Part shown: in pieces, positions 1 to 58,777 of the stretch
Numbering within the stretch: the first letter of the stretch is position 1
How the letters are laid out: every line of letters begins with the position of its first letter
Assembly: GCA_016936175.1 (NCBI GenBank)
Contig: JAFGPN010000003.1
Coordinates: 1-58,777, forward strand
Length of the DNA stretch: 58,777 nucleotides
From: Patescibacteria group bacterium
Lineage (GTDB): Bacteria; Patescibacteriota; Kazan-3B-28; UBA10110
Direction: 5' to 3'
Notes under the pieces: generated by a model
Told to the model about the DNA's origin: nothing
The model's input: the letters and a program-made list of their open reading frames with translations, nothing else
Database searches by the model: none
Program-made: the position numbers and the translations under genes

Positions 1-258
1 CTGGTCATAGGCCTTGTAGGCCATGTTAAAGCTGGTCCCTTCTTTAATAGATAGAGTGGTGGGATCAGTGTAGAGGTAGGTTAGCTTAGGATCTGCATCT
101 GCTCCGTTAACTAAGTTAACCGGCGCAAAACCAGTGCTGGTCGCTACCAAAATACTGCCGAATATAATAACACCGAACTTGCGCCAATTTTTTAGCGCTT
201 TCTTCATTCTGCGGATCCGGTAATAAATACCAAGACCAATCTTACTAAACATACCCAT
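1..258 (-). CDS. 5' part of a secreted/membrane-anchored protein, probably Ig-like; runs off the window edge
   Basis: Own translation: MGMFSKIGLG...KFGVIIFGSILVATSTGFAPVNLVNGADADPKLTYLYTDPTTLSIKEGTSFNMAYKAYDQ. AGGAGGTG SD lies upstream; the frame is open to position 1. Confidence 0.7.
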   Translation of the reverse strand, partial: MGMFSKIGLGIYYRIRRMKKALKNWRKFGVIIFGSILVATSTGFAPVNLVNGADADPKLTYLYTDPTTLSIKEGTSFNMAYKAYDQ

Positions 259-480
259 TTTCACCTCCTAAGTGATAATTTCCTGTCCCCCTCTTCTGGC
301 CGCTTCCCATCTTAACAATAAGCTTGGGGGAAACCTATTGTAAAGAAGAATGAAGCAACCAGAAGAGGAGGCGGGAACGATAGTCAGGGATTACTGCTGT
401 GCAGTAATATGCTATCGCTCCCGCCGATTGGTGGCCTAAGCCACACATCACACATGTACATGTCTAAGCCGTTGATTGTG

Positions 481-2106
481 CTACAGATCCGGGTTGACGT
501 CAACCGCCAAAGTCAGGCTGATGCTGTAGTTGGTACCACCGTGAGTCACGGACAAGGTGACCGGCCAATTGGCCACGGTGATAAAGATGTTGCCTGGGTC
601 GTCGATGTTTGGATGCTCCGGGTTAGCCCAGAATACCGTCATCAGCTCTCCGGTTGTCGCATCCCATACCCAGTCTGGCAATTCGCCAAGAGTGGTCTGG
701 ACTTGCGAAAGCGAGATAGGAACCGTGGTTCCCTGGTCGCCTTGCAACTCCCAATGGTTGGCGATGGCTCTGCCCATGCCCTGCATCACGTGAACGACCT
801 GTCCGTCCGTGAGGGGGCCATCGATGCCAGAGACGAAGAGGGTAAAGGTCTCGTCTTCGGCGACCGGTTCGTTAACCGTAATATTCACCGAAGCTTCGTC
901 CTTGGCACCATCGTCATCGGTTACTCGAACTCGAGCGATGTAGTTGCCGGTGTTCTCGTAATCGTGGCTTACCGTAGAGTCGGTACCCGTCTTATCGAAG
1001 GTCCCATCGTCGTTGAAGTCCCAGGCGTATTCTACGATGCTCCCGTCCGAGTCCGCACTGCCGCTTGCATCGAAGTTAACGGTCAGCGGCACGGTCCCGG
1101 CCAGAGGCGTGCCAGTAAGCACCGCGGTGGGGGCCTCGTTCTGAGGAGGCGGCGGGACGACGATCTTAACGACCACAACCACCGAATCCCAGAGAGTGTA
1201 GCTACCCTCGGTTTCGGGGCACCGGACAACGATGGCCCACCGGTTATGGAACGCCTCCCACTCATGGGAAACGACGGTAAATCCAGCGAGGTCGATCTCA
1301 GGCGGAAAGTCTCCTGGTCCATTCAGCATGTAAACCAGAATCGTGATCTCCTGCCCGGGCTCGTACGGTCCAGCCGGATCCAGCGCCACTCGAACAATCG
1401 TAGGCGCAGGCACAGTAGAGTGCGTGAAGGTATACACTCGCGTCTCGCTAAGCGTCGCACTCACGTTCTTGTCGCCGTTGCCATCCTCAACGGAACAGAC
1501 AACAGCTCCAGCCGCCATTGCAATCGGAATGGGCAAAGGAATGATGACTAGATTGTCATCTCCCTCCCAGTGCACCAGTCCATCTTGCGTAGTGTACTGC
1601 ACGGCACCGCTGTCTATCTCATTGAGACTGAGCCAGATCTGAACTGGGTCGGCGGGCGGCGAGAAGGCGGTCACAGTGATGGACGAATCACGACTCGAAC
1701 CGACCGGGACATTGATTCCACTCACTGTACATTTGCCATCAGCGCCCAAAATCCCAACGCCGTCGTGCGTTATGCTACCGCCCGTATCCCGGACATCGAT
1801 TGGCTGCCACTTCTTGGTCTTCAGATTCCAGTAGGATACTGTCGCTGACGACACGCCCCAGATAATCTGGTCATCCTGAGTCTTCAGCTCCAGGCGGCTA
1901 GGTGGCGTCCACTCGACCGACACTCCGGTAAACAGAGCCGTCGGCTTCTGGGTGGCGAGCTGCTGCTGCCAGGAAGTATCCTGGTTGATGTTGACTTGCG
2001 GTGTGACGATTACGTCACCGGAACCGCCGCCACAAGACGAAACAAGCACTGCGACTGCGGCCAGGAGGGCCCCAGCGCAACGAATAGTATTAGAAAGGTT
2101 TTTCAT
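481..2106 (-). CDS. Lipoprotein with PKD domain
   Basis: Signal peptide with lipobox LVSS-C; PKD pattern (VNFDASGS.D.DG.IVEYAWDF..DG...HDYENTGNYIARVRVTDDDG); SD GGAGGG. Confidence 0.8.
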   Translation of the reverse strand: MKNLSNTIRCAGALLAAVAVLVSSCGGGSGDVIVTPQVNINQDTSWQQQLATQKPTALFTGVSVEWTPPSRLELKTQDDQIIWGVSSATVSYWNLKTKKWQPIDVRDTGGSITHDGVGILGADGKCTVSGINVPVGSSRDSSITVTAFSPPADPVQIWLSLNEIDSGAVQYTTQDGLVHWEGDDNLVIIPLPIPIAMAAGAVVCSVEDGNGDKNVSATLSETRVYTFTHSTVPAPTIVRVALDPAGPYEPGQEITILVYMLNGPGDFPPEIDLAGFTVVSHEWEAFHNRWAIVVRCPETEGSYTLWDSVVVVVKIVVPPPPQNEAPTAVLTGTPLAGTVPLTVNFDASGSADSDGSIVEYAWDFNDDGTFDKTGTDSTVSHDYENTGNYIARVRVTDDDGAKDEASVNITVNEPVAEDETFTLFVSGIDGPLTDGQVVHVMQGMGRAIANHWELQGDQGTTVPISLSQVQTTLGELPDWVWDATTGELMTVFWANPEHPNIDDPGNIFITVANWPVTLSVTHGGTNYSISLTLAVDVNPDL

Positions 2107-2203
2107 AACCTTCCCTCCTTTGTTTTGCTAGGGACCTCCTAGCCGGTTCTCCCTTGCGCTAAGGGAGCCTCGCCTTCGACCTTTTGATTTGGAAGCGAGG
2201 TCT

Positions 2204-2321
2204 GGTTTGCACCCAGCGCTCCGGCGAAGAGCAAGTCACTTCCCAAAAACCCTTGATCCTAAAACCAAAAGAAAAAAATCAGGAGAGCAACCTCTACTCC
2301 ACCAGAGCGCTGGCTACAAAC
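2204..2321 (-). ncRNA. Candidate structured RNA: long hairpin in the leader of the PKD lipoprotein gene
   Basis: 2213-2226 pairs with 2300-2313 and further helices stack on it; the mismatches are G-U wobbles on the minus strand. Confidence 0.45.
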
Positions 2322-2440
2322 TGGCTAGATCCAAAACAAATTCAACGAAACAACCGGACCGCATAACTTGCAGTCTGTTAGTCCCCTCCTTGTTGAATTT
2401 ATTTTTGATTTTTGCCGCCTCGTGTCCAAAACCCCGTCTC

Positions 2441-2841
2441 GTCATTCCCGCGAAGGCGGGAATCTTGAAATTAGGCTTAGACACTCAAGGTGCAAATAAC
2501 ACTCGCAGTCTATACCCTAGGTCGTCTTTCGTCAAGGGTTTTTATTAGTCCCAGAGCCACTTTTGGCAATCTACAGGTATACAGGGGTGCTGTCTGCCCC
2601 GTGTAATCTGACCGCCGAAATTGCGGCTAAGCAATTTCCGGCCAGATCTGTGCGGGGTCAAGCCCTTTTTCCGCCACCAGAGCAGATTTCGCCCTATTCT
2701 GCTTCTTTCTGTCATTCTGAGGTAACACCCAAAGAATCTAGCCCCAATGGGACCCCGTTGGGGCGAAGCGGCCTTATGGCCTAGATCCTGAATAAGTTAT
2801 TTGTAGTAAAGCCTGCGGCAGTAAGGTGTTTTCAGGATGAC
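2441..2841. repeat. Cluster of GTCAT...ATCT REP-like palindromes
   Basis: Units at 2441-2465, 2711-2739 and 2783-2841; the last is closely similar to 46921-46978. Confidence 0.8.
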
Positions 2842-2877
2842 GAGGGAAGGAAGTAGTCGGTCGACACCTAAAAACTA

Positions 2878-2906
2878 TTGACTAATTAATCAATATATGG
2901 TATAAT
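2878..2906 (+). promoter_or_regulatory. Sigma70-type promoter facing the 3' end of the NUDIX gene
   Basis: TTGACT-17 bp-TATAAT. Confidence 0.55.
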
Positions 2907-2921
2907 GGTAAACAAATCAGA

Positions 2922-3401
2922 TTAGGCGGACACGACCTCGCGAACTTCGGCTTCTATTATGTGGTCACTGTTATCGAAGGTGAACTCCCCCTCAAACTCC
3001 TTCCCAGCCAGGAAATAGGGCATCCAATAGCGATCGCTCTCCCACATCTCGTCAAACGGCATCTCGGAGATCTTAAACCTTTGTGGCCGCATCTCTTCGC
3101 TCTCCATCAGTGCCTCGGGAAAATCGGTAGTTTTAAACAGATGCATCTCCACCAACTCGGGCATGTCTCCGTTTTGAAACAATAGTACGCCTAATTTTTC
3201 TAACTGGTTTACCCGACAGCCCGACTCCTCTTCCATCTCACGAACAGCCGCTTGTTCAATAGTCTCCCCAGTTTTTACCTTTCCACCAAACCCGTTCCAT
3301 CTCCCCGCGCCGAACCCTTTTTTCTTCATTCCTAACCACACCTCGTCATTTCGATGCGGAATGCATAGCGTCATAATTTTTCTCGGCCTATCCTTATCCA
3401 C
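2922..3401 (-). CDS. NUDIX hydrolase, MTH1/NUDT1-like 8-oxo-dGTPase
   Basis: WNGFGGKV..GE..EQAAVREMEEESG Nudix box; MWESDRYW as in the NUDT1 family. Confidence 0.85.
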   Translation of the reverse strand: MDKDRPRKIMTLCIPHRNDEVWLGMKKKGFGAGRWNGFGGKVKTGETIEQAAVREMEEESGCRVNQLEKLGVLLFQNGDMPELVEMHLFKTTDFPEALMESEEMRPQRFKISEMPFDEMWESDRYWMPYFLAGKEFEGEFTFDNSDHIIEAEVREVVSA

Positions 3402-3405
3402 AAGA

Positions 3406-3669
3406 TTACTTTTTAATCCGAAATACTTTTATCCAGATGTTTTTAAATAACGGCAGGCTTAATGTGGAGATCACAAATGCTACCGCCGGCACAATGGCGT
3501 TCAGCCACGGCCGAGGCAGTTCGATAGCCCACATGTATATACCGATGGCTAAATAAGTTAAGACCACTAGCACTATCCGGCGAGCCCAGCTAATCTCCCA
3601 GGCTTTATCAATCTCAACACCGCGATTTCTATCTTCAATTGTTTTAACTCGCTGCTCTAAACCATCCAT
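3406..3669 (-). CDS. Small membrane protein (hypothetical)
   Basis: Two hydrophobic segments; ATG 2 nt after the secA stop. Confidence 0.7.
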   Translation of the reverse strand: MDGLEQRVKTIEDRNRGVEIDKAWEISWARRIVLVVLTYLAIGIYMWAIELPRPWLNAIVPAVAFVISTLSLPLFKNIWIKVFRIKK

Positions 3670-3671
3670 AA

Positions 3672-6461
3672 TTATGCTCCATGACATTTCTTATACTTTT
3701 TTCCGCTGCCGCATGGACAGGGATCATTGCGGCCAATCTTGGCTTTTTTATCATTAGGATCTCGCACCGCGCTCCCTCTGCTGTCACCCTGAACTGACGA
3801 CGGTTTCCTTGCGTCGTCATCCTGGCTTGCCTGCCCGCCCGTAGCCTTGGCGTAGGAGGGTCCAGGATCGTAAGATTCTGGAGTCTTCTGCTGTCCAACA
3901 GAATCCCCAGAATGACGGGGTTGGGGATCAGAATGACGCTCGGGGGGCATTTCTTTTTTCTCGTCTTCAAAATCTCCCGCCGGTTCCGCGCCACCTTGTA
4001 AACTATAATCCGCGTCCGGCGTAGTTCTGCCATCCGGCAGAACGGAGCCTGGGCTATCGGCTCCCTTCATTGCTAGGTTTTTCTTCTCCGCCATCTCTCG
4101 ACTCTCCGGTGTCTGCCTTTGCGCCTCAACTCGTACCTTAAATATCATGTGGGTAACATCCGAGGCGATGGTTCTGAGCAACCGCTGGAACATGGTATAT
4201 GATTCTTGTTTGTATTCTGCTAACGGGTCCTTTTGGGCATAACCCTGCAGATTAATGCACTCGCGCATTCGCACCATTGCATCGAGATGTTCTACCCACA
4301 AAACATCTACCACCCGCAAGTAAACGGCCTTTTCCACCTGCCGCCAAGTTTCTACCCCAGATGATTGTTCGCGCTCTTCGTATAGTTTTTGGGCGCGCTT
4401 GAGCAGCAGATCGATAATCACCTGTGTGTTCTTGGCATCCTCGATCTCTAACTTAGTTGATTCGCCCAAGTCGAAGATGGTGTTGATTCCTTCGATAACT
4501 TCTTTAATATTCCACTGCTTTTTATCGTCAGTGCAGTGAAAGTTAACTAAACCCTCTATCTCGGACTTGATATCTTCCCAAATTTCATCTTTAAGACTTT
4601 CTTTTAATAAACTATCGCGCCGCTTGGCGTAGATGACGGTGCGTTGGCGGTTCATTACATCGTCGTACTGAACTACGTGTTTGCGGATATCAAAGTTATG
4701 GCCCTCGACCTTTTTCTGCGCCGCCTCGATACTATTGCTGATCATTTTATGCTCTAACGGCTGATCTTCGGGGATGCGCATCGTCTTCATCATGTTTTTT
4801 ATCCGCTCGCTCCCAAACAACCGCATCAGCTCATCTTCCATCGAGACAAAGAACTGCGAAGAGCCCGGATCGCCCTGTCGCCCAGACCGGCCGCGTAACT
4901 GATTGTCGATTCGGCGAGATTCGTGCCGCTCGGTGCCTAAAATATGCAAACCGCCCACCTCGATTACACCTTCGCCCAATTTAATATCGGTACCACGACC
5001 AGCCATGTTGGTGGCGATAGTAACCGCATTTTTTTGGCCTGCATCTTTAATAATCTCGGCTTCCCGTTCGTGGTTCTTGGCGTTTAACACATTGTGTTTA
5101 ACACCCTCTGTCATCAACATGTCCGAAAGTAACTCGGATTTTTCGATAGCGATAGTGCCAACCAAGATTGGCTGACCCTTGGCGTGCCGCTCTTTGATCT
5201 CCCGAACCACCGCTCCAAATTTAGCCGCCTCGCTAATAAACACCAGATCGTTTAAATCTTTGCGAACCATCGGCCGATTGGTCGGGACTACCACCACTTC
5301 GAGGCCATAGATCTTGTAGAATTCTTCCTCTTCGGTCTTGGCGGTACCCGTCATTCCAGCTAATTTGTTATAGAGGCGAAAATAGTTCTGGAAGGTAATG
5401 GTAGCCATCGTTCGGCTCTCTTGTTTTACCTCAACTGCTTCTTTGGCTTCGATTGCTTGATGCAGACCTTCGGAGTAACGCCTACCCACCATTAATCGGC
5501 CGGTAAATTCATCAACAATAATTACTTCACCATCTTTGACCACATAATCGACATCCTTTTTATATAGCGAGTGGGCTCTTAAGGCCTGTTCAATATGATG
5601 CGCCATCGTTACATCCCCGCCTTCGTAAAAACCTTTGATACCCATTAGCTGTTCTACCTTGGTGATGCCCTCGTCCGTCAGAATGGCTGTCCGCATTTTT
5701 TCGTCGATGTTGTAATCGACATTCGGAGTTAACGACGGCACAATTCGAGAAAACTTTCTGTACCATTCGGTCGAATCCTCGTCCGGCGCCGAGATAATTA
5801 ATGGAGTTCTGGCTTCATCGATTAAAATCGAGTCGACCTCATCTACAATGGCAAAATTAAGTTCGCGCTGAACCAGATCTTCTGGCCGAGTGGCCATGTT
5901 ATCTCTAAGATAGTCGAAACCAAATTCGTTATTAGTGCCGTAAATCACATCCGAGGCATACACCGCTCGGCGCTCGTGTTGTGGAGTATCGTGAGTAATG
6001 GCACCGACAGTTAGACCCAAAAATTGATAGATTTGGCCCATCCATTCTGCATCTCGTTTGGCCAGGTAGTCGTTAACCGTAACTACATGCACCCCTTTGC
6101 CGGTTAGCGCATTAAGATAAACCGGCAGAGTAGCGGCCAAGGTTTTACCCTCACCAGTGCGCATCTCGGAGATCTTACCTTGGTGCAGAACGATGCCCCC
6201 CATTAACTGAGTATCAAAAGCTCGCTCACCTAATACACGGTGAGCCGCCTCTCTGGTTACTGCAAACGCTTCTGGCAGTAGCTCGTCTAATGTTTCCCCC
6301 TTAGCCAATCTCTCCTTAAATTCCGTGGTTTTAGACTTTAGCTCATCATCGGATAACGATTTAATCTTATCCTCAAATGAATTAATTAGGGTCACGATTG
6401 GACCCAGTTGGTTTACCGCCTTTTTGTTTGGATCCCCCAGTAGCTTGTCTAACCAGCTCAT
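3672..6461 (-). CDS. secA: Preprotein translocase SecA
   Basis: MRTGEGKT, DEVDSILIDEARTPLIIS, C-terminal CPCGSGKKYKKCH; start taken at MSWLDK. Confidence 0.98.
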   Translation of the reverse strand: MSWLDKLLGDPNKKAVNQLGPIVTLINSFEDKIKSLSDDELKSKTTEFKERLAKGETLDELLPEAFAVTREAAHRVLGERAFDTQLMGGIVLHQGKISEMRTGEGKTLAATLPVYLNALTGKGVHVVTVNDYLAKRDAEWMGQIYQFLGLTVGAITHDTPQHERRAVYASDVIYGTNNEFGFDYLRDNMATRPEDLVQRELNFAIVDEVDSILIDEARTPLIISAPDEDSTEWYRKFSRIVPSLTPNVDYNIDEKMRTAILTDEGITKVEQLMGIKGFYEGGDVTMAHHIEQALRAHSLYKKDVDYVVKDGEVIIVDEFTGRLMVGRRYSEGLHQAIEAKEAVEVKQESRTMATITFQNYFRLYNKLAGMTGTAKTEEEEFYKIYGLEVVVVPTNRPMVRKDLNDLVFISEAAKFGAVVREIKERHAKGQPILVGTIAIEKSELLSDMLMTEGVKHNVLNAKNHEREAEIIKDAGQKNAVTIATNMAGRGTDIKLGEGVIEVGGLHILGTERHESRRIDNQLRGRSGRQGDPGSSQFFVSMEDELMRLFGSERIKNMMKTMRIPEDQPLEHKMISNSIEAAQKKVEGHNFDIRKHVVQYDDVMNRQRTVIYAKRRDSLLKESLKDEIWEDIKSEIEGLVNFHCTDDKKQWNIKEVIEGINTIFDLGESTKLEIEDAKNTQVIIDLLLKRAQKLYEEREQSSGVETWRQVEKAVYLRVVDVLWVEHLDAMVRMRECINLQGYAQKDPLAEYKQESYTMFQRLLRTIASDVTHMIFKVRVEAQRQTPESREMAEKKNLAMKGADSPGSVLPDGRTTPDADYSLQGGAEPAGDFEDEKKEMPPERHSDPQPRHSGDSVGQQKTPESYDPGPSYAKATGGQASQDDDARKPSSVQGDSRGSAVRDPNDKKAKIGRNDPCPCGSGKKYKKCHGA
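3816..3937. repeat. REP doublet translated in frame within the SecA C-terminal linker
   Basis: GTCATCCTGG...CCAGGATC plus GATTCTGG...CCAGAATGAC; the first unit is near-identical to 40225-40275. Confidence 0.8.
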
Positions 6462-6475
6462 ATCTTTTTTTATTG

Positions 6476-6580
6476 TCATCCCGAGCTCCAACCCGTGTCA
6501 TCCTGGCTTGCCATGTCTCGAGCTTGTCGAGAGGTCCAGGATCATACGATTCTGGAATCGCTACGCTCCCCAGAATGACG
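6476..6580. repeat. REP doublet between serS and secA
   Basis: GTCATCCTGG...CCAGGATC / GATTCTGG...CCAGAATGAC with an internal TCTCGAGCTTGTCGAGA palindrome, also present at about 9740-9760. Confidence 0.8.
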
Positions 6581-6608
6581 AGAGAGAAGCGTTCAGCATG
6601 GCATTATA

Positions 6609-7823
6609 CTATTTAGCCTTGATTTCTTTAAAACCGCAGTAGGGCTGTAATGCCCTGGGAATCCTTATACTACCATCTTTTTGCTGATGATTCTCGAGGA
6701 GAGCCACCAGTATCCGCCCGATAGCTATGGCCGTGCCATTAAGGGTATGAACATATTCATTTTTATCCCTCAGGTTCTTGAATCGGATATGCGCCCGATC
6801 GGCCTGCCAATCGGTACAGTTAGAACAGGAATGCGTTTCTCGATAACGACGTTGAGATGGGATCCAGCTTTCTAAATCGATGGTTTTGGCAGATGCCATG
6901 CTTAGATCGCCTGCCGCTAACAACATCTTGCGATATGGGATCTCTAGCTTTTTTAAGATCTCTTCTTCGATCGCTACCATCAGCCGGTGCTCTCCTTCTG
7001 ATTCTTCCGGCGCTACAAAAGAAAACATCTCTATCTTATCGAACTGATGCGTCCTAATAATTCCTTTAACGTCTTTGCCGTAACTGCCGGCCTCTCTCCT
7101 AAAACAAGTCGAGAAGCTGGCATATCGCTGGGGCACCTCGATGATCTCGTCTAAGTGATACGCCAACATGCTCTGCTCCGAGGTACCAATTAGATATAAC
7201 CCGTCTTGAGTCTTATATACCTCGTCCCTGGCCTTACCTAAGTATCCCCCCGCCATCATCGCTTTTTCGGAAAGTAACTGCGGTCCTAGTAAAAACCGAA
7301 AGCCCTTATCGTGCAGGATCTTTCCAACAAAGTTGATCAAAGCAAACTCTAATTCGACCGCCTGATTTTTAAGATAGTAAAAGCGCGATCCCGCCACTTT
7401 TGCCCCGCGCTCTACATCCAGAATATCTAAAGCGGTGCCCAGTTCGATATGGTCTTTAGGTTCTTTTATCTTTGGTAGTTTACCCACCGGCTTACCGAGT
7501 GGCTTGGCATCGTCCTCTCCGCCAGCATGTACTTCTGATAACGGCACATTCGGTACCTCCCCTTCCAGGTCAAACTGTCTTTGTTGGAGAGGCCGCAGTT
7601 TGGCGATCAATTTTTCGCTTTCCTTTTTAAGCTTGGCGCCGGTTTTGATATCGCGATTTTTTGCCGCAATGTTTTTCTGCTCGTTCAGCTTACCCAGCTC
7701 TTGCAATAGGATGCTCACCTGCTTATCTAATCGGATCAATTCATCGATATCTACCTTTGCTCCGCGCTTTTTCATCGCGGCACGCAACTTTTCTGGCTCT
7801 AATCTTAAATAGTGTAATAGCAT
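6609..7823 (-). CDS. serS: Seryl-tRNA synthetase
   Basis: LIGTSE, FRREAGSYGKD..GIIRTHQFDKIEMF, HTLNGTAIA. Confidence 0.97.
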   Translation of the reverse strand: MLLHYLRLEPEKLRAAMKKRGAKVDIDELIRLDKQVSILLQELGKLNEQKNIAAKNRDIKTGAKLKKESEKLIAKLRPLQQRQFDLEGEVPNVPLSEVHAGGEDDAKPLGKPVGKLPKIKEPKDHIELGTALDILDVERGAKVAGSRFYYLKNQAVELEFALINFVGKILHDKGFRFLLGPQLLSEKAMMAGGYLGKARDEVYKTQDGLYLIGTSEQSMLAYHLDEIIEVPQRYASFSTCFRREAGSYGKDVKGIIRTHQFDKIEMFSFVAPEESEGEHRLMVAIEEEILKKLEIPYRKMLLAAGDLSMASAKTIDLESWIPSQRRYRETHSCSNCTDWQADRAHIRFKNLRDKNEYVHTLNGTAIAIGRILVALLENHQQKDGSIRIPRALQPYCGFKEIKAK

Positions 7824-7835
7824 TTATTTATCTTT

Positions 7836-7957
7836 ATCCCGTTAGAGATAGGCAACCTAGCGTTACCCTTGGGCTGTTAGTGATATAAACATGCGGTTTA
7901 TCATTTAAATTGATTGATGTTCGAATGTGGTTGCCGTTAGGTGATCTCTAACGGGAT
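7836..7957. mobile_element. 122-bp cassette with 14-bp perfect terminal inverted repeats ATCCCGTTAGAGAT
   Basis: Arms at 7836-7849 and 7944-7957; the lysS TAG stop lies inside the right arm. Confidence 0.65.
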
Positions 7958-9417
7958 TTTACAAATGGGAATAAAACTGCTTCGCGGATTGAATCGGCAT
8001 TGGTTAAGAGCGCTACCAATCTATCAATACCCATCCCCCACCCTGCTGTCGGTGGCATACCGTATTCCAATGCTTTTACAAAATCACTATCCATTGAGTG
8101 GGCCTCTTTGTCACCGGCTTTTTTCTGCCGAGCTTGCTCGCGGAATCTTTCCGCTTGATCAATAGGATCGTTTAACTCGGAAAAGGCGTTGACCAACTCC
8201 ATCCCCATCACCACTAACTGGAACCGTTGCACTTTAGTCTGATCACCCTCTTTTTGCTTAGCTAAGGGTGAAAGATCTAACGGATGATCGACCAAAAACA
8301 TCGGATTTACAAGTTTGGGACGAACTTTTTCTTTATACAGCTCGTCGATTAGCTTGCCCCTACCAGCACAGCCTGCAAAGGTTAAGTGAATCTTTTTGGC
8401 TCTTATAGCCGCCTGTAATTTTTCGGCCGTTAAATGTTTATCAATATCGATACCGGTTTCTTTTAAGATTAACTCGCGAAAACTTTTAACTGGCCACGGC
8501 GTTTTAAAATCTATGGTCTTATCGCCAAACTTTACTTTAGTCGTGCCCAAAACCTTTTTAATTACTCCACTCAACATCTTTTCGGTTAACTTCATCAGCT
8601 CACGATAGTCCGCGTATGCCTGATAAAACTCCAACATTGTAAAATCTTGCAGATGCTGAGTAGAGACGCCTTCGTTTCTAAATACGCGCGCAAATTCGAA
8701 TACGCGCTCAAATCCACCCACAATTAAGCGTTTTAGATAAAGCTCGGGCGCTATCCTAAGATAAACATCAGCCCCTACCGCCTCGTAGCGAGTCTTAAAG
8801 GGGGTGGCCAGAGCCCCACCCGGCATCGGTTGCAACGCCGGCGTGTCTACCTCAATATAGCCCTGCTCCAACAAGAATTCGCGGATGGCCTGAACTAAGT
8901 GATGGCGGATCAAAAACCGCTCTTTAACCGCGGGATTAAAGATTAAATCTAAATAACGCTGGCGGAATCTGGTCTCCTGATCGGTTAAGCCGTGCCATTT
9001 CTCCGGCAGTGGCCTTAATGATTTAGCCAGCAATACCAGTTTTCTAACCAATAGGGTTTTCTCGCCTTTTTTGGTAAGCGTTGCTATCCCCGTTACCTGA
9101 ACGATATCCCCCACATCAATCAGCTCTAAATCGGCATAGGCCTTGGCGCCGATATCATCTTTTTTAAACATGATTTGAACATCGCCGTGTCCATCTTTGA
9201 TCAAGCCAAAAGTCAGCCCGCCAAACTCTCGTTTGGCCATCAATCGACCAGCCAAGATAACGGATTTATGGCTTCGTTTTAAAGCATTAAACCGTTCGAC
9301 AAAGCCCAACACCGGCAACGTGCGATCGGTAGTCGAAGGATACGGGTTAACCCCTTTATCCCTCAATCTTCGTAGCTTATCCTTTCGGACAGCGATAATC
9401 TGATCTAAGCTCTCCAT
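7948..9417 (-). CDS. lysS: Lysyl-tRNA synthetase, class II
   Basis: YLRIAPELYLKRL, FRNEG, YGMPPTAGWGMGIDRL. Confidence 0.98.
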   Translation of the reverse strand: MESLDQIIAVRKDKLRRLRDKGVNPYPSTTDRTLPVLGFVERFNALKRSHKSVILAGRLMAKREFGGLTFGLIKDGHGDVQIMFKKDDIGAKAYADLELIDVGDIVQVTGIATLTKKGEKTLLVRKLVLLAKSLRPLPEKWHGLTDQETRFRQRYLDLIFNPAVKERFLIRHHLVQAIREFLLEQGYIEVDTPALQPMPGGALATPFKTRYEAVGADVYLRIAPELYLKRLIVGGFERVFEFARVFRNEGVSTQHLQDFTMLEFYQAYADYRELMKLTEKMLSGVIKKVLGTTKVKFGDKTIDFKTPWPVKSFRELILKETGIDIDKHLTAEKLQAAIRAKKIHLTFAGCAGRGKLIDELYKEKVRPKLVNPMFLVDHPLDLSPLAKQKEGDQTKVQRFQLVVMGMELVNAFSELNDPIDQAERFREQARQKKAGDKEAHSMDSDFVKALEYGMPPTAGWGMGIDRLVALLTNADSIREAVLFPFVKSR

Positions 9418-9454
9418 AACCCCTCAATTATATCAGAGGTATGTAGATTTCATG

Positions 9455-9710
9455 CCCTTGCCGAGCCAAGCGTGAGCCGGCTTCTTCTCCCCCGCCATCG
9501 GAGGAGCCAAGCCCCATCCCCATTGAGCCAATTATGTCAGCCAATGGTAAAACTACCGCTAGGGCGCGATCGTTGTTTGAGGCCAGCTCCACAGGGAGAT
9601 GGCCGAGTTCGATCAATATAAGCCCAGTAAGGTAGTTTTGCCTTTTGGGTAATAATTGGCGATTGGGAAGCGACTTTGGTTACTTTCCTCAAGCGGAAAG
9701 TAACAATTAA
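9455..9710 (-). repeat. ~250-bp structured repeat, copy A
   Basis: Shares CCCCGCCATCGGAGGAG, GTTGTTTGA-hairpin-GAGTTC and TTTGGTTACTTT..AAAGTAAC blocks with copies at 17728, 19393 and 58617. Confidence 0.75.
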
Positions 9711-9729
9711 ATTAAGAAGGGATGTTGTA

Positions 9730-9933
9730 CGATTCTGGACCTCTCGATAAGCTCGAGACATGGCAAGCCAGAATGACGGCGAAACTAGATTCCTGCCTGC
9801 GCAGGAATAACGGGGAAAGGGCCTGGATTCCGGATCAGGTCGGGAATGACAATTCAACAAAAAGAAAAAGACCCCGAAGGTTCAGGGTCAATTCCAAATG
9901 ATATTGTAGGATCCTGGACGAAGCCAGGATGAC
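9730..9933. repeat. Cluster of four GTCAT-family REP palindromes
   Basis: GATTCTGG..CCAGAATGAC, GATTCC..GGAATGAC, GATCCTGG..CCAGGATGAC. Confidence 0.8.
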
Positions 9934-9955
9934 GCCGCACGGTAAATGGCGTCAA

Positions 9956-10420
9956 TTAGTGGACTTCTAGGATAGTGTACTGTCTTGCCCCGTCGGGTGT
10001 AGCAATATCAACCTTGTCGCCCTTTTTCTGCCCCATCAGAGCCCGACCAATCGGTGACTCATTACTAATCTTGCCTTCCGCCGGATTAGACTCATTCGAG
10101 CCGGTAACGATAAATTCTTTGGTCTGGCCATCTATCTCCACTTTTACGGTGGACCCTAAGGCTACCCGACCATTGACCCGATTATTGTCATCAATCACTT
10201 TAGCTACCTTCAACATCGACTCGATTTCGACAATGCGACCCTCGATAAAAGATTGCTTGGTCTTAGCCTCTTGATACTCAGCGTTTTCGGAAAGATCGCC
10301 AAACTCCCGCGCTTCTTTGATTTTAGCGGTAATCTCTTTTCGCTCCTCTAATAATTCGGAGAGCTCAGTCTTTAATTCCTCTAAACCGGCTCGCGATATG
10401 TACAAATCCTGTTGTGTCAT
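9956..10420 (-). CDS. greA: Transcription elongation factor GreA
   Basis: GDLSENAEY, ISNESPIGRALMG. Confidence 0.97.
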   Translation of the reverse strand: MTQQDLYISRAGLEELKTELSELLEERKEITAKIKEAREFGDLSENAEYQEAKTKQSFIEGRIVEIESMLKVAKVIDDNNRVNGRVALGSTVKVEIDGQTKEFIVTGSNESNPAEGKISNESPIGRALMGQKKGDKVDIATPDGARQYTILEVH

Positions 10421-10510
10421 AGGTGATATTTAACAATAAACAAACCCGCCCCCTTATAGATAATGTATATATTTAAGCGAAGAGGAGCATATCTGTCAAT
10501 AGGATAAAAA

Positions 10511-11359
10511 TTAGCTCCTAGAGCTTAAAATCTTGGCCGCCTGGACGACATTATTAATCAAGGCACTCACGGTCAGCGGACCAACACCACCCGGCACTGG
10601 CGTAATGTGGCTGGCCCGCTTAGCAGCATCAGCAAAATTAACATCCCCCACCCAGTGTTTACCCAGCTTATTGATGCCAGCATCAATCACTACCGCACCC
10701 TTTTTTATCATCTTCCCCTTAATCAAATGAGGTACTCCGGCAGCAGTAATTAAAATATCCGCCAATACAGTTTTGTTCTTAAGGTTTTTGGTCGATTCGT
10801 TTAGAATGGTAACACTCGACTTTAAATTAGCTAGCAAGATACTTATCGGCATACCCGCCACTTTACCAAAGCCCACCACCGTTACATCTTTGCCTTTTAA
10901 GGTAATGTGATATTTTTCGATTAACTGCCAGATGCCTAAAGCCGTAGCCGGAATAAATCGAGGCTGACCTAGCTCCAATAAACCAAGGTTTTCTGCCGTT
11001 AAACCATCTACATCCTTAAGCGGGTGGATTGCGTTAATTAACTTTACTGCATCAAATTTTTTGGGTACCGGTAACTGAACGATAATTCCGTGAACTTTTT
11101 TATTACGATTAAAGGCGGCCACAGCCCGTAATATCTCTGCCTCGCTTACTCTGCCCGGGAAATCCTTTAGCCAAAAATTAATTCCTAACTTGTGGCATAG
11201 TTGGCGTTTTTTCTCGACGTAGATACGCGAATCCGGCGTAGCTCCTACCATAATTATTGCTAAACCCGGCGTAATTTTTTTACGCCGCAACTTAGCTACT
11301 TCAAGCTTTAGTTCGGCATGTTGTTCGGTAGCTAATTTTTTTCCATCCAGTAAAATCAT
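10511..11359 (-). CDS. folD: Methylenetetrahydrofolate dehydrogenase/cyclohydrolase
   Basis: GIIVQLP, KDVDG, TPVPGGVGPLTV. Confidence 0.96.
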   Translation of the reverse strand: MILLDGKKLATEQHAELKLEVAKLRRKKITPGLAIIMVGATPDSRIYVEKKRQLCHKLGINFWLKDFPGRVSEAEILRAVAAFNRNKKVHGIIVQLPVPKKFDAVKLINAIHPLKDVDGLTAENLGLLELGQPRFIPATALGIWQLIEKYHITLKGKDVTVVGFGKVAGMPISILLANLKSSVTILNESTKNLKNKTVLADILITAAGVPHLIKGKMIKKGAVVIDAGINKLGKHWVGDVNFADAAKRASHITPVPGGVGPLTVSALINNVVQAAKILSSRS

Positions 11360-11366
11360 GGGGGAA

Positions 11367-11470
11367 TTTCTAATATCTAGTTTCTAATGCCTAAATAATG
11401 TCCAATCCCCAGTGTCTAAATTCTCGGGATTTAATTAAAAATTAGCAATTAGACATTAGGCATTATTGGG
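11367..11470. repeat. Inverted arrays of 7-mer repeats (TTTCTAA/TATCTAA ... TTAGACA/TTAGGCA)
   Basis: Same architecture at 14890-14927, 23808-23905 and 24655-24762. Confidence 0.75.
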
Positions 11471-11473
11471 AGG

Positions 11474-12553
11474 TCAGATCCATTTGAGAATATCCTTGTA
11501 GGTAACAGCCAAAATGAGCAACATTAGTAACGCAAATCCGATAGTATGTACAACCCCTTCGACTCGTTGTGAGATTTTTTTGCCACCCCTAACCACTTCT
11601 AAACCAATAAACAGTAGCCGACCACCGTCTAAGCCAGGGAAGGGAACTAAATTAAGAATGCCCAGGTTAATCGACAGAAAGATAACAAACTGCAACATTC
11701 GTAAAGCGCCTAACTGTACCAAATCTGCAGTAATGCGAGCGATTCCTACCGGACCCGCCAACTCGGGAGGGATGCTGGCAGTGGTAAACAACTTATAGAT
11801 TAGGCCGACTACCGCCATCACCACTACCAAAATTATCCGCCAGGTCTCTTGCAGGGCAATCCAGGGTACCTGCCACCAGACATACCTCACCTGTTGAATC
11901 GCCCGATCGATCCAAGCCCCTATCACTACCCCGTCGGGTGTAACCGTAGGTTCGACCGATACTGCAATCTGTTCGTTCGCCCGTTCTATCTGTAGTTCAA
12001 CGGTGTTACCAGATTTGTCGGCCAGTAAAGATTTAAACTCAGCTGGGCTGTTGGCCGTCACCCCATCAACCGACAAGATGTAATCTCCTGGTTGAAGTTG
12101 GGCGGCTTGAGCCGGAGATTTGTCCGCCACCTGTAGCACCATTACCTTGCCCTGCACCTGAGTATCGGGAGCATAATCCTCCACAGGACCAATCATCGGT
12201 GGCATCGATAACCAAAACCCAACCATTAAAAGTACCCAAGCTAGCGCGAAGTTCATTAGTATTCCACCGCCCATCACCCAAAACCGCGCTCCAGGGCTTT
12301 TACTAATTAAAGAATGTTTGCCAGCTTTTTCATTTGCGCTCTCACCATAAAGTCGAACAAATCCGCCAAACGGAATCCAGTTAATCGAATAAATGGTGCC
12401 GTTTTTCTTAATCCCCCAAATTCGAGGCGGCATACCAAATCCGAATTCTTCCACCCTAACACCACTGCGTTTAGCAAAATAAAAGTGACCCAGTTCGTGT
12501 ACTAAGATAACTAAAGTAAAAACAACAATAAACGCAATAATGGCTACAAACAT
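11474..12553 (-). CDS. rseP: RIP metalloprotease RseP with PDZ domain
   Basis: HELGH, NLVPFPGLDGG. Confidence 0.95.
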   Translation of the reverse strand: MFVAIIAFIVVFTLVILVHELGHFYFAKRSGVRVEEFGFGMPPRIWGIKKNGTIYSINWIPFGGFVRLYGESANEKAGKHSLISKSPGARFWVMGGGILMNFALAWVLLMVGFWLSMPPMIGPVEDYAPDTQVQGKVMVLQVADKSPAQAAQLQPGDYILSVDGVTANSPAEFKSLLADKSGNTVELQIERANEQIAVSVEPTVTPDGVVIGAWIDRAIQQVRYVWWQVPWIALQETWRIILVVVMAVVGLIYKLFTTASIPPELAGPVGIARITADLVQLGALRMLQFVIFLSINLGILNLVPFPGLDGGRLLFIGLEVVRGGKKISQRVEGVVHTIGFALLMLLILAVTYKDILKWI

Positions 12554-13624
12554 TTAGCTAACCCGGTTAACAATAAAATCTATCCATTGGCCAAACAGTT
12601 GTTTAGCTCGCGAATCAGATAGGCACTCAAGCGCCGCCCGAGCTTTGTCAGCATATTTATTTGCCAGCGCCTCGGCGTAATCGATTGAACCTAACTCTTT
12701 TAGTATAGTATGAATCTTCATCACCTCTGTTTCTGATGCCTGTTCATTGCCCAATACGGATAATAACTGCTTTTTCTGGTCTGCGTTAGCGGTGCGATAA
12801 GCATGCGCGATTATCACGGTCTTTTTACCCTCGCAAACATCCGACCCGATTGGCTTTCCTAATTCTTTTTCATCTCCCACTACCCCCAAAATGTCATCTC
12901 TAAGCTGAAACGCTAAACCAGCGTCTAAACATATCTGTTGAATAGTTTTAACGGTGGGGTGCTCTTTATCTAGCTTATTGATCCCGATCATTGCTCCTGC
13001 CTGTCCGGCAAAACCAAAAGTAGAAGCAGTTTTTCTGGCTAACATCTCCAAGATCATCTCCTCTGTTACCATCTCAAACGACATCTTGGAATAATCTAAG
13101 TCCAAAGCCTGACCAGACATCACCCGCGGCACCCAGTAGTTGGTCATCTCGTGAATGATATAACGAAAAACCGCGGTATCAACCTTGTCGCTGAGTTCAT
13201 TTATCATACTTATCGCCCAGGCTTGCTGTAGGTCCCCCACTAACATCGCCATGCTTCTGGCATATTGTTCTAATTCGGCGCGATCTTTGATTTTGGGTTT
13301 ATTAAATTCGCGGTAGTAGGCATGCACACTCGGGCCGCCTCGACGCAAATCGTCATTATCGATCAAATCATCGTGCACCAATGTCCACGTATGCGACATC
13401 TCGATTGCTGCTGCTGCTGGAAGCGCTAACTTGGAATCGCCACCAGCCGCTTCACACGCCAACATCAAAATGGCCGGCCTAAGCATCTTACCGCCCCGAG
13501 CAGTATACAGGCTGGCTCCATCTGCTACATATTTGGGCATCAACTGTAGCCGAAACGGACTACTCAAGATGTAATCGGCAATCAACCGCGCCTTGTCTTG
13601 TAGTTCCGACTTAAGATCAACCAT
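12554..13624 (-). CDS. Trans-polyprenyl diphosphate synthase, GGPP synthase-like
   Basis: HDDLID.DDLRRG (FARM), FQLRDD (SARM), EGKKT. Confidence 0.9.
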   Translation of the reverse strand: MVDLKSELQDKARLIADYILSSPFRLQLMPKYVADGASLYTARGGKMLRPAILMLACEAAGGDSKLALPAAAAIEMSHTWTLVHDDLIDNDDLRRGGPSVHAYYREFNKPKIKDRAELEQYARSMAMLVGDLQQAWAISMINELSDKVDTAVFRYIIHEMTNYWVPRVMSGQALDLDYSKMSFEMVTEEMILEMLARKTASTFGFAGQAGAMIGINKLDKEHPTVKTIQQICLDAGLAFQLRDDILGVVGDEKELGKPIGSDVCEGKKTVIIAHAYRTANADQKKQLLSVLGNEQASETEVMKIHTILKELGSIDYAEALANKYADKARAALECLSDSRAKQLFGQWIDFIVNRVS

Positions 13625-13629
13625 AAAAA

Positions 13630-14310
13630 CTATTTACCAAAATTTCGTTTTCGTTTAGCGTACTCACGAACAGCCTTGGATAGTTCCCGTCCCCCAAAGT
13701 CCGGCCACAAGGTATCGGTAAAATAAAGTTCGCTATATACGCTCTGCCACGGCAAAAAATTACTCAGTCGCATCTGACCACCGGTACGAATAATCATATC
13801 CAAATCTGGTAGCCCGGCTGTATCGAGATGAGCGGCTAAGCTTTTCTCGTCAATGCGACCATTAGCTCTGCTAGCTTTTTGCGCCGCGCGCGCTAGCTCG
13901 TCTCGACCACCATAACTTAAGGCAATCGTTAATACATCTCGCCGATGATGTTTAAGCCGATTAACTGATTTGTCTATAATGCTCTGTAAATTTTTAGGGA
14001 AATCTTTAACCCGACCGATTACTTTCAGCTGAACTTGCTCACGATCCATCTTGTCGGCGTATTCACGGATGGTTTTGCCCAAAAGCGTTAGCATGGCATT
14101 GACCTCGGTTTTATTACGCTTCCAATTTTCGGTCGAAAAAGCGAACACTGTTACGTGATGAATCCCCAGCTTTTTACAGGCCTGGGCAGTTCGGTCCAGC
14201 GCCTTAACTCCCTCTGCATGACCCAAGCCAACCGGTAGCCCTCTCTTTTTGGCCCACCGGCGATTGCCATCCATGATAATTGCCAGATGCTTAATCTGAC
14301 TCTTAGCCAT
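13630..14310 (-). CDS. uppS: Undecaprenyl diphosphate synthase
   Basis: IMDGNRRWA, FSTENWKR, IRTGGQMRLSNFL. Confidence 0.96.
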   Translation of the reverse strand: MAKSQIKHLAIIMDGNRRWAKKRGLPVGLGHAEGVKALDRTAQACKKLGIHHVTVFAFSTENWKRNKTEVNAMLTLLGKTIREYADKMDREQVQLKVIGRVKDFPKNLQSIIDKSVNRLKHHRRDVLTIALSYGGRDELARAAQKASRANGRIDEKSLAAHLDTAGLPDLDMIIRTGGQMRLSNFLPWQSVYSELYFTDTLWPDFGGRELSKAVREYAKRKRNFGK

Positions 14311-14318
14311 AGTATTAA

Positions 14319-14873
14319 TTAAATCGATTTGAGATCGGTAGCCTTCCGCTCTAGCAATCCGTCAATCTCGGCGATGCCGTTATCGATCAGTTGCTGATAT
14401 TCTTTTTTAAATCGTTCCTGATCATCCTCGCCGACGTTACCGCTCTTGGCTTCCTGCTCCATACGGTCGATTGCATCACGGCGAGCACTTCTAATACTTA
14501 CTCGGGCCTCTTCGGCTAATTTATGGGCTATCTTAACTAGCTCGTTGCGCCGCTCGTCAGAGAGCGGTGGCACGCTAACTCGCACTCGATCGCCCTCGTT
14601 GGTTACCCCTAAACCTAGACCGGATTCGCTGATGGCCTTCTCGATCGCTGCCACATTGGCTTTATCCCACGGTTGAATTAGCAACTGTCTGGGATCCGGA
14701 ACCGTTACTCCAGCTACCTGATTAAGCGGCATCCGTTGGCCATAAACATCGACCACAACCTTATCCAGTAAAGAAACTGATGCGCCGCCGCTCCTTATGC
14801 AAACGAACTCCCCAGTTAGATGAGTAAGAACTCCTGCGATTTTACTATTTAACTCTCGCTTAACATCCTCCAT
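14319..14873 (-). CDS. frr: Ribosome recycling factor
   Basis: PDPRQLLIQPWD, PPLSDERR. Confidence 0.96.
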   Translation of the reverse strand: MEDVKRELNSKIAGVLTHLTGEFVCIRSGGASVSLLDKVVVDVYGQRMPLNQVAGVTVPDPRQLLIQPWDKANVAAIEKAISESGLGLGVTNEGDRVRVSVPPLSDERRNELVKIAHKLAEEARVSIRSARRDAIDRMEQEAKSGNVGEDDQERFKKEYQQLIDNGIAEIDGLLERKATDLKSI

Positions 14874-14930
14874 TATTTACTCCCGTGGTTTACTAATTTC
14901 TTATTAGAAATTCGTCATTAGACATTTTGT

Positions 14931-15521
14931 TTATCTATCCCCCACTTCAAAGCGCGCGAAGCGCGCCACTTTAATATTTTCTTTTACCACTCCTACCACA
15001 TCGTTGATTAAATCTTCTACTTTTTTATCCTGATCTAAAACAAACGGTTGGCGCAACAAACAAACCGATTCGTAGAAGCCCTCTAATTTCCCTTCGATGG
15101 CTTTGCTGGCCACATCTTTGGCTTTACCAGATACTTGTGATTTATATAGCTCTTTCTCGGCCGCAATCACATCTGCTGGGACATCTTCTGGCGCAACATA
15201 CAGAGGCTGCATCCCAGCAACGTGAGTGGCAATCTGTTTAACTAACTTTTTAAAATCATCGCCCCTGGCAACAAAATCTGTTTCGCAATTGACCTCTACC
15301 ATCGCGCCAATCTTATCACCGGGATGAATGTAGGTGGCGATTAACCCCTGTGAGGTAGCCCGCTCTGATTTACTGGCAGCAATCGCGGCCCCTTTCTCTT
15401 TTAGAATAGCCAGGGCCTTGTCCGCATCACCCTTGGCTTCGGCTAATGCTTTTTTAACATCCATCATTCCTGCCCCGGTCAGATCACGTAACTTTTTGAC
15501 ATCGCTTGCTTGTATCTCCAT
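14931..15521 (-). CDS. tsf: Elongation factor Ts, short form
   Basis: LRDLTGAGMMDVKKAL, EVNCETDFVA. Confidence 0.96.
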   Translation of the reverse strand: MEIQASDVKKLRDLTGAGMMDVKKALAEAKGDADKALAILKEKGAAIAASKSERATSQGLIATYIHPGDKIGAMVEVNCETDFVARGDDFKKLVKQIATHVAGMQPLYVAPEDVPADVIAAEKELYKSQVSGKAKDVASKAIEGKLEGFYESVCLLRQPFVLDQDKKVEDLINDVVGVVKENIKVARFARFEVGDR

Positions 15522-15525
15522 GGCT

Positions 15526-16383
15526 TTATACCTTCCGTTTAGTAGTAGCTCTTTTTTCTCGTTTATCGGCCTCTAACTTGTCCTCCTCTTGCTTGGCCTC
15601 GGCTAACTGCACCTCTTTTTGCTCCAACACTTCGGCAATAGCCTCGCTATCTAGCACCTGCTCCTCTGGTTCTGCAGTTGCCGGTTTAGATTTAACTGCT
15701 CCTCCTGGACGCTTGCCTCCCAAGGTATCCGCCACGGCCTGAGTTATCATCCGAATGCCCTGTTTAGCATCATCGTTAGCTGGAATCACAAATTCAATTC
15801 CCTTAGGGTTAGCGTTAGTATCAACCATAGCGATTACCGGGATGCCCAGACACAACGCCTCTTTTAGAGCAATCTTTTCTCTTAATACATCAACAATAAA
15901 CAAGGCATCTGGCAGAGCGGTAAGATTGTCTACCCCTCCAAACGACTCCTCAAGCTTGGCCAACTCTTTTTCCAGCAACCCGATCTCTTTTTTGGTCATA
16001 TCGCCAAAATCTTGGGTGGCAAATTTTTCTCGTAATTGTTTGAGGTAGTTAATTCTATTTTTCATGGTAGAAAAATTCGTCAACAGACCACCCGGCCACC
16101 GAGTAGCTACGTGGGGCAATCCAGCTGTTTTGGCCACCTCAGCAACAATATCGCTTGCTTGACGCTTGGTCCCAACAAACAAAATTGTTCCATCTTGTTT
16201 AGCCAATTTGGCCACAAAATCCAGTGCTACCTTCAGCCGCTGTTCGGTCTGCACCAGATCAATAATATGGATGCCGTCTCTGGCATCAAAAATATAGGGC
16301 TTCATATCGGGGTGCCAACGAAAAGTCTGGTGCCCAAAGTGTAGCCCCGCCTCTAACATCTCTTCTACCGATAGTTTTCCCAT
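15526..16383 (-). CDS. rpsB: 30S ribosomal protein S2
   Basis: AGLHFGH, FVGTKRQA, RWPGGLLTN, DTNANP, PANDD. Confidence 0.98.
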   Translation of the reverse strand: MGKLSVEEMLEAGLHFGHQTFRWHPDMKPYIFDARDGIHIIDLVQTEQRLKVALDFVAKLAKQDGTILFVGTKRQASDIVAEVAKTAGLPHVATRWPGGLLTNFSTMKNRINYLKQLREKFATQDFGDMTKKEIGLLEKELAKLEESFGGVDNLTALPDALFIVDVLREKIALKEALCLGIPVIAMVDTNANPKGIEFVIPANDDAKQGIRMITQAVADTLGGKRPGGAVKSKPATAEPEEQVLDSEAIAEVLEQKEVQLAEAKQEEDKLEADKREKRATTKRKV

Positions 16384-16488
16384 GCCTAATTCTCCTTAAT
16401 TACTTCCGGCCGGATCCCCTCGGATACAGATCCCGGTAAACCGGGACAGGATGCATCCGATCCCCGAACCGTGCTTATTACTCCTAAA

Positions 16489-16517
16489 AGATTAACCGAA
16501 CTTTAGCCATCAGTCAA
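16489..16517 (-). promoter_or_regulatory. rpsB promoter
   Basis: TTGACT-17-TAATCT on the minus strand. Confidence 0.6.
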
Positions 16518-16653
16518 GTTTAGTGTGGTGGGCGATACCCTCCTACATTCAATCTCATCGCAAATAGGTCATCAGCCTCTTGCGATATAGATTTCACTAC
16601 GAGCGGGCAGGCTGGATTCGACTCTGCTGTCCAGCAGAAGACTTTCGGACTTG

Positions 16654-16777
16654 CCCCGTTAGATTTCACTGGTGGTCGCAACAGGACTCGAACCTGTGAC
16701 CTTTCGGATGTGAACCGAACGCTCTAACCAACTGAGCTATGCGACCCCTTTGTCGCGACCTCGGAAATTTAACGGGG
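16654..16777. mobile_element. 124-bp inverted-repeat cassette containing tRNA-Val
   Basis: CCCCGTTAGATTTC (16654-16667) versus GAAATTTAACGGGG (16764-16777), 13/14 match. Confidence 0.55.
16670..16746 (-). tRNA. tRNA-Val(CAC)
   Basis: Full cloverleaf GGTCGCA...TGCGACC-ACCA; anticodon loop TTCACAT; GGTTCGAGTCC. Confidence 0.95.
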
Positions 16778-16893
16778 TGAATGAACCAAACGCTCTAACC
16801 AATCCCGAAGGGACCCCGTTGGGGCTGAGGTAATCGCCCTCGGCTAAATTATACACGAATACTTCCACCCAGCTCACTGATCAGGGCGGCTTG

Positions 16894-16955
16894 CCCCGTA
16901 GTGAAACCGCCGTTGATTTTTTAACCAAAAAAATCCGGCGTTTCTACTACCGGGG
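16894..16955. repeat. Long imperfect palindrome with CCCCGTAG...CTACCGGGG ends
   Basis: Nested inverted segments. Confidence 0.6.
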
Positions 16956-16975
16956 TTTTAATTTATAATGAGTTC

Positions 16976-17593
16976 ATGCACGCTCAACCAGATTCTGCCA
17001 CTCGTTCCCGAAAACCACGCAATATAGTCTTAGTGGTTTTTGTCAGTATCGTCATCTTTATCTATGACGTGTTTAAAACCGTCACGACCGTATTGGGCGT
17101 GGCGTTTTTAATTCGTTTTTTCTTAATTCAGCCGTTCTATGTCAGCGGTCAGTCTATGGATCCCACCTTTGAAGACAATCAGTATATCATCGTTGATCAG
17201 GTATCATACCGCTTCCATCAGCCTAATCGGGGAGATGTAGTAGTGTTCCGCTACCCCAAAAACCCGGCTTTTACCTTTATCAAGCGAATAGTCGGATTAC
17301 CGGGTGAAACCGTGCTGGTTCACAACGGAGAGGTAAGTGTCTTTAATAAGCAGTACCCAGACGGTACTAAGCTAACCGAACCTTACATCCCCTATCAGAC
17401 CAGCGGCGAGGTCCGAATCCAGCTTAAAAAAGACGAGTTCTTTGTGTTGGGTGATAATCGGCCTAACAGCTCTGATTCACGAAGCTGGGGAGTCTTAGAT
17501 CGCAGTTTTGTTATCGGCAAGGTTTGGGTAGTGCTATATCCGTTCGACCAGTTTAAAACCGTTCAAACACCGTCTTACGGCAAAGGCCTCTAG
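16976..17593 (+). CDS. lepB: Signal peptidase I
   Basis: GQSMDPT, FIKRIVGLPGE, GDNRPNSSDSR. Confidence 0.96.
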   Translation: MHAQPDSATRSRKPRNIVLVVFVSIVIFIYDVFKTVTTVLGVAFLIRFFLIQPFYVSGQSMDPTFEDNQYIIVDQVSYRFHQPNRGDVVVFRYPKNPAFTFIKRIVGLPGETVLVHNGEVSVFNKQYPDGTKLTEPYIPYQTSGEVRIQLKKDEFFVLGDNRPNSSDSRSWGVLDRSFVIGKVWVVLYPFDQFKTVQTPSYGKGL

Positions 17594-17727
17594 AGGACAC
17601 TGCCCTGAGCGAGCGTGGCATTCCCATCACCCTGTCATCCTGGAGACACTTTACTGCCGTAGGCTCTATAGATAGCTCATTCAGGATCCAGGCCGTGAGG
17701 CCGTTTTGTTTTTACCAATATCCTTTC

Positions 17728-18020
17728 GCTACCATTTTGCTCGCCCAAAACGGTAGCACCAAAAGGGCGGCCCGACTACACCAAGCTATCCGTAATGTAA
17801 AATATGGCTTACCGCTAATGGGTCGAACTCCCCAGCACTTAACTTAAGTGCTGGGTCAAACAACGATCCCGCGACGCCGATTTTACAAACGGCTCACGCT
17901 TGGCTCCGTAAGGGCATAAAAGTACGTTCCTCCTCCGATGGCGTAAATAAAAAACAGGCCGCTCGAGCCAATGGCGGAAAAACCACACGGCACAGGGGAT
18001 GCTTCTCCTCCAATGGTGAG
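17728..18020 (+). repeat. ~250-bp structured repeat, copy D (opposite strand)
   Basis: Reverse complement contains GCCATCGGAGGAG, GAGCCAAGCGTGAGCC and GATCGTTGTTTGA-hairpin-GAGTTCGA, as in copy A. Confidence 0.65.
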
Positions 18021-18235
18021 AAAAACAATAATCACCCTTTACAAGCCAAGGAAACCAGAGGTACAATTACCACTCGGATCAGACCTTGAAAAAATATTAG
18101 CGGTTCTGATATAGACCGGTTCTGGACTACCAGAACACGAATAAGCCCAGGGTAATGTAACCTGCGCTCCTGCTGCTCGTCCCAGTTAGAGACGAAAAAT
18201 TCTTGCGGCCAATCTGAGCCAAAGGAGACTGCATT

Positions 18236-18937
18236 GTGGGTCAAAATGTAATAAATGAGGTCACTGTGGGCGAGCTTAATGCCTTAGTCCGCGCTGTTGG
18301 TGGCGTCGACAACCTGGAGGGCATTCTCAACGGTTCTAAGCAAGTAACCGTGAATGATATCCCACTTTTCACGAAAATAGGAACTGCCACCATTACCCCA
18401 ACCAATTCTGGTGATGCAGTGAGACTGTTATCGGGGAAGCTCTTTGTGCAGTTTGCAAATAGCTGTATCACGCAGATGAACATGCACGAATTCCTCCTGG
18501 AGGAGTTTAAGCATCGAAAGTCTGCGCCGATTCCCAAGATGATACTGAGTTACACCAATCTCCAACGTAAGCCTGTGCGCAAAGAGTTCAGTTACAGATC
18601 CTTCAGAGGTTCCGAGTCTCTCCCCGACAGCTTTGTCTTTGAGAGTGGAACGCTCTTTTCTCTCCTCTTCGATATGCTGTCTCTCCAGATAAACGGCGAG
18701 AAGGGTCATCTGATTACTAATGGTGGGGGAAATGTCTTCTATGCCGGGCATCGGGAAAACGTAACTGACGCACTGTATCCTCTGAGCGTATGTTTGGTCT
18801 GGCATGCAGAACCACATATCCCCTGGTACATGTGGATAGATCCCCACTTCAATAACCCTGGTGAGAGGTACCTGCAACCAGGAAATCGCATCTTCATCCC
18901 TGGTGACCATTCCGTCTTCACAGGAACCAAGCGGTAG
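18236..18937 (+). CDS. Hypothetical protein
   Basis: 233-aa ORF with AAGGAG SD, an upstream promoter-like TTGAAA-18-TATAGA and a downstream terminator. Confidence 0.7.
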   Translation: MGQNVINEVTVGELNALVRAVGGVDNLEGILNGSKQVTVNDIPLFTKIGTATITPTNSGDAVRLLSGKLFVQFANSCITQMNMHEFLLEEFKHRKSAPIPKMILSYTNLQRKPVRKEFSYRSFRGSESLPDSFVFESGTLFSLLFDMLSLQINGEKGHLITNGGGNVFYAGHRENVTDALYPLSVCLVWHAEPHIPWYMWIDPHFNNPGERYLQPGNRIFIPGDHSVFTGTKR

Positions 18938-18963
18938 CTCTCCACATTCCCATCGAACCAGAG

Positions 18964-18994
18964 CCCCCGGCTATACCACCGGGGGATTTTTATT
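18964..18994 (+). terminator. Intrinsic terminator
   Basis: CCCCCGG-8 nt-CCGGGGG followed by ATTTTTATT. Confidence 0.7.
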
Positions 18995-19313
18995 AGGCGG
19001 AGATTTTGGCTATCTTGACGCGAAGTACTTGCTGACGATGGCCAGTCTTTTTTCGATAGTTCTTACGGCGACGCATTTTAAATACCACCACCTTATCAGT
19101 TTTATGCTCATCGATTACATCCGCTTCCACCTTAGCCCCCTTTAATAGCGGATCACCAACTTTAATGCCCTTGCCGTCATCCTCGGTTAGCAGCAATACT
19201 TCGTCGAATACAACTTTATTGGATTTGGTAGGAGTCTTTTCGATATCCAAAACGTCTCCCTCGGCAACCAGATACTGTTTTCCCCCGGTTTTTATCACTG
19301 CTCTCATCGTCAT
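18993..19313 (-). CDS. rplU: 50S ribosomal protein L21
   Basis: AVIKTGGKQYLV, KKTGHRQ. Confidence 0.97.
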   Translation of the reverse strand: MTMRAVIKTGGKQYLVAEGDVLDIEKTPTKSNKVVFDEVLLLTEDDGKGIKVGDPLLKGAKVEADVIDEHKTDKVVVFKMRRRKNYRKKTGHRQQVLRVKIAKISA

Positions 19314-19392
19314 CTGATTATCTATTACAAAGGCGAGTATATATGGAAACGCCCCGACTGGTCAACCCCACGTCATCCAAACCAGAGCGATT

Positions 19393-19630
19393 CCCCCGCC
19401 ATCGAAGAAGAGCCCTTGTCTTTCTTATCCCATTGAGCAAATTGCGCTTACTCCCGCCATTGGAGCCCGAGTGTCCCGAATCGATAAAATTAGCGCTGCC
19501 GAAGCTGTTGTCTGAGCCCCGGTATACCGGGACGAGTTCAGCGAGAGGCGGAAAGCTATATTTTATCTGATGAGGAGCGAGGGCGACTGGCGGAAGATTT
19601 TGGTTACTTTTCTCGGAAAAGTAACAATTA
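19393..19630 (-). repeat. ~250-bp structured repeat, copy B
   Basis: About 110 bp nearly identical to copy C (58650-58777). Confidence 0.8.
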
Positions 19631-19745
19631 AGTTAAAGGTTAGAAGGGAAACGGCGCTTCGCTGGATTCTTCGCTACGCTCAGAATGACAGCATATTCAT
19701 TTTTCTGTCTGGACTCCCGCCTGCGCGGGAATGACGACATTGTTA

Positions 19746-20222
19746 TCAGGACGAAATCAATTCAATCTTGCTTCCTACCTCTAATTTATGGGCTGAGGCG
19801 ACACCTGCTGTCAGCTCCAGGACGTACCGAGCTGGGGATTGGTTAATATACTGTTCAAGTTGAGCCAAGGGCACCCCTGGCTCCGGTTGAACATCACTCG
19901 CTATCTCGACTATTCGAAAGTCACTGCCTACCCAGATGATATCAATGGCAAAATTCATATCTGGCATCCAACACGGGTATCTACCATCTTGATCAAAGAT
20001 AAACCACATCCCATCATCAGCCGATAAACTGGCTCGGTTAGATAAGCCCTGCGCCCGTTCTGCCTCCGTATCAGCTACCTCTGCTTTTATCAGATACCCA
20101 TCGGGTAACCGCAGGCCAACTTGGTTGTTTCCCAAGTCAATTACTGTTTTGCCACAACCAGATAAACTTAAAACTGTTATCAATACCACTAGTAAGCGAT
20201 AATTAGACAACCACGAGGTCAT
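19746..20222 (-). CDS. DUF192 family lipoprotein
   Basis: Lipobox LSG-C; EVADT..ERAQGLS, GMWFIF, WMPDMNFAIDIIW, YVLEL. Confidence 0.85.
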   Translation of the reverse strand: MTSWLSNYRLLVVLITVLSLSGCGKTVIDLGNNQVGLRLPDGYLIKAEVADTEAERAQGLSNRASLSADDGMWFIFDQDGRYPCWMPDMNFAIDIIWVGSDFRIVEIASDVQPEPGVPLAQLEQYINQSPARYVLELTAGVASAHKLEVGSKIELISS

Positions 20223-23222
20223 TTACTTTTTCTTTAAGCCCAAACTAACCGGGTGATTATTCAGCTTAATCTCTGACTTTGCCAATTTAGCATCCGCTTT
20301 AATCTCAGTTGCCAAGATTTCGCCCTGAATGTATTCAGCAAATTTGGTCAGAGTTTTTTTAATTAATTCATCCGAAGAAGAATAAAACAACTCTATTCTA
20401 TCCGACAACGCCAACCCAGACTCTTTACGCATAGTTTGCACCGCCCGAACTATCTCACGAGCTAATCCTTCGGCTTCTAACGCTGGGGTTAACTTGGTAT
20501 CCAACTGGTTAGCGGCCGCTTCGAACTGAATCTTTTTTACGTTTAATTCGTCTGCTATCAAGGCGGCCAATTCGTCGCCTAACTTTTTTTCTTTTGTCTG
20601 CATTAAAGCCAGCGGTTGCCGCACTTTTATCTTAGCCTCCTCCCTTAACGCGTGCCCAGCCTCTACCACCCTGCGGGCAGCTGCCATCTGGACTAACAGC
20701 TTACTGTCTGGCTCCGTCGCTTTTGGCCAATCTGTTAAATGAACCGATGGGGGATTAGCATCAGTTTTGATTGCTCCATACACCATCTCGGCGAACATTG
20801 GCATAAAGGGCGCCAGGATTAGCGAAGTTGAACGCAAAACCTGGTAGAGAGTTTGATAAGCCTGTTGTTTGTCTGCTGTATCCTCGTTTTTCCAAAACCG
20901 CTTACGACTTCGACGAACATACCAGTTAGAGGTGTCGTCAACTAATTTTTCAATCGCCAAACCAGCGTTCATCATATCGTAAACTTCCAGGCGCGCGGTT
21001 ACATCAGTAATCACTTCGTTTACTCGAGCCAACATCCACCGATCAAGCAGGTTTTTGGGCTTAGCGATTTTGGCGTTGGGTTGCCAGCCATCTAAATTAG
21101 CATAAGTGGTAAAGAAAAATAAAGTATTCCATAACGTTAAAACTAATCGGCGGGTAACTTGCTTTAACTCATTTTCGTCAAAACTTTTGGGTAACGCTGG
21201 TTGATTGATGGTACACAAATGCCAACGCAGCACGTCCGAGCCATATTTATTAAAGATATCCCACGGATCCACCATATTACCCTTCGACTTGCTCATCTTC
21301 TTACCGTGCTTATCCATAATGTGGCCGTTCACCAGCACATTTTTATAAGGAGCCCCCTTGTCCAACAAGGTGGAGATGGCCATTAGCGTATAAAACCAGC
21401 CTCGAGTCTGATCGATGCCCTCGGCAATAAAATCGGCTGGGAAAGCGGTCGCAGACCGTCCCGGTTTACCGGGAATACCGTCTATCCGCTCCTTATTTTC
21501 GAAGGGATAGTGCCACTGGGCAAACGGCATCGAGCCACTGTCGAACCAGACATCAATCACCTCCGGCACCCGGGTATATTCCTTGCCATCTTTAACCAGA
21601 ACAATCTCATCGACAAATGGTTTGTGCGGATTAAATTGTTTCTTGTCATCCCAAACTCGTTTCGGGATCTTTTTATTAGATTCTGAACCAAGTTCAGAAT
21701 GACCGGTAACGAGTTTGGGATCTTTGGCTAACGATTTGAGCTCTTCAAAACTACCGATACAGATATAGTCATCGCCATTTCGCCATAGTGGCAACGGCGT
21801 GCCCCAATATCGATCTCGCGAGATAGCCCAATCCTTAACTTCTTTTAGCCATTCGCCGAAGCGACCTTCTTTAATATGTTCTGGAATCCAATTAACGGTT
21901 TGATTATTAGCAATTAATTTATCTCTTAACTGCGACATCTTGATAAACCATGAGTGCATAGCATAGTACAACAGTGCCGTATCGCATCGCCAACAAAACG
22001 GATACTCGTGTTTGTATGGCAAGGCTTTAAACAACAATCCCCGTTTTTCTAAATCAGCGACAATCCCCTGCTCTACCTCGGGATCTTTAACGTACTTGCC
22101 GGCCCACTTTTCTACCCCGGGTAAGAACTTCCCTTCAAGAGAAACGGTGTGTACCTTCGGTAAATTAACCTGCTCTCCGAGCTGATAATCATCTTCTCCG
22201 TACATCACAGCGGTATGGACTACACCGGTCCCATCCTCGGTGGTAACAAAGTCGGCCGGATAGATTTTAAACGCATTGCCAAAATTTTCCACCGTGTCAG
22301 AGATCGAGCCCGGAAACAACGGCTCGTATTCTTTGCCAACTAAATTCTTGCCGGTAAACGTTTGAATTATCTTAGGCGCTTTATCAAAGACTTTCTCTAA
22401 TAAGTCTTTGGCTAAGATTACCTCGTCCGTGCCATCTTTTACTTTTACATATTTAATCTTGGCATCAACCGCCAAGGCCACATTGCCCGGCAGAGTCCAT
22501 GGCGTAGTTGTCCAAGCCAAAATATATACATTATTCTGACCCGCTGACCCGCTATCCCGCTGACCCGCTGTTTTAAGTTTAAACTTTACATAAATCGAGG
22601 TGTCTTCTACTTCTTTATAACCTTGCGCTACTTCATGGCTGGATAGAGCCGTGCCACAGCGCGGACAGTAGTGCACTACTTTGTGCCCCCGGTAGAGCAA
22701 CCCTTTATCCCAAACCTGTTTTATAATCCACCAGACTGATTCGATATAGTTAGGGTCATAGGTAATGTAGGGGTGCTCCAAGTCCAACCAAAAGCCGCTC
22801 CGGCGGGTAAACTCCTCCCAATCTTTTTTGTACTCCCAGACACTATTTTTAGCCTGCTCGTTGAACTCTGCTACCCCGTATTTTTCGATAGCCTGCTTGT
22901 TCTTGAGCCCCAGTTTTTTCTCGATGGCTATCTCCACCGGCAATCCATGGGTGTCCCAGCCTGCTTTCCGTTCTACCAAAAAACCCTGCATCGTCTTAAA
23001 CCGCGGGAAGATATCTTTAAAATAGCGGGCTATCAAGTGATGCAGACCCGGCTTAGCATTGGCAGTTGGTGGCCCCTCAAAAAAAACATACCGTTTGCCC
23101 TGAGCTTGTCGAAGGGCTAAACTTTTTTCGAAGATCTTAGTTTTATCCCAAAGTTCCAGAACTGCTTCTTCTTGTTCTGGCAGATTTAAATTGGAACTAA
23201 TTTTTTTGAACTGAGCCATCAC
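20223..23222 (-). CDS. ileS: Isoleucyl-tRNA synthetase, type 2
   Basis: EGPPTAN, GWDTHGLP, WTTTPWTLP, KMSKS; long type-2 C-terminus. Confidence 0.97.
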   Translation of the reverse strand: MMAQFKKISSNLNLPEQEEAVLELWDKTKIFEKSLALRQAQGKRYVFFEGPPTANAKPGLHHLIARYFKDIFPRFKTMQGFLVERKAGWDTHGLPVEIAIEKKLGLKNKQAIEKYGVAEFNEQAKNSVWEYKKDWEEFTRRSGFWLDLEHPYITYDPNYIESVWWIIKQVWDKGLLYRGHKVVHYCPRCGTALSSHEVAQGYKEVEDTSIYVKFKLKTAGQRDSGSAGQNNVYILAWTTTPWTLPGNVALAVDAKIKYVKVKDGTDEVILAKDLLEKVFDKAPKIIQTFTGKNLVGKEYEPLFPGSISDTVENFGNAFKIYPADFVTTEDGTGVVHTAVMYGEDDYQLGEQVNLPKVHTVSLEGKFLPGVEKWAGKYVKDPEVEQGIVADLEKRGLLFKALPYKHEYPFCWRCDTALLYYAMHSWFIKMSQLRDKLIANNQTVNWIPEHIKEGRFGEWLKEVKDWAISRDRYWGTPLPLWRNGDDYICIGSFEELKSLAKDPKLVTGHSELGSESNKKIPKRVWDDKKQFNPHKPFVDEIVLVKDGKEYTRVPEVIDVWFDSGSMPFAQWHYPFENKERIDGIPGKPGRSATAFPADFIAEGIDQTRGWFYTLMAISTLLDKGAPYKNVLVNGHIMDKHGKKMSKSKGNMVDPWDIFNKYGSDVLRWHLCTINQPALPKSFDENELKQVTRRLVLTLWNTLFFFTTYANLDGWQPNAKIAKPKNLLDRWMLARVNEVITDVTARLEVYDMMNAGLAIEKLVDDTSNWYVRRSRKRFWKNEDTADKQQAYQTLYQVLRSTSLILAPFMPMFAEMVYGAIKTDANPPSVHLTDWPKATEPDSKLLVQMAAARRVVEAGHALREEAKIKVRQPLALMQTKEKKLGDELAALIADELNVKKIQFEAAANQLDTKLTPALEAEGLAREIVRAVQTMRKESGLALSDRIELFYSSSDELIKKTLTKFAEYIQGEILATEIKADAKLAKSEIKLNNHPVSLGLKKK
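21645..21703. repeat. REP doublet in frame inside ileS
   Basis: GTCATCCC..GGGATCT / AGATTCTGAA..TTCAGAATGAC; compare intergenic 53228-53279. Confidence 0.8.
22536..22570. repeat. 8-bp tandem repeat (CTGACCCG)x4 inside ileS
   Basis: Direct reading; related arrays at 50120-50151 and 54025-54056. Confidence 0.8.
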
Positions 23223-23727
23223 CTCTCCCGGAAATTAAGAACTTGCGGATGCTGCTATCCAGATCTACAAAGTTATCCGCCAGCTCTCTTAATCTACCGG
23301 AAGCGCTCCGGCCAAAAGCCATTACCTCTACGCGCTGTCCTAAACTCCTAAGATGTTCTAACAACGGGATAAAATCTCCGTCGCCTGAGACTATTACCAC
23401 TACATCGATCTTGGGAGCTAAGCGGATGGCGTCCATCGAGATGCCTACATCCCAATCCCCCTTTTTATGGCCACCATAAAACACCTGCAGTTCCTTACTT
23501 TTAACCTCAAAACCAATCTGATCTAACGCATCAAAAAACTTTTGCTCTTCCGGATTTTCTGCCGTAATTACATAAGCAATCGCCCGCACTAGCTTGCGAT
23601 CCCCAACGGCCTCCTTTAAGACTGCCTTAAAGTTAACCTTCTTGTTGTACATCACTCTAGCCGAATGGTAGAGGTTAGACACATCTACCAGAACCCCGAC
23701 ACGTTGATCACTATGTTGAGTAGACAT
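23197..23727 (-). CDS. NYN (LabA/DUF88) domain protein
   Basis: VDVSN, KKGDWDV, SGDGDF. Confidence 0.9.
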   Translation of the reverse strand: MSTQHSDQRVGVLVDVSNLYHSARVMYNKKVNFKAVLKEAVGDRKLVRAIAYVITAENPEEQKFFDALDQIGFEVKSKELQVFYGGHKKGDWDVGISMDAIRLAPKIDVVVIVSGDGDFIPLLEHLRSLGQRVEVMAFGRSASGRLRELADNFVDLDSSIRKFLISGRGDGSVQKN

Positions 23728-23907
23728 CTTGTAATATTAAAAAATACTCTCCCATTATAGCCAAATCCCCCCAGATAGCAACTTTCCGCCCCTGAGGGGG
23801 CGGAGAATGTCTAATGTCGAATTTCTAATTAATAACTAAGGAATTAGGTGATTGGGATTTGGGGCTTAGTTAGACATTAGATATTAGAAATTAGTCATTC
23901 TTGGGAT

Positions 23908-24126
23908 TCAGGTTAATTCGATCAGCTTGTCGCGACTAGTCGCCCCCTTAACCACTCGCAATTTGCTTTTAGCTACCCCTAAATGCTTAGCCAGCAGTTT
24001 AATAACCGCTTCATTGGCCTTTCCGTCCTCTGGAGCCACCGTAACCCGTATTCGATACCCCTCTGGCGTGGCCTCCACCTTATTCTGCTTAGCCTTTGGT
24101 ATAACCCTTGCCTTTATCTTCATCAA
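23908..24126 (-). CDS. DUF167 (YggU-like) protein
   Basis: PEDGKANEAVIKLLAKHLGV, GATSRDK. Confidence 0.9.
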   Translation of the reverse strand: MMKIKARVIPKAKQNKVEATPEGYRIRVTVAPEDGKANEAVIKLLAKHLGVAKSKLRVVKGATSRDKLIELT

Positions 24127-24653
24127 TATTCGATTCCCACACGGGCAAGCTGACCTTTATCAAAATAGTGTTTTACCTTTTTCATCTCGGTTACCAGATC
24201 AGCAATTTTAACAAATTCTTTTAGCGCAGTGTGCCCGGTAACGATTACCTCACCCTTTTTGACTGCCTTTTTAATTAGATTAATGGTTTTAGACAATGGA
24301 ATAAATTTCATCTCTACCGCATCAATAATCTCATCCAGCACTAACACATCATAGTTTTTCTTAGTTATTACATCTTCCAAAAACTTTAAGCCAACCTGGG
24401 CTAATTTTTTATGCTCGCTTGGGCCCGGCTTATCCCAGGTAAAATGAGTTGGCCCAAACTGATGTATCAAAAACAGTGGGGACAATAACTTAGCCGCCTT
24501 CATCTCACCAATATTACTTCTTCCCTTCATCCACTGTAAAAAGATCACCTTTTGCCCCTGTCCGACAGCCCTTAAAGCCAAACCCAAGGCGGCCGTAGTC
24601 TTTCCCTTTCCCATCCCGTAATACAAATGTATATAATGCTCTTTACGCTTCAT
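24123..24653 (-). CDS. cobO: Corrinoid adenosyltransferase, CobA/CobO/BtuR type
   Basis: G.GKGKTTAALGLALRAVGQG, VLDEI, TG, DLVTEM..VKH. Confidence 0.92.
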   Translation of the reverse strand: MKRKEHYIHLYYGMGKGKTTAALGLALRAVGQGQKVIFLQWMKGRSNIGEMKAAKLLSPLFLIHQFGPTHFTWDKPGPSEHKKLAQVGLKFLEDVITKKNYDVLVLDEIIDAVEMKFIPLSKTINLIKKAVKKGEVIVTGHTALKEFVKIADLVTEMKKVKHYFDKGQLARVGIEY

Positions 24654-24764
24654 TAATTTCTAATATCTAATGCCTAATTTCTAGATAAACCCCAATGACC
24701 AAAATCCCAAATAATTAGGACTTGGACATTATTTAGTCATTAGAAATTTGACATTAGAAATTGC

Positions 24765-27551
24765 TTAGCTACATCCGGTGGTAGTGCCGCATTCTCTGCA
24801 AGAGAAACAAGTGCCATTGCGCACCATTAGCGCCCCACAAGTTGGACACGGTGGCGCATATTTTATTCCCAGTTTGCTGTTTGACTCTTCTTGATTAATC
24901 GATAGCACCGGTTGCTCTACTTCTGGTTCGTGATGATAGTTAGTATCCTCGTGTAATAGCTTAGCCGAGACATCAATTAACCCCATCGCTACCTGACGAT
25001 CTAGCGGCAAAAACTCTTTGCCTAGCCATCGCGCAATATAATCTGGCATGGATTTAGCCATCGGGATATCCGGATTATCGGTAATCCCCCAGGGGTCAAA
25101 CCGTAGATTTAACAGCGAATCGATAATTGTATCAGCTCCAACACCTTCTTGGAGCATTTTGGACGATAACCGAGCAATCGTGCCCAACAACCCGTTAACA
25201 ACTGAGCCCTCCTTGCCAGCAGTAACAAAGATCTCGCCCAAATCCCCGCCCTCAAACCGATTGGCGGTTATATAAACCTTATGTCCACCAATCGAAAACT
25301 TGTGGGTTAGCCCAGCTCTGGTCCGAGGCATCTCCCGAGTTCGTGTTGGAATCTGTAGGGGACTCGTGGTGCCATCTTTTCTAGTTGTAAGCGGCTGCGA
25401 AGACTTACTGCCATCTCGATAGACCGCCAGAGCTTTTAGGCCCTTACGCCAAGACTCCAGGTAGATCTCTTCGATTTCTTCTATCGTCGCTTCGTTGGGC
25501 ATGTTGACGGTTTTACTAATTGCCCCAGACAAGAACGGTTGAACTGCTGCCATCATCTCTACATGAGCTAAGGCCCTGATAAATCTTTCTCCATCACCGC
25601 ATTTATTGGCGCAATCAAAGATTGCCAAATGCTCTTCATGGAGATGGGGCGCGCCCTCGATCTTACCGTTATCCAGCACGTACTGTTTGATTAGTGCAAT
25701 CTCATCAGCACCATAGCCCAAATACTTTAACGCTGGCTCTACCGATTGATTGACAATTGAGTAACCGCCACCACCAGCCAACTTTTTATATTTTACTAAT
25801 GCAAAGTCTGGTTCTATCCCAGTAGTATCGACATCCATTAACGGCCCAATCGTGCCCGTGGGGGCCAATAGGCTTACCTGAGCATTACGATAGCCATGTT
25901 TTTGCCCTAACTCTAAGGCTCTGTCCCAATCCTCCGTTACAGCGGTTTTTAAATAGTCAGGTAGCTGGCTTAATTCCTTGGCCGCCTGGTGATGTAATCG
26001 AATTACATCCAACATACTATCGCGATTAAGCGTGAACTCAGAGAATGCGCCAACCCTGCTAGCGATCTCCGCCGAAAAAGCATAGGCATGACCGGTCATA
26101 ATAGCGGAGATAGCCGCCGCTAAACTTCTGCCCTCTGCGCTATCGTAGGGCAGACCCATCTGCATTAAATAGGCACCAAGATCGGCATAACCCAATCCTA
26201 AAGTACGGAACTTGTGCGAATTAAGCGCCATGTCCGGGTACGGGTAAGAGGCAAAATCAATGATTATCTCTTGCGCTAAGATAAATATCTCGACAGCATG
26301 ACGAAACGCTTCAACATCAAATTCGCCACCCGCTTTTACAAATTGGGTTAATCTAATCGATGCCAAGTTACAAGCAGTATCATCTAAGAACATATACTCA
26401 CTGCAGGGATTGCTGGCGTTAATCCGACCGGACATCTTGCAAGTATGCCACTTATTGATGGTGGTATCGTATTGCATTCCCGGATCTGCGCACCGCCACG
26501 CCGATTCCGCTACCATTTTCATCAGATCTCTGGCTTGATAGGTACGATGCACCTCTCCGGTTGTCCTAAATTTAGTTTGCCAAGTGCCGCCCGAGAGGTA
26601 GGCTTGCATAAATTCATCGGTTACTCGAACAGAGTTATTGGCGTTCTGTCCGGTTATGGTATGGTAAGCCTCGCCGTTAAAATCCGAATCATAACCGGCC
26701 TGAATTAAGGCAAAGGCCTTGTCTTCTTCTCGGGCTTTTAATTTGATAAAGTCTTCAATCTCGGGGTGGTCAGCATCTAAAATCACCATCTTGGCCGCCC
26801 GTCTAGTAGTTCCACCGGACTTAGTTGCACCAGCGCCCGCATCAAACACCCTCAAAAATGATAACAATCCAGATGAGGTACCCCCGTTAGACAGTTGCTC
26901 ATATTTAGATCTAAGATTAGAAAAATTAGTTCCGGTACCGGAGCCGTATTTAAATAACCTGGATTCTCGTTTTACCAATTCAAAGATATCTTCTAATGAG
27001 TCGTCAATCGCCTGAATAAAACAAGCGCTACACTGAGGATGTTGATACGCGCCCGAGCTTAGCTCTACTTGATTAGTTTCGACATTGTAATAAAAGTTTT
27101 CGGTCGGCTTGTTAAGACCATAGCTCTGCCATAGCCCCACGTTAAACCACACCGGAGAATTAAAGGCGCCCTTTTGGTGGAGCAAGATATAGCTTAGCTC
27201 ATCTCTAAATATCTTGGATTCTTCTAAGGTCTCAAAATATCCCAACTCTTCACCCGCTTGAGTCAGTGCATTAGCTACCCGATCGATTAACTGTTTAACA
27301 CTAGTTTCACGGCCTTCGGGTGTGGGAATCCCCCGCTTTCTTAAATATTTATAAGCGGCGATGTTAACCGCAGTGTCCGACCAAAAATCTGGCGCCTCCA
27401 CCTCGACATCGATCAGCGCTTTTTCTTCTTTGGCGTCATAGATATAGGCCCGCCGTTTATTCCATTTTACCCCAGCAAAGATATCATCGCCGTCGTTAGT
27501 AAAATATCTCTTCACCAGGTCGCGACCAGTGCGGGTTTTAGTCAGTGCCAT
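24765..27551 (-). CDS. nrdJ: Class II (B12-dependent) ribonucleotide reductase
   Basis: FNSPVWFN, CSACFI, NPCSE, CNLAS, APTGTI; TSCPD-like C-terminal domain and zinc ribbon; no N-terminal ATP cone. Confidence 0.95.
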   Translation of the reverse strand: MALTKTRTGRDLVKRYFTNDGDDIFAGVKWNKRRAYIYDAKEEKALIDVEVEAPDFWSDTAVNIAAYKYLRKRGIPTPEGRETSVKQLIDRVANALTQAGEELGYFETLEESKIFRDELSYILLHQKGAFNSPVWFNVGLWQSYGLNKPTENFYYNVETNQVELSSGAYQHPQCSACFIQAIDDSLEDIFELVKRESRLFKYGSGTGTNFSNLRSKYEQLSNGGTSSGLLSFLRVFDAGAGATKSGGTTRRAAKMVILDADHPEIEDFIKLKAREEDKAFALIQAGYDSDFNGEAYHTITGQNANNSVRVTDEFMQAYLSGGTWQTKFRTTGEVHRTYQARDLMKMVAESAWRCADPGMQYDTTINKWHTCKMSGRINASNPCSEYMFLDDTACNLASIRLTQFVKAGGEFDVEAFRHAVEIFILAQEIIIDFASYPYPDMALNSHKFRTLGLGYADLGAYLMQMGLPYDSAEGRSLAAAISAIMTGHAYAFSAEIASRVGAFSEFTLNRDSMLDVIRLHHQAAKELSQLPDYLKTAVTEDWDRALELGQKHGYRNAQVSLLAPTGTIGPLMDVDTTGIEPDFALVKYKKLAGGGGYSIVNQSVEPALKYLGYGADEIALIKQYVLDNGKIEGAPHLHEEHLAIFDCANKCGDGERFIRALAHVEMMAAVQPFLSGAISKTVNMPNEATIEEIEEIYLESWRKGLKALAVYRDGSKSSQPLTTRKDGTTSPLQIPTRTREMPRTRAGLTHKFSIGGHKVYITANRFEGGDLGEIFVTAGKEGSVVNGLLGTIARLSSKMLQEGVGADTIIDSLLNLRFDPWGITDNPDIPMAKSMPDYIARWLGKEFLPLDRQVAMGLIDVSAKLLHEDTNYHHEPEVEQPVLSINQEESNSKLGIKYAPPCPTCGALMVRNGTCFSCRECGTTTGCS

Positions 27552-27574
27552 CGTACTGCTCCTTTCTTCTTGGT

Positions 27575-27800
27575 GTCATTCTGAACTCGTTTCAGAATCT
27601 TTCTGATTCGAGATCCTGAAATAAATTCAGGATGACATTAAATTATTTAATAAATTGTTTAATTATCCTTATTGTCATTCCGACCTCTCCTCTTTGTCAT
27701 TCTGACCTCTCCTCTTTGTCATTCTGAGTGAAACGAAGAATCTATAAATATTCTTATATCCTTCGTCCCGACTCGTCTGGGCTCGAGGACGACAAGTCGA
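27575..27800. repeat. Cluster of GTCAT-family REP palindromes, with a direct duplication
   Basis: GTCATTCTGAA..CAGAATCT, GATCCTGAA..CAGGATGAC, and (GTCATTCYGACCTCTCCTCTTT)x2. Confidence 0.8.
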
Positions 27801-28253
27801 TCATTGATTGACTAACTTTTTAATCTCGGCTTGAAAATCGGTCACATCTACAAACTCGCGATAAACCGAAGCAAACCGAATATAAGCTACTTTATCTACT
27901 TTTTTGATGCCGGCTAAAACAATCTCTCCAATCTGACAGCTGGTGACCTCGGAATCATACTGCTCCATAATGTCGCGCACGATCCGATTAACTAAATTTT
28001 CGATAACGTTTTGGCTAATGCTAAGTTTTTCAAATGCTTTGTAAACTCCGCGCGCCAACTTATCTCGATCAAAATTTTCGCGGGATCCATTTTTCTTAAC
28101 TACCAACAAATTAGGCGATTCGATTCGTTCGTACGTAGTAAATCGATGGTGGCATCTATCGCATTCGCGCCGCCGCCTTATGCTTAACACATCTTCGATT
28201 TCACGCGAATCAATTACACTCGTTTCCCCTTTTTTACAGGCCGGACACTTCAC
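27801..28253 (-). CDS. nrdR: Transcriptional repressor NrdR
   Basis: CPAC..VIDSR..IRRRREC..C..RFTTYE; ATP cone; AYIRFASVYR. Confidence 0.97.
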   Translation of the reverse strand: MKCPACKKGETSVIDSREIEDVLSIRRRRECDRCHHRFTTYERIESPNLLVVKKNGSRENFDRDKLARGVYKAFEKLSISQNVIENLVNRIVRDIMEQYDSEVTSCQIGEIVLAGIKKVDKVAYIRFASVYREFVDVTDFQAEIKKLVNQ

Positions 28254-28382
28254 CCCGTTAGAAACTTAAAAAATAACTTCTGAAACTTTTGTGATAAAAA
28301 ATTTTGCATATCTTTATTGGTTGATTAGCGAGTAGTAAAAATAATTTACCAATTATTTTTACTACGAGGTTCTAATGGGGTG
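28251..28382. mobile_element. 132-bp inverted-repeat cassette at the nrdR start
   Basis: CACCCCGTTAGAA versus TTCTAATGGGGTG, 12/13 match; the nrdR GTG start is in the left arm; internal 15-bp perfect inverted repeat. Confidence 0.6.
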
Positions 28383-28392
28383 AATAACAAAA

Positions 28393-28440
28393 ACGCAAGA
28401 TGTTGTGTTGCAATTAACAACGTAACACAAAATATGGTGT
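28393..28440. promoter_or_regulatory. Tandem NrdR boxes
   Basis: ACGCAAGATGTTGTGT (28393-28408) and ACACAAAATATGGTGT (28425-28440), 32 bp apart, upstream of nrdR-nrdJ. Confidence 0.8.
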
Positions 28441-28506
28441 CTACCAAACCACTGCTAAAACCCGCTTCCCGACTACTCAAAGCCAAAAATTATCCACTTT
28501 TTCATT

Positions 28507-28535
28507 CAAAAACACCCCCGGCGGGGGTGTTTTTG
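28507..28535 (-). terminator. ftsZ terminator, bidirectional
   Basis: CAAAAACACCCCC-GGC-GGGGGTGTTTTTG. Confidence 0.8.
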
Positions 28536-28552
28536 GCTAAATTAGACCTTAA

Positions 28553-29644
28553 CTAGCTCTTAATCTTTTTGCGGATAAAGGCCGGCACATCCAACTCGGT
28601 CTTACCTTCCTCTTCGGCGGCTTGTTTCCGTTGCTCTGGCCGCTTGCGGCTTGTTCCAACACCGTAGGTGGCATCATCAAAGCCGGTCGCCACCACAGTA
28701 ATCTTAACCTCACCCTGCATCGCCTCATCGATCACCGCACCAAAAATAATGTTGGCATCTGGATCGGCCGCTTCGGTAATTATCCGGGCTGCCTCATCGA
28801 TCTCGTACATCCCCAAATCTGGTCCACCAGTAATATTAAACAGAATGCCCTTTGCCCCATCGATAGAAAGCTCTAACAGCGGACTGTCGATAGCCTGCTT
28901 GGCGGCCTCTAAGGTGCGACTATCGCCGGTACCGCGACCGATACCCATTAGGGCCGAACCAGAGTTGGCCATAATCGCCTTTACATCGGCAAAGTCCACA
29001 TTAATCATCCCGTGTTGAGTAATCAGATCAGAGATGCCCTGAACACCCTGACGAAGCACATCATCTACAACCGAGAAGGCATCGTACAAAGAGGTCTTTT
29101 TGTCGATTACCTGCAACAACCGATCGTTTGGGATAACGATTAGGGTATCCACCCGCGAGCGGAGCTCTTCGATTCCCTCATCTGATATCTTCTTTCGCCG
29201 TAGACCTTCAAACGAGAACGGCTTGGTAACCACAGCCACCGTCAAAGCACCTAACTCACGCGCAATCTCTGCCACGATCGGGCCCGCTCCAGTACCAGTG
29301 CCACCACCGGCGCCGTAGGTGACAAACACCATATCCGCATCTTTCAATGCATTATAAATATCTTCTTTGTTTTCCTCGGCGGCTTTTTTGCCCAAATCGG
29401 GATCGGCACCGGCACCCAATCCTCTTGTGGTCGTCTGACCAATATGCACCTTGGTGGGAGCATCGCAAAAATGCAAATCCTGCGCATCGGTATTGACCGC
29501 TACAAACTCCACTCCCTTAATCTTTGATTCGACCATGCGATTAACCGCATGCGAACCAGACCCTCCAACGCCCACAACTTTAATGCGAGCAAATACATCT
29601 TCCCCCATAAAGTCACGAACTGCTGTTCTTCTTTGTGCCGGCAT
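28553..29644 (-). CDS. ftsZ: Cell division protein FtsZ
   Basis: [16 protein letters not shown]-terminal [10 protein letters not shown]. Confidence 0.98.
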
Positions 29645-29680
29645 CTTCTGTACCTCCTAAGTACTTATGGACTTTAATAA

Positions 29681-29751
29681 TCCCCAATTACTCCACACTT
29701 TATCCACCCAAATTGACTTCTCATTATAACTGGGGGTTATCGGGAAGTCAA
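29681..29751 (-). promoter_or_regulatory. ftsZ promoter with downstream GTGGA direct-repeat operator
   Basis: TTGACT-17-TATAAT (29751-29723), then GTGGAT, GTGGAG and GGGGAT at an 11-bp period. Confidence 0.6.
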
Positions 29752-29998
29752 AAATCTTTTTTCTAATCAAATTGTCTGCTCCCACAAAACAAAACCGGCC
29801 AATCCCTCCCAAGTTATCCACCACAACCGGATTGTGGATAAGCCCCATTAGAGATTGCTCCCTACCCCGTCATCCTGAATTTATTTCAGGATCTATAGAT
29901 GCTGAAACGAGCCTGTCCGCGGACGCGGGATGCGGCCAGGGTTCAGCATGACAATTAACTTTTTATTGTTTATTGCCGGATCGGAAGCGGGGTAAGGC

Positions 29999-31213
29999 CT
30001 ATTTGAACCAGCCTCTGATGCGTGACAACACTACACCGATGTTTGGATCCTGGGCGTAGGCTGGTACGTTTTGTTTCTCATCCATCGCCCACATCATTAA
30101 TCCAATACCAGTGGCAAACCGCGGGTCATCCAATCGGTCTACTACCCCACGAAGTTCGATTGGAAAACCAATGCTGGCAGGCAAACTTAAGTGGTCTTTG
30201 GCCGCTTCGGCGATACCGGGGAGTTTACTGCCCCCTCCAACCAACACGGCACCGCAAGGCAACATCCCGTCTCGTCCAACCTTTCGTAGTTCGGTTTTAA
30301 CCAACAAAAATATCTCTGCTAATCTATCCTGGATAATCTCCGCCACATAACGTCGTGATACCATCTGGTCTTCCGATTTATCAAACTTAGATAGATCAAT
30401 CTGGTCTCGATCCGATAAGGTTACTGGATTGGCCATCCCGTATTCTAACTTAACTGCTTCTGCCACCTCCAACGAGGCCCTCAGACCGATGGCGATATCA
30501 GAGGTAATATGGTTGGAGCCGATTGGCAATACTGCCGAATGATACACATCGCCATCTTCAAACACCACCATCCCAGTAGTGCCAGCTCCGATATCTATTA
30601 CTACCACCCCTAACTGCTTCTGCTTTTTGCCCAAAACAGCCGTGCTGGCCGCCAGGGGGGCTAACACAAAACTATTTATTCTGACCCCGGCCTGTTCGAC
30701 CGTCTTCTGGAGATTTTTAATAAACGGGGTCGAGCCAGTAATAACATGGGCATCCACCTCCAATCGCACCCCCGTCATCCCCACCGGGTCCTTGATGTTA
30801 TCCTGCCCATCCACCATAAACATCCTGGGGATGACATGGATAATCTCTCGGTTGGGAGGCATCGCCACTGCTTGGGCGCTCTCAATTGCCCGCATCACAT
30901 CGTCGTGATTTACCTCACCCCGGGCAATCGAAACCACACCCCTGGTGTTGGAGGCCTGAATATGCTCACCGTTAATACTAATATAGACATTGTCTATGGG
31001 TACACCGGCCATTCGTTCCGCCTCCCGAAGCGAAGCCGAGATCGCCGCCACCGTCTCTTCCACATCGGTAACCACACCCTTTCTAAGGCCACTGCCTTCA
31101 CGAACACCCACACCAATAATATTGGGATGAACTTCACCCTCTTGGCGATGACCGATTACGGTCACCACTTCCGAGCTCCCTACATCGATACCGACGGTAA
31201 TTTTTTCTTTCAT
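29999..31213 (-). CDS. ftsA: Cell division protein FtsA
   Basis: GIDVGSS, VIDIGAGTT, VLVGGGSKL. Confidence 0.96.
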   Translation of the reverse strand: MKEKITVGIDVGSSEVVTVIGHRQEGEVHPNIIGVGVREGSGLRKGVVTDVEETVAAISASLREAERMAGVPIDNVYISINGEHIQASNTRGVVSIARGEVNHDDVMRAIESAQAVAMPPNREIIHVIPRMFMVDGQDNIKDPVGMTGVRLEVDAHVITGSTPFIKNLQKTVEQAGVRINSFVLAPLAASTAVLGKKQKQLGVVVIDIGAGTTGMVVFEDGDVYHSAVLPIGSNHITSDIAIGLRASLEVAEAVKLEYGMANPVTLSDRDQIDLSKFDKSEDQMVSRRYVAEIIQDRLAEIFLLVKTELRKVGRDGMLPCGAVLVGGGSKLPGIAEAAKDHLSLPASIGFPIELRGVVDRLDDPRFATGIGLMMWAMDEKQNVPAYAQDPNIGVVLSRIRGWFK

Positions 31214-31271
31214 CCCGTTAAATCCTGCACTCATTATAGGTAAGAAGCCCCACTAAGACAAATCCGATATT

Positions 31272-31727
31272 TTAGATGATGGTAGCCAGAATCTTGTCCT
31301 CTAACTGCTCCATCACCTCGGCATCGGCTTTATCTTCGTGATCAAACCCCAGTAGATGTAATACCCCGTGAATAAATAGTTGCGCAAATCTCTCGCGCGA
31401 TGTTTCGTGGAGATCGTGCGCCTCACGCATTAGGGTCGGATATGAAATATAAACATCACCCAGGTAATTTTTATCTAGCGAATTCTCCGTCGAGACAAAA
31501 TCTTTTATCTCATCATTGGCAAACGATAATACATTAGTGGATCTATCTTTGTCTCGATAGCGATGATTTAAACTTCGCATCTGTTCGTCCGAAGTAACCA
31601 CTAATCCAACTTCCGAATTTTGATCGCCAGCCACTTGAGCCAACGTCATATCAAAAATAAAATGGATGAAACTCTCATCCACTCCTTCGATTCCATAGGT
31701 ATCGTACCCGATAAACACCTGAGACAT
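31272..31727 (-). CDS. ybeY: rRNA maturation RNase YbeY
   Basis: LNHRYRDKD..TNVLSF, HGVLHLLGFDH. Confidence 0.95.
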   Translation of the reverse strand: MSQVFIGYDTYGIEGVDESFIHFIFDMTLAQVAGDQNSEVGLVVTSDEQMRSLNHRYRDKDRSTNVLSFANDEIKDFVSTENSLDKNYLGDVYISYPTLMREAHDLHETSRERFAQLFIHGVLHLLGFDHEDKADAEVMEQLEDKILATII

Positions 31728-31737
31728 GTCGATACGC

Positions 31738-32175
31738 TTACCCTTTGAATTTTTGATTAACCAACTTAGAAACCACCGCACCATCAGCGTTCCCGGCTGT
31801 GCGTTTGATTACCGCACCAATAATCTGCCCCATCTGGGCATCCGGATTAGCCGCGACCTCTTCTTCTACGATCTTAGCCACCGCCGCTTCATCCATCATC
31901 TGTGGCAGGTACACCTCCAAAATTTTACCCTCGGCTTCTTCTTTATCACTCTGTTCAGTCCTCCCGCCCAATCTAAAACTTTCGGCGGCCTCTTTACGCT
32001 TCTTTACTTCGCGCCTAATCACTGCATGGATGGTGGACTCGTCTAACTCGTCGCCCTTAGCAATCTCCTCGTTGTGCAAAGCGGCAGATAACATCCTTAG
32101 GGTTTGTAGCTTTAAATCCTCCTTAGCCTTCATGGCTGCGGTTAGATCAGACTGAATTTGATCTTTTAAGTTCAT
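31738..32175 (-). CDS. GatB/YqeY domain protein
   Basis: AMKAK...LRML, E.K.R.EAAESF..GGR, YLPQ, ADG..VS. Confidence 0.92.
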   Translation of the reverse strand: MNLKDQIQSDLTAAMKAKEDLKLQTLRMLSAALHNEEIAKGDELDESTIHAVIRREVKKRKEAAESFRLGGRTEQSDKEEAEGKILEVYLPQMMDEAAVAKIVEEEVAANPDAQMGQIIGAVIKRTAGNADGAVVSKLVNQKFKG

Positions 32176-32200
32176 CCCGTTAAAGATTGCCCACCACCTC

Positions 32201-32283
32201 GTCATTCTGGGGAGTCAGTCGGCTGACGGACGACTCCAGAATCGTAGAATAATTCATACGATCCTGGACAAGCCAGGATGACG
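32201..32283. repeat. GTCAT-family REP doublet
   Basis: GTCATTCTGG..CCAGAATCGTA..TACGATCCTGG..CCAGGATGAC. Confidence 0.8.
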
Positions 32284-32294
32284 GCTGGAATCAA

Positions 32295-32498
32295 TTAGTA
32301 GAGTTCTTTTTTCTTCTGCACTTTAATTCGCTCCTTGCGCACGGCTGAGGCCCGACGCTTGGTTTTAGTAATAGGCTTAGTTTTAAACCGCCGTTCCTTG
32401 GCTTCGGTCAACACCTTGCTCATCACTACCAACCGGTTAAACCGGCGCATCATCGCCTCAAAACTCTCTTTTTCTTTCCTTTTGACGTTACTAGACAT
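32295..32498 (-). CDS. rpsU: 30S ribosomal protein S21
   Basis: ESFEAMMRRF, ERRFKTKP..KR. Confidence 0.88.
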   Translation of the reverse strand: MSSNVKRKEKESFEAMMRRFNRLVVMSKVLTEAKERRFKTKPITKTKRRASAVRKERIKVQKKKELY

Positions 32499-32504
32499 AA
32501 CCAG

Positions 32505-32533
32505 ATGATAACCTTAAGTTCTCCTTAAGTCAA
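32505..32533 (-). promoter_or_regulatory. rpsU promoter, leaderless geometry
   Basis: TTGACT-17-TATCAT, 6 nt before ATG. Confidence 0.6.
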
Positions 32534-32538
32534 ACCCC

Positions 32539-32943
32539 TTACTCCTTAGCCAGCAGCACGGCGGCCTCGGTGTAGAGGCTCAGCCGTTCAGTTAGGGGTG
32601 CTCCGCCCAACAGGTGGAAGTGGAGGTGAGGCACTACCTGGCCACCCCACTTACCCACGTTCACCGTTACCCGATACCCACTATCAGCGATGTTCAGCTG
32701 GCGGGCCAGCTCCTTACATCGATAAAGCATCTTACCCATCAACTCCTTATCTTTAGGAGTAACATCAGCCAGACTCGTGATGTGTTTTTTAGGGATGACT
32801 AGCACATGGATAGGCGCATGAGGATGGATATCATCAAAGGCAACCATGTCGCGATCTTCAAACCGCTTGCTCGCCGGCAATTTTCCGGTAGCAATCTGAC
32901 AAAAGATGCAGTCTTTAGCCGGTTGTTTTTTGGGGCGACTCAT
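32539..32943 (-). CDS. HIT family nucleotide-binding protein
   Basis: CIFCQI, HLHFHLLGG. Confidence 0.93.
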   Translation of the reverse strand: MSRPKKQPAKDCIFCQIATGKLPASKRFEDRDMVAFDDIHPHAPIHVLVIPKKHITSLADVTPKDKELMGKMLYRCKELARQLNIADSGYRVTVNVGKWGGQVVPHLHFHLLGGAPLTERLSLYTEAAVLLAKE

Positions 32944-33887
32944 CTCGATTAATTATTTGACTGATAATATTTTTTACCTCGATCGCAATCAACCGCTTAC
33001 TTTTATTATCTCTCTTTTCTTGGGTCAGATCATATAAGATACCAACCAACGATAGCACAAAAGTGGCATCCATCTCTTTACCTAACCCGTACTTACTCCT
33101 GACCTCATTGGTCCAGGTCTCTAAGCTTACACGTTCATCGTCTAATTTAAGCAGAGACCAAGCTAAAAAACGCATCGGCATATAGTGCCGCGGCCGGGTG
33201 GCAACGTCTATATCTACCACCCCAGTTCGCTGTTCCAGGCCATCGTAAGGAACAATTAAATGGTCTCCGTTCGGGTGGGTCCCGCCAGATTCTTACTATA
33301 TCGTCCAACTCCGGCTGATGCCGCTGGGCATAAGCTCGAACTTGGTCAATAAATTTTGCATCAATTAAATGGCCAGCGACAAGCTTTTCGTCTTCTAAGA
33401 TGGGTTTTACCCAACCGTCGGCGTCACCGGATAATCTCTTGCTAATCCATGTTCGCCCTTCATCAATCTCGGTTTGAGTTAGAGAGGGTCGATTTAATAA
33501 ACTGTCCACCTCGTTTAGTGTATTAAAAACTCTTTTCATTAAATGAGGCTGTTTCCAAAAAATTTCTCGCGACACCGGCAGACCTTTAATATGTTCAAAT
33601 AAGATATAACGCCCATCCTCGCGACTAACAACCGCTGGCACTCGAATGAGCTTGCTGCCCTCGGCCAACTCCCCTAACCGCCGCGTTTTAGCCACCTCTC
33701 CTTCGTTAAAATTGCCAACCTTGAGATTGTAGTAAACTCGATTATCCGACTCGACTAGATACATCGTGGCGACCTCTCCGTCGAGAGCCAATTTTTCTCC
33801 TCCCCTAAATCGACCAACTGGAGTAACCTCTAATTCGGCACAGATTTGGTCCAGGGGGCTAGCTTGTGGTCCGTTCTCAATCATCAA
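32915..33887 (-). pseudogene. APH/choline kinase-like protein, frameshifted
   Basis: Two overlapping ORFs; removing one copy of the ACCC duplication (33273-33280) restores WRDPNGDHLIVP...GVVDID. Confidence 0.65.
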
Positions 33888-34205
33888 CTATTTAATTAAA
33901 CTATCTGCATCAATCGGCTCCCACTCGCCATCCACTTCGCGATAGACCGTAAGATGGCTAACTTTTTCGTCCGGCGAATAGACATATTCATACTGCGCCG
34001 AGCTTTTACCACGGCGATGTGCCCCGGTTACCTTTTTATCTAAAATCGCTGGCCGCACCGTGCGCACCAGCTTAACTCTCCCGATCGGCGCCTCAAAGAT
34101 TATCGTTTCGATCTCGGACACATCTTCTTGCGTTTTCTCTCGCGAGAGCACCTTAAAATTCGTCAAAATCCGATCTAATACTTCTCCCCATTTATCATCT
34201 CTCAT
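33888..34205 (-). CDS. Hypothetical protein
   Basis: 105-aa ORF MRDDKW...; the ATG directly follows CTAACGGG. Confidence 0.75.
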   Translation of the reverse strand: MRDDKWGEVLDRILTNFKVLSREKTQEDVSEIETIIFEAPIGRVKLVRTVRPAILDKKVTGAHRRGKSSAQYEYVYSPDEKVSHLTVYREVDGEWEPIDADSLIK

Positions 34206-34491
34206 CCCGTTAGAAGCCCTTAGCAAAAAATAATTTTAACCGGTTTCGAATATATCGTTTACCCATAGCGGATTTGAGATATCGTTCTCGCGCCCTCGCA
34301 TCATCCCGCTCAAGAGACACTTCATAATAAATCAACTTCCACGGTGTTCCACAGATTTAGTTGATGTATTTTTATCGCCATTGTGGGTTAAAATTCTTTT
34401 TTACAGATCGTTGGTGAATCCAGTATACAGCTTCCCGTTGCGTTGACTAACCAGAACATAAATGTACCACTTAGATTGGATTCTAATGGGA
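34205..34491. mobile_element. 287-bp inverted-repeat cassette carrying a GIY-YIG gene
   Basis: TCCCGTTAGAA versus TTCTAATGGGA, 10/11 match; hisS TAG stop in the right arm, nuclease TAA stop in the left arm. Confidence 0.6.
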
Positions 34492-34496
34492 CTCAT
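34210..34496 (-). pseudogene. Small GIY-YIG nuclease, inactivated
   Basis: Own translation: WYIYVLVSQRNGKLYTGFTNDL*KRILTHN, then a frameshift to PWKLIYYE...ARARERYLKSAMGKRYIRNRL. Confidence 0.85.
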
Positions 34497-35796
34497 ATAC
34501 GTTCGGCACCCTTAAACCTTTTTCCTCTAATTTTTTTAAAGTAATTTTTACTACATCCCGATCAATCACTGTCTCCTGCGCTCGATCTACCATATCTCTA
34601 ATAATCACGTTTTTATCGTGGACCTCTTGATCTCCAATAATAACGGTTAGAGGGGTGTGCAATTTAGAGGCCAGGCGAAGCTGGGCCTGAATACTACCGC
34701 GACCTAAAGCACTCGATACTCGCAGATTGGCTAGTTCTAGTTTTTCGATAACTTCAATTGCTTTAGGCTTTGCCCGGTCGCCCAACTGAACAATAAATAT
34801 ATCGCTCTGGACCAAATCCGGCACTGCTATCGCCTGTTGCTTTAGAGTATCGATTACCCGCTCTACCCCGCCAGCATAACCAAAAGCTGATGTGTCCGGG
34901 CCGCCCAATTGTTTTATCAAAGTGTCGTAACGGCCACCACCGCCCAAAGACAGCTCTTCGCTGCCCCGCACCACTACCTCAAACACAGTGTGAGTATAGT
35001 AATCTAACCCACGCACCAACTTAGGGTCCAGTTCGTACTCCACACGCATCTCGTCTAAATATTCCAACACTTTAGTAAACCGCTTTTTGGACTCGTCGTC
35101 CAAGCTATCAATTAACGAAGATGAGATACCATCCAAGATCTCGCGACACTTGCCAACCTTGCAATCCAACACCCTTAACGGGTTCTTCTTTAATCGCAAT
35201 TTACAATCGGCACAAAGATCTTTTTTATTCTTCTCCAGTAGTTTACCCAGGGCAGTCATCATCTTGCCCTTAGATCTTTCGGTGCCCAAACTATTAATCT
35301 TAATCACCACCTCTTGCATGCCCAGCCTCTCGTGGAATTTGGCTATAGTTTGAATTAACATCGCGTCTACGATCGGGTCACTATCCCCTAACAACTCTAA
35401 TCCGCACTGATAGAACTCTCTAAACCGCCCGGCTTGCGGCCGATCGTATCTAAACATTGGCCCCCAATAATATAGCTGAATCGGCTGGGGCAAAGCCTGC
35501 ATCCCGTGTTCGATATATGCTCGTGCCACTCCCGCCGTGCCCTCTGGCCTTAAAGTTAAACTGTTAGCGCTTTTGTCCTTAAAGGTATACATCTCCTTGC
35601 TGACAATATCGGTAAACTCACCCACGCTCCGTTTAAATAGTTCCGTGGATTCAAACGTAGGGATAATAATCCGCTCAAAACCGGCGGCTTGAGCCGCTTC
35701 TCTAAAATTGTTTTCTACCCAAAACCAATATTTCTGTTCGTCGGGTAAAATATCGTGGACGCCCCTGGGCGCCTGGATCTTTTTTTTATCTGTCAT
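34483..35796 (-). CDS. hisS: Histidyl-tRNA synthetase
   Basis: LRPEGTAGV, FRYDRPQAGRFREFYQ, LVRGLDYY, GGGRYD. Confidence 0.98.
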   Translation of the reverse strand: MTDKKKIQAPRGVHDILPDEQKYWFWVENNFREAAQAAGFERIIIPTFESTELFKRSVGEFTDIVSKEMYTFKDKSANSLTLRPEGTAGVARAYIEHGMQALPQPIQLYYWGPMFRYDRPQAGRFREFYQCGLELLGDSDPIVDAMLIQTIAKFHERLGMQEVVIKINSLGTERSKGKMMTALGKLLEKNKKDLCADCKLRLKKNPLRVLDCKVGKCREILDGISSSLIDSLDDESKKRFTKVLEYLDEMRVEYELDPKLVRGLDYYTHTVFEVVVRGSEELSLGGGGRYDTLIKQLGGPDTSAFGYAGGVERVIDTLKQQAIAVPDLVQSDIFIVQLGDRAKPKAIEVIEKLELANLRVSSALGRGSIQAQLRLASKLHTPLTVIIGDQEVHDKNVIIRDMVDRAQETVIDRDVVKITLKKLEEKGLRVPNVYESH

Positions 35797-35810
35797 TGGA
35801 TTATCAATTA

Positions 35811-36707
35811 CTATCTCTCTCTCCGCCTACCCATCCATAACAAGATAGGAGCCGCAATAAAGATCGAAGAATAAGTTCCAATTACTATGCCAATTAGCAG
35901 TGCTAAAGTGAAAAACTTGAGGGTCGCACCGCCAAACAATGTCATCGCCAGCAATACTAACACCACCGTAAAAGAAGTATTAATAGAACGAACTACCGTT
36001 TCGGAGATACTATCATTACAGATGGTAATCAGGTCTTCGCCAGCCCGGCGACGGAGATTTTCCCGAATCCGATCAAAAGTAACAATGGTGTCGTGAACCG
36101 AGAAACCAAGCAGGGTTAACAAGGCGGCGATAAACATCCCATCCACTTCGGCCCCAAAATAATGGCTCATCACTGAGTAAGCTCCCAACAAAATAATCAC
36201 ATCATGAACCAAGGCAACCAATGCCCCAAAACCAAAATCCCACGAGGTCAGCGGTTTGGGCACTCGGCGAAAAGCATAAGCTAGATAAAGCATAATCCCC
36301 AACGCGGCGATGATTACGGCCAAAATCGCTTTTCTAACTATGTCGGCGCTAATCGTTGGGTCTACGCTCTCAAACCGCAACTCGGAAGCCTCGTCAAATT
36401 TAGTCTGGAGAAAGGCCAAGATGTCGTTCTTGTTTTGATTATCAATCTGAGCACTCCGGATAAAGTAGCGATCTCCCTCGGTTGATTGCGGAGCCACATC
36501 CAATCCAACCACTTGCTTATAAGCTTCGATAATCGCTGGTTTAACCTCTGCCCCATCTTTAGGACCAGCTAACTGCACCTCTAAATTAGTGCCACCAGCA
36601 AAATCAATTCCGGTGCGATAACCAAACACACTAATAGATGTGATACTAGACAGAATCAAGACCAACGAGACAATCAGCCAAATTTTACGAGCACCTAAAA
36701 TATTCAT
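35811..36707 (-). CDS. secF: Protein translocase subunit SecF
   Basis: GIDFAGGT, GFSVHDTIVTFDRIRE, RSINTS, GTYSSIFIA. Confidence 0.96.
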   Translation of the reverse strand: MNILGARKIWLIVSLVLILSSITSISVFGYRTGIDFAGGTNLEVQLAGPKDGAEVKPAIIEAYKQVVGLDVAPQSTEGDRYFIRSAQIDNQNKNDILAFLQTKFDEASELRFESVDPTISADIVRKAILAVIIAALGIMLYLAYAFRRVPKPLTSWDFGFGALVALVHDVIILLGAYSVMSHYFGAEVDGMFIAALLTLLGFSVHDTIVTFDRIRENLRRRAGEDLITICNDSISETVVRSINTSFTVVLVLLAMTLFGGATLKFFTLALLIGIVIGTYSSIFIAAPILLWMGRRRER

Positions 36708-36837
36708 CCCGTTAGAAATTCTTGGCGCAAAAATACTTTAGTTTTTTTACGCGCGCTAATTATTATGGAGTGAAGTGAGCAGTTATTCATCTTTAGTTAA
36801 TGGTTTAGGGTTATCTTCGACAAATTTCTAATGGGAT
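36706..36837. mobile_element. 132-bp inverted-repeat cassette between secD and secF
   Basis: ATCCCGTTAGAAATT versus AATTTCTAATGGGAT, 14/15 match; the secF ATG overlaps the left arm. Confidence 0.65.
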
Positions 36838-36843
36838 TCATTA

Positions 36844-38160
36844 TTATTTTATTTCCTTAGCCCCCCATAAGCGGAAGTTGCGAGATAAGCCAGTTAGCGA
36901 GATTAGTTGCAACAAGGTATGCGAAACGGTAATAGCACTAAATAAGCTAATTACCACCCCGATGCCCAGAGTAACGGCAAAGCCACGAATCAAACCCGAG
37001 CCAAAGTAATACAAAATAATACACGTAATAATAGTAGATATGTTCGAATCGCGGATAGAGCTCCAGGCTCGCGAGAAGCCGGCATCGATAGCTGCCACGA
37101 TGGTTTTACCCTCGCGAATTTCTTCTTTCATCCTCTCGAATATCAAAATATTGGCATCGATAGCCATCCCAATCGAGATAATAAAGCCAGCGATACCGGC
37201 CAGGGTTAATGTAACCGGCACTGCAATGTACACCGCTAAAGCAATTAGCGCATACATCATCAGAGCCACAGCCGCCACAAATCCCGGCAACCGATAGTAG
37301 ATTAGCATAAATAACAGCACCATCAGCAAACCCAGCAAACCAGCCGCCACACTTTTATTAACTGCTTCCTGACCTAAGGTAGCGCCGATATTATTTTGCG
37401 AAATCAGCTTAATCGGTATTGGCAATGCACCAGCTTTAAGCTGAATAGCCAAGGACTTGGCTTCGGCCAAATTAAATCCACCGCTAATTACTGCTTTACC
37501 ATCACTAATCTCGGTCTGAACCGTGGGAGCAGATAGCAATTTCTGATCCAAGAAGATAGCCAACGGTTTCTGGAGGTTCTTTTTGGTAGCCTCGGCAAAT
37601 ATCTTGGCGCCCCTACTATTAAATTCGATGGCTACCTGGGGTTGGCGAATAATCGAGTTGTTGGCTTGCGCCACCTGCGCTTCGGCGGCCACAAAATCTG
37701 CCCCGGTCAGCCCAATATCATGCCAATCGTCATAGTTTTCAGAGATGATACTGCTATTCTCATCTAAACTTTTGTCCGCAACTCCTTCTCTAAATTCCAA
37801 CTGAGCGGTAGTGCCAATAATCCCAATGGCTTGGTTAACATCTTCAATCCCCGGCAAATCCACAATCACCCTGGAGTTATCTCGGGTCTTTTGAATCACC
37901 GGTTCAGCCACCCCCAACGAGTCCACTCGACGACGGATAACGTTAACTACGCCGGTTACCGCATCATCAGCACTACCAACGTTTTTGCTTAGATCGGTTT
38001 GGTATACCAAATGGGTACCGCCCTGCAAATCCAATCCCTTATGAATTTTTAGGCCGTCTTTAAATCCGATAAACTTGGCCACTGCCGGAATATCCACCAC
38101 CAGCGCGACCAGTAGCACTACCACAATTATTCCCGTAATGAGACCTGTTTTTTTCAGCAT
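36844..38160 (-). CDS. secD: Protein translocase subunit SecD
   Basis: GLDLQGG, LKAGALP, GMAIDANILIFER, IRGFAVTL. Confidence 0.96.
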   Translation of the reverse strand: MLKKTGLITGIIVVVLLVALVVDIPAVAKFIGFKDGLKIHKGLDLQGGTHLVYQTDLSKNVGSADDAVTGVVNVIRRRVDSLGVAEPVIQKTRDNSRVIVDLPGIEDVNQAIGIIGTTAQLEFREGVADKSLDENSSIISENYDDWHDIGLTGADFVAAEAQVAQANNSIIRQPQVAIEFNSRGAKIFAEATKKNLQKPLAIFLDQKLLSAPTVQTEISDGKAVISGGFNLAEAKSLAIQLKAGALPIPIKLISQNNIGATLGQEAVNKSVAAGLLGLLMVLLFMLIYYRLPGFVAAVALMMYALIALAVYIAVPVTLTLAGIAGFIISIGMAIDANILIFERMKEEIREGKTIVAAIDAGFSRAWSSIRDSNISTIITCIILYYFGSGLIRGFAVTLGIGVVISLFSAITVSHTLLQLISLTGLSRNFRLWGAKEIK

Positions 38161-38204
38161 TGATATCTGTTGTCCCCCGTTAGTAACTACCTATTATTAA
38201 CACA

Positions 38205-39293
38205 TTAGAGGTACTGGCGCAATTTTTCTTCTTTCTCCATCTTCTCTACCAGCTTCTTAACATCCTGATCGCGGCTTTTTTTGATCACCAAGACTGCATC
38301 TGAGGTATTGATCACTGCCACATTCTCGAGACCAACCACTGTTACTAACTTACGGTCGTCCTCGTTAAACACTAGCACATCCTTGGCTTCGATAGTTACC
38401 GCTTTACCCTTAGTCGCAACCCCCTCGCCGTCACTTTGTAACACATCATGGACCGCCTGCCAGTTTCCGATATCTCTCCAGCCCAACCTGGCCGGCAATA
38501 GCAACATCGAAGGGCCTTTTTCTAACACAGCGTATTCTAAGGCGATTTTGGTTAATCCAGGGTAAATTTTTCTTAGAACGGTATCCTGTTCGGCTGTATC
38601 CCAAGCCGCGATTATCTCTGCCAAGCCCTGATATGTCTCTGGCACATGCTGACGATATAGCTCCAGCATATGCCCCGCTCGCCACATAAATAGTGCCGGA
38701 TTCCAAAAATAGTTGCCGGCCCGCATAAATTCGCCTGCCCGCGCCACATCCGGCTTCTCTACAAATCGTTTTACCTTTAAGGCTCCGTCTTCGTCTGCCG
38801 GGCTCATCTCCACCTCTAAATAACCTAACGCTGTGGAAGGGTATTCTATATGTAGCCCTACGCTCATTATCTGCTCGGGATGCTTCTGAATAATAGTGTA
38901 AGACTTACGGATGGTCTCAACATAAGCATCTTCCAACCCGTAATGATGATCTGCCCACACATTCATCACGATTGCCCCCGGGTGGCGCTTGTGGATAATC
39001 CCGGTCGCCAAACCAATAGCCGGACAGGTATTCCGTAGCTCCGGTTCTATAATCAGATTGGTTTTAGATAACTCAGGCAACTGAGCGGCAATTGCCTCAG
39101 CATAATCCGCGGTGGTGCTTAGATAGATGTTCTCCGCTGGTAATACCCGTCGCACCCTTCTCCAGGTCCGTTGGATTAGCGTATCACTGCTACCCAAAAA
39201 GGGCTTCACCTGCTTGGGGCTGCTCACTCGACTAACCGGCCACAGCCGGCTACCAACCCCCCCTGCAAATATTACTGCGTATAGGTCGTTCAT
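38205..39293 (-). CDS. manC: Mannose-1-phosphate guanylyltransferase, N-terminal domain type
   Basis: AGGVGSRLWPVSR...PKQ, EPELRNT, ADH, FVEKP, WRDIGNW. Confidence 0.88.
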   Translation of the reverse strand: MNDLYAVIFAGGVGSRLWPVSRVSSPKQVKPFLGSSDTLIQRTWRRVRRVLPAENIYLSTTADYAEAIAAQLPELSKTNLIIEPELRNTCPAIGLATGIIHKRHPGAIVMNVWADHHYGLEDAYVETIRKSYTIIQKHPEQIMSVGLHIEYPSTALGYLEVEMSPADEDGALKVKRFVEKPDVARAGEFMRAGNYFWNPALFMWRAGHMLELYRQHVPETYQGLAEIIAAWDTAEQDTVLRKIYPGLTKIALEYAVLEKGPSMLLLPARLGWRDIGNWQAVHDVLQSDGEGVATKGKAVTIEAKDVLVFNEDDRKLVTVVGLENVAVINTSDAVLVIKKSRDQDVKKLVEKMEKEEKLRQYL

Positions 39294-39544
39294 AAGTTCC
39301 CACTCCCCTCGTCATTCCGGACCGGCTCGCCAGAGGCGAAGTCAGGATCCGGAATCCAGGCAAAAACATTATTTTTATTTTCTGGATCCCCGATGTCGAA
39401 GCGCTGATGCTTTCGACTCGAGGACAATACCCGATACACTTTACATATATAGTATGCCGATACGCAGACCTTGTCCAATCGCAATTTTCAGCCACCACAG
39501 CTGAATTTATCAAAATACGCCACACATTTGTTGCCCATTGCTTG

Positions 39545-39669
39545 CCCCATTAGAGATTCTTGGCAAAAATACAAGGTATTTTTGCGGCTCACCCTCTCGC
39601 CAACAGGGTATAATCTTGGTGGATGCTGATATCAACCCTTGCAAACATAATGGTAAATCTCTAATTGGG
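39545..39669. mobile_element. 125-bp inverted-repeat cassette at the thpR start
   Basis: CCCCATTAGAGATT versus AATCTCTAATTGGG, 13/14 match; the GTG start begins on the last base; internal TATAAT at 39609-39614. Confidence 0.55.
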
Positions 39670-40253
39670 TGAAAAAACGGCTGTTTATCGCCATCAACTT
39701 CGACTCTGCCACCAGGCTGGCTATTGCTCGCCTGATGTCGCAACTCCCCAACCAGCCGGGGCTAAACAAGGTCAAGGTTGATAATCTCCATCTTACCTTA
39801 TTATTTTTAGGCGATACCGAAGAGGAGCTAATCCCCCAAATCTCTCAGCAACTGGATGAGGTGTGCAAAGATTTTAGCTCCCTGAGCTTAAAATTTGGCC
39901 GTTTGGGCGGCTTCCCCGATCTCAAACACCCCCAAGTCATTTGGATTGGGCTGGAGGGTAACCACCTTAGCCAGCTCCACCAGGTCATCGCTGAGCGGCT
40001 ATCCCCCCTAGTGCCAACAGCCGACACCAAGCCCTTCCGCCCTCATCTAACCGTCGCCAGATCTAATTCTCACCTCCACCCAGAATCTACCGTTAAATTT
40101 CTTCTCCAACTCAGCCAACAACCCGTCAATCTGCCCCCGGTAGCAGTCTCTCAAATAGACTTAATGGAAAGCGCCCTCGCGGCGGGTGGCTCTATCTATA
40201 AAAGAATATCCACTCACCCCTTCCGTCGTCCTGGCTTGTCTGCCCGCCCGTAG
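39669..40253 (+). CDS. thpR: RNA 2',3'-cyclic phosphodiesterase, 2H family
   Basis: RLFIA, HLTLLFLG, PHLTVAR. Confidence 0.92.
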   Translation: MKKRLFIAINFDSATRLAIARLMSQLPNQPGLNKVKVDNLHLTLLFLGDTEEELIPQISQQLDEVCKDFSSLSLKFGRLGGFPDLKHPQVIWIGLEGNHLSQLHQVIAERLSPLVPTADTKPFRPHLTVARSNSHLHPESTVKFLLQLSQQPVNLPPVAVSQIDLMESALAAGGSIYKRISTHPFRRPGLSARP

Positions 40254-40388
40254 CCTTGGCGCAGGAGGGTCCAGTACCGTATAATTCTACGATTCTGGAG
40301 TCAGCCGATGATCATCGGCTCGACATTGGGAATCCAGGCCTGGATCCTGAATCCGAACTTGGCCCTTGGCCAGTCAGTCCAGGATGAC
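40225..40388. repeat. Cluster of GTCAT-family REP palindromes
   Basis: The first unit matches secA-internal 3816-3865; the thpR stop lies within it. Confidence 0.75.
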
Positions 40389-40414
40389 AAGGGTAGAAGG
40401 GTCCAAAAAAACCT

Positions 40415-40443
40415 TTGACAAGGGTGTTTTTTTATGATATAAT
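40415..40443 (+). promoter_or_regulatory. Consensus sigma70 promoter
   Basis: TTGACA-17-TATAAT. Confidence 0.75.
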
Positions 40444-40493
40444 AGGATAATTGGGTCAAGACTGCTATCAAAGATAGTAACCAAAAAATAAAA

Positions 40494-41933
40494 ATGAAAA
40501 ACTGCAAGCCCCGTTGGGCAAAATCCATGATTGATTGGGTCGAGCGAGAACTGACCGCTGTATTGGCGGTCGCGATTGTTCTCGCTTTTATCTTTAGCCA
40601 ATCTCTGGCCACTGATGAAACTACTGTTGATGGCCTGGTATCTACCACTACCGGTAGCGCCACTATCCAACAAGTTAGCGCCACTACCCTATCAGAAAGT
40701 GGAAACAAGTTGGTGTTTGGCATCAATATCGATGGCACCACTAATGAGACTACTGCATGGACTGGCACAGAACCGGTTAACTTGGGCAACGGGCTTTATA
40801 TGCTTGGCAGTGCTACAGTTACTACTCTGGTTAATCCTGGCACCTATAACCTAAAGGTAACTGCCAAAGGCGGTGCGGTTACAATCAACTCCATTACCTA
40901 TACCTTTGGTGGTAGCTACGGTAGCCAAACTAAGCAAGTTGTTCTGGCAAGCAACCAGATGGTAGTTGCCTTCTCTGCCGGAACGACCATTTATTCAATC
41001 GAAGCGGTTACCTCCGCTGGCGATACTTCGTCTGGCTCCGGTTCTACTGGGACAGGTAGCTCCACTGGCTCATCTGCTACCACGATAATTCCGATTACCA
41101 GTATCAGTGCCCTACCTTCTCAAAAGACCATCGTTATTAATAAAATAAATCAGGCCAAATTCACTCCCATAGCGCTGGTCCGCAACTCGCTCAACGATCT
41201 GGTCAACGATGTCCCCGTAATTTGGAAATCCAGCGATTCTTCAATCGCTTCCGTAAATAGTGAGGGCGTTGTTACCCCGATTAAGCCAGGCACGGTAACT
41301 CTTACGGCTACAGTGGCCGGCACTACCTTAGAAGCGGCCATATCATTAAATATATTACAAGAGGTTAGCATCCCGACAGTTGATATCACCCCTAAAGAAC
41401 CAGCTGATACCGGGTCAAGCCTGCTGGACAAATTAGCTGATAGCTTAACTGGTAATAAAACCGTAGCCCCCACCACTGGTGGAACTACTCCTGGCAAAAC
41501 CCAGGCCGATTTAGATAAATTAGCCGAGGAATCGAGCAAGGTGGCCGAACAACCCGCCACTTATCCAGGCGCTCCAGAGATAGGTGAAGGGGATGCTTTA
41601 GATGCCTACGCCGCCGCTCAAGCCCAACGCTACACCGAAACCGGCAAAACCCAGGTAACTCAGAAGCAAATCAACGCTATCGTTCAACAGCAGACAACAG
41701 TGACCGCCAAAGTAACCGCTCGATTAAGAATAGGCGCGGCTGAGATTGGTCAGACCTTCCGCGAGATGTTTACCGGTAAGACCATCGTTGATGGCGAGGT
41801 TGTCCAGAAGAAAAGCGTAGCCAAGATAATCGGAGACTGGTTCAAAAACATCTTTGTTTCAGGCACCAGTGCCGATGACGGCGGCGACACCAATCCTCTA
41901 AGTACCGTGGTAGGCGGTCAAGACGAGGAATAA
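40494..41933 (+). CDS. Membrane-anchored/secreted Ser/Thr-rich protein with a Big_2-like Ig domain
   Basis: N-terminal TM; VIWKSSDSSIASVNSEGVVTPIKPGTVTLTAT. Confidence 0.8.
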   Translation: MKNCKPRWAKSMIDWVERELTAVLAVAIVLAFIFSQSLATDETTVDGLVSTTTGSATIQQVSATTLSESGNKLVFGINIDGTTNETTAWTGTEPVNLGNGLYMLGSATVTTLVNPGTYNLKVTAKGGAVTINSITYTFGGSYGSQTKQVVLASNQMVVAFSAGTTIYSIEAVTSAGDTSSGSGSTGTGSSTGSSATTIIPITSISALPSQKTIVINKINQAKFTPIALVRNSLNDLVNDVPVIWKSSDSSIASVNSEGVVTPIKPGTVTLTATVAGTTLEAAISLNILQEVSIPTVDITPKEPADTGSSLLDKLADSLTGNKTVAPTTGGTTPGKTQADLDKLAEESSKVAEQPATYPGAPEIGEGDALDAYAAAQAQRYTETGKTQVTQKQINAIVQQQTTVTAKVTARLRIGAAEIGQTFREMFTGKTIVDGEVVQKKSVAKIIGDWFKNIFVSGTSADDGGDTNPLSTVVGGQDEE

Positions 41934-41952
41934 GCCTGTTTTCGAAATCAAA

Positions 41953-42162
41953 ATGAAAGTAAATAGCAGGACTAACAAGAAAGTAAAAAGCACCTTTCTT
42001 TGGATAACTGAAGAGTGGCTTATTATTCTGATAGCCGTACTGATTCTCCTTGCTATTGCTATAAGCGCCGCCGGAGCAAGAACATTGCTTAATCCTACTA
42101 TTATCATTGGTCCTGGCCAAACGATGAGCGCGAGCGTGGCTGGCACCGAGGATCAGGAATAA
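41953..42162 (+). CDS. Small single-pass membrane protein
   Basis: 69 aa with a strong TM segment; follows the previous gene by 19 nt. Confidence 0.65.
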   Translation: MKVNSRTNKKVKSTFLWITEEWLIILIAVLILLAIAISAAGARTLLNPTIIIGPGQTMSASVAGTEDQE

Positions 42163-42178
42163 ACAAAAAACAACTGAT

Positions 42179-45100
42179 TTACTGTTGAGGAGGGAGTGAT
42201 TCTAGGGAAGCTAGAATCATTTTTTTATCTACACCAGCATGGCAATCCTCGCTCAAACTTAGCGCTCTTGTTAGGAACTCGCGAGCCTGAACGGAATCTT
42301 GTTTAGCTATAACTTCGCCCAAGAATCTATAGGCATCCATGGCCGATTGATCCATCCCTGCGCCAATAAATGCCTCGGCTTGTTTCGCGGTTGGGATAAT
42401 GAAATCCTCCAGATCAATATACCCATCAATATAATCCGCATACGCAGTTATATAAGTACCAATCATGCCGATCCGCTTGTCGTCTGACTTAATACTAGCC
42501 AACTTTGCTCTTGCAGATAAGGTATTGGGTTGCTTAGCACGCAGATAGCAATGTGCTAAATCAACACTAATGGCAGAAAATGTAACAATGTCTGTATTCA
42601 CAAAGAACTCATTTGCTTTATCTAGATAACCCTCTGCTGTAATAAAATCACCCAATGCTATATAAAGTGATCCCAGGCCAAGATTGCTCCAAGCTCGAGT
42701 CTTTGGACGAAACACCCGAGTGGTAATATCCAGAGAGCGGTCTAGTACAGCTTTGGCCCCGTTTTCATCACCCAACCCACGCATCACCTCTGCCTGATTA
42801 TTTAAATACAAGGCCTGGGCAGGTAGATCCCCATCTTGCTCGGCCAATGTTAAACATTCGCTATAGTAATTGTTAGCTAATTCTAACTCTCCAAGCCTCT
42901 GATGGATTATGCCCAAACCATTAAGAGAAGACCTAACGGCATCACGATCGCCAGTCATGCGAGCATAGTAAACCGCCTTCTCAACTAAGCCCTTAGCTCG
43001 GACCAAGTTATCGACCCCCTCTGATCTGCGATAATAAGCACCGATGCGTTTATAAGTATTGCTGAGATTAACAGCTATTAGTCTTCTAAAATTATCGGGT
43101 AATCTATCTAATTCACCCTCTTGTTCAAAGGGTTTTAGGATATCCAGCGCCACCTCGTAGTATTCTCGCGCCGCTCGTTCTGGCTCCTTATCCCCCACTC
43201 GCAGACCCAAATCAGATAGAATCCAAGCGTGATAAGCCGCCCACTCAACCGGGCGGGCTTCTCTCCCATCCTCCCCACCATAGTAACGATGAAATAGCTC
43301 GTGAGCCGATTCCAGTGTCGCCACTTCATCTGTTTGCCGGGCTAGACTGTTCCAGATAAACCGGATAAACAACAATCTTTCGAGTTGCTCTTTCACAGCC
43401 TCAAGTTTCTGCTGTTCACTCATCCCTGGGAAGCCCTGTCGCTCCAATTCATCAAAGGCTTGTACCCCACGCTCCAACACCGAGATAGCGCCAGACTCCT
43501 CACCATAGTTCCGTAATTGCCGGCCATACAGATCAGCGTATTCCAATATCTTAAATAGGTTGCCGCTGTTCTTAGCATGGAAAAACTTAGAAGATAGCTT
43601 ATCCTGCTTACCCGGATAGTCAGTTTCTAAAATAGTTAGGATAGCTTCGTGGGCGGAGTGTTTTTCTTCTATCTTGGCAATGTTGTTATAGATGGTTTCT
43701 TGAGTTATCCGGTGGACAAACCCAAAGTAGCCACCGTCCAAATCATCAATTACACTGTGGTCTAACATCTCCTCCAAACACATGTCTAAGCGCCGTTCCG
43801 GCATGCGGGTAATTTTAAGCAACATCGCCCGGCTTGATTCCAAACCTAAAATAGACATCGCTCGCGCCACCACCTGCGAGTTAGAACTTAGGGCGGCTAT
43901 CTTCTTTTCTTCGATATCTACAATGGTGCCAACCTTCTCCCATAACTCCTGCTGTTTTTCATCGGTTAGATAATAGTTGCGAGTAGCCTTAACCATCTCA
44001 GCGGTTTCGCCCGGCAACGGATAATCGCCAAAGTGCCACTTGCCGGTTTCGGGATGCTGGACAAACACGCTCACTCCCAAATCGGAGCTCATCGCCAAAT
44101 GAGATAAAATCTCTTGCACGTAAAAGATGTTGCCGTGCGAGGCATCTTTAGAAAACACCCGCGAAATAACCTTGGCGGCCGCTAATTTGTTGCGCGAGAG
44201 TTCCCCCTCGTCCATCGAAAAGACCGAGCAGACCAGCGGCCATACCCACTCCTTGTTATTTTCAAACCAGGTGATCTGCGCGTTGCGTAGTTTAAGATAG
44301 TAATCGCGCTTGGCCGCATCGGTCGCCCCTTCTCCCGGATACTCCGGCGGCTCAAACGCTGGGAACGGCTCGATATCCAGCTGATAGGTCTGCTCCGGCA
44401 GATTATGTTTAAGCCCATCAATAATCACTTTTTCGACATCATTAGCCGAAGGCCGGGTGGGAACAGCCCAAACCAGCCCATCGTCAGCGGTCTCGGTCAT
44501 AAATCCAACCAGCAGATCGGCGGATTGTTTATCGATAAATTGCCAATCATCCACAAAGATTACTGGAACCTCCTTGCCAACTGATTGACGATTGAGCCGA
44601 AGTATATCTTGCATTAACTTAAGCGTCTCGGCGCGCTGTTCGGTTCTATCCAACCACTTAACCCGATCGGTTGGCATAAAGGCTGTATCTAACACCGCAT
44701 TTAATAGCGCCATCCGCTCTGTAATATCTGCCGGCAATTCTCGGCTTAAAATGCGCGCCTCTAAATCTTTCGGGTCTTCGATATCTTCCGGAATGTCTAA
44801 TAATTGATGAACAAACTGTTTGGCCGTGCTCAATGGCAATTTGCGATTGGCTTCATCAGACCGGACATCAATCTTGTATATCCGGCCAGCTTCTAAGTTG
44901 TTGGCGATAGATTTAGAAACCACCGCGGTTTTACCTACACCAGCCTCACCCTCAACCACCAAAATCTGACTTTTACCGGTAGCTATAGCCAAATCAATAA
45001 CCTCGTCAATCTTACCCTCTTCTTTCTCGCGACCGACTATCTTCTCGACTTCGGCGTAACGCCCGGCTCGATAATCTATTTTGTCTACTATAAAAGTCTC

Positions 45101-46618
45101 GACCGCGCCCACGCCACGTAGCTCCAGCTCTCCTCCCTCACTACACCGCAAGCGATGGCTGGCTCTTCGGTGGGTTGTACCGCTAATTACTACTCCGTTT
45201 TCCGGCGCCGACTGCATTAATCTCGCCGATTCGTTTACTCGTTTACCCACTCGGGTAAAGGTTTGATTCCCATCAACTCCGGCTACCCCAGAAAAGGCAT
45301 AATCGGTAGAAATACCCGCTCTAAATGGAAGGTTATGCTTGACTAAAACCTGGCCAGATTCGTAGGTGGCTCGAGTAGCATGATATTCGTTGCTCGGCCC
45401 GGAAAATGTAGAATAAACAACGCCCTCACCAGTGATTCGCTCCACCGAACCGTTGTTCTGCTCGACAATGTGCAATATCCTACTAATTGGTTGGTTCAAT
45501 TGCTGGTACAACTCTGCCTCGCTCTGTCCGTTGCTCAACTTCTCTGTCATTTGGTATAGACCAATTACCTTAGTAAAGGCGGTAGAGACCCGCGGGTACT
45601 CCCACGACGGCTTAAATTCAACTGGTCTCCCCTCTTCGAAAGCAGAGACTACCGCTGATTTCATTTCATCACGCCGATCCCGGGGAATGTGCGCCTCGTA
45701 AAATCGATTCAACTCCTCGAGGGGCACGTCTGTTTCTACCTCGCGGAGCTCGATTGCGGTAAGGTTTGGTTTGTCCTCGCCGTGCAGAGTAGATAGCACA
45801 TAGTTACCGGCTTCGATACCCTTAAAATATGATTTGGGTAGAAGTTGACGCACCGATGAACTAACAGCTACCTGATGTTTCTCCGGATCGGCAAACCGCT
45901 GAAGGGCATCCGCTCTTGGGATTACCTCGCCAAATACGGCAAAACATCTGAGATAGTCATCACCTAAACTGGTAACCACTAAATCGTCATCTCCCTTATT
46001 AGTACAATCTACGCCTACCCGAAAAGTTAGATCGATCGACTCGTCCTTAAATTTGACGGGAGGCAAAGTTTTGGCGGATTCCTGAAACTGGCTAGCTACA
46101 AACACTGCCCGACGAACTGCCTCGGCTGAGTTTTCGTCTGGCAGGCTGGGAAAAAATATCCGCCTGCCGTCACCTTCGGCGGTAACCATCGTACCACCGT
46201 ACTGTTCGGCAATACCCAGTAGCCTGGCATCGGCCTCTTCCATCAGCAACCCCAACTGTTCGCCAGCCAATTTTTCGCCCACCTCATCAGCTAATCGAGT
46301 GGTGTGTTTAGAAAAATCTTTGGCATCGGCAGATATTAAAGCTCCGTGTAGATGACGAAATCCTTCGTGTAAATCATACGACAATAACTCCGGGGTATGC
46401 CCGTGGAGTAGCTTAAGAAATTCACGAGTCTGGTAAGGATTAACTTCCGTAGATTTTTCTACCTCCACCAACTCCAAACCGGCCGGTTCGACCTCTGTCG
46501 ATGCCGACCTACCATCGTTCGGCGGTTCCCCATTATGGGACGGTTCCGCTAAAACAATTCCATCCGGATTAGTGGGAACCTGGTCTGGTTCTTGCTTGAT
46601 ATCGCCCTCGTTGGTCAT
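42179..46618 (-). CDS. Tandem class III nucleotidyl cyclase + STAND ATPase + TPR protein (soluble adenylyl cyclase-like)
   Basis: C1: ISADAKDFS, AEGDG. C2: VGKRVNESARLM. Walker A GEAGVGKT, Walker B IFVDD. TPR-like C-terminus. Confidence 0.85.
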   Translation of the reverse strand: MTNEGDIKQEPDQVPTNPDGIVLAEPSHNGEPPNDGRSASTEVEPAGLELVEVEKSTEVNPYQTREFLKLLHGHTPELLSYDLHEGFRHLHGALISADAKDFSKHTTRLADEVGEKLAGEQLGLLMEEADARLLGIAEQYGGTMVTAEGDGRRIFFPSLPDENSAEAVRRAVFVASQFQESAKTLPPVKFKDESIDLTFRVGVDCTNKGDDDLVVTSLGDDYLRCFAVFGEVIPRADALQRFADPEKHQVAVSSSVRQLLPKSYFKGIEAGNYVLSTLHGEDKPNLTAIELREVETDVPLEELNRFYEAHIPRDRRDEMKSAVVSAFEEGRPVEFKPSWEYPRVSTAFTKVIGLYQMTEKLSNGQSEAELYQQLNQPISRILHIVEQNNGSVERITGEGVVYSTFSGPSNEYHATRATYESGQVLVKHNLPFRAGISTDYAFSGVAGVDGNQTFTRVGKRVNESARLMQSAPENGVVISGTTHRRASHRLRCSEGGELELRGVGAVETFIVDKIDYRAGRYAEVEKIVGREKEEGKIDEVIDLAIATGKSQILVVEGEAGVGKTAVVSKSIANNLEAGRIYKIDVRSDEANRKLPLSTAKQFVHQLLDIPEDIEDPKDLEARILSRELPADITERMALLNAVLDTAFMPTDRVKWLDRTEQRAETLKLMQDILRLNRQSVGKEVPVIFVDDWQFIDKQSADLLVGFMTETADDGLVWAVPTRPSANDVEKVIIDGLKHNLPEQTYQLDIEPFPAFEPPEYPGEGATDAAKRDYYLKLRNAQITWFENNKEWVWPLVCSVFSMDEGELSRNKLAAAKVISRVFSKDASHGNIFYVQEILSHLAMSSDLGVSVFVQHPETGKWHFGDYPLPGETAEMVKATRNYYLTDEKQQELWEKVGTIVDIEEKKIAALSSNSQVVARAMSILGLESSRAMLLKITRMPERRLDMCLEEMLDHSVIDDLDGGYFGFVHRITQETIYNNIAKIEEKHSAHEAILTILETDYPGKQDKLSSKFFHAKNSGNLFKILEYADLYGRQLRNYGEESGAISVLERGVQAFDELERQGFPGMSEQQKLEAVKEQLERLLFIRFIWNSLARQTDEVATLESAHELFHRYYGGEDGREARPVEWAAYHAWILSDLGLRVGDKEPERAAREYYEVALDILKPFEQEGELDRLPDNFRRLIAVNLSNTYKRIGAYYRRSEGVDNLVRAKGLVEKAVYYARMTGDRDAVRSSLNGLGIIHQRLGELELANNYYSECLTLAEQDGDLPAQALYLNNQAEVMRGLGDENGAKAVLDRSLDITTRVFRPKTRAWSNLGLGSLYIALGDFITAEGYLDKANEFFVNTDIVTFSAISVDLAHCYLRAKQPNTLSARAKLASIKSDDKRIGMIGTYITAYADYIDGYIDLEDFIIPTAKQAEAFIGAGMDQSAMDAYRFLGEVIAKQDSVQAREFLTRALSLSEDCHAGVDKKMILASLESLPPQQ

Positions 46619-46666
46619 AACACCTGATTATACCTGATATAGAATTATCCGCTCCCAGAGCTAACT

Positions 46667-46695
46667 ATCCTACCACTTCTCCCCTCTTTTGTCAA
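46667..46695 (-). promoter_or_regulatory. Promoter for the cyclase gene
   Basis: TTGACA-17-TAGGAT; a second TATAAT at 46627-46632. Confidence 0.55.
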
Positions 46696-46815
46696 CCCCG
46701 TTAGAAGTCCGGAGAAGCCCTGGGAATAATGCAGAGCCACAGCGCATTAGTTGTCGTTTCACTATCCGCCAACCCCATTACATTAGCCAATCTCATCAGC
46801 GACTTCTAACGGGGT
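46695..46815. mobile_element. 121-bp cassette with 15-bp perfect inverted repeats ACCCCGTTAGAAGTC
   Basis: Arms at 46695-46709 and 46801-46815. Confidence 0.65.
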
Positions 46816-47139
46816 CAACTGGCGCCGTTTACCTTGCGGCGTCATCCCCGCCCCCGATCGTAGTCGAGGGTAAACTCCGGCGGGGACCCAGACAGAAAAA
46901 GAAAGTTTTTGTTTCCACCTGGATCCTGAATAAGCTATTTATAATGAGCCTACGGCAGTTAGGTGTTTTCAGGATGACAGGGGGTAAGGTTAACAAATGG
47001 GGTCAACCCAATAAAAAACTCCCAAAAGTTCGAGACCACATTAAAGCGATCTCAATCCTGAGGGAGTTGTTGTTCGAGGCGATCTTGGTCACTTCTGAAG
47101 AGTGACCACATTAATCTAACCCGGCGCTACTGCCGGTAA

Positions 47140-47586
47140 TCATTTCACAAATCGCCCGATGTGGACATGGTCGGATAGGATATATTCCCCAGGTCCATCG
47201 ACACGGAACTCCAACCACATATAGCCGGCATCGTAGTTCGATCGATCATTTGGGGTAATTAGCCGCTCTGGGCTTTCTTGCCCAAAGACTATGTACACCG
47301 CCGCAGCGATAAAGCCAATCTGTTGCTTCTCGGTTTCCGTGAAGCGCCAGCCATAGCTGACAGTGTCCCCATGGATACCAATATCCTGCTCACCGCCGGT
47401 AAATGTCTTCCAGCCGTTGCCGGCGTCATAGTAGTACCCGGGTGTGCTGGGGGGTCCGCCACCACCGAACAGGCCACTGCCAACCGACGAGCCACCGAAG
47501 CTCTTGTGCCCCTTCGGGCACGCTGCTACCCCTATGCAAACGATTGCCAGGAGTAAGAAAATTATCAACGAACGCACTTTCTTCAC
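47140..47586 (-). CDS. Hypothetical lipoprotein
   Basis: GTG start; KKVRSLIIFLLLAIVCIGVAA-C lipobox; Gly/Ser linker. Confidence 0.65.
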   Translation of the reverse strand: MKKVRSLIIFLLLAIVCIGVAACPKGHKSFGGSSVGSGLFGGGGPPSTPGYYYDAGNGWKTFTGGEQDIGIHGDTVSYGWRFTETEKQQIGFIAAAVYIVFGQESPERLITPNDRSNYDAGYMWLEFRVDGPGEYILSDHVHIGRFVK

Positions 47587-47732
47587 CTGCCCTGCTCGGG
47601 CCTTAAATAGTCGCTGGTCCTTCTTATAGTCTGCTCTGGGAGCTAAAAACCAAGCGCCACCCAAAGAATAGCACCTCTTTTACTTTTGTCCACCCCGCCA
47701 GCCATCCTGAAAAAATCTAACCCAAATCCAAT

Positions 47733-47760
47733 AGTATACACAGTAGCTACTGTGTATACT
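47733..47760. promoter_or_regulatory. 28-bp perfect palindrome, candidate operator
   Basis: AGTATACACAGTAG|CTACTGTGTATACT. Confidence 0.4.
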
Positions 47761-47763
47761 GCC

Positions 47764-48846
47764 CTACCGATTGCGCAGATAGTCAGAGATGTAGTAATCA
47801 AGTTGGCCGGAAAGGATGGCAGCACGGGCGCCCTTGATTAACGAATAGTTGTGATGCCAATTGTGTACCATCAACCTTCGGATGGTCTCATGATCTTTTT
47901 GTTTAAACCCTGCCCGCAACTTTGCTCTTGAGATGTTAGAACGGCAAGTTGGGCAATCGCACAACGGATCTAACACTTGCTCATCTTTTTCAAATTCGGC
48001 GTTTCGGATATCAAAATATTTACCGCCAGATACCCAGACTCGGCCATGCCTGCCCTCTCTGGTGGCCGCGATACCATCAAAGGTGTCTATCCCCCGCTTA
48101 ATACACTCCAAAATATCAACCGGCTTGCATATGCCTAACAGATGCCTCGGCTTATCGTCTGGAAGTCGCTTTACGCAAAAATCCACTGTGTTGTACATCG
48201 CCGGCCTGGGTTCGTTCCACGCTAATCCACCAATTGCTATTGCCGGGATGCCGCGGTTTAACTGCCTGCGCGCGTCCCACAAGCTAATTAATCGTGCTAA
48301 TTTATTTAATCCGCCCTGCGAGATGTAATAAAGCCTATCATCCGCTATCCCCCGAGAACGTCGGTGCCAAACGGCAGTCATAAAAGCTGACCAAATAAAC
48401 TTGAGCGGATTTTTATCCATCGTATAGACCGTGTTATCCAACGGCATAATTAAATCCACGCCCGCAGCTTTTCCCCACTCCACCACTTCATGCGGAGTGA
48501 TAAAAGCTCTCTTGCCGTTTAGATTAAATCCGATACCAGAAAAATTCTGATGCAGATGTTTACCCAAACTCACCATCTGAAATCCACCGGAATCCGCCAT
48601 CGTTGGCCCCGCCCAGCTTATTCCCTCTCGAATGTCTTCTGCCCCTCGTTCTCTTAGCCAAAAGGTATTCCGCAACAAAATCACATCCCGAGCATCCGAG
48701 ATATCCGAAGGCACAAATCCCCAGCTCTCCAGCGCCTTGGTGTAGTTTAGAGTAATAGACGGTGTAGCTATATCCCCATGGGCGGTTCTGAGTACCCCAG
48801 CCCTCGCCTGGCCGTCTCTGCCCTGAATATCGAATTTAATACTCAT
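47764..48846 (-). CDS. tgt: tRNA-guanine transglycosylase, divergent
   Basis: DSGGFQ, GGL, D.FD, zinc site CDCPTC...HN. Confidence 0.88.
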   Translation of the reverse strand: MSIKFDIQGRDGQARAGVLRTAHGDIATPSITLNYTKALESWGFVPSDISDARDVILLRNTFWLRERGAEDIREGISWAGPTMADSGGFQMVSLGKHLHQNFSGIGFNLNGKRAFITPHEVVEWGKAAGVDLIMPLDNTVYTMDKNPLKFIWSAFMTAVWHRRSRGIADDRLYYISQGGLNKLARLISLWDARRQLNRGIPAIAIGGLAWNEPRPAMYNTVDFCVKRLPDDKPRHLLGICKPVDILECIKRGIDTFDGIAATREGRHGRVWVSGGKYFDIRNAEFEKDEQVLDPLCDCPTCRSNISRAKLRAGFKQKDHETIRRLMVHNWHHNYSLIKGARAAILSGQLDYYISDYLRNR

Positions 48847-48858
48847 AGCTCTATTTAA

Positions 48859-48889
48859 CAGCAAATCCCGGTTTATCCGGGATTTGCTG
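48859..48889. terminator. Hairpin downstream of rplL
   Basis: CAGCAAATCCCGG-TTTAT-CCGGGATTTGCTG. Confidence 0.5.
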
Positions 48890-48991
48890 CTGTTGCCTGC
48901 CCGTCCGTAGTCCCGGCCTATCGGGACGAAGGGGGGCTTATTCCTAAAGAAGGATCAATGTCATACGATTCTGGACAAGCCAGAATGACGG

Positions 48992-49447
48992 TTACTGAAG
49001 CTCGACAGTAGCGCCCGCCTCTTCGAGTTTTTTCTTGATCTCTTCGGCCTCCGCTTTCTTGACGCCTTCCTTGATCACTTTCGGCAAAGCATCGGTCATA
49101 TCCTTAGCTTCCTTAAGACCCAAGGTGGTTACCTCGCGGATGGCCTTGATTACACCAATCTTATTGCTACCGGCCGAGGTAACATTAATGTTAAACTCGG
49201 ACTTTTCCTCCGCAGCTGGGGCATTAGCGGCACCAGCTCCGCCAGCAGCCATCATGGCAACCGGAGCGGCGGCACTTACGCCAAACTTATCTTCCATAAC
49301 TTTGACTAGTTCGGCCAACTCTAACACCGACATCTCGCCGACCATATCGACAACTTTTTTGGCGTTGCCGGATAACTTACTTGCATCTGCCTTTTTCTCG
49401 ACAGTTGCAGTCTCGGTTTGGACTTCTTGCTTCTCTTCGTCTGCCAT
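48992..49447 (-). CDS. rplL: 50S ribosomal protein L7/L12
   Basis: [39 protein letters not shown]. Confidence 0.97.
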
Positions 49448-49517
49448 ATCTACCTCTAAATTAATTAATATTAATTTACCCTGAGCGTAGCCGAAGGGCT
49501 ACATCTCAATTTTTAAA

Positions 49518-50039
49518 TTATTTTGATTGTAAAGCTTTAACGGTGTTATAAAAGCCCTGCAACGGACCATTCAACACCCGAACAAATCCACTAATCGGAG
49601 CAGACATACTGCCAACCACTTTAGCTAATAATTCTTCGCGGCTTGGCAACTGCGCTAACTGCAAAATAGTGGCCAGCGCCACAACCTGTTTGTCGATTAC
49701 GCCGGAAAAAACTTTAACCTTATCGCCACTGCCCTGAGCAAACTCATAAACCAATTTGGCCACCGCTACTTCATCCTGGCCACCAGTAGCAATTGCGAGC
49801 TGACGATTAACCTTGCGCACATCCCAATCCTTAATACCAGCTTCCTCGGCGGCTTTAGATAACAAAGTGTTTTTAACAATTTGAAATTTTACTCCCTGCT
49901 TTCCCGCCTTCTGTCGAAAACTAGTCAGATCAGACATAAGTAGACCACTAAATTCAGCGGCCACTGTCGCTTTGCTCTCGGATAAGCTCTGAGAGAGCTT
50001 AGTTAGTTCAATCTCTTTTTGGGCTCTAGTTTTTGGCAT
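49518..50039 (-). CDS. rplJ: 50S ribosomal protein L10
   Basis: VKNTLL, LAQLPSREELLAKVVG. Confidence 0.95.
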   Translation of the reverse strand: MPKTRAQKEIELTKLSQSLSESKATVAAEFSGLLMSDLTSFRQKAGKQGVKFQIVKNTLLSKAAEEAGIKDWDVRKVNRQLAIATGGQDEVAVAKLVYEFAQGSGDKVKVFSGVIDKQVVALATILQLAQLPSREELLAKVVGSMSAPISGFVRVLNGPLQGFYNTVKALQSK

Positions 50040-50090
50040 ATGTTAGTCTGTTAGCAAATTAGCATATTGGCAGGTCAGTATTTGGTCAGT

Positions 50091-50197
50091 AAAAAAATTC
50101 GTCTCCTCCGAGACGAACGCTAACCAGCTAACCTGCTTATGGGCTAACCTGCCAACATTCCTTCTCGGTAGGATTTAGTTTAGTACCTACGGTCTTA
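50091..50197 (-). promoter_or_regulatory. L10 leader with attenuator
   Basis: TAAGACCGTAGG..TAAA..CCTACCGAG motif; terminator TTCGTCTC-GGAG-GAGACGAA-T7; promoter TTGACA-17-TAGACT at 50215-50243. Confidence 0.8.
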
Positions 50198-50304
50198 AAA
50201 GGTGTAACAAAGGAAGTCTACTATAGGCCCGAAGGGGTGTCAACCCCACTGACCGATATGGTATAGTTGGGAGTGAAGTTATTCCAAATTTAGGAGGTGG
50301 AGTG

Positions 50305-51960
50305 ATGAGCAATTTGACACGACGTTTTACTGAAGAGGAGCTAACCCCCGAGGAGCTCCACATCCTGAGCCGGTTCGTTAGCAATCCGAACGGCGAGGTG
50401 TTTGTGGTGAACGATCGAGAACTACCCGGATTAGTCGGGGCAATATATGCCCGCTATTCCCGGGCAGCCGGCGGATTTCAGCGAACTTTGTTAAAAGAGT
50501 TTGTCAATGAAAACGGCGAGCCCAAAACGAACAAGGCTGATGAACTGATTCGCCGAGTACTAATCGCTTTCGGTGATGATTCGGTCGGAGAGCTGGAAGG
50601 TGCCCATCTATCGATCGAAAATATCTCCAATCTGGCGACCAAAGAGATCGAAGACCGTCGAATCGGCTTATCCCCGATCGAGCAGTCTTCGCGCTACGTT
50701 ACCTACGACCAAAAAGACATTCATGGTCGGTGGCGCTACCTGAGAGATAACGCCATCCTGAACTCACCGGTAGGAGGTCAGTACGTCGCTACCATGGACG
50801 AGATCTTCGCCACTTACACAGATCTGGCAACTAAGTTGGAGGAGTATTTCCGTATCCAGCATCCGATCGAGGAGGTCGAATACCAGATCCGAGATGGTCG
50901 ACCCAAGCAGCACTTAAACGAACTGACTGATGAGAGCGAGATCAAAGACTTTAAGCGAACCTATAAGACAGACGTCCACACCCGCGCCTGCGACACCGCC
51001 CGCATTCTATTGCCAGCGGCGACACTGACCAACGTTGGATTGTTCGGCAACGGCCGCGGTTTTCACAATATGTTAAACTCGCTCTACAGCCATCCACTAC
51101 CCGAGATGGTGCGCATCGCCGAAGAAGCGCACCAAGAGCTCAACCAATCGATTCCGCGTTACGTCGAGCGGGCGGCGGCTAGCGCCTATCTGATGGATAC
51201 CCGATCCCGAATGCGCCAGCTAGGCACTGAGCTCTGCTCTATCGAACAACTCCCTATTCTACCGGGGCATCGGGTGGAACTCCTGCCAGCAACCGATCTA
51301 ATAACCTCAACCATGGCTCAGATGCTCTTCCCTTACACCGAGCTATCCAGCGCCCAGTTACGGGAATTAGCCGAAGGGTTAGCACCAGAGCAACGCCGTC
51401 AGTTGATTGCTACTTATCATGGGCAGCGAGAAAACCGGCGCCAACGACCCGGCCGCGCATTGGAAGATGGTTACCCGATCAAGTTCGAATTCCAGGCAGA
51501 TTTCGGCATCTACCGCGATCTGCATCGGCATCGGATGCTCACCCAAGAACGCCAACTACTTTCTACTCGCTTAGGTTTCGTTGAAATTCCGCAAGCCTTC
51601 CACGATATCGGCGAAACTGCAGCAGTAGAGCGCTGCATCCAGCTTTCTCGCGACCTGTACGAGGCGATGCGCCAAGCGTTGGGAGTAGACTACGCCCAGT
51701 ACGCCGTCTTATTTGGATTCAATCTCCGCTGGACAATGGGAATGAACATTCGCGAAGCGATGCACCTACTGGAACTGCGCACAATCGCTCAGGGTCATCC
51801 CAGCTATCGTCGGGTTGCCCAAGAGATGCATCGGCAACTACTGACTCGTTATCCGGAACTGGCCGCCGAGATGAAGTTTGTCGATTACAACGACTACGTT
51901 TCCGCCCGCGGAGCATCCGAGGCATATCAACGCCAAAGAGAGGCTAAGCTCTCTCAGTGA
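50305..51960 (+). CDS. thyX: FAD-dependent thymidylate synthase, long two-domain form
   Basis: IEQSSRY, ARILLPAATLT, DLHRHRMLTQ, ELRTIAQGH. Confidence 0.9.
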   Translation: MSNLTRRFTEEELTPEELHILSRFVSNPNGEVFVVNDRELPGLVGAIYARYSRAAGGFQRTLLKEFVNENGEPKTNKADELIRRVLIAFGDDSVGELEGAHLSIENISNLATKEIEDRRIGLSPIEQSSRYVTYDQKDIHGRWRYLRDNAILNSPVGGQYVATMDEIFATYTDLATKLEEYFRIQHPIEEVEYQIRDGRPKQHLNELTDESEIKDFKRTYKTDVHTRACDTARILLPAATLTNVGLFGNGRGFHNMLNSLYSHPLPEMVRIAEEAHQELNQSIPRYVERAAASAYLMDTRSRMRQLGTELCSIEQLPILPGHRVELLPATDLITSTMAQMLFPYTELSSAQLRELAEGLAPEQRRQLIATYHGQRENRRQRPGRALEDGYPIKFEFQADFGIYRDLHRHRMLTQERQLLSTRLGFVEIPQAFHDIGETAAVERCIQLSRDLYEAMRQALGVDYAQYAVLFGFNLRWTMGMNIREAMHLLELRTIAQGHPSYRRVAQEMHRQLLTRYPELAAEMKFVDYNDYVSARGASEAYQRQREAKLSQ

Positions 51961-51980
51961 AGCATTAACCGATTACCAAC

Positions 51981-52006
51981 CCCCGCCGAAAGGCGGGGTG
52001 TTTTTT
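51981..52006 (+). terminator. thyX terminator
   Basis: CCCCGCC-GAAA-GGCGGGG-TGTTTTTT. Confidence 0.8.
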
Positions 52007-52601
52007 AAATTCCTAGGAGAGCCCGAGCCTGCGTGGCGATATCCTCTATCCCCTGTTCGCCATTGATGGATTGCATATGGGGATAGTTTTCCATTAGCCG
52101 AAGATAGTTCTGCCGAATGGCCGATAGTTTTTCTTCGTATTCAAAAAATTCCCGCGTCTCTCCCCGACCCTTTACCCGCTCCACCGCCACCGCCGGGCTA
52201 ACATCTAAAAAGAATGTGGTATCGGGCAATGGGAATTGTTGGTTTAGTTCTAATAATGTCTGATAATTGGCACCACTACCAGTACCGTAAGCCACTGTGC
52301 TCGGCACATACCGATCGCAGATTACCCACTCACCATTAGCTAAGTGTTGTTTGATCTCCTCCACATGAACTCGCCGATCATCAACATAAAGCTTTTGAAA
52401 TTCTAACGGATCATTAGGCATCGGCAACTCTCCCCGCAAAGTTGCTTTAATGGTTCGCCCAGCCTCGGTGAATAGGGTAGGTTCGTTAGTCAGCCACACC
52501 GGCACACCATGTTCGGCGATATAATCGGCTAATAATTTGGCCTGGGTAGTATGGCCAGAACCATCAATCCCTTCAAATACAATAAATCGATTATTCTTCA
52601 T
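52005..52601 (-). CDS. tmk: Thymidylate kinase
   Basis: FIVFEGIDGSGHTT, CDRY..S..AY, PDTTFFLDV. Confidence 0.95.
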   Translation of the reverse strand: MKNNRFIVFEGIDGSGHTTQAKLLADYIAEHGVPVWLTNEPTLFTEAGRTIKATLRGELPMPNDPLEFQKLYVDDRRVHVEEIKQHLANGEWVICDRYVPSTVAYGTGSGANYQTLLELNQQFPLPDTTFFLDVSPAVAVERVKGRGETREFFEYEEKLSAIRQNYLRLMENYPHMQSINGEQGIEDIATQARALLGI

Positions 52602-52763
52602 TTACCCCGTTAGAGTTAGGAAGCGTTGGCGCTTCCGTTAGCTAATTAATATGACCAACCAGACCGTTCCGGCAAACCGGAACTAGATTCTTCGGCTAAC
52701 GCCTCAGAATGACACAATCGAGAAATTTTTGTAATTTATATTTTTTAATTAACTTGCCACTTA

Positions 52764-53216
52764 TCACTCATCACTTTTCACTATCTCGTCTGTACTCCCA
52801 AATCCCCCACGGCTTACTCCAGCTAATTCGGTCAACTCTTCGAACTCAGCCTGCTCAACCTTAACAAAAATACCTTGGCCAATCTGCTCACCTCGTTCAA
52901 CAATAATCGGAACATTACTTACGTTTTGAACCTGAAATCTAATCTCATCATCAGGACCACAGTAATCTTGATCTACCACGCCGATGGCATGAGGCTTGAT
53001 TAGGCCAGGTTTTTTAACTGGCGTACTGCTTCTCATGGTCAGCAACAACATGTAACCAACCGGCGTCTGTACCACCACATTGCTGGGAATCCGCGCAATC
53101 TCGCCCGGATTAATTACAGTGGTTTCGCGAGTAACCAGATCAAAACCAACCGAACCAGTAGTCTTATATACCGGCAGGGACAGCGTAGTGTCGATACGTT
53201 TAATCTTAACTTGCAT
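52764..53216 (-). CDS. dut: dUTP diphosphatase
   Basis: GSVGFDL, RSS, GVVDQDY.G, RIGQ-like (QIGQ), SRGGFGST. Confidence 0.93.
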   Translation of the reverse strand: MQVKIKRIDTTLSLPVYKTTGSVGFDLVTRETTVINPGEIARIPSNVVVQTPVGYMLLLTMRSSTPVKKPGLIKPHAIGVVDQDYCGPDDEIRFQVQNVSNVPIIVERGEQIGQGIFVKVEQAEFEELTELAGVSRGGFGSTDEIVKSDE

Positions 53217-53227
53217 ATCTTCCTTCT

Positions 53228-53279
53228 GTCATCCTGAATTTATTTCAGAATCTAGATTCTGAAATTAGTTCAGAATGAC
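53228..53279. repeat. GTCAT-family REP doublet
   Basis: GTCATCCTGAATTTATTTCAGAATCT / AGATTCTGAAATTAGTTCAGAATGAC; similar at 29869-29951 and 54198-54249. Confidence 0.85.
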
Positions 53280-53285
53280 ATCGTA

Positions 53286-54074
53286 TTAAAGCGAGCTGAG
53301 ATCCACCTTAATTCCAGGGCCCATAGTCGAGGCCAACACTATCTTTTGGAGATATGTGCCTTTGGCCGAAGCCGGACGAGCACTAGATAATGCCTTAAAT
53401 AAAGTAGCAAAATTGCTCGTTAATCCATCTTTACCGAGCGAAATTTTGCCAAAACCAACATGAATAATGGCATCCTTGTCTAGTCGAAATTCGACCTTAC
53501 CCTTTTTGAATTCGGTCACTGCTTTGGTTACATCCTTGGTTACCGTACCGGTCTTGGGGTTAGGCATCAAACCCTTGGTACCCAAAATCTTACCGATCTT
53601 GCCAATTTTAACCATCATCTCAGGGGTAGCGATAGCCACGTTAAATCCCAGCCAACCATTTTTGATCTTTTCGACCAGGTCCTCACTACCAACAAAATCA
53701 GCACCCGCCTTTTTGGCTTCTGTAGCCTCGGCACCTTCAGCAAACACTAAAACCGTGGTGTCCTTACCCAATCCTGCTGGCATCGCCACCGTTCCCCGAA
53801 TATTTTGGTCAGCCTGCTTAGGGTCCAACCCAGTTTGAATATGCGCTTCGACCGTAGCATCAAACTTAACCGGTGATGTCTGCACCAATAAGTCCAGCGC
53901 TTCTTGAATCGGGTATAACTTAACCCGGTCAACTAGCTTGACCACGTCTAAATACTTCTTGCCTCGACCCCCCTTTGCTCTGCGGGCTACGGAGGGCTGC
54001 ACCTCGCTTACCGTCGTCTTCTTACTGACCCGCTTACCCGCTGATCTGCTAACCTGCTTTTTCGTATCTACCAT
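53286..54074 (-). CDS. rplA: 50S ribosomal protein L1 with N-terminal extension
   Basis: KFDATVE, GLMPNPKTGT, STMGPG; SD AGGAGG. Confidence 0.97.
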   Translation of the reverse strand: MVDTKKQVSRSAGKRVSKKTTVSEVQPSVARRAKGGRGKKYLDVVKLVDRVKLYPIQEALDLLVQTSPVKFDATVEAHIQTGLDPKQADQNIRGTVAMPAGLGKDTTVLVFAEGAEATEAKKAGADFVGSEDLVEKIKNGWLGFNVAIATPEMMVKIGKIGKILGTKGLMPNPKTGTVTKDVTKAVTEFKKGKVEFRLDKDAIIHVGFGKISLGKDGLTSNFATLFKALSSARPASAKGTYLQKIVLASTMGPGIKVDLSSL

Positions 54075-54085
54075 CACACCTCCTC

Positions 54086-54178
54086 GTGGTTTTACCCCGT
54101 AGCGACATACCGCTGAAATTGCGGCTAAGCAATTTCCGGTTTGTCCGGTATGGGGACTAGCGCCGTTAGGCTCCCACA
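54086..54178 (-). promoter_or_regulatory. L1-binding leader with an inserted palindrome
   Basis: GTGGGAGCC...TAAAACCAC frame; insert 54110-54139 matches 2612-2641 at 29/30. Confidence 0.65.
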
Positions 54179-54254
54179 ATTATGGATATAACCTTTCGTC
54201 ATCCTGAATTTATTTCAGGATCCATGTGCTGAGACTAGTTCAGCATGACATTTT

Positions 54255-54692
54255 TTAATTGCCGTTCCCGTTACCAATTTCAACGCCCATATTTCGGGCT
54301 GTACCTTCGATAATCTTCATCGCGGCCTCTACATCTTCGGTATTTAAATCGGGCATCTTGCGTTCCGCAATCTCCCTAAGCTGTGCTTTCGACAGCTTGC
54401 CTACCTTGACCTTGTGGGATTCACCGGAGCCCTTGTCTAACCCCGCTGCCTTCTTAATCAGTACCGAGGCTGGGGGTTGCTTGAGAATAAACTTAAAACT
54501 TCTGTCTTCGTAGATAGTTACCACAGCCGGGATAACCATCCCCGATAGGGCCGACGTCTTCTCGTTGAACTCCTTACAAAACTCCATGATCTGAATACCA
54601 TGGGGACCTAGAGCAGTACCAACTGGAGGGGCCGGGTTTGCCTTTCCTGCCTCTACCTGTAGCTTAACTATCGCGATAACCTTCTTAGCCAT
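54255..54692 (-). CDS. rplK: 50S ribosomal protein L11
   Basis: [27 protein letters not shown]. Confidence 0.98.
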
Positions 54693-54719
54693 ATTTATCT
54701 TATGGAGTAGTACTTCGAT

Positions 54720-54748
54720 ACTATAAAGCCACCCCCCAGGGGTGTCAA
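54720..54748 (-). promoter_or_regulatory. rplK promoter
   Basis: TTGACA-17-TATAGT. Confidence 0.7.
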
Positions 54749-54763
54749 GCGCCCAGGCCCATC

Positions 54764-55294
54764 TTAAGCAACGACCCGCGAGCCAAATAGCTGGATAGTT
54801 TTGGCCACCTCCTCGGGGATACCGTCAATACAAGGATAGTTCTTAACCTCTGTAGCGTTGACCCAAGCATATGCGGTAAACCCACCCTTTTCTGGGATCA
54901 CCTCTCCGCCCAAGTACTTGGCCGCAACTTTTACCATCATCACCGGTATCTCGTCTGGACGGACAAACGCCACACTGTTGATATATACCAAATCCGTGGT
55001 ATCAATCTCTACGTTGGCCTCCTCTTTGGCCTCACGTCTTAGTAAATCCTCCAACATATCGTTATAATCCAACACCGTGCCGCCATTGATGTTGGTGGGG
55101 TGATTTAGATCGATATCCCCCCACTCTAACTTCCCACCTGGCATCGACCAGCGACCCGGATGAACCTTTTCTCTTTCATCTCTTTTTAGGATTAAACACC
55201 GGCCATCAGATTCCCGGTAGACCACTACATTGCCTACAAAATAAAACAGTTTATTTTGTTTGGCGTTATCCAAACTGATTCTAGTCGCTACCAT
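54764..55294 (-). CDS. NUDIX hydrolase
   Basis: PGGKLE...[10 protein letters not shown] with an insertion in the Nudix box. Confidence 0.85.
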
Positions 55295-55380
55295 AGCTTA
55301 AACCTATCATCCAACCTCGCATAAGACAACGCGACCAGCCGTTAGGGCTAGTCGCGGTTTGCTCAACAATGCGAACAAAA

Positions 55381-55551
55381 TTACGCCGCTGCTTCGTCCG
55401 TACCACCGGCAGGCTGGTCGCCTTCGGCAGGCTTCTCTTCGGACGCAGGCACTTCTTCTGCGGTGTCAGGAGACTGAACAGGTGCCTCTTCAGGCTTCTG
55501 GGAGTCATCCTGAGGGGTAGGGGTAATGGGAGTCATGTTCTGATCATCCAT
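55381..55551 (-). CDS. Small acidic low-complexity protein (56 aa)
   Basis: Not in the supplied ORF track; AGGAGG SD; MDDQNMTPITPTPQDDSQKPEEAPVQ...DEAAA*. Confidence 0.65.
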   Translation of the reverse strand: MDDQNMTPITPTPQDDSQKPEEAPVQSPDTAEEVPASEEKPAEGDQPAGGTDEAAA

Positions 55552-55647
55552 CACAAACCTCCTATGAGTTAACCAATATAGTGCTCGTCTATACTAACAA
55601 ACGGGCTAATAAAAATCAAGGCTTTTATCAGTCCCAGACCATTTTTC

Positions 55648-55722
55648 TGGAGCCGGAGAGAGGAGTCGAACCCCCAACCTTTGCTTTACAAAAGCACTGC
55701 TCTGCCATTGAGCTACTCCGGC
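55648..55722 (-). tRNA. tRNA-Thr(TGT)
   Basis: GCCGGAG...CTCCGGC-TCCA; loop TTTGTAA. Confidence 0.92.
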
Positions 55723-55838
55723 TTAATCTTAGGGTTACGATTGGAAAGTTGCCCATGCTACGCTCCAAGGAGCTACGCAGGGCAGTCTTCGCTTTTTGTG
55801 GGCAAAGCCAGGCGTAGCTACCGTTAGGTAGCGAAGAC

Positions 55839-55914
55839 TGGAGCCCGCGAGCAGATTTGAACTGCTGACCTACCCCTTACCATGGGGTTGCTCTACCAAC
55901 TGAGCTACGCGGGC
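55839..55914 (-). tRNA. tRNA-Thr(GGT)
   Basis: GCCCGCG...CGCGGGC-TCCA; loop ATGGTAA. Confidence 0.93.
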
Positions 55915-56000
55915 TGGTGCCGAGGCTAGGATTCGAACCTAGGAAGGCATAAGCCAACGGTTTTACAGACCGCTCCGTTTGACCACTTCGGTACCTCGGC
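55915..56000 (-). tRNA. tRNA-Tyr(GTA)
   Basis: GCCGAGG...CCTCGGC-ACCA; loop CTGTAAA; long variable arm. Confidence 0.93.
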
Positions 56001-56023
56001 TTTATAAATTTTCAGGTGCTAAA

Positions 56024-56644
56024 TTATTTTAGCTTTTCTTCTGCTTCTGCCAAGAGCTTTTTGTATTCGTCGTTATGCGGCTCTAAGATTAAAGCTTTTT
56101 CGTAGGCATCGGCTGCCTTGCGATATTTTTTAGACATAAAGTAGGCCAACCCCAAATTCATAAACCGAGAAGCCACTTTATTGTTAATTGCAATGGATTT
56201 TTCGTAACTTTCTATCGCCTCGTCATACATCCCCTGCTGATAGAATAACAACCCAAAATTATTGTAAAAGGTATCGTTGTCTGGCTCGATCTGAAGCGCC
56301 TGCTCCAGAGCCGTAGCCGCATCTTTGTACCCTTTATTGCCCAAATACACCAACGCCAATTTATTATACAAACCGGCATCCTGTGGATCTTTTGTGATTA
56401 ATTTAAGATACAGTTTCTCAGCCTTGGCGTATTGCCCATCTTTGGCTAACTTATCGGCTCGGCTTAGCAGGTCCTCGTCTTCCTCGTCTTCCTCGCTTTT
56501 TTTATCGTCACCTTCGCGGTCCAAATCGCGAGCCTCCTTGGCTAACTTCTTAACCACCTCTTTTTCCAAGGGGAGCTTTCTTAGAACGATAATCAGCAAG
56601 ATTACCGTAGCCGCAAAAATTATCAGCTCTAACATAGTTACCAT
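56024..56644 (-). CDS. Membrane-anchored TPR protein
   Basis: N-terminal TM; about 4 TPR repeats. Confidence 0.88.
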   Translation of the reverse strand: MVTMLELIIFAATVILLIIVLRKLPLEKEVVKKLAKEARDLDREGDDKKSEEDEEDEDLLSRADKLAKDGQYAKAEKLYLKLITKDPQDAGLYNKLALVYLGNKGYKDAATALEQALQIEPDNDTFYNNFGLLFYQQGMYDEAIESYEKSIAINNKVASRFMNLGLAYFMSKKYRKAADAYEKALILEPHNDEYKKLLAEAEEKLK

Positions 56645-56687
56645 GTTACAGGCTTTGTAAACTGATTATATCCTGTTGGGGAGAGAA

Positions 56688-57632
56688 TTATAAGTCTTTG
56701 TTGGCCCCCAGCACTAATGCTTCTGCCACTACTCGGACGTTGGCCCCTCCAGCCAGGGCCCCATCGGCTTCTTGCAACCGTGCCAAAAAGGCGGCTAATC
56801 TCCGCTCGTCTGGCAAATTTTTTACCCCGGTCAACCAACTAATTGGCTTATCTCTAAGTTCAGCTACCATCAATCTTCTGGTCAGGTTTGTCCAGGTGGT
56901 TACTAAATCGCTAGCTACTGCCCTATCTTTAATGTTGGCTGTGACCATCCCTTTAATCAAATCTTTGCTCAGCAAGGCTTTAAAAGCCTCGACCTGAGCC
57001 ACTCCCTGTTCTAACCTCTCTTCATTTTTTGCTAGGTCATCTGCAATACCCAAAGCCCCATTGGCCAGCAAAATAATCTCCTCAATACGTTTCACTTTCT
57101 TGTTTTTAAAATAATCCCGGATTTCATCATCGGATAGGCTGTGCAATCGGATGATCTGTGCCCGAGATCGAACAGTCGGCAACACGGCATTAATATTTTG
57201 CGCGGTGATAACTATCCTGGCATGCTTCGGAGGCTCTTCTAAGGTTTTAAGTAGTGCATTGGCCGCCGAAACACTCAACCTATCAACATCGCCCACTATC
57301 AATACACGATAATCTCTATGCGGCGACAGATTGATTAGATGTACTGTATCATCTACTGTTTTTTTCCACTTGTTGTCTTCACCTTCGCCACTATTGGCGG
57401 AAAGTATCTCGTCAAAGACAATAGTATCCAAATTGGGTTTACCAATATCGATGGCATTATGCCAGCTGGCCGCCATTATCCGTGCCAATAACCCCTTGCC
57501 AACATGGGGCGGCCCCACCAACAGATACGTAGAACATCCCCCTGCTTCCAGGGACCTGCTCACTAACTCCTTGGCCATCTCCTGGCCAACCAGCAGCTTT
57601 AAGTTTGTATTTAAAATCTTTTTCTCCACCAC
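56688..57632 (-). CDS. holB: DNA polymerase III subunit delta'
   Basis: GPPHVGK, AANALLKTLEEPP, LPTVRSR. Confidence 0.88.
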   Translation of the reverse strand: MVEKKILNTNLKLLVGQEMAKELVSRSLEAGGCSTYLLVGPPHVGKGLLARIMAASWHNAIDIGKPNLDTIVFDEILSANSGEGEDNKWKKTVDDTVHLINLSPHRDYRVLIVGDVDRLSVSAANALLKTLEEPPKHARIVITAQNINAVLPTVRSRAQIIRLHSLSDDEIRDYFKNKKVKRIEEIILLANGALGIADDLAKNEERLEQGVAQVEAFKALLSKDLIKGMVTANIKDRAVASDLVTTWTNLTRRLMVAELRDKPISWLTGVKNLPDERRLAAFLARLQEADGALAGGANVRVVAEALVLGANKDL

Positions 57633-57805
57633 CCACCATCATATATCACCCCGCATCATCCAATCTACATCCCAAGCGGATAGATATCAGATTTGGGATG
57701 AGATTCGGATTGATATCGGGGACAAAATAAAACCCCGCTCTCTTCGCCAGCTTTCGCCGACAAATTGATTGGGGTTAAGAGGATTCTCTCCGCGCGACAA
57801 TATCG

Positions 57806-58495
57806 CTACTCATGCATCAGCATCTCGGCCGGGTACGGATCGATATCACCCTTGGCGATGCACTCGACGATCCGCCGCGCCTCACCACCACAGAGTCGCA
57901 ATGCCTTGGCAATATCGCCCTGAATCCAATCCACCAGCAGTAGCCGAATCCGCTTGTGCGGCATGTACTTAGTGAGCATCCGCCGTAGCCGCGGCCCATG
58001 GTAGTTACAGGAGATCACCACCAGGTCGGTGACCTCGCTGACACCGATCATCGGATGCTGAGCCATCGCCAAAAACTGGGTCTTGGTGTTGCCCACGCCG
58101 TCCGGCCCGCAGTCGATATCGATGATTTCGTCCTCAACCAGACCACAGTCGCGCGCCTTGGCGTGCATGTCGGGGAGCTGCTCGGCGGTGCCGTTTAACA
58201 CCAGCTGGAAAGGTGAATCGACTCCGAAGGGGAGACGCGCCCTCAATGAGATCAGCACGTTGACTCCCAGTGTAATGCGCACCGAGTTCTCCCGATTACC
58301 CCCGTCACCGGGGGCTAACATTACCACGACATACTCCCCCCGAATATCTTCTGGATGGATATATCTGGCAGAGACCAGACCCTCCAGCAGTGCATCAGGG
58401 AACTCGTGCTGGAACAGATGTTCGATAAACCGCTCCGACGAGGCCGCAGGATCTGGCAATATACTGCCATCACTAGATAAGAATTGGTCGGGCAT
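57806..58495 (-). CDS. Hypothetical protein, YdcF/DUF218-like fold
   Basis: GNTKTQF...LVVISCNYHGPRL resembles the DUF218 T.eN...vT..yH.pR pattern; SD AGGAG. Confidence 0.55.
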   Translation of the reverse strand: MPDQFLSSDGSILPDPAASSERFIEHLFQHEFPDALLEGLVSARYIHPEDIRGEYVVVMLAPGDGGNRENSVRITLGVNVLISLRARLPFGVDSPFQLVLNGTAEQLPDMHAKARDCGLVEDEIIDIDCGPDGVGNTKTQFLAMAQHPMIGVSEVTDLVVISCNYHGPRLRRMLTKYMPHKRIRLLLVDWIQGDIAKALRLCGGEARRIVECIAKGDIDPYPAEMLMHE

Positions 58496-58578
58496 ATAGC
58501 ACTCCTAATTTTCATCTCTCCCTTATTTACCGGTGTCTGATGTCTCCGGATCTATCTAAGGAAGGACAAGTTAGCCCT

Positions 58579-58607
58579 ACCCTATCAAAAAATCCGCCCC
58601 CAGTCAA
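58579..58607 (-). promoter_or_regulatory. Promoter directly after repeat copy C
   Basis: TTGACT-17-TAGGGT. Confidence 0.45.
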
Positions 58608-58616
58608 CCTTTTTCT

Positions 58617-58777
58617 CTCCCCGCCATCGGAGGAGAAAGCCCTTATCCCATCGGAGCCCGAGTGTGCTGAATCAACAAAACCACCGCTGACGAAGCTGTT
58701 GTCTGAGTCCCGGTATACCGGGACGAGTTCAGCGAGAGGCGGAAAGGTGGTTTTGTTAGATGAAGAACGAGGGCGAC
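58617..58777 (-). repeat. ~250-bp structured repeat, copy C (truncated by the window edge)
   Basis: Near-identical to 19460-19590. Confidence 0.8.

Follow-up and report, generated by a model that had tools for sequence, protein, structure and literature searches.

The seven inverted-repeat pairs in the 58,777-nt contig sequence analysed here (the window) are most probably small DNA transposable elements of one family, which occurs in the ultra-small Kazan-group (CPR) Patescibacteria and comprises full-length copies that bear a nuclease gene and short copies. No description of the mobility of this arm-pair family was found in the searchable literature. The earlier note on this DNA had taken the pairs for candidate mobile elements that target gene boundaries, and this is borne out by 4-bp target duplications and by empty sites in relatives.

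Structure and distribution of the element copies

All seven pairs are present where the earlier note had placed them, with arm matches, in order along the window, of 14/14, 13/14, 12/13, 10/11, 14/15, 13/14 and 15/15 (Table 1). The motif CCCGTTAR occurs 17 times in the window compared to 4.2 +/- 2.0 times in shuffles, none of which got to 17, and CCCGTTAG/CTAACGGG is the top over-represented 8-mer across the whole 670-kb assembly. Genome-wide, 18 convergent arm pairs are spaced 60-135 bp apart and no reverse-order pair was found at the same spacing; with randomly placed arms, 2000 trials averaged 0.4 pairs and never exceeded 5. The arm-core consensus of all copies is YCCCGTTAGA ... TCTAACGGGR (inverted). 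Copies of 77-136 bp contain no gene or, rarely, a tRNA gene, and full-length copies of about 275-290 bp contain a single gene, encoding a single-domain GIY-YIG nuclease of about 85 aa. ORF-less and full-length copies have only the arms in common, save for one 30-nt match at 87%.

Table 1. Element copies, tRNA remnants and solo arms in the window
Feature	Position	Strand	Remarks
ORF-less copy, subfamily A, lysS-serS junction	7837..7956	.	arms 14/14; arm provides lysS TAG stop; flanks TTTA (7833-7836) and TTTT (7957-7960), a decayed TAAA target duplication
Resident tRNA-Val 3' remnant: CCGAAAG..., T-arm interrupted ... ATCGCCCACCA	16526..16653	-	
Cargo copy enclosing tRNA-Val(CAC)	16654..16777	-	tRNA 16670-16746 by ARAGORN and Rfam; flanks CTTG and TGAA, no target duplication
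Resident tRNA-Val 5' remnant, acceptor stem to anticodon-loop TTCA	16778..16839	-	aligned to G001 tRNA-Val
ORF-less copy occupying nrdR 5' UTR	28253..28381	.	terminal G + TG = nrdR GTG start; flanks inverted, TTCA and TGAA
Solo arm (GGATTTAACGGG followed by ATG), TATAAT box to ftsA start	31214..31221	-	common to G002
Solo arm adjoining yqeY ATG, next to GTCATCCTG-type repeat	32176..32183	-	not in G002
Full-length copy, hisS to next ORF	34205..34491	-	target duplication CTCA
Decayed GIY-YIG nuclease gene within full-length copy	34228..34472	-	translation with one TAA stop and a frameshift
ORF-less copy, subfamily D, secD-secF junction	36707..36836	.	duplication TTCA = TGAA of secF ATGAA
ORF-less copy, subfamily D-related, upstream of thpR	39545..39669	.	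terminal G + TG = thpR GTG start; flanks CTTG and TGAA, no duplication; orthologous copy in G002
ORF-less copy, subfamily E	46696..46814	.	arms 15/15; duplication TCAA (46692-46695, 46815-46818)
Truncated end, like ORF-distal end of full-length copies (CCCCGTTAGAGTTAGGAAgCG...)	52604..52645	-	not in G002

Several structural readings of the earlier note need revision. The proposed length constraint stands as a clustering per subfamily (77-78, 82, 104-136 and 276-290 bp) but not as a single length rule, and the interiors, described as unrelated, do differ in their cores, whereas subfamilies have 25-33 nt of subterminal sequence in common at 90-100% identity; the copy at 46696..46814, e.g., has the same 28-nt ends as a second copy, located on contig 13, and a different core. 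Cargo is not free, since most copies have conserved, family-specific subterminal sequence, and tRNA genes and the nuclease gene were the only genuine cargo seen. A plus-strand G-T wobble is not a general rule either (15 arm-core wobbles in sense vs 20 in antisense in two genomes). The solo arms are a mixed set: four (31214, 32176, 52606 and 29843) represent truncated or related ends, the counterpart of the one at 38176 is missing in the closest relative, and the matches at 4220, 25191, 26883 and 35175, which fall within long ORFs, look like chance matches. Their interpretation as excision scars is not supported: relatives show clean empty sites, and what the solo arms represent is either a truncated end or a chance match.

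Insertion sites and repair of the interrupted genes

Insertion mostly duplicates a 4-bp target of the T-N-N-A type, and perfect duplications flank four of the seven window pairs. Perfect 4-bp direct repeats, each with a chance probability of 1/256, were found in 12 of 24 pairs in this genome, in 33 copies in G000 and G002 together, and in 5 of 12 in the distant genome G013. Over the 146 arm contexts, T (101) and C (34) predominate at position -5, and A (110) and G (33) at position -2. About a third of the copies ('class 2') lack a duplication and display an invariant C-N-R-G tetranucleotide at one side.

Comparison of the lysS-serS and secD-secF junctions, a check proposed in the earlier note, and of the nrdR junction revealed clean empty alleles in close relatives. 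The orthologous lysS-serS copy in L002 has TAAA on both sides, its deletion restores ...FVKDK* and the ATG, and the empty sites of L004, L012 and L018 are exactly the L002 junction after removal of the element and one repeat; L010 is flanked by TAAG/TAAG instead of TAAA/TAAA, which indicates separate insertions. The secD-secF site is empty in G001, G005, G011, G003, G006, G004 and most of family f2, and the identical secF TGAA is filled by other subfamilies in G008, G007 and G024; this start-codon TGAA has received at least four independent insertions of different subfamilies, interspersed with empty relatives. The nrdR site is empty in G001 (...cactATGAAATGT) and holds three different elements in G000, G002 (a 77-bp subfamily-B copy) and G024 (a subfamily-F copy).

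The gene names assigned earlier (lysS, serS, secD, secF, nrdR, hisS, thpR/LigT, ftsA and yqeY) are correct, and the overlap of arms with start and stop codons is confirmed in the sequence. The last base of the element (A or G) together with the duplicated TG.. makes a new ATG or GTG start, and its CCCGTTAG is able to provide an in-frame TAG stop, which replaces the stops of lysS and hisS. The full-length copy provides the hisS stop with one arm and re-forms the ATG of the downstream ORF with its terminal A; the secF ATG is likewise re-formed by the terminal A of the copy at 36707..36836. In tRNA genes, the cargo copy takes the place of the broken resident gene. The enclosed tRNA-Val(cac) is the sole one in the assembly and its acceptor stem (GGGTCGC) is unlike that of the resident gene, whose 5' remnant has a 22-nt insert in the D-loop; the tRNA-Val of G001 is intact and element-free, with an acceptor stem (GGGCGAT/ATCGCCC) matching the resident remnant. 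The start-codon target (A/G)TGAR, when reverse-complemented, gives the tRNA target, TTCA/CTCA of the anticodon loop. The insertions that persist are those in which the element mends its own damage. Sequestration of start codons by a putative mRNA stem, as the earlier note had suggested, is possible.

Candidate mobilising enzyme and rival explanations

A GIY-YIG gene between the same ends, for which the earlier note had advised a search, was found, and the window itself holds a decayed copy at 34205-34491. Its gene matches PF01541 in two pieces (E 4.8e-10 and 6e-3) with the stop inside and shares 86% identity with its G002 ortholog, which lies in a 283-bp copy of the element with its frame intact. 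Intact ORF-bearing copies with perfect arms are present in six related genomes (G000, G001, G002, G010, G012 and G013) from two families of the order. ORFs lying between CCCGTTAG arms group into a single clade (7 rows; support 87/96), a degree of clustering reached by 0 of 500 shuffles of the labels, and those with CCCCGTAGAG or GTCATYC arms belong to other clades; a passenger ORF inherited together with the arms would be expected to give the same pattern. The genome encodes 11 intact small GIY-YIG ORFs.

We infer that the GIY-YIG nuclease is the likely mobilising enzyme. If it acts like the Ssn family, the two arms would pair in single-stranded DNA into a stem that the enzyme recognises, with a nick placed some 4 nt to the 5' side of the arm, and the offset of the two nicks might then be the 4 bp that are later duplicated. 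In this proposal each strand would present an identical cleavage context, since the outer bases of T-N-N-A read alike on both, and stem recognition would keep the arms complementary within a pair while leaving the inner bases free to vary between subfamilies. The transposition chemistry is incomplete, because a hydrolytic GIY-YIG nuclease is unable to rejoin DNA, and the C-N-R-G of class-2 copies is not accounted for by the model.

The short copies might instead be MITEs moved in trans by a conventional transposase, e.g., a DDE enzyme making 4-bp duplications, an explanation to which we give a small but real chance. Such an enzyme may reside on a phage, a plasmid or an unassembled contig (the assembly is about 90% complete), with the GIY-YIG gene as only a passenger or as a free-standing homing endonuclease settled between the element's ends. 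Terminal inverted repeats with 4-bp duplications at YNNR sites are typical of DDE enzymes (IS5 and IS1182 groups) and fit the pattern observed here, the scarcity of sequence common to ORF-less and ORF-bearing copies beyond the arms points in the same direction, and G008 and G009 have 10-15 short copies yet no intact close homologue of the nuclease. However, Y1, DDE_Tnp_1 and rve transposases have no match in the genome, the only multi-copy ORFs of at least 120 aa in G000 or the 97%-complete G002 are DGR reverse transcriptases (two in the genome), nuclease clades track arm types across genera, and the nuclease gene is found inside the same arms in two families of the order.

That the pairs are host regulatory or processing hairpins of mRNA and pre-tRNA, kept by selection and not themselves mobile, is improbable, and as a sole explanation it is contradicted by the target duplications, the clean empty sites in congeners and the repeated independent gains. 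They could be RNase III-type processing stems, sequester start codons or stabilise 5' ends: the arms flank intergenic spacers, a tRNA and entire 5' UTRs, subfamily B copies start exactly 12 nt past a TATAAT box and finish at the ATG, gene-relative orientation is uniform in subfamilies B and D (9/9 each), and class-2 flanks add G.U pairs to the stem, doing so solely in the sense strand. Yet copies destroyed a resident tRNA gene, full-length copies hold a nuclease gene, the subfamily E core does not fold better than shuffles (z +0.7 to +2.2), and the core wobble has no strand bias. Some of the inserted copies may secondarily have been co-opted, which is likely in the case of subfamily B. The earlier analogy with tyrosine recombinases had drawn on the GTTRRR-like core, and integron-like cassettes with core sites GTTAGA/TCTAAC would also agree with the different interiors of close relatives at one site (lysS, nrdR), which resemble cassette exchange; we regard this as very improbable and have abandoned the analogy, because the core-site order is opposite to attC, the copies are single and dispersed with no array, attI or intI, the genome has one tyrosine recombinase only (314 aa), and site-specific recombination does not make 4-bp target duplications.

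Comparison with known systems

As a transposable element family, the window copies resemble bacterial MITEs and above all the Correia elements (CREE) of Neisseria, which are also ORF-less units of 100-150 bp that end in inverted repeats and are flanked by short duplications of the target, located at gene junctions, co-transcribed and able to provide promoters or processing stems. No cognate transposase is known for the Correia elements, whereas here there is a candidate autonomous partner whose only gene is a GIY-YIG nuclease; the duplication is 4-bp TNNA instead of TA, the arms are just about 12-15 bp and co-vary within pairs, and tRNA cargo occurs. With REPIN-RAYT and the 'peel-and-paste' IS200/IS605 elements the family has in common paired inverted repeats folding as a single-strand hairpin, compensated arm changes and a small nuclease gene between the same repeats. 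Class-2 copies are like IS608 in that one side shows a tetranucleotide of the target, the other side a tetranucleotide borne by the element, and neither is duplicated. The genome, however, has no HUH/Y1 transposase, most copies have a 4-bp duplication, and the enzyme is hydrolytic (GIY-YIG) and not a covalent-intermediate transposase. A GIY-YIG nuclease is tied to tRNA genes also in phage T4 (SegB, among the free-standing homing endonucleases of tRNA clusters), and 'split-and-replace' mobile ORFs likewise disrupt a resident gene and provide the replacement; the tRNA cargo copy of the window differs in lying within inverted arms without a nuclease gene, and the family also inserts at start and stop codons of protein genes with target duplications.

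The closest known system pairs the Ssn nucleases with SRM/NTS hairpin repeats (Chenal et al. 2025, Nat Commun 16:2388, PMC11893778). SsnA-type nucleases bind the single-stranded form of the hairpin repeat and cleave a few nt upstream of it, even if the stem is formed from two separate oligonucleotides (PMC11893778). Both systems have a single-domain GIY-YIG protein of about 90 aa encoded between copies of its own repeat, many dispersed intergenic repeat copies, co-variation of nuclease and repeat, and a stem that can form from two strands not joined to each other; another GIY-YIG ORF of the genome studied here lies next to a canonical NTS. In contrast to the local 20-50-nt hairpin of Ssn, the stem of the window family is split, with arms 50-270 bp apart that bound the unit, its core (CCCGTTAG) is unrelated to ATTCCC..GGGAAT, and its protein, with 40% identity to the NTS-type protein, belongs to a clade of its own. 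An IS-like origin or mobility was only hypothesised for Ssn/SRM, with no target duplications, empty sites or cargo (PMC11893778); the window family goes beyond this in documenting all three.

Paired arms, their ends and their distribution

The window corresponds to contig 12 in an assembly of 670 kb and 18 contigs; its LysRS is 90% identical to that of a 'candidate division Kazan' MAG and 88% to that of a Patescibacteria MAG. The earlier note had described seven pairs of inverted arms with the core CCCGTTA...TAACGGG, and we confirm their positions, their arm matches (11-15 nt at all seven) and the gene names attached to them. The suspected enrichment is real: the window has 17 occurrences of CCCGTTAR where 4.2 are expected, and CCCGTTAG, the arm-type word that names the family, is the top over-represented 8-mer of the genome. 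Partner distance is likewise constrained, with 18 convergent pairs 60-135 bp apart genome-wide and none in the reverse order (random mean 0.4; none of 2000 trials reached 18). A plus-strand wobble, proposed from the window pairs, did not hold as a general rule, the arm cores showing 15 sense and 20 antisense cases. Exact paired arms were found in 22 of 41 related genomes, chiefly of the Kazan order (reversed-pattern control, 0), with at least 24 paired copies per genome and a dispersed arm repeat.

Locations of paired arms and of neighbouring or related features
Feature	Location	Target duplication	Remark
Paired arms	window 7837-7956	TTTA/TTTT, one base off
Paired arms	window 16654-16777	none	encloses tRNA-Val(CAC), sole such gene in the assembly
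Double mini-hairpin CCCCAACGGGGTCCCTTCGGGA, 22 nt	window 16800-16821 (-)		in D-loop of broken resident tRNA-Val
Fragments of other high-copy intergenic repeats with GTCATCCTGG	window 17631-17695; 17716-17812		dozens of 85-90% matches in two congeners
Paired arms	window 28253-28381
Two NrdR boxes (ACACNATATNTTGTGT-like)	window ~28395-28440		upstream of nrdR itself; element between boxes and start
Sister-family (CCCCGTAGAGAAATTT) locus	window 29843-29860		further loci on contigs 4, 6 and 20 of the congener G002
Paired arms, 287 bp	window 34205-34491 (-)	CTCA, perfect	GIY-YIG gene with one stop and one frameshift
Paired arms	window 36707-36836	TTCA, perfect	subfamily D end at 36707-36740
Paired arms	window 39545-39669	none
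Paired arms	window 46696-46814	TCAA, perfect
GIY-YIG ORF flanked by canonical Neisseria-type NTS CGTCATTCCCGCGCAGGCGGGAATCCAG	source genome contig 1, 21385-21721
DGR reverse transcriptases, paralogous	source genome contig 13 (~39955, reverse-complement coordinates); contig 14 (~18343)		away from elements
Tandem partial duplications, subfamily B copy and tRNA-Met cargo copy	G002 contig 1, 60514-60672; contig 4, 123931-124092

Elements fall into length classes of 77-78, 82, 104-136 and 276-290 bp, and copies of 77-136 bp hold no ORF, being short units bounded by terminal inverted repeats. That the interiors are unrelated is true of the cores, which do not align, but not of the subterminal 25-33 nt beside each arm, which are 90-100% identical within each of the subfamilies, A to F, into which the copies sort; for instance, two copies whose cores differ, one at 46696-46814 in the window and one on contig 13, share 28 of 28 nt at both ends. 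Local hairpins are present in the ends of subfamilies A and B. Shared ends and unaligned cores are most simply read as the result of long-term, element-level selection confined to the ends. The idea that the cores hold structured RNA was rejected, since those of subfamily E fold no better than, and even worse than, dinucleotide shuffles (z +0.7 to +2.2); consensus folds of A, B, D and E on both strands yielded hardly more than the arms and, in D, a single A/T-rich hairpin, and a search for known RNA families (Rfam, gathering score) returned four tRNAs and nothing else. Diversification driven by a diversity-generating retroelement (DGR) is contradicted by the differences between cores, which by inspection are not adenine-specific; the two DGR reverse transcriptases of the genome are listed in the Table.

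Insertion sites, codons and tRNA genes

With the element taken as one base, CCCGTTA...TAACGGG and one base, perfect 4-bp direct repeats flank 12 of the 24 pairs in the source genome and 5 of 12 in a distant relative (G013); the 33 perfect repeats catalogued in the source genome and its congener G002 are nearly all T-N-N-A. Among 146 arm contexts, 101 have T and 34 have C at position -5, 110 have A and 33 have G at position -2, and C or T stands at position -1. Orthologous sites are polymorphic for presence and absence at the lysS-serS, secD-secF, nrdR and tRNA-Val junctions, and a comparison for empty sites found such alleles in relatives at both lysS-serS and secD-secF. In four relatives lysS runs ...GTnAAAGAyAAATAA with the serS ATG immediately next, whereas the relative L002 carries an element between two TAAA; once it and one of the repeats are taken out, F-V-K-D-K-stop-ATG is recovered exactly. 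With the element inserted, lysS closes with ...K-S-R-TAG, and its stop comes from the arm. L010, which is more distant, has TAAG as both repeats, matching its own lysine codon, and its insertion is therefore separate from that in L002.

Most of the 26 genomes of the order that were compared have secD followed directly by ATGAA... at the secF junction. The identical TGAA is occupied, each time with a TGAA repeat, in the source genome and G002 (subfamily D), in G008, in G007 and in G024 (subfamily A), and since congeners of each occupied genome are empty (G001; G003 and G011), the site must have been gained at least four times. At nrdR, G001 is empty, and three different subfamilies, one each in the source genome, G002 and G024, separate the NrdR-box promoter from the start codon; lysS similarly holds subfamily A in the window and D in G002, so that one site can bear different subfamilies in close relatives with the flanks intact. 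The family is thus real, mobile and hairpin-ended, and the mobile element proposed in the earlier note stands in outline, though not in mechanism.

The last base of the element is A or G and, with a duplicated TGAA or TGAG, yields ATG or GTG. The start-codon overlap noticed before is accordingly a regenerated start at secF, nrdR, thpR and the ORF at 34205, and also at the solo arms of ftsA and yqeY; the stop-codon overlap at lysS and hisS arises from a TAG that CCCGTTAG provides in one frame. The enrichment at gene boundaries is explained by a genome about 90% coding, in which insertions survive at codon-restoring sites. Subfamily D has GAGG(A) about 11 nt ahead of the regenerated ATG; in gene orientation its end (36707-36740 in the window, and other copies) reads GCGCCGAGGATTTCTAACGGG directly before ATG, and the Shine-Dalgarno-like GAGG is therefore brought in with the element. 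Immediately upstream of this region is an A/T-rich hairpin that shows compensatory changes.

About a third of the copies lack a duplication (class 2), among them those at 16654 and 39545 in the window, all 77-bp subfamily B copies and the tRNA carriers. One of their flanks is target-derived (TGNN or xxCA) and the other is always C-N-R-G, mostly CAAG; against empty sites they are plain insertions of the element plus four C-N-R-G bases. Several subfamily B copies and one D copy make up the whole 5' UTR, running from exactly 12 nt past a TATAAT box to the ATG, and subfamilies B and D each have all nine of nine copies in the same orientation relative to genes. Candidate readings of the origin of this class are a single-strand insertion route like that of IS608, selection against an upstream AUG, and G.U pairs that extend the stem on the sense RNA.

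Some copies carry a tRNA gene. The flanks of the pair at 16654-16777 are two parts of another tRNA-Val, broken at TTCA in the anticodon loop, whose acceptor stem, GGGCGAT/ATCGCCC, also occurs in G001, where the gene is intact and free of the element; the cargo tRNA differs from this resident in acceptor stem and T-stem. A copy on contig 18 with tRNA-Met splits a resident tRNA-Met after loop YTCA, the reverse complement of ATGA, and the halves match an intact gene of G013; in G010 a copy with tRNA-Arg lies in the T-loop of a broken tRNA-Arg. The breaks at YTCA/TTCA and the start-codon ATGA thus make both targets one DNA word on opposite strands. A tRNA intron was rejected, because ARAGORN with introns allowed finds the inner tRNAs only and the outer genes are broken at several places. 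The resident tRNA-Val has further inserts in the T-arm and acceptor junction, and a partial tRNA copy in G002 has the same D-loop mini-hairpin. Where a genome has hardly any DNA to spare, a parasite that rebuilds start and stop codons and replaces the tRNA genes it has broken can persist, and in annotations many starts and ends of CPR genes and many tRNA 'pseudogenes' are products of such insertions.

The GIY-YIG gene

A search for a GIY-YIG gene flanked by the same ends, as the earlier note had suggested, found one decayed in the window, with an intact ortholog in G002, and intact ones elsewhere. The copy on contig 1, with perfect arms, encodes 85 aa at 14036-14293 (PF01541, E 3.8e-17 over residues 1-67) with the Tyr, Tyr, Arg, His and Glu motif residues; its type has UPF0213 BH0048 as nearest solved structure (E 8e-5), and an intact ORF with perfect arms also occurs in G001, G002, G010, G012 and G013. 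The source genome has 11 intact small GIY-YIG ORFs. A tree of 33 such ORFs groups the seven with CCCGTTAG arms in one clade (support 87/96; none of 500 label shuffles was as clustered), those with CCCCGTAGAG arms in a second and those with GTCATYC arms in a third. GTCATYC-type repeats are abundant (43 sites in the window, 189 in the genome). A sister family with CCCCGTAGAGAAATTT arms (one T fewer) has short copies of 65-67 bp, ORF-bearing copies of about 310 bp and its own GIY-YIG clade; the 'solo arm' at 29843 aligns to a copy of this family in G002.

A longer partner with the same arms as the short copies thus exists and encodes GIY-YIG only. The short copies are not plain deletion derivatives of it, as the sole extended end match is 30 nt at 87%. 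Across 26 genomes nuclease presence and copy number are weakly associated, close homologues being confined to copy-bearing genomes and absent from 11 of 20 of those. A conventional transposase was sought in the genome as Y1 (PF01797), DDE_Tnp_1 and rve without a match, and no ORF of at least 120 aa is multi-copy besides the two DGR reverse transcriptases. By association, the role of the nuclease as mobilising enzyme is well supported but unproven.

Comparison with known systems

The short ORF-less units, terminal inverted repeats, fixed 4-bp duplication (class 2 excepted) and site polymorphism resemble MITEs and other non-autonomous elements of this build. Integron cassettes have the order R''-L''...L'-R', lie in tandem arrays beside intI/attI and make no target duplication; here the core order is reversed relative to RYYYAAC...GTTRRRY, the copies are dispersed and flanked by 4-bp duplications, and the genome has a single tyrosine recombinase, which contradicts the likeness to tyrosine-recombinase sites drawn earlier. 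REPIN-RAYT and IS200/IS605 depend on a cognate HUH Y1 transposase and insert without duplication, whereas PF01797 is unmatched in this genome and most copies duplicate 4 bp. Correia elements, with 26-bp terminal repeats, a TA duplication and a consensus specific to Neisseria, differ from arms of 12-15 nt, unrelated in sequence, with a TNNA duplication. We know of no DNA transposon dependent on a GIY-YIG nuclease alone.

In the literature searched, GIY-YIG elements with terminal repeats and target duplications, and MITEs in Patescibacteria, are undescribed; nearest is the Ssn/SRM system (PMC11893778). Ssn proteins are single-domain GIY-YIG nucleases that bind a hairpin repeat (NTS/SRM) as ssDNA only and cut a few nt upstream, also when the stem is built from two oligonucleotides (Chenal et al. 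2025, PMC11893778). Each gene lies between copies of its own repeat, a layout the authors call IS-like, with no duplications, empty sites or cargo reported, and the manner of spread of the dispersed repeats was left open (PMC11893778). The window and its relatives add the missing comparative evidence, namely target duplications, clean empty sites, independent insertions that have hit one start codon again and again, and cargo. With these, the mobility hypothesis can be put to a direct test, for which a protein of 85 aa and a substrate of 120 bp suffice.

Ssn-like cutting of ssDNA a few nt upstream of a hairpin is compatible with the 4-bp duplication and with the bases conserved at -5 and -2. 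Both arms would then form one split recognition stem, and this could explain why they are complementary within a pair; the duplication would be the expected distance of the cut from the stem, and the T-N-N-A rule might follow from a repeat whose outer bases, upstream of the arm, read alike on either strand. If the arms are halves of one hairpin, anything between them would therefore be mobile. We regard it as an even call whether the elements belong to a hitherto unrecognised class of prokaryotic mobile elements with a single-domain GIY-YIG nuclease of ssDNA, similar to Ssn, as sole protein and with split-hairpin halves as arms around nothing, a nuclease gene or a tRNA gene, elements which survive by restoring start or stop codons or overwriting a resident tRNA. 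If so, this could be a new transposon type, at about 280 bp among the smallest autonomous elements, and transposition would be the biological role of some or more of the widespread Ssn family.

An ORF flanked by NTS on contig 1 indicates that the published Ssn/SRM system coexists with the CCCGTTAG family in the source genome; the two nucleases are 40% identical (E 1e-14), and the CCCGTTAG type forms a separate, well-supported clade. Like Ssn (about 90-100 aa), the CCCGTTAG-family protein is a single-domain GIY-YIG, and its gene has the cognate repeat on both sides and in many dispersed copies; unlike the two local hairpins of Ssn/SRM, the family has one split stem. In our reading it is a sister of Ssn/SRM, with the recognition stem divided into two distant arms.

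Follow-up and report, generated by a model that had tools for sequence, protein, structure and literature searches.

The four repeats (copies A to D) in the window, the whole 58,777-nt stretch of DNA that we analyzed, are members of an uncatalogued family of folded elements of about 200 bases from one order of Kazan-type Patescibacteria. We have moderate confidence that the element is an ORF-less, orientation-specific mobile repeat and that its single-stranded fold is the selected feature. The original prediction was a functional RNA rather than a neutral MITE. The conserved fold, a covarying pseudoknot, and a nonrandom orientation fit that idea, but copies are missing at the corresponding sites of congeners, subtypes are swapped, and some species do not have the family.

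In the organism's own 670-kb genome, nhmmer and a covariance model identified 18 rods (the helical core of the element) and one short variant, at 18 or more loci. All four predicted copies are present, far beyond chance, but four was an undercount. Across the same order, 21 of 25 genomes carry 1 to 33 copies, and none of 55 genomes of the phylum from outside the order has any. One model retrieves all copies. Three subtypes of rod coexist in both families, and protein identity between the families is about 52% at the median. Two genomes (G017 and G022) lack the family, and three other species of the same genus have 14 to 18 copies; the absence from two of the five sampled species of that genus was verified by a full nhmmer scan for one of the two. 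When the whole window was compared to Rfam 15, only four tRNAs reached the gathering score, and the element did not match any family. Permissive Rfam scans of copies A, B, and C gave only chance-level matches, with ilvH at 24.8 bits (cutoff, 55.1) and mir-351 at 14 bits (cutoff, 70).

We describe the unit on the strand that the original prediction treated as sense. A helix between a U-tract and an A-tract (P0) encloses a 5' hairpin (P1), which has two swappable variants, alpha and beta; in the alpha variant, the loop of P1 pairs with 5 nt just before the rod to form a pseudoknot. Next, 3' of P1, is the rod of about 140 nt, with six helices (P2 to P7), the last of which, the apical hairpin P7, varies between copies and is dispensable. 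An asymmetric loop within the rod, AACUC / UCARACAA, is conserved. This confirms the predicted arrangement of GAACTC, a variable stem-loop, and TCARACAA, including the variable stems as quoted. The motif CRATGG forms the 3' side of the closing helices P3 and P2 and covaries with its partner: column pair 5/183 shows a double change from A-U to C-G. Near-identical rods bear different 5' hairpins, which makes the elements modular mosaics.

The covariation that the original prediction expected is present. In alignments that were fitted to the structure, which is a caveat on the pairing figures, 91% of cells pair among the own-genome copies (34-49% in slid controls) and 87.5% pair among 45 copies from other genomes (35-49% in slid controls). 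Double changes affect 34 of 35 pairs in those 45 copies. Their covariation score of 0.496 compares to at most 0.117 in the controls and was reached by none of 500 shuffles. On the sense strand, the 1,397 cells counted include 1,212 Watson-Crick pairs, 12 G-U pairs, and 38 A-C mismatches. The pseudoknot, whose pairing crosses the hairpin, has at least 5 Watson-Crick pairs in 15 of 24 loop-tail combinations (versus 6% of mismatched combinations), and 7 or more sequence variants of it show covariation. The scaffold is a conserved single-strand fold whose stems are kept by compensatory changes.

Copy A (positions 9448-9723, reverse strand) lies between greA and lysS. It has a beta-type 5' hairpin (9679-9704), a type I rod (9518-9668), an orphan type II 3' unit (9493-9512), and a small shared module (9448-9479), all on the reverse strand. 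Copy B (17716-18020, forward strand) lies between lepB and an orphan ORF (18236-18937). The loop of its alpha-type 5' hairpin (17728-17757), CGCCC, pairs with a downstream GGGCG to form the pseudoknot; its rod (17770-17943) is chimeric, with a 27-nt inserted module (17890-17921), and further 3' units are found near 17963-17977 and 18002-18017, all on the forward strand. Copy C (19393-19645, reverse strand), between a DUF192 gene and rplU, combines a beta-type hairpin (19603-19625), a type III rod (19455-19592), an orphan type I 3' unit (19428-19447), and a type II-like 3' unit (19398-19417), again on the reverse strand. Copy D (58617-58777, reverse strand) is cut by the contig end and retains a type III rod (58651-58777) with its own 3' unit (58646-58665) and an orphan type II 3' unit (58622-58641), all on the reverse strand; the 5' half that it lacks lies at the beginning of contig C13 or C18. 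The terminal hairpins are as predicted: GTTACTTT..AAAGTAAC in copies A and C and GCTACC..GGTAGC in copy B. Repeats of CRATGG(CGGG) are present in every copy, but there are one to three of them, not always two or three. The neighbors of the window copies (lysS, greA, lepB, rplU, the DUF192 gene, and two orphan ORFs, with identities confirmed) are unrelated to one another.

Several observations point to recent copying. Four contig ends of the genome break within the element and have 44 identical nt in common. Another copy matches copy C at 97% identity over 139 nt, and a third matches copy D at 97% over 133 nt.

Comparisons to relatives indicate that sites are gained, lost, and overwritten. The congener G001 has no element at any of the three testable window sites (A, B, and C): the greA-lysS gap is about 48-70 nt (516 nt in the own genome), and the gaps at sites B and C are 24 nt (versus 1,386 nt) and 83 nt (versus 382 nt). 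The lepB-rplU gap of G001 lacks the orphan ORF at 18236-18937 as well as copy B. At least 6 sites of the own genome are empty in G016, a complete genome, and about five sites are common to the two families. In another congener, G002, the full-length copies at sites A, B, and C differ in subtype from ours, and sites A and C have the same older 3' remnants in both genomes. The extra 3' units of the own genome and G016 (8-10) all follow a full copy and share its orientation, and none is upstream or inverted (as a control, searching the reversed sequence gave 1 match per genome). The extra copies of CRATGG are orphan 3' ends left by older elements, which often belong to another subtype. These 5'-truncated remnants suggest that the copy is made from the 3' end.

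We propose that copying places the element in the short gaps that separate the terminator of one gene from the promoter of the next. A new copy would insert on or within a resident copy, in the same orientation, and of the old copy only the last ~20 nt, and sometimes also the first ~25 nt, would remain. A single-stranded form of the element, RNA or DNA, would be the substrate of the copying step, which would explain why the fold is conserved. We infer that the turnover reflects active mobility, that a single-stranded intermediate is recognized, and that an enzyme acts on it.

The orientation of the element is biased towards that of the neighboring genes. Between same-strand genes, 31 copies are co-oriented and 8 are anti-oriented (three samples pooled). 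The bias is nonrandom but not absolute: all four window copies are co-oriented, as predicted, but 3 of 20 copies in the genome are antisense to both neighbors, as are about 20% of copies when a further sample is included. In G016, 17 of 19 copies lie behind a co-oriented gene, typically 65-150 nt past the stop codon, and none is antisense to both neighbors; 6 of the 19 face a convergent gene and have no divergent promoter partner. Copy B follows the local gene direction, which is opposite to the local GC skew. Many copies in the other family, as well as copies A and B, are preceded by a terminator-like hairpin and a T-run. Upstream of copy A, in the element's sense, this is at 9870-9889 after greA (reverse strand); directly before copy B, our reading of the sequence gives GGCCGTGAGGCC and a T-run (17691-17714, forward strand).

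These observations bear on another explanation, to which we give a modest chance: the element could be transcribed on the gene-sense strand as the tail of the upstream operon and act as RNA, for example as a 3'-end stabilizer, as "punctuation" for processing or termination, or as a platform for proteins, with mobility being secondary (as for enterobacterial REP/BIME). The arrangement in G016 is as expected for such an RNA. Also, the lepB transcript of G002 should include the element, which sits after the lepB stop codon and before the shared terminator. The unpaired segments of the sense strand are A/C-rich and almost free of G, the three subtypes are kept across two families, and the covariation and pseudoknot demand a single-stranded fold. 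However, transcribing copy A, copy B, or the many similar copies in the other family would require read-through of the preceding terminator-like hairpin. Orthologous sites in congeners, and whole species, do without copies and have no visible replacement. Also, G-U pairs are rarer than A-C mismatches on the sense strand (12 versus 38 of the 1,397 cells), and the antisense copies do not fit.

It is unlikely that the element is instead a small-RNA gene on the opposite strand, which would be transcribed away from the neighbor's promoter region and would consist of the rod and then a 3'-terminal hairpin pseudoknot with U- and A-tracts. Two A-C positions are conserved, one inside the alpha hairpin (about 17 distinct modules) and the other in type I at the first pair of P3; read on that strand, each would be a conserved G-U wobble. 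By our own reading, the UC...UC that flanks P7 becomes GA...GA, which is the signature of tandem sheared G-A pairs. The opposite strand is also G-rich and has the lower folding energy in 16 of 16 copies, and its start would adjoin the downstream gene's promoter region, which is the proximity that the original prediction noticed. However, once corrected for composition, the folding z-scores are equal (-5.5 for sense and -5.7 for antisense), so neither strand is favored. Beyond the two conserved positions, A-C and G-U account for about 33 and 21 cells, which is not a significant difference. No conserved promoter was found for the opposite strand. The hairpin would be followed by A's, not U's, so it would not be an intrinsic terminator, and the 6 copies in G016 that face a convergent gene have no divergent promoter partner.

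Could these be nonfunctional DNA palindromes, in which the rod and hairpin are long imperfect inverted repeats with arms that are kept complementary by intrastrand templated repair or gene conversion and with no selection on any product? The pairing is almost purely Watson-Crick (1,212 of 1,397 cells, with just 12 G-U), neither strand is energetically favored, and other palindromic repeats crowd the same gaps. Nevertheless, we consider this quite unlikely. Homogenization of the arms would remove the asymmetric loops (AACUC versus UCARACAA, CUUUCU, and others), but these are conserved in two families and 11 genera. The pseudoknot, which covaries in 7 or more variants, crosses the hairpin. Finally, at ~52% protein identity, intergenic DNA is expected to be saturated, but a single model recovers every copy.

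The original prediction also placed the repeat just upstream of a promoter. A consensus scan found promoter-like sites only after copy B (TTTACA-18-TACAAT, 18038-18067, forward strand, before the orphan ORF at 18236-18937) and after copy C (TTGACC-18-TATACT, 19336-19365, reverse strand, before rplU), and not the box that was predicted for copy D; overall, such sites were no more numerous than in shuffled sequence. The extended -10 box of lysS (TGATATAAT, 9427-9435, reverse strand) is 11 nt before the ATG and is kept in G001. The site before rplU belongs to rplU and not to the element, since it is also present in G001, which lacks the element there. More broadly, the link to promoters is incidental: G001 keeps the rplU and lysS promoters at its empty sites, and the subtype differs in G002. 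Although all four window copies have a gene start downstream, two have consensus-like promoters after them, and each locus has 1-3 motifs, it is very improbable that the element is a promoter-proximal regulatory or insulator RNA whose single-stranded CRATGG repeats would be bound by a protein and affect the downstream gene, because the first motif is base-paired (P2 and P3) and shows covariation with its partner, the extra motifs are remnants of other subtypes and also occur in a congener with a different full-length copy, the downstream genes are mutually unrelated, 6 of 19 copies in G016 face a convergent gene, and promoters persist at empty sites.

Some results weigh against a mobile repeat: we found no transposase-like partner, no matching distribution of reverse transcriptases, no terminal inverted repeats, and no clean target-site duplication. 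The own genome has neither TnpB (PF07282) nor Y1 transposase (PF01797), whereas the control genomes gave positive results. PF01797 is present in 5 of 25 relatives and absent from the other 20, including complete or near-complete genomes that are rich in the element (G003, G005, and G013-G016). Reverse transcriptase (RVT_1) was not found in G001 (16 copies, 91% complete) or in G008 (13 copies, 96% complete), and G004, G019, and G022 have a reverse transcriptase and no element. Those that we did find are of the short DGR type, with frames of 355-361 amino acids. In present gene content, reverse transcriptases do not track the element; past activity may have occurred. The 5' end (U-tract and hairpin) is not complementary to the 3' end (CUCNAUGGCG). 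In the three comparisons of filled sites to empty sites in G001, other small repeats are mixed into the filled sites and obscure the element's own junctions, so no clean target-site duplication is legible.

Among known systems, the REP/BIME of enterobacteria and the REPINs of Pseudomonas are similar in being multicopy, ORF-less, structured, modular, and intergenic, and often lie behind stop codons; they are also mosaics of a few module types and may be both mobile and exapted. REPs are palindromes of ~35 nt with a conserved GTAG foot, often in inverted pairs, and are mobilized by a RAYT (Y1) transposase. In contrast, our unit is ~200 nt, has six rod helices and a pseudoknot, shows one preferred orientation and no inverted extra units, and is in a genome without PF01797. 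By description, pneumococcal BOX, ERIC/IRU, and Correia (CREE) elements are also intergenic and noncoding, with lengths of 100-200 nt and stable predicted folds, and BOX is modular (boxA-B-C). We know of no pseudoknot or multifamily covariation for any of these, and Correia and ERIC have the terminal inverted repeats and target-site duplications that we did not find. MITEs would also be expected to have terminal inverted repeats and an autonomous parent; among the matches listed for 22 genomes, there was no longer or ORF-bearing copy.

The palindrome-associated elements of IS200/IS605 and the omega-RNAs of TnpB/IscB are strand specific and have subterminal hairpins and structured scaffolds with pseudoknots. 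IS200/IS605-type elements are biased in orientation with replication and leading-strand genes, whereas copy B runs against the local GC skew; also, there is no Rfam match to HEARO or to IS605-type motifs, the own genome has no TnpB domain, and Y1 transposase is missing from it and from all complete relatives that are rich in the element. Bacterial class C group II introns insert immediately downstream of intrinsic terminators and point the same way as the upstream gene; our element likewise lies directly behind a terminator-like hairpin and T-run and is co-oriented with the upstream gene. However, it is ten times smaller, Rfam detected no intron RNA signature, the reverse transcriptases are of the DGR type, and RVT_1 is missing from G001 and G008, where the element is abundant. 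Like the attC sites of integrons, the element is a folded single-strand site whose structure is kept more than its sequence, with a fixed orientation behind genes and new units beside older ones. Unlike attC, it has no RYYYAAC/GTTRRRY cores that are evident on reading the sequences, the beta hairpin (GTTAC...GTAAC) has the opposite order, and copies are single and dispersed between housekeeping genes instead of forming cassette arrays. As in a structured RNA, base pairs are maintained by compensatory change, but the neighbors are unrelated and 3 of 3 testable window sites are empty in G001.

Overall, the evidence leans, with considerable reservation, towards a mobile structured repeat that is gained, lost, and overwritten between housekeeping genes, rather than a promoter-linked regulatory RNA. 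To our knowledge, its multihelix fold with a pseudoknot is more elaborate than that of any known MITE. Given this elaborate fold, the subtypes that are common to two families, and the roughly five shared sites, a function for the host fits as well as pure selfishness does, or better.

The repeat is best seen as a structured interspersed element that is new and specific to one order. The four stretches named in the original prediction, here called copies A to D (window positions 9448..9723 on the minus strand, 17716..18020 on the plus strand, and 19393..19645 and 58617..58777, both on the minus strand), can be aligned with each other in the orientation that it proposed, and the GAACUC, UCARACAAC, and CRAUGG regions are invariant or nearly so. 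All four copies are present, but the family is much larger: searches with BLAST and with an iterated nhmmer profile gave about 20 matches in the 670-kb, 18-contig assembly that contains the window (G000, with contigs C1 to C18), and a covariance model identified 18 rods and one short variant. Copy A lies between greA and lysS, copy B between lepB and an orphan ORF, copy C between a DUF192 gene and rplU, and copy D next to an orphan ORF. Copy D is cut because contig ends break inside the element. Four ends (the end of C12 and the starts of C13, C14, and C18) interrupt it, and they have 44 identical bases in common. Copies C and D each have a counterpart at 97% identity, over 139 nt on another contig for copy C and over 133 nt at the start of C14 for copy D. 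The element did not match any family in Rfam 15, at either gathering or permissive thresholds, and we found no description of the family in the published literature.

A MAFFT alignment of 16 copies yielded only 4 pairs with RNAalifold and was not usable structurally; instead, 15 complete copies were segmented by hand and padded with N's to fix the register. On the sense strand of the original prediction, P0 (YUUUUY with RAAAR) encloses the first hairpin, P1, which has 9-13 bp and comes in two interchangeable variants, alpha (GCYACC...GGURGC) and beta (GUUACUUU...AAAGUAAC). In the alpha variant only, the loop of P1 forms a pseudoknot with the 5 nt immediately 5' of the rod; we sought loop-to-tail pairing for the beta-type hairpin as well and found none that was convincing. 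The rod (~140 nt) begins with P2 (GCCA/UGGC), and therefore the "AUGG" of the predicted CRATGG motif is the 3' strand of P2. It continues with P3, which is subtype-specific; P4 (AAAAYNNCC/GGNNRUUUU); P5 and P6; a conserved asymmetric loop (AACUC/UCARACAA); and a variable apical hairpin, P7, which is missing from two copies. There are three rod subtypes, which differ mainly in P3 and in the 3' unit (the last ~20 nt of the element): ...GCAAUUUGCUCAAUGGGG in type I, ...CCUCCUCCGAUGGCG in type II, and ...ACACUCGGGCUCCAAUGGCG in type III. The short variant (C13:19767-19846 in G000) keeps the alpha hairpin, the pseudoknot, and P2, and lacks the rod from P3 to P4; the orthologous site in G016, a complete relative from the order's other family, holds a full type II copy. 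A search for an element-borne promoter 5' of P1 found an A/T-rich stretch with no -35 box at the proper spacing.

Covariation was scored in the 15 copies from G000 and in 45 distinct copies from other genomes, none of which were used in training. Standard pairs occupied 91.3% of the cells in the first set and 87.5% in the second, versus 34-49% and 35-49% if the partners were slid by 1-3 columns. Both sides had changed in 24 of the 35 pairs in G000 and in 34 of 35 in the other genomes. Both alignments were fitted to the structure, which biases all of these figures towards the fold, but the margin over the slid controls is still large: the covariation score was 0.529 in G000 and 0.496 in the other genomes, versus at most 0.10 and 0.12 for the slid controls, and none of the 500 shuffles of either set reached the observed score. 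In 15 of 24 distinct alpha modules, loop and tail can form an uninterrupted run of 5 or more Watson-Crick pairs at a constant offset; when loops and tails were mismatched, this was true of only 6% of 510 combinations. At least seven sequence variants of this pairing occur (CGUCC/GGACG, CGCCC/GGGCG, CCGCC/GGCGG, CACCC/GGGUG, UGCCC/GGGCA, GUGGCC/GGCCAC, and CCGG/CCGG). Homogenization of the arms of a palindrome is, by itself, a poor account of pairing that both crosses and covaries, which argues for a folded single strand.

Three ways of choosing the folding strand, by folding energy and z-score, by wobble counts in the aligned copies, and by wobble counts in P1, all failed. The raw minimum free energy was lower on the antisense strand for all 16 copies, but dinucleotide shuffles fold far worse than either strand and the mean z-scores are equal (-5.5 vs. 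-5.7). G-U and A-C cells numbered 9 versus 12 in the copies of G000, and 21 versus 20 in P1. If the gene-sense strand folds, then the co-orientation of the element with neighboring genes, its A/C-rich and G-poor loops, and the relics described below, which are 3' ends as expected if copying starts at the 3' end, would fit. If the opposite strand folds, then two positions that are conserved as A-C on the sense strand would be G-U pairs, and the UC...UC dinucleotides around P7 would read GA...GA. Also on that side, A-C cells exceed G-U cells in the relatives' copies (38 vs. 12), with 13 of the 38 at one conserved position and the remainder not significant relative to G-U. Fewer than 4% of cells hold a wobble pair of either kind; such a low share is uncommon in working RNAs and is consistent with a constraint at the DNA level or on both strands.

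Of 25 genomes of the same order, 21 (two families and 11 genera) contain the element according to the covariance model, with 1-33 copies each; in 55 genomes from the phylum's other families, the model found none. Across this one whole order, the element accounts for ~0.5-1% of the DNA. In one genus, 14-18 copies were found in each of three species and none in two others; in G017, one of the latter, nhmmer found no element in 553 kb. Both families hold all three rod subtypes (5, 6, and 3 copies in G000 and 3, 9, and 4 in G016), and the median protein identity between G000 and G016 is only 52%.

In the congener G001, all three of the window's testable sites (those of copies A, B, and C) are empty. 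All three are occupied in another congener, G002, by elements that differ from those in the window: site C holds type II with alpha (type III with beta in the window); site A, type III with alpha and a truncated older alpha hairpin upstream (type I with beta in the window); and site B, type I, with no orphan ORF. G000 and G002 also have in common older fragments downstream of the full copy, namely a type II 3' unit at site A and a type I and then a type II 3' unit at site C. When we scanned G000 and G016 with the three 20-nt 3' units as queries (the reversed-sequence control gave one match per genome), we found 8-10 extra 3' units in these genomes, all of them downstream of a full copy and in the same orientation; none were upstream or inverted, and neither genome contained solo 5' hairpins. 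Other genomes do contain some 5' remnants upstream of full copies. Thus, the extra CRATGG motifs are relics, and what had been read as 2-3 copies of CRATGG per element is one functional helix strand plus the relics of earlier elements. Between the families, G016 has no element at 6 or more of the G000 sites, where its gaps measure 40-600 nt; about 5 sites are common to both families, and several of these are only a few kb from DGR loci.

The orphan ORF beside copy B (window 18236-18937; 233 amino acids; no Pfam hit) is missing from the lepB-rplU gap in both congeners. In G001, this gap also lacks copy B, and one bidirectional terminator is common to both genes, 24 nt apart. A 32-nt module, CGGCTCACGCTTGGCTC[CG]G[TC]AAGGGCAT[AG]AAA, accompanies the element: it is found after copy A (window 9448-9479), inside copy B (17890-17921), and after the G002 copy at the lepB site (locus L090). 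A second family of small hairpin repeats, GTCATYCYG-loop-CRGRATGAC, is crowded into the same gaps, in most cases immediately 5' of the structured element (window 9727-9777, 9800-9850, 17630-17700, and 19663-19740), and also occurs at 6497-6547, 27574-27637, and 53227-53280. The motif TTTCTAATGGGG occurs at least 13 times outside long ORFs genome-wide (for example, at window 28370-28379, 29844-29853, 34481-34490, 36826-36835, and 39546-39555); it resembles the element's CTCAATGGGG and is not attached to the element.

The proposal that the copies are parked just upstream of promoters did not hold up: consensus-like promoters follow only copies B and C, and the total number of such sites is not above that in shuffled sequences. 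In G001, the DUF192-rplU gap has no element and keeps the same TTGAC-N17-TATATA promoter, 10 nt past the upstream stop codon. The greA-lysS gap of G001 is ~70 nt long, with a terminator and then immediately the same TGATATAAT box as in the window. In the window, this extended -10 box (within 9417-9440) lies 11 nt 5' of the lysS ATG and has no -35 box, and the arrangement in G001 is identical; lysS appears to be nearly leaderless. Since gaps without the element keep their promoters, the promoters belong to the genes, and the element just fills the sole free DNA, from the terminator to the next promoter. In both congeners, the -35 box of the rplU promoter contains a ~66-nt element with long inverted repeats (L089, G001:C10:20780-20863; L090, G002:C4:10139-10230; orthologous to window ~19365), with (G)TTGAC repeated on each side; the window does not have it.

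Co-orientation with transcription, which had been proposed to be universal, is a real bias (~80%) but is not absolute: in same-strand gene pairs, pooled, 31 copies are co-oriented and 8 are anti-oriented (P ~ 3e-4, two-sided binomial test). In G000, the sense strand matches the strand of at least one neighbor for 17 of 20 copies, and it is likewise the G-rich strand for 17; the exceptions are copy B (skew rule only), one other copy (gene rule only), and two copies that depart from both rules. In G016, all 19 copies have at least one neighbor on their strand: the preceding gene is co-oriented in 17 cases, the following gene is convergent in 6, and 2 copies lie in divergent gaps. With crude ORF calls for 29 copies from ~20 other genomes, both neighbors have the orientation of the element in 11 cases and the opposite orientation in 5. 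Because ~85% of genes are on one strand per replichore, this bias is not cleanly separable from a replication bias. In G016, the gene rule holds for 19 of 19 copies and the replichore rule for 17 of 19, which is suggestive, not decisive, evidence that orientation is tied to transcription rather than replication. GC skew in G016 is lopsided: it is about +0.2 in the half with plus-strand genes (25-300 kb), which holds 14 of the 19 elements, and about 0, not -0.2, in the half with minus-strand genes. Contigs C1 to C18 fall into the same two classes (absolute skew of 0.15 vs. 0.03-0.08). Many copies have a terminator-like hairpin and T-run directly 5', such as the greA terminator before copy A and GGCCGUGAGGCC with a U-run before copy B; in the other family, a conserved T-run and an extra hairpin lie ahead of the element.

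We also considered which enzymes might move the element. TnpB and Y1 transposase are both absent from G000, which does encode two DGR-type reverse transcriptases (RTs). Y1 occurs in 5 of the 25 genomes of the order and is absent from the complete or near-complete, element-rich genomes G003, G005, and G013 to G016. Across the order, the presence of RT is not correlated with the presence of the element: RT is missing from G001 and G008, which have 13-16 copies, and G004, G019, and G022 encode RT and contain no element. Nevertheless, 7 of the 11 RT genes for which positions could be compared have a co-oriented element 1.9-3.4 kb upstream, just before the presumed target gene, well above the chance expectation of ~5% (C14:16143-19240 and C13:30404-33363 in G000; 223067-225901 and 265454-268168 in G016; and loci in G015, G005, and G002). 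A screen for proteins that are present in G016 and G000 and missing from the element-free G017 returned the DGR genes, a UPF0102 nuclease, a GIY-YIG nuclease, and two PaaX_M/Cas2-like proteins. PF20803 (PaaX_M) is found in 14 of 20 element-bearing genomes versus none of 6 element-poor genomes (0-1 elements), and its genes are often multicopy, some with in-frame stops (at C14:4361-4576 in G000, and in 13 relatives). It was ruled out as a required partner since it is missing from the near-complete G003 and G005; it is a lead, not a partner.

In its location, modularity, and turnover, the element resembles REP/BIME or BOX-type repeats, but, by the criteria applied, it does not qualify as a REP/RAYT element, a classical MITE, an IS200/IS605 derivative, an attC site, or a member of any Rfam family. 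We give roughly an even chance to a copy-and-replace element that is orientation-specific and in which selection acts on the single-stranded fold as the substrate. A working RNA, from one strand or the other, is a serious contender that we consider somewhat less probable. Passive palindromes and the promoter model of the original prediction share the small probability that is left.

More speculatively, the element might be a bacterial "SINE": an ORF-less element, centered on an RNA fold, that would be recopied into DNA from its 3' end, therefore leaving 5'-truncated remnants, and that the DGR-type RT/Avd of these genomes would mobilize in trans. In a variant of this idea, the rod and pseudoknot would be a new transcript-end RNA device of CPR bacteria. 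The hints are the elements upstream of RT genes, the sites shared between families near DGR loci, and the extra fragments, which are all 3' ends downstream of a full copy; we regard either version as a long shot.

Few known genomes are as small and streamlined as those of CPR/Patescibacteria, and the organisms that carry the element cannot be cultured alone. The element stands out for its elaborate fold, a six-helix rod with a pseudoknotted hairpin, which has strong covariation support; for its three subtypes, which coexist in both families; and for having no known enzyme partner. In practical terms, the element breaks assemblies, as at the four contig ends in G000, and it accounts for much of the "non-coding" DNA between the housekeeping genes of these genomes. 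If the element is mobile, it would point to an undescribed way to copy ORF-less DNA in bacteria that do not have the usual transposases. A working RNA, by comparison, would constitute a new and abundant RNA class.

What the first reader, a model, noticed from the sequence alone, without database searches (positions are those of the whole stretch)
16526..16853. A tRNA inside a tRNA: intact tRNA-Val(CAC) carried by a cassette into the anticodon region of a second tRNA
SEEN on the minus strand, in order: TATAAT; GGGCGATTACCTCAG; a 22-nt insert CCCCAACGGGGTCCCTTCGGGA (related to 2743-2765); TTGGTTAGAGCGTTTGGTTCA (D-arm and anticodon 5' side, nearly identical to the inner tRNA); the cassette arm; the full tRNA-Val(CAC); the other arm; about 110 nt of hairpins; and ATCGCCC-ACCA (16526-16536), which pairs 7/7 with the opening GGGCGAT. 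TAGATTTCACT is directly repeated at 16588 and 16660. INFERENCE: an original Val-type tRNA was destroyed by insertions while a cassette-borne tRNA supplies function from the same promoter. Alternatively, the outer acceptor stem is still formed and processed.
Basis: partly seen in the sequence, partly recalled or inferred. Interest (0 to 1): 0.75.

Follow-up and report, generated by a model that had tools for sequence, protein, structure and literature searches.

The report
Replacement tRNA cassette splitting tRNA-Val
In this ultra-small (Kazan-group, Patescibacteria) bacterium the original valine tRNA gene upstream of rpsB has been split by a small hairpin-ended piece of mobile DNA that carries its own working copy of the same tRNA; the old gene is now a dead shell that has taken three more small insertions, an arrangement that recurs in related bacteria and that I could not find described.

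Summary
On the minus strand, 16839-16526 tiles without gaps into 14 segments: five pieces of an outer tRNA-Val(CAC) "shell" and four inserts.

- Three same-genus genomes carry the shell sequence as one intact tRNA behind the same TATAAT and before rpsB, so the before and after states are both seen.
- The main insert (16781-16650) lies in the anticodon loop. Its arms are the terminal inverted repeats (CCCCGTTAGAA...) of a family with 11 copies in this genome. Seven of eight short copies have 4-bp T-N-N-A target duplications. One full-length copy encodes an 86-aa GIY-YIG nuclease.
- Its cargo is a complete tRNA-Val(CAC) allele that differs from the shell by four compensatory base-pair swaps.
- The shell cannot give a tRNA-Val even if all inserts are removed. 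No splicing endonuclease, RtcB or group I intron was found.
- The genome holds a second nest (tRNA-Met). All nine tRNA-bearing cassettes found in the order sit inside a shell of the same tRNA type.

Best reading: a DNA-level "disrupt and replace" mobile cassette, not an intron. How it spreads is inferred. I found no published description.

The parts
16848..16853 (-). TATAAT -10 box of the resident tRNA-Val promoter; the shell's first base is 9 nt downstream
   Evidence: Sequence. The stretch TCGTGTATAATTTAGCCGAG is identical in G001/L076 and near-identical in G002, L111 and L112. No second promoter-like site and no terminator lie between here and rpsB.
16825..16839 (-). Shell piece 1: acceptor 5' strand GGGCGAT, positions 8-9, and the D-stem 5' strand. 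The D-stem reads CCTC; G10 has changed to C.
   Evidence: Aligns to nt 1-15 of the intact same-genus tRNA with one mismatch.
16803..16824 (-). Insert 1: 22 nt made of two mini-hairpins (CCCCAACGGGG + TCCCTTCGGGA) in the D-loop of the shell
   Evidence: The same insert lies at the same D-loop position in shell fragments of G002 (CCCCCACGGGGTCCCTTCGGGA) and of the more distant L118 (CCCCAACGGGGCCCCTTCGGGG), with a compensatory T-A to C-G change.
16782..16802 (-). Shell piece 2: rest of the D-arm, the anticodon stem 5' strand (TTTGG) and loop bases TTCA
   Evidence: 20/21 identical to the ancestral and to the inner tRNA.
16650..16781 (-). Insert 2: the 132-bp cassette in the anticodon loop. In order it holds TTCA, left arm 16777-16764, a 17-nt spacer carrying a GGTCGCGA micro-fragment, the inner tRNA, right arm 16669-16654, and CAAG.
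   Evidence: The arms match the CCCCGTTAGAA...TTCTAACGGGG family. The TTCA...CAAG flanks recur at the tRNA-Met nest in contig C18 and appear inverted together with the arms in L156, so they belong to the element.
16670..16746 (-). Inner tRNA-Val(CAC), 77 nt with encoded CCA. It is the only intact tRNA-Val(CAC) gene in the assembly.
   Evidence: ARAGORN and Rfam RF00005 at 74.6 bits. It differs from the ancestral allele at 8 positions, which make 4 compensatory pair swaps: 3:70, 6:67, 7:66 and 51:63.
16640..16649 (-). Shell piece 3: T38, the anticodon stem 3' strand CCGAA, and the variable region (AGTC, one base lost)
   Evidence: Alignment to the ancestral tRNA.
16623..16639 (-). Insert 3: the 17-nt palindrome TTCTGCTGGACAGCAGA in the T-arm of the shell. 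It overlaps what remains of the T-stem 5' strand (CTGG).
   Evidence: It belongs to a family with at least 10 loci in this genome. Identical copies lie at C5:36643 (in the T-loop of a displaced tRNA-Glu 3' fragment) and at C4:16722, and a variant lies in the D-loop of the tRNA-Pro shell at C10.
16612..16622 (-). Shell piece 4: damaged T-loop and T-stem 3' strand (GTCGAATCCAG). One T of T54/T55 is missing.
   Evidence: Alignment to the ancestral tRNA.
16537..16611 (-). Insert 4: a 75-nt conserved rod-like structured module between the T-stem and the acceptor 3' strand (position 65/66)
   Evidence: Found in 18 of 26 genomes of the order at 1-10 copies each. In an alignment of 30 copies, 92% of cells are paired against about 45% in the slid controls, and 11 pairs show compensatory change. 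No Rfam family matches. It is always followed directly by a fragment of a stable-RNA gene.
16526..16536 (-). Shell piece 5: acceptor 3' strand ATCGCCC, discriminator A and CCA
   Evidence: Identical to the 3' end of the intact same-genus tRNA.
16890..16955 (-). A separate palindromic element 36 nt upstream of the promoter (CCCCGGTAGTAGAAAC...GTTTCACTACGGGG + CAAG)
   Evidence: Sequence. It is present in G002 and absent in G001 at the same place.

Best explanation
**What it is.** This is a DNA-level 'disrupt and replace' event at the resident tRNA-Val(CAC) gene of a candidate division Kazan (Patescibacteria) bacterium.

**The cassette.** A 132-bp gene-less cassette sits in the anticodon loop of the resident gene.
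- Its ends are the terminal inverted repeats of a small mobile family (CCCCGTTAGAA...TTCTAACGGGG).
- The family's one full-length copy in this genome encodes only an ~86-aa GIY-YIG nuclease.
- The cassette carries a complete, foreign allele of the same tRNA.

**How the locus works now (inferred).**
- The inner tRNA is transcribed from the old promoter as part of a precursor of about 314 nt or longer.
- The ordinary tRNA end-processing enzymes then cut it out.
- It now supplies the tRNA-Val(CAC) function.

**The outer gene.** It is a dead shell. It has lost the anticodon, G10 and part of the T-loop. It has also taken three further hairpin-type insertions:
- 22 nt in the D-loop;
- a 17-nt palindrome in the T-arm;
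- a 75-nt structured module at position 65/66.

These probably persist only in shells, because the same insertions in a working tRNA would be lethal.

**How it spreads (inferred).**
- The whole nest is copied into intact tRNA-Val alleles by recombination.
- The conserved outer tRNA halves serve as the homology.
- A break made in the intact gene by a GIY-YIG nuclease may trigger the copying.
- Repeated rounds would give the multi-layer nests seen in relatives.
For: **Shown**
1. Before and after states are both seen. G001/L076/L110 and L112 carry one intact GGGCGAT...ATCGCCCACCA tRNA-Val(CAC) behind the same promoter and before rpsB; L111 carries the same promoter-tRNA module intact but inverted relative to rpsB. 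The window's shell is 67/77 identical to that tRNA once the inserts are removed.
2. The arms are the ends of a mobile family.
   - This genome has 11 copies.
   - Seven of 8 short copies without a tRNA have perfect 4-nt T-N-N-A direct repeats.
   - C1:14016-14293 encodes an 86-aa GIY-YIG protein (PF01541, E = 4e-17).
   - Homologues of that protein occur in 157 of 301 genomes of the phylum.
3. The inner tRNA is a distinct functional allele. All 8 differences from the shell type are compensatory pair swaps.
4. The shell is dead.
   - ARAGORN with introns allowed finds only the inner gene.
   - The shell with all inserts removed is not called at default settings. At a lowered threshold it is called with a wrong anticodon.
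5. No known splicing route was found.
   - No group I intron match at E <= 10.
   - No tRNA splicing endonuclease and no RtcB in the genome; the positive controls gave hits.
6. The arrangement recurs.
   - A second nest lies at tRNA-Met in C18, with the same arms and flanks.
   - All 9 tRNA-bearing cassettes found in the order (Met x5, Ala x2, Val, Arg) lie in shells of the same tRNA type.
   - Nests or shell remnants lie at the same rpsB-upstream locus in G011, L117, L118, L121 and L115.
7. Nuclease-plus-tRNA versions exist.
   - [5' shell]-[GIY-YIG gene]-[full tRNA] is found at C10 (Pro) and C13 (Gln) of this genome.
   - It is also found at 6 of 30 nuclease loci sampled across the phylum; two of these also have a 3' shell.
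8. tRNA alleles move between lineages.
   - The ATCGCCC type is resident in G001 and is the shell here and in L121.
   - The TGGGCCC type is resident in G008, the shell in G011 and the inner gene in L121.
   - The shell fragment with the 22-nt insert is shared by G000 and G002, although by rpsB identity G002 is closer to genomes with intact alleles.

**Inferred:** transcription from the old promoter, release of the inner tRNA by RNase P and 3' processing, and the mode of spread.
Against: - No reads or RNA data could be examined, so assembly, expression and processing of this particular locus are untested.
- The cassette has no nuclease gene of its own. No cleavage specificity is known for any of these nucleases.
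- The two tRNA-bearing cassettes in this genome lack the 4-bp target duplication that the gene-less copies have. They carry fixed TTCA...CAAG flanks instead. Simple transposition therefore does not explain them.
- How one arm unit came to hold Val, Met, Ala or Arg cargo is unexplained.
- All shells examined keep a perfectly paired acceptor stem, and their inserts sit in cloverleaf loops. That could also be read as selection on the folded outer RNA.
- tRNA-Val(UAC) is present and might cover GUG codons, so the inner copy need not be essential.
Confidence: 0.8

Rival explanations
1. The nest is a working two-in-one gene. All inserts, including the one that holds a whole tRNA, are removed from the precursor RNA and the outer halves are joined, so one promoter gives two tRNA-Val molecules. 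Alternatively the outer halves stay paired as a split tRNA.
For: - The outer acceptor stem is 7/7 paired and is followed by ACCA; it closes in the predicted fold (z = -3.5).
- All four inserts lie in or next to cloverleaf loops, and the anticodon stem is kept (TTTGG/CCGAA).
- Shells of several relatives also keep perfect acceptor stems of different sequence.
- CPR rRNA genes are known to carry many short non-intron insertions (PMC11270868).
Against: - With every insert removed, the outer sequence lacks C36/A37 of the anticodon, G10 and a T of T54/T55. ARAGORN does not call it.
- Same-genus genomes have the uninterrupted gene.
- No tRNA splicing endonuclease, RtcB or group I intron was found.
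- The 75-nt module occurs antisense in another shell (L158), so it is not an oriented RNA signal.
- No essential tRNA was found only in interrupted form.
Confidence: 0.06
2. No mobile element is involved. The locus is an old local duplication of tRNA-Val followed by decay, and the inverted repeats are ordinary genome-wide palindromes that landed there by chance.
For: - The genome is full of short palindromic repeats.
- G002 shows a 5' fragment followed by a full tRNA of the same allele type, which looks like a partial tandem duplication.
Against: - A tandem duplication gives A-B-A-B, not the nested A-[A-B]-B seen here.
- The inner allele differs from the shell by four compensatory swaps, so it is not a recent copy.
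- Nine of nine tRNA-bearing cassettes in the order are nested in a shell of the same tRNA type with the same arm unit.
- The arms belong to a family with target-site duplications and a nuclease-encoding member.
Confidence: 0.05
3. The cassette moved by simple cut-or-copy transposition into any T-N-N-A site. It is seen only in tRNA genes of its own type because insertions into other tRNA types are lethal (a selection filter with no homology-based homing).
For: - The gene-less copies clearly transpose, leaving 4-bp T-N-N-A duplications.
- The tRNA-Val anticodon loop contains TTCA.
Against: - Insertions of a tRNA-bearing cassette between genes should be harmless and common, yet 0 of 9 are intergenic, whereas about 66 gene-less copies are found elsewhere.
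- The tRNA-bearing cassettes lack target duplications.
- Multi-layer nests, and shell features shared across lineages such as the 22-nt D-loop insert, fit copying of the whole nest better.
Confidence: 0.07
4. Assembly artefact: reads from two tRNA-Val alleles of co-occurring strains were joined wrongly.
For: The genome is a metagenome bin. Reads could not be checked.
Against: - The 314 nt tile exactly into ordered shell pieces and inserts.
- The same architecture appears in independent assemblies at the same locus and at other tRNAs.
- The locus lies 16 kb inside a 58.8-kb contig with no N.
Confidence: 0.02

Closest known systems
tRNA-dependent lysogeny of actinobacteriophages (Guerrero-Bustamante and Hatfull 2024, PMC10865867)
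   Same: A mobile element inserts into an essential host tRNA gene without rebuilding it. [quoted passage not shown]
   Different: - There the element is a whole temperate phage with a tyrosine integrase and an attP/attB core.
- Here it is a 132-bp cassette with inverted-repeat ends and no gene other than the tRNA, inside the anticodon loop.
- Here the nests can be several layers deep.
Free-standing GIY-YIG homing endonucleases, especially phage T4 SegB in the tRNA gene cluster (PMC2330249; also PMC13096335)
   Same: A GIY-YIG nuclease is associated with tRNA genes. SegB recognises a conserved tRNA T-arm motif in DNA and drives copying of itself together with neighbouring tRNA genes into alleles that lack it.
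   Different: - SegB lies between intact tRNA genes of a phage and does not split a gene or leave shells.
- The nucleases here are ~86-aa proteins in which the only Pfam match is the GIY-YIG catalytic domain, found in bacterial chromosomes.
- The window's cassette has no nuclease.
- No cleavage activity has been tested.
Bacterial MITEs (for example Correia, ERIC, RPE)
   Same: Short, gene-less, with terminal inverted repeats, multi-copy, and (for the cargo-less copies here) with target-site duplications.
   Different: I know of no MITE that carries a functional tRNA cargo and lies nested in the gene of the same tRNA type. The autonomous partner here encodes a GIY-YIG nuclease rather than a classical transposase.
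Insertion sequences in rRNA genes of CPR bacteria (PMC11270868)
   Same: The same phylum. Stable-RNA genes are interrupted by short insertions that are not introns, located at loops, and some of them encode GIY-YIG proteins.
   Different: Those lie in rRNA genes that must still work, and they carry no replacement gene. That paper does not mention tRNA genes.
Group I introns in bacterial tRNA anticodon loops; archaeal and eukaryal tRNA introns; split or permuted tRNAs
   Same: An interruption in the anticodon loop, sometimes with further interruptions in the D- and T-arms.
   Different: - There is no ribozyme core and no splicing enzymes.
- The exons cannot make a tRNA.
- The 'intron' holds a complete tRNA.

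Membership tests
Group I intron in a tRNA gene | Conserved catalytic core (P3-P9) detectable with Rfam RF00028 | tested here: not met
   cmscan of 16300-17000 at E <= 10 lists no intron family.
Group I intron in a tRNA gene | Joining the exons restores a functional tRNA | tested here: not met
   The shell without its inserts lacks C36/A37 and a T-loop T, and ARAGORN does not call it.
Archaeal/eukaryal-type tRNA intron (bulge-helix-bulge, protein-spliced) | The genome encodes a tRNA splicing endonuclease (PF01974) and an RtcB-type ligase (PF01139) | tested here: not met
   Zero matches for both in the 90%-complete genome, while the control genomes gave hits.
Archaeal/eukaryal-type tRNA intron (bulge-helix-bulge, protein-spliced) | A bulge-helix-bulge motif at the exon-intron junctions | tested here: not met
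   By inspection, the junction is a 14-bp helix flanked by an 8-nt and a 5-nt unpaired stretch (TTCATTCA / CAAGT), not two 3-nt bulges around 4 bp.
MITE / inverted-repeat transposon family CCCCGTTAGAA (GIY-YIG-associated) | Terminal inverted repeats shared with multi-copy family members | tested here: met
   The arms are 13/14 complementary. The terminal CCCCGTTA / TAACGGGG is shared with 10 other copies in the genome and about 75 in the order.
MITE / inverted-repeat transposon family CCCCGTTAGAA (GIY-YIG-associated) | Target-site duplication flanking the copy | tested here: not met
   Seven of 8 cargo-less copies have a 4-nt T-N-N-A duplication. The window's cassette has TTCA on the left and CAAG on the right.
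MITE / inverted-repeat transposon family CCCCGTTAGAA (GIY-YIG-associated) | An autonomous member encoding the mobilising enzyme exists | tested here: inconclusive
   C1:14016-14293 has the same ends and encodes a GIY-YIG protein. That this protein moves the elements is not shown.
Integrase-mediated integrative element at a tRNA gene (including tRNA-dependent lysogeny) | An integrase gene, and att core repeats flanking the element | tested here: not met
   The insert holds no ORF apart from a spurious 53-aa frame. The flanks are lepB-like and rpsB genes. No direct repeat of the target is present.
Integrase-mediated integrative element at a tRNA gene (including tRNA-dependent lysogeny) | [quoted passage not shown] | tested here: met
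   Inner tRNA-Val(CAC) inside a tRNA-Val(CAC) shell.
Free-standing GIY-YIG homing endonuclease element (SegB-like) | A nuclease gene inside the mobile segment | tested here: not met
   There is none in the window's cassette. It is present in related nests at C10 and C13 of this genome and in L064 and L065.
Free-standing GIY-YIG homing endonuclease element (SegB-like) | The nuclease cuts the allele that lacks the element, and the segment is copied in by repair | not testable with these tools
   This needs enzyme assays or crosses. Only indirect support is available: alleles shared across lineages and layered nests.
Split or permuted tRNA gene | The halves together encode a complete functional tRNA with no intact copy elsewhere | tested here: not met
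   The halves are defective, and an intact copy lies between them.

The most novel reading that the evidence does not exclude
These nests could be the traces of a natural 'home-and-rescue' drive on tRNA genes of ultra-small bacteria.

- A minimal GIY-YIG nuclease breaks an intact tRNA gene.
- The break is repaired from an allele in which the gene is already split by a hairpin-ended cassette carrying a rescue copy.
- The cell then depends on the invader's tRNA.
- The rescue copy is itself a target, so nests grow in layers and tRNA alleles pass between lineages.
- The dead shells still carry conserved tRNA motifs. They would then become safe landing sites for other tiny hairpin elements that aim at the D-, anticodon- and T-loop sequences, including the uncatalogued 75-nt structured module.
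Probability: 0.4. Interest if true: 0.85.

Novelty: new variant of a known kind. Interest (0 to 1): 0.68.

Why it matters
**What it would show.** If the reading is right, an essential, single-copy tRNA gene can be taken over by a mobile element of barely 130 bp that brings its own replacement. This is the smallest form yet of the 'disrupt and compensate' strategy known from whole phages.

- It would explain how tRNA alleles move horizontally between lineages of Patescibacteria.
- It would explain why their tRNA loci are littered with gene fragments and hairpins.
- It may explain why small GIY-YIG genes are so common in these tiny genomes (157 of 301 sampled).

**Practical consequences.** tRNA finders report only the inner gene, so such loci are silently mis-annotated. 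Shells can also be mistaken for introns or split tRNAs.

**What this locus offers.** Intact, partly rearranged and nested alleles are all available within one genus. The 75-nt covarying module that always abuts a stable-RNA gene fragment is a separate lead that no catalogue holds.

Tried and rejected
**Searches that came back negative**
- Rfam at gathering and at E <= 10: only tRNA hits, with no intron, ribozyme or other family for any part of the locus.
- ARAGORN with introns allowed, and on the shell with inserts removed: the outer gene is not called.
- tmRNA or permuted tRNA: ARAGORN finds none here.
- A hammerhead-like reading of the CTGATGA in the 75-nt module: rejected. Most copies have CTAATGA, the helices do not fit, and no ribozyme family matched.
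- Viral contigs: no exact match to the inner tRNA 5' part or to the armed cassette.
- A hidden essential tRNA present only in interrupted form, which would force a splicing explanation: tRNA-Phe, Asn, Cys, Gly(GCC), Leu(CAG), Leu(GAG), Arg(CCG) and Pro(GGG) from relatives find no split copies. An apparent Phe hit in the C18 shell is only the shared D-arm, and the shell aligns best to tRNA-Met.
- Exact-protein look-up of rpsB to find other assemblies of the same strain: not on record.

**Analyses that did not settle the question**
- Strand of the 75-nt module from wobble pairs: 45 G-T against 18 A-C, but 27 of the G-T come from one conserved pair, so this is inconclusive. The module also occurs antisense in a shell.
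- The idea that TTCA and CAAG are remains of the split anticodon loop: rejected. The same flanks occur at Met and Ala nests, and they occur inverted with the arms at an Arg T-loop nest.

**Not possible**
Full report
**1. What is in the sequence**

I read the locus on the minus strand. From 16839 to 16526 it tiles, with no base left over, into 14 consecutive segments.

| Segment | Coordinates | Content |
|---|---|---|
| Shell 1 | 16839-16825 | GGGCGATTACCTCAG |
| Insert 1 | 16824-16803 | 22 nt, CCCCAACGGGGTCCCTTCGGGA |
| Shell 2 | 16802-16782 | TTGGTTAGAGCGTTTGGTTCA |
| Cassette flank | 16781-16778 | TTCA |
| Left arm | 16777-16764 | CCCCGTTAAATTTC |
| Spacer | 16763-16747 | 17 nt |
| Inner tRNA | 16746-16670 | tRNA-Val(CAC), 77 nt |
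| Right arm | 16669-16654 | GTGAAATCTAACGGGG |
| Cassette flank | 16653-16650 | CAAG |
| Shell 3 | 16649-16640 | TCCGAAAGTC |
| Insert 3 | 16639-16623 | 17-nt palindrome TTCTGCTGGACAGCAGA |
| Shell 4 | 16622-16612 | GTCGAATCCAG |
| Insert 4 | 16611-16537 | 75-nt module |
| Shell 5 | 16536-16526 | ATCGCCCACCA |

- A TATAAT box lies at 16853-16848, 9 nt before the first shell base.
- ARAGORN and Rfam see only the inner tRNA (74.6 bits).

**2. The host**

- The window is contig C12 of a 670-kb, 18-contig, 47.6% G+C genome with 40 tRNA genes.
- Its nearest relatives in the public collection are MAGs labelled candidate division Kazan or Patescibacteria.
- The genome has three tRNA-Val genes (GAC, UAC, CAC). 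The inner gene is its only intact CAC copy.

**3. The outer halves are the resident gene**

- In same-genus G001 (L009/L076; the same sequence in metagenome contig L110), the promoter stretch TCGTGTATAATTTAGCCGAG is followed directly by one uninterrupted tRNA-Val(CAC), GGGCGATTAGCTCAGTTGGTTAGAGCGTTCGGTTCACATCCGAAAGGTCACTGGTTCGAGTCCAGTATCGCCCACCA. The rpsB leader follows.
- L112 is the same. L111 has the same gene with the promoter-tRNA module inverted.
- With the four inserts removed, the window's shell aligns to this tRNA at 67 of 77 positions.
- The differences include G10 to C (which breaks a D-stem pair), loss of C36 and A37, loss of a variable-region G, loss of one T of T54/T55, and G to A in the T-loop.
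- ARAGORN with introns allowed does not find the outer gene. It does not call the insert-free shell at default settings either. At a lowered threshold it assigns a wrong anticodon.
- The outer gene is therefore a pseudogene that no precise excision could rescue.

**4. The inner tRNA is a different, functional allele**

It differs from the shell type at eight positions. These form four compensatory pair swaps: 3:70, 6:67 and 7:66 in the acceptor stem, and 51:63 in the T stem. This is what is expected of the same tRNA from another lineage, not of a recent local copy.

**5. The arms belong to a mobile family with a nuclease-encoding member**

- A search of the genome for CCCCG...CGGGG hairpins finds 11 elements with ends CCCCGTTAGA(A/G)... 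/ ...TCTAACGGGG. Ten of them are 106-124 bp long.
- Seven of the eight short copies without a tRNA are flanked by a perfect 4-nt direct repeat: TAAA, TTTA, TTGA, TCAA twice and TATA twice. All fit T-N-N-A. These are target-site duplications, so the family transposes.
- One of these copies is in the window, at 46696-46814.
- The one long copy, C1:14016-14293 (278 bp), encodes an 86-aa protein that matches the GIY-YIG catalytic domain (PF01541, E = 4e-17).
- Homologues of this protein occur in 157 of 301 sampled genomes of the phylum, often in several copies.
- Earlier notes of this scan on the same genome had proposed such a GIY-YIG mini-element with T-N-N-A duplications. I re-derived both points independently here.

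**6. The arrangement recurs**

*In this genome*
- Contig C18 carries a second nest: GTCAGGGTAGCTCAGTGGTAGAGCAGATGGATTCA | CCCCGTTAGAAATTA | tRNA-Met(CAT) 50225-50299 | ...ATTTCTAACGGGG | CAAGTAAGCC...CCCTGACACCA.
- The shell there aligns best to tRNA-Met, not to tRNA-Phe.

*In the order (26 genomes)*
- The pattern CCCCGTT-N(85-115)-AACGGGG finds about 75 elements in 15 genomes.
- Nine of them hold a tRNA: Met five times, Ala(CGC) twice, Val and Arg(UCU).
- I fetched the seven outside this genome. All seven, like the two here, lie inside a shell of the same tRNA type.
- Several have two or three layers. Many shells have hairpin inserts in the D- and T-loops.

*At the rpsB-upstream tRNA-Val locus itself*
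- G011 has a three-layer nest whose outermost shell is the allele that is intact in G008.
- L118 has a nest with the same 22-nt D-loop insert as the window.
- L121 has a shell of the window's ATCGCCC type around an inner TGGGCCC-type gene.
- L117 and L115 have piles of 3' fragments.
- Alleles that are resident in one lineage are therefore shell or cargo in another.

**7. Versions with a nuclease**

- In this genome, GIY-YIG genes lie between a 5' shell fragment and a complete tRNA of the same type at C10 (tRNA-Pro AGG) and at C13 (tRNA-Gln UUG). Others lie next to tRNA-Ala, tRNA-Ser and tRNA-Pro.
- Of 30 nuclease loci sampled across the phylum, nine have a tRNA within 400 nt.
- Six of those show [5' shell]-[nuclease]-[full tRNA]. 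Two of the six (L064 Lys, L065 Gln) also have the 3' shell.
- The closest homologues of the C1 protein are stand-alone elements without a tRNA. The tRNA-linked nucleases are more distant relatives.

**8. Not an intron**

- No group I core was found.
- No tRNA splicing endonuclease and no RtcB were found, while the positive controls gave hits.
- There is no bulge-helix-bulge motif.
- The exons are defective.
- Relatives have the uninterrupted gene.
- tRNAs absent from this 90%-complete bin, including Phe, Asn, Cys and Gly(GCC), are not hiding as interrupted genes.
- The predicted fold of the 314-nt RNA does close the outer acceptor stem and the arm helix (-119.9 kcal/mol, z = -3.5). A defined precursor shape is therefore plausible, but it is no evidence of splicing.

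**9. The other inserts**

*The 22-nt D-loop insert*
- It is shared, at the same position, by shell fragments in G002 and in the distant L118, with a compensatory change in its second hairpin.
- By rpsB identity, G002 is closer to genomes with intact alleles (89-91%) than to this genome (85%).
- The distribution of the shell therefore does not follow descent. This fits transfer of whole nests or repeated reversion.

*The 17-nt palindrome*
- It belongs to a family of at least ten loci.
- Copies lie in the T-loop of a displaced tRNA-Glu fragment and in the D-loop of the tRNA-Pro shell.

*The 75-nt module*
- It is the most interesting of the three. It occurs in 18 of 26 genomes of the order at 1-10 copies each.
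- It has no Rfam match.
- It folds as an irregular rod: P1, a 2-bp P1b, a 9-bp P2 with a bulged A, and P3 with a CTAATGA loop.
- In 30 aligned copies, 92% of cells pair, against 41-57% when the partners are slid. Eleven of 21 pairs show compensatory change, and 0 of 500 shuffles reach the observed covariation.
- Every copy is followed directly by a fragment of a stable-RNA gene. This is a tRNA 3' end starting in the T-loop or at position 66, or the reverse complement of the tmRNA 5' end; in the tmRNA case at G006 (L020) a 23-nt direct repeat of the target flanks the element.
- In L158 a variant lies antisense in a shell's D-loop. Wobble counts do not fix a strand. It therefore behaves as a DNA-level hairpin element rather than an oriented RNA signal.

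*Why shells collect these elements (my reading, an inference)*
- They still carry the conserved D-, anticodon- and T-loop sequences that such elements aim at.
- Hits in working tRNAs are removed by selection.

**10. How it spreads**

- Simple transposition with a selection filter predicts harmless intergenic copies of tRNA-bearing cassettes.
- None of nine is intergenic, and they lack target duplications.
- They carry fixed TTCA...CAAG flanks, which appear inverted together with the arms in the Arg nest L156. The flanks therefore travel with the element.
- Together with the layered nests and shared shell features, this favours copying of the whole nest into intact alleles, with the conserved tRNA halves as homology. 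A nuclease cut might start the process, as in intronless homing by T4 SegB (PMC2330249).
- This step is inferred.
- How the same arm unit came to hold four different tRNA types is unexplained.

**11. Comparison with what is known**

I found no description of tRNA-in-tRNA nests in the held literature.

The nearest published systems are:
- tRNA-dependent lysogeny (PMC10865867);
- SegB homing (PMC2330249, PMC13096335);
- MITEs;
- the short non-intron insertions of CPR rRNA genes, in a paper whose text does not mention tRNA (PMC11270868).

Earlier notes of this scan report similar nests in many other Patescibacteria. I treated them as leads.

**12. Limits**

Assembly of this exact locus, transcription from the old promoter and processing of the inner tRNA are therefore untested.
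- No nuclease activity is known.
- tRNA-Val(UAC) might make the CAC species dispensable.

Noticed in passing
G000 contig C18:50173-50363 (outside the window): A second nest in the same genome. A complete tRNA-Met(CAT) with the same arms and the same TTCA/CAAG flanks sits inside a decayed tRNA-Met shell (GTCAGGG...CCCTGACACCA). The orthologous nest in G002 has three layers and a nearly intact outer 3' half.
   Followed up: yes
G000 contigs C10:6250-6650 and C13:13590-13980 (outside the window): GIY-YIG nuclease genes lie between a 5' shell fragment and a complete tRNA of the same type (Pro AGG, Gln UUG). Each shell fragment has a hairpin insert in its D-loop. At C13 the promoter is duplicated too.
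   Followed up: partly
window 16537-16611 (minus strand) and 30 copies in relatives (alignment A1): A 75-nt rod-like module with strong covariation and no Rfam family. It is confined to this order at BLAST sensitivity and always abuts a fragment of a tRNA or tmRNA gene. Shorter versions that keep only the outer helix occur at window 3815-3879, 40224-40288 and 48893-48920.
   Followed up: partly
window 46696-46814: A cargo-less 119-bp copy of the same inverted-repeat family, flanked by a TCAA/TCAA target duplication. It shares its ends and parts of its core with the copy at C13:4850-4968.
   Followed up: partly
window 34200-34480: A degenerate GIY-YIG gene in two tblastn pieces (61% and 50% identical to the C1 nuclease). 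It lies next to a TCATCCCGTTAGAAGCC end, which suggests a decayed autonomous element. A similar end lies at 36704-36740.
   Followed up: no
window 16890-16955 (minus strand): Another palindromic element (CCCCGGTAGTAGAAAC...GTTTCACTACGGGG, followed by CAAG) lies just upstream of the tRNA promoter. It is present in G002 and absent in G001.
   Followed up: no
L002/L080 (G002) and L111: The promoter-plus-tRNA-Val module is inverted relative to lepB and rpsB in two same-genus genomes. In G002 it is bordered by palindromic elements on both sides.
   Followed up: no
window 16384-16500 (minus strand): The rpsB leader (AATAAGCACGGTTCGGGGATCGGATGCATCCTGTCCCGG...CCGGAAGTAATTAAGGAG) is conserved across the family and contains a variable hairpin. 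It is possibly an S2-type autoregulatory leader. No terminator separates it from the tRNA locus.
   Followed up: no
window, many sites (for example 21644-21703, 27574-27637, 53227-53280): Abundant short palindromes of the form GTCATYCTGR...YCAGRATC make up a separate repeat family that fills the intergenic space.
   Followed up: no
Right arms in relatives do not share it. Whether this is chance or a recombination joint is unexplained.
   Followed up: partly

What the first reader, a model, noticed from the sequence alone, without database searches (positions are those of the whole stretch)
21445..23116. Four different repeat families translated in frame inside ileS
SEEN: (a) 21645-21703, a GTCAT REP doublet encoding GHSELGSESNKKIPKRVWDD; (b) 21459-21474, TCCCGGTTTACCGGGA, the exact reverse complement of 16431-16446 in the rpsB leader; (c) 22536-22570, an 8-mer array encoding TAGQRDSGSAGQ; (d) 23098-23116, CCCTGAGCTTGTCGAAGGG encoding LRQAQG, with an intergenic relative at 49479-49498. 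The frame is intact throughout. KNOWN: this is analogous to Rickettsia palindromic elements in coding genes. INFERENCE: continuing protein-loop invention by selfish palindromes in an essential enzyme.
Basis: partly seen in the sequence, partly recalled or inferred. Interest (0 to 1): 0.65.

Follow-up and report, generated by a model that had tools for sequence, protein, structure and literature searches.

The report
Repeat-derived in-frame loops in ileS
The single isoleucyl-tRNA synthetase gene of a tiny Kazan-group (CPR) bacterium has taken up copies of four genomic repeat families in frame, three as extra floppy loops; this is a clear new example of the "coding palindrome" behaviour already known from Rickettsia and other bacteria, not a new kind of element.

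Summary
The gene is an intact 999-aa type-2 IleRS on the minus strand (20223-23222).

An alignment with 29 orthologues shows three lineage-specific in-frame insertions:
- (a) +63 nt / 21 aa, a doublet of GTCAT-tagged hairpins. It is shared only with one congener.
- (b) +24 nt / 8 aa, built around a 16-nt palindrome.
- (c) +30 nt / 10 aa, an 8-nt-period tandem array, which is not a palindrome.

Site (d) is an exact copy of a 19-nt hairpin family, but it adds only one codon. It is an overwrite, not a gap-forming insertion.

In an AlphaFold model, (a) and (c) coincide with the only two segments with pLDDT below 50. Site (b) lies in lower-confidence coil.

All four families recur in related genomes and give no hits in G000 or any same-order genome with reversed-pattern controls.

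The GTCAT hairpins fit the CGTC-tagged REP / Ssn-related-motif class. The genome has exact Neisseria-NTS-type copies and about 12 small GIY-YIG genes, four of them flanked by inverted GTCAT hairpins. It has no RAYT.

The same loops of IleRS, and one loop of MutM, were hit independently in relatives. Insertion (a) is 97% identical between two species whose ileS is otherwise 75% identical.

Verdict: real, well supported, a new member of a known kind.

The parts
20223..23222 (-). ileS, type-2 (Thermus/eukaryote-like) isoleucyl-tRNA synthetase, 999 aa, and the only ileS in the genome
   Evidence: TIGR00392 scores 922 bits; 1ILE matches at E = 4e-252. The other hits in G000 are the Val/Leu enzymes.
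21645..21707 (-). Insertion a: 63 nt / 21 codons (TGHSELGSESNKKIPKRVWDD). The 59-nt GTCAT...ATGAC doublet occupies 21645-21703: unit 21679-21703, 9-nt spacer, unit 21645-21669.
   Evidence: Absent in 27 of 29 orthologues, including congener G001. Present in G002 with 61/63 nt identical. pLDDT is below 50 over model residues 507-527. As single-stranded DNA it folds at -22 kcal/mol, z = -7.5.
21708..21721 (.). Native flank AACGAGTTTGGGAT. It is a perfect 14-nt inverted match to 21648-21661 inside hairpin unit 2.
   Evidence: Read from the sequence. The minimum-free-energy fold uses this stem. In G002 only about 7 nt match. Its meaning is unclear: microhomology or chance.
21456..21479 (-). Insertion b: 24 nt / 8 codons (GIPGKPGR) built around the 16-nt palindrome 21459-21474. 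The next four codons (SATA) are also unlike those of relatives.
   Evidence: Gap in all close orthologues. Four identical 16-mers occur in the genome with unrelated flanks. The 16-mer pattern occurs at 9 sites in G000, 3 in G001 and 0 in G002. The site lies in coil, with a block pLDDT of 66.
22539..22568 (-). Insertion c: 30 nt / 10 codons (AGQRDSGSAG), part of the 8-nt tandem array 22536-22570. The unit is CTGACCCG, or CAGCGGGT on the coding strand.
   Evidence: The array family occurs in 12 of 41 related genomes with 0 in controls. pLDDT is below 50 over model residues 219-227. No fold is predicted.
23098..23116 (-). Site d: an exact copy of a 19-nt bulged-hairpin family (coding strand CCCTTCGACAAGCTCAGGG, encoding ALRQAQG). 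Net change against orthologues is +1 codon only.
   Evidence: The region has ordinary confidence in the model.
27575..27636 (.). Intergenic GTCAT/CTGAA hairpin doublet of the same family as insertion a
53228..53279 (.). Intergenic GTCAT/CTGAA hairpin doublet: the 52-nt form with a 2-nt spacer, closed in all six frames
54198..54249 (.). Intergenic GTCAT hairpin doublet upstream of the L1-like ORF
16431..16446 (.). Copy of the 16-nt palindrome (family b) upstream of rpsB. Only a 17-nt core is shared with the ileS copy.
54025..54062 (.). Related 8-nt array (family c) in the 5' part of the ORF 53286-54179
3816..3916 (-). Two GTCAT hairpin units read in frame in the C-terminal linker of secA (3672-6491)
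   Evidence: This one was not checked against orthologues.
34258..34472 (-). Decayed small GIY-YIG (Ssn-like) nuclease gene. It is one of about 12 GIY-YIG copies in the genome and a candidate partner of the hairpin families.

Best explanation
The only ileS gene of this roughly 0.7-Mb Kazan-group Patescibacteria genome has acquired DNA from four short interspersed repeat families of its own genome.

Three copies are net in-frame insertions:
- a 59-nt doublet of YGTC-tagged hairpins (21 aa);
- a 16-nt GC-rich palindrome (8 aa);
- an 8-nt-period tandem array (10 aa).

They sit in three variable surface loops: the start of the editing domain, the loop between the WGTPLP and DVWFDSG motifs, and the loop before FPADFIAEG. 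The fourth copy, a 19-nt hairpin, overwrote a linker with a net gain of one codon.

The inserts persist because only copies with a length divisible by three, free of stop codons, and placed in tolerant loops survive in an essential gene. They are translated as disordered hydrophilic loops. This step is inferred.

The hairpins belong to the CGTC-tagged REP / Ssn-related-motif class. Their spread is most likely linked to the genome's many small GIY-YIG (Ssn-type) single-strand nucleases, or to hairpin-driven template switching or recombination at single-stranded DNA. This step is inferred and not shown.

The 8-nt array most likely grew by replication slippage from a seeded unit.
For: **Insertions**
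- Codon-level alignment with 29 orthologues gives +63, +24 and +30 nt at sites a, b and c, and +3 nt at d.
- Insert a is absent from congener G001 and present in G002.

**The families are real**
- About 100 GTCAT hairpin units were found, against 37 in shuffles with a loose finder.
- The CTGAA subtype has 25 copies in G000, 0 in G001, 13 in G002, and 0 to 28 in other genomes of the order. Reversed controls gave 0.
- The stem position covaries: C-G 17, G-C 7, T-A 6, and one mismatch.
- 65 of 102 units lie in the roughly 10% of the genome that is intergenic.
- Families b, c and d were confirmed across genomes.

**Class**
- The base before GTCAT is C in 48 and T in 48 of 102 units.
- There are 7 copies of the Neisseria NTS consensus at up to 1 mismatch.
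- There are 11 to 12 single-domain GIY-YIG ORFs, 4 of them flanked by inverted GTCAT hairpins, as described for Ssn/SRM in PMC11893778.
- Intragenic REP dimers that encode 20 to 30 aa are described in PMC3733652.

**Survivorship filter**
- Only 7 of 66 frame-by-orientation combinations of the genome's doublets are open.
- The common 52-nt form is closed in all six frames.
- The ileS and mutM copies are both the 59-nt form with a 9-nt spacer.

**Loops**
- The only two segments with pLDDT below 50 in a model of mean pLDDT 86 are residues 219-227 and 507-527, which are inserts c and a.

**Generality**
- In-frame copies also occur in uvrC, cysS, secA, mutM, ligA and RT genes.
- The mutM case was verified against 13 orthologues.
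Against: - No target-site duplication or clear element boundary is visible at any site.
- The ileS units do not match the published SRM search pattern.
- No GIY-YIG gene in this 90%-complete genome is flanked by the CTGAA subtype, so the link to Ssn is indirect.
- Ssn is known as a nuclease, not a transposase.
- Translation of the inserts is not demonstrated.
- Inserts b and c are seen in this assembly only, and raw reads could not be examined.
- Insert a is far more conserved between G000 and G002 (61/63 nt; third positions 95% against about 50 to 70% in the flanks) than a merely tolerated neutral loop should be.
Confidence: 0.8

Rival explanations
1. The in-gene hairpins are not just tolerated passengers. 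They are kept by selection at the nucleic-acid level, for example as Ssn or other protein recognition sites on single-stranded DNA, as recombination or transformation landmarks, or as mRNA structures. A 'coding-competent' 59-nt doublet subfamily would then be retained at particular loops of core genes.
For: - Insert a is a sharply bounded island of conservation. It is 96.8% identical at the nucleotide level, with 95% third-position identity, between G000 and G002. The flanking 30-codon blocks are 76 to 82% identical, with third positions at 47 to 70%.
- It is the most conserved 21-codon window of the gene.
- In mutM, the orthologous doublet with the same 9-nt spacer is 83 to 87% identical across families, against 67% for the rest of the gene. 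It shows a compensatory stem change, CTGAA/TTCAG to CCGAA/TTCGG.
- The stem covaries genome-wide.
Against: - The same pattern would arise from recent lateral replacement or recombination of the element alone.
- It would also arise from independent insertion of near-consensus copies into a hot spot.
- The evidence rests on only two or three orthologous comparisons.
- G001 does without insert a.
- In G000 one stem position of unit 2 has decayed to a G-T/A-C pair.
- No function is known for such sites inside genes.
Confidence: 0.3
2. These are ordinary lineage-specific loop indels. Slippage and point mutation in fast-evolving loops produced sequences that resemble genomic repeats by coincidence.
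For: - The three loops vary in length across IleRS generally.
- In some relatives the site-c inserts visibly grow out of the native K-V-K-S coding sequence by 7 to 8-nt slippage (L019, L028).
- Site d needs only +3 nt and a few substitutions from the sequence seen in relative L003.
Against: - Site a is a full 59-nt family member.
- Site b is an exact 16-mer present four times, where about 1e-4 copies are expected.
- Site d is an exact 19-mer found at non-ileS sites in 4 other genomes, with 0 in controls.
- The c unit is absent from the native flanks but common in related genomes.
Confidence: 0.05
3. This is an assembly artefact. Repeats were spliced into ileS when the metagenome-assembled genome was built.
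For: - The genome is a fragmented MAG of 18 contigs.
- Some repeats sit at contig ends.
- Inserts b and c are unique to this assembly.
Against: - Insert a is present at the same codon in an independently assembled genome, Kazan bacterium RIFCSPLOWO2_01_FULL_48_13.
- All inserts are multiples of three, free of stops, and internal to a 58.8-kb contig.
- Analogous inserts occur in complete single-contig relatives.
Confidence: 0.03

Closest known systems
Intragenic CGTC-tagged REPs (Di Nocera, De Gregorio & Rocco 2013, BMC Genomics 14:522, PMC3733652), which include Rickettsia conorii RPE-4 and RPE-6
   Same: - Short stem-loop repeats tagged by (C)GTC next to the stem.
- Many copies, often as inverted dimers.
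- Mostly intergenic, but some inserted in frame, with dimers encoding 20 to 30 aa.
- DNA-repair genes are among the hosts; here they include uvrC, mutM and ligA.
- No dedicated transposase is known.
   Different: - The host is a Kazan-group CPR genome, and I found no paper reporting this for CPR.
- The tag is YGTC, with T as frequent as C. The ileS unit 1 is preceded by G.
- The stem is AT-rich (CTGAA/TTCAG).
- One gene carries four different families.
NTS / Ssn-related motifs with SsnA GIY-YIG ssDNA nucleases (Chenal et al. 2025, Nat Commun 16:2388, PMC11893778)
   Same: - The genome holds exact NTS-consensus copies (CGTCATTCCCGCGMAVGCGGGAATCYRG).
- It also holds about 12 single-domain GIY-YIG ORFs of roughly 87 to 108 aa, four of them flanked on both sides by inverted GTCAT hairpins.
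   Different: - The CTGAA-stem units in ileS do not match the published SRM search pattern.
- No nuclease gene is flanked by that subtype.
- Ssn is shown to cut ssDNA and to modulate transformation. It is not shown to insert repeats into genes.
Rickettsia palindromic elements (RPE; Ogata et al. 2000, as summarised in PMC10969869)
   Same: Palindromic repeats are inserted in frame into housekeeping genes of a reduced genome. They are read as extra surface peptides without destroying function.
   Different: - RPE-1 is longer, about 100 to 150 bp.
- The host lineage and families are different.
- Sequence relatedness was not tested here.
REPINs and RAYTs (Bertels & Rainey 2011, PMC3116915)
   Same: A doublet of two inverted REP hairpins separated by a short spacer, which behaves as a unit.
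   Different: - REPINs carry GTAG-type tags and depend on a RAYT (IS200/IS605 Y1 transposase).
- None is present in this genome.

Membership tests
CGTC-tagged REP superfamily (PMC3733652) | Short (about 20 to 40 bp) repeated palindrome that forms a stem-loop | tested here: met
   Units are 23 to 25 nt with an 8-bp stem. The stem position covaries in 30 of 31 units. The doublet region folds at z = -7.5.
CGTC-tagged REP superfamily (PMC3733652) | CGTC tetranucleotide at one end of the stem | tested here: inconclusive
   GTC is invariant. The preceding base is C in 48, T in 48, A in 3 and G in 3 of 102 units. The ileS units carry TGTC and GGTC.
CGTC-tagged REP superfamily (PMC3733652) | High copy number, mostly intergenic, often as inverted dimers | tested here: met
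   About 100 units in 0.67 Mb, 65 of them intergenic, and 11 strict CTGAA doublets.
Ssn-related motif (SRM) / NTS (PMC11893778) | Match to the search pattern HGTCWYN(0-2)YYVSBRHN(0-5)WNVSBRGN(0-2)RNCYNB | tested here: not met
   There is no match on either strand of 21630-21730. Genome-wide there are 11 matches, against 3.05 in Markov-random genomes, all of the GC-stem subtypes.
Ssn-related motif (SRM) / NTS (PMC11893778) | Association with a small single-domain GIY-YIG (ssnA-like) gene flanked by the motif | tested here: inconclusive
   Four GIY-YIG ORFs are flanked by inverted GTCAT hairpins of other subtypes, and none by the CTGAA subtype. NCBIfam has no model for the 95-aa protein.
REPIN/RAYT system | A RAYT (Y1 transposase, PF01797) in the genome, flanked by the REPs | tested here: not met
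   There are 0 matches at E <= 0.01 in G000. The control search matched in 6 of 14 reference genomes.
MITE | Terminal inverted repeats plus a target-site duplication | tested here: not met
   The ends GTCAT/ATGAC are inverted, but no duplication is visible at the ileS junctions against the empty site of G001.
Rickettsia palindromic elements | Sequence membership in RPE-1 to RPE-10 | not tested
   No RPE sequences were compared. Only the behaviour (an in-frame palindrome in a housekeeping gene) is shared.
Type-2 isoleucyl-tRNA synthetase | Full-length match to the ileS equivalog model and to solved IleRS structures | tested here: met
   TIGR00392 scores 922 bits against a cut-off of 621. 1ILE matches at E = 4e-252 and 8C8W at 3e-242.

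The most novel reading that the evidence does not exclude
Hairpin repeats inside core genes of Kazan-group CPR bacteria may be functional nucleic-acid sites kept by selection. A 'coding-competent' 59-nt doublet form, with a 9-nt spacer and open in one frame, is retained or re-installed at a few specific protein loops such as IleRS site a and the MutM loop.

The observations that leave this reading open:
- It is conserved far above the host gene: 97% against 75% in ileS, and 83 to 87% against 67% in mutM.
- It shows a compensatory stem change.

If so, these sites would act as landmarks for Ssn-type single-strand nucleases, or for recombination or transformation. They would not be junk that happens to be tolerated.
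Probability: 0.25. Interest if true: 0.7.

Novelty: new member of a known kind. Interest (0 to 1): 0.4.

Why it matters
This is a clean and quantified case. In a 0.67-Mb genome with few genes to spare, interspersed repeats of several kinds enter an essential aminoacyl-tRNA synthetase and are read as protein, at the same few loops again and again in related lineages.

That extends the 'coding palindrome' behaviour of Rickettsia and of CGTC-type REPs to CPR bacteria.

It also matters for annotation. Peptides such as GHSELGSES...DD, RLRGND and LRQAQGK in CPR proteins derive from repeats. They should not be treated as lineage-specific functional motifs.

The island of nucleotide conservation over the insert gives a concrete way to test whether such hairpins have a function of their own.

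Tried and rejected
- **RAYT / Y1 transposase as mobiliser:** no match in the genome.
- **Rfam families over the window:** only four tRNAs were found, and nothing at the repeats.
- **Published SRM pattern on the ileS units:** no match.
- **Target-site duplications at sites a and b:** none is convincing. A GACGGT direct repeat brackets part of insert b, but it does not account for the 24-nt gain.
- **The 49-nt, 73% 'inverted repeat' between the rpsB leader and ileS reported by the repeat finder:** only a 17-nt core is shared, and the rest is at chance level.
- **Recent recombination patch as the cause of the conservation of insert a:** the flanks are at background identity, so any patch would have to be the element alone.
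- **Literature search for a report of in-frame repeats in CPR/Patescibacteria:** none was found.
Full report
**The gene and the four features**

The region lies in one ORF on the minus strand, 20223..23222, of 999 codons with no stop. It is isoleucyl-tRNA synthetase of the Thermus/eukaryote-like type. It scores 922 bits against TIGR00392 (cut-off 621). It matches T. thermophilus IleRS 1ILE at E = 4e-252 and the IleRS2 entry 8C8W at E = 3e-242. It is the only ileS in the 670-kb, 18-contig, 90%-complete genome; the other hits are the Val/Leu enzymes.

A pattern scan of public genomes returned only a 'candidate division Kazan bacterium' MAG from the Rifle aquifer. That MAG carries insert a and appears to be the congener G002, so the organism is most likely a Kazan-group member of the Patescibacteria/CPR.

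All four sequence features are at the stated coordinates.

**Are they insertions?**

I fetched ileS from 29 related genomes (2 of the same genus, 10 of the same family, 11 of the same order and 6 of the same phylum), translated them and aligned them. I then made a codon-level alignment with the closest ones.

- **Site a.** G000 has 24 residues between LV and FNPH where G001 (same genus, 82% identical) and nearly all others have 3. That is a gain of 63 nt, at 21645-21707. The same insert at the same codon occurs in G002 (same genus) and nowhere else.
- **Site b.** Eight residues (GIPGKPGR, 24 nt, 21456-21479) are present only in G000. The next four residues are also unlike those of relatives.
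- **Site c.** Ten residues (AGQRDSGSAG, 30 nt, 22539-22568) are present only in G000.
- **Site d.** G000 has ALRQAQGK where relatives have A(A/L)R-A(K/R)G(K/Q). That is one extra codon and nothing more.

A scan of the whole alignment found exactly these three G000-specific blocks of three or more residues and no others.

**Where they sit in the protein**

An AlphaFold2 model built on a 27-sequence alignment has a mean pLDDT of 86.2 and a pTM of 0.79. Only two segments fall below pLDDT 50: residues 219-227 and 507-527, which are inserts c and a. Insert b lies in a coil stretch with a block mean of 66. Site d is at the end of a helix with ordinary confidence.

By alignment with 1ILE and with the isolated editing-domain structures:
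- site c is at the N-terminal edge of the CP1 editing domain, just before the TTTPWTLPGN motif;
- site a is between the WGTPLP and DVWFDSG motifs;
- site b is just before FPADFIAEGIDQTRGWF.

Distances to tRNA or to the active sites were not computed.

**The repeat families**

*Family a.* A simple finder (GTCAT followed by an 8-nt arm and its complement) gives 135 hits against 37 in shuffled sequence. About 100 of these end in the conserved ...ATC. They fall into subtypes with different stems: CTGAA/TTCAG, TCCCGCG/CGCGGGA, CTGGC/GCCAG and TGCGAG/CTCGCA.

The CTGAA subtype has 25 strict copies here, 0 in congener G001, 13 in G002, and 0 to 28 in other genomes of the order. It is almost absent outside the order. 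The reversed-pattern control gave 0 everywhere.

The variable stem position covaries: C-G 17, G-C 7, T-A 6, and one mismatch. Of 102 units, 65 are intergenic, although intergenic DNA is only about 10% of the genome.

*Family b.* TCCCGGTAAACCGGGA occurs four times with unrelated flanks. The looser CCCGGTNNACCGGG occurs at 13 sites. Some of these are terminator-like, and some are embedded in a roughly 100-nt repeat. The 16-mer pattern occurs at 9 sites in G000, 3 in G001 and 0 in G002.

*Family c.* 8-nt arrays of AGCGGGTN occur at about 5 loci here and in 12 of 41 related genomes, all within the order. Controls gave 0.

*Family d.* The exact 19-mer of ileS occurs at 5 non-ileS sites in 4 related genomes. 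Two intergenic copies in G000 differ by a compensatory pair, CCCT...AGGG against CCAT...ATGG. Site d is therefore a true family copy and not chance. Because it adds only one codon, it must have replaced about 16 nt of a linker that already encoded a similar peptide (ALR-AKGK in relative L003).

**What kind of element is the GTCAT hairpin?**

The base before GTCAT is C or T in 96 of 102 units. This matches the '(C)GTC-tagged REP' class of Di Nocera et al. 2013. Those authors already reported intragenic copies in several phyla, dimers that encode 20 to 30 aa, a bias towards repair genes, the inclusion of Rickettsia RPE-4 and RPE-6, and no dedicated transposase (PMC3733652).

Earlier notes of this scan pointed me to Chenal et al. 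2025 (PMC11893778), and I tested that lead here.
- The genome holds 7 copies of the Neisseria NTS consensus at up to 1 mismatch.
- It has 11 matches to the published SRM pattern, against 3.05 in random genomes.
- It has 11 to 12 single-domain GIY-YIG ORFs of about 87 to 108 aa.
- Four of those ORFs are bracketed by inverted GTCAT hairpins, one of them by perfect NTS copies.
- No Y1 transposase/RAYT is present.

However, the AT-rich CTGAA units of the ileS insert do not match the SRM pattern, and no GIY-YIG gene is flanked by that subtype. I therefore file the ileS doublet under the CGTC-REP / Ssn-related class by resemblance. Strict SRM membership is not met, and mobilisation by Ssn-type nucleases is an inference.

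**Why these copies survive in an essential gene**

Of the 11 strict CTGAA doublets in the genome, only 7 of 66 frame-by-orientation readings are free of stops. The common 52-nt form with a TA spacer is closed in all six frames.

The two copies deep inside core genes, ileS and mutM, are both the rarer 59-nt form with a 9-nt spacer. They are read in the same frame: xGT CAT xCT GAA ... GAT GAC, giving GHSELGSESNKKIPKRVWDD and RHAEFSSASKSKILKRVQDD. This is what a survivorship filter predicts.

In-frame copies also lie in uvrC, cysS, secA (window 3816-3916), ligA, two RT genes and a ComM-like gene. I verified only the mutM case against orthologues.

**Recurrent hits at the same loops**

In other genomes, the same three IleRS loops carry different repeat-derived inserts:
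- GTCATTGCGAG-type elements (L019, L029) and a CCTCCCCTTGGCAAGGGAGG hairpin (L007, L023) at site a;
- 7 to 8-nt arrays at site a (L014, L017, L018) and at site c (L014, L019, L028, L029);
- other hairpins at site b (L014, L029).

The MutM loop carries a different GTCAT-type peptide in almost every genome, while two genomes have a minimal loop. Either these are the only tolerant spots, or resident elements attract replacement. I cannot separate the two.

**An unexpected island of conservation**

The three congeners are equidistant: 81 to 82% aa identity, 74 to 75% nt identity, and third-position identity of about 52 to 56% at conserved residues. Yet insert a is 61/63 nt identical between G000 and G002, with 95% third-position identity. 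It is the most conserved 21-codon window of the gene. The adjacent 30-codon blocks are at background, 76 to 82% nt identity with third positions at 47 to 70%.

In mutM, the orthologous doublet with the same spacer is 83 to 87% identical across families, against 67% for the rest of the gene. It shows a compensatory stem change.

This fits either selection on the hairpin itself or recent replacement of the element alone. It is the basis of the 'novel case'. In G000, 14 nt of native flank (21708-21721) are perfectly complementary to an arm of unit 2, and the predicted fold uses that stem. In G002 the match is much weaker, so I leave this unexplained.

**Limits**

- Translation of the inserts is inferred from the intact frame of an essential single-copy gene.
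- Mobility is inferred from patchy distribution and from presence or absence at orthologous sites.
- No junction signature was found.
- My gene set for the census is a greedy ORF set, not a curated annotation.

**Verdict**

The kind of event is already described for other bacteria, and it has been met repeatedly in CPR genomes elsewhere in this scan, so this is a new member of a known kind. Its more interesting side issues are the hot-spot loops and the conservation of the inserted hairpins.

Noticed in passing
window 11365-11388, 23806-23829, 23870-23899, 24654-24683; also C15 9013-9117, C17 10833-10862, C18 9377-9406: Intergenic arrays of 3 to 4.5 copies of a 7-nt unit (TTAGAMA / AATTTCT) recur upstream of or between genes. 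They form inverted pairs with each other (I3, I5, I13). Their nature is unknown; they may be promoter or binding-site arrays.
   Followed up: no
window 19457-19555 and 58648-58746; also C14 1-100 and C18 ~18450-18550: A roughly 100-nt repeat, 90% identical between copies, contains the palindrome CCCGGTATACCGGG. Two copies sit at contig ends. It has no Rfam match.
   Followed up: partly
genome G000: C1 21440-21661, C2 10207-10428, C2 13900-14115, C7 2676-2885 and 8 more; window 34258-34472 (decayed copy): Eleven to twelve small single-domain GIY-YIG ORFs occur in a 0.67-Mb genome. Four are bracketed by inverted GTCAT hairpins, and several lie directly next to tRNA 3' ends.
   Followed up: partly
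C15 6053-7036 (mutM) and loci L040-L053: One MutM loop carries a different GTCAT-type insert in almost every related genome. G000, G013 and G015 share a 59-nt doublet with a compensatory stem change. A second site carries 8-nt-array inserts in G000 and G014.
   Followed up: partly
window 3816-3916 (secA 3672-6491, minus strand): Two GTCAT hairpin units are read in frame (RHSGDSVGQQKTPESYDPGPSYAKATGGQASQDD) in the C-terminal linker of SecA. This was not compared with orthologues.
   Followed up: no
P0001 residues ~480-490 and ~540-548: This IleRS lacks the paired cysteines that T. thermophilus IleRS has at the aligned positions: WVCqaCGKEE against WRN..GDDYIC, and ELAcACGG against VLV.KDGK. The small zinc-knuckle-like element that flanks insertion site a therefore appears to lack its cysteines here.
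   Followed up: no
L015 (G002 ileS): The congener's ileS has two further lineage-specific inserts, GGQFIP and the 24-aa DNTHPLYGAIGSCLEYGVTVHKKI, in the editing-domain region. They do not look repeat-derived.
   Followed up: no
window 27672-27727: A 22-nt tandem repeat (TTGTCATTCTGACCTCTCCTCT, 2.5 copies, 97% match) lies next to the intergenic GTCAT doublet at 27575-27636. A related sequence lies at 6470-6505.
   Followed up: no
window 6497-6543 and 9731-9777; C17 ~5230-5280: Composite elements in which the d-type core (CTCGAGCTTGTCGAGAG) is nested in the loop of a GTCAT hairpin. The two window copies are 92% complementary (I1).
   Followed up: no
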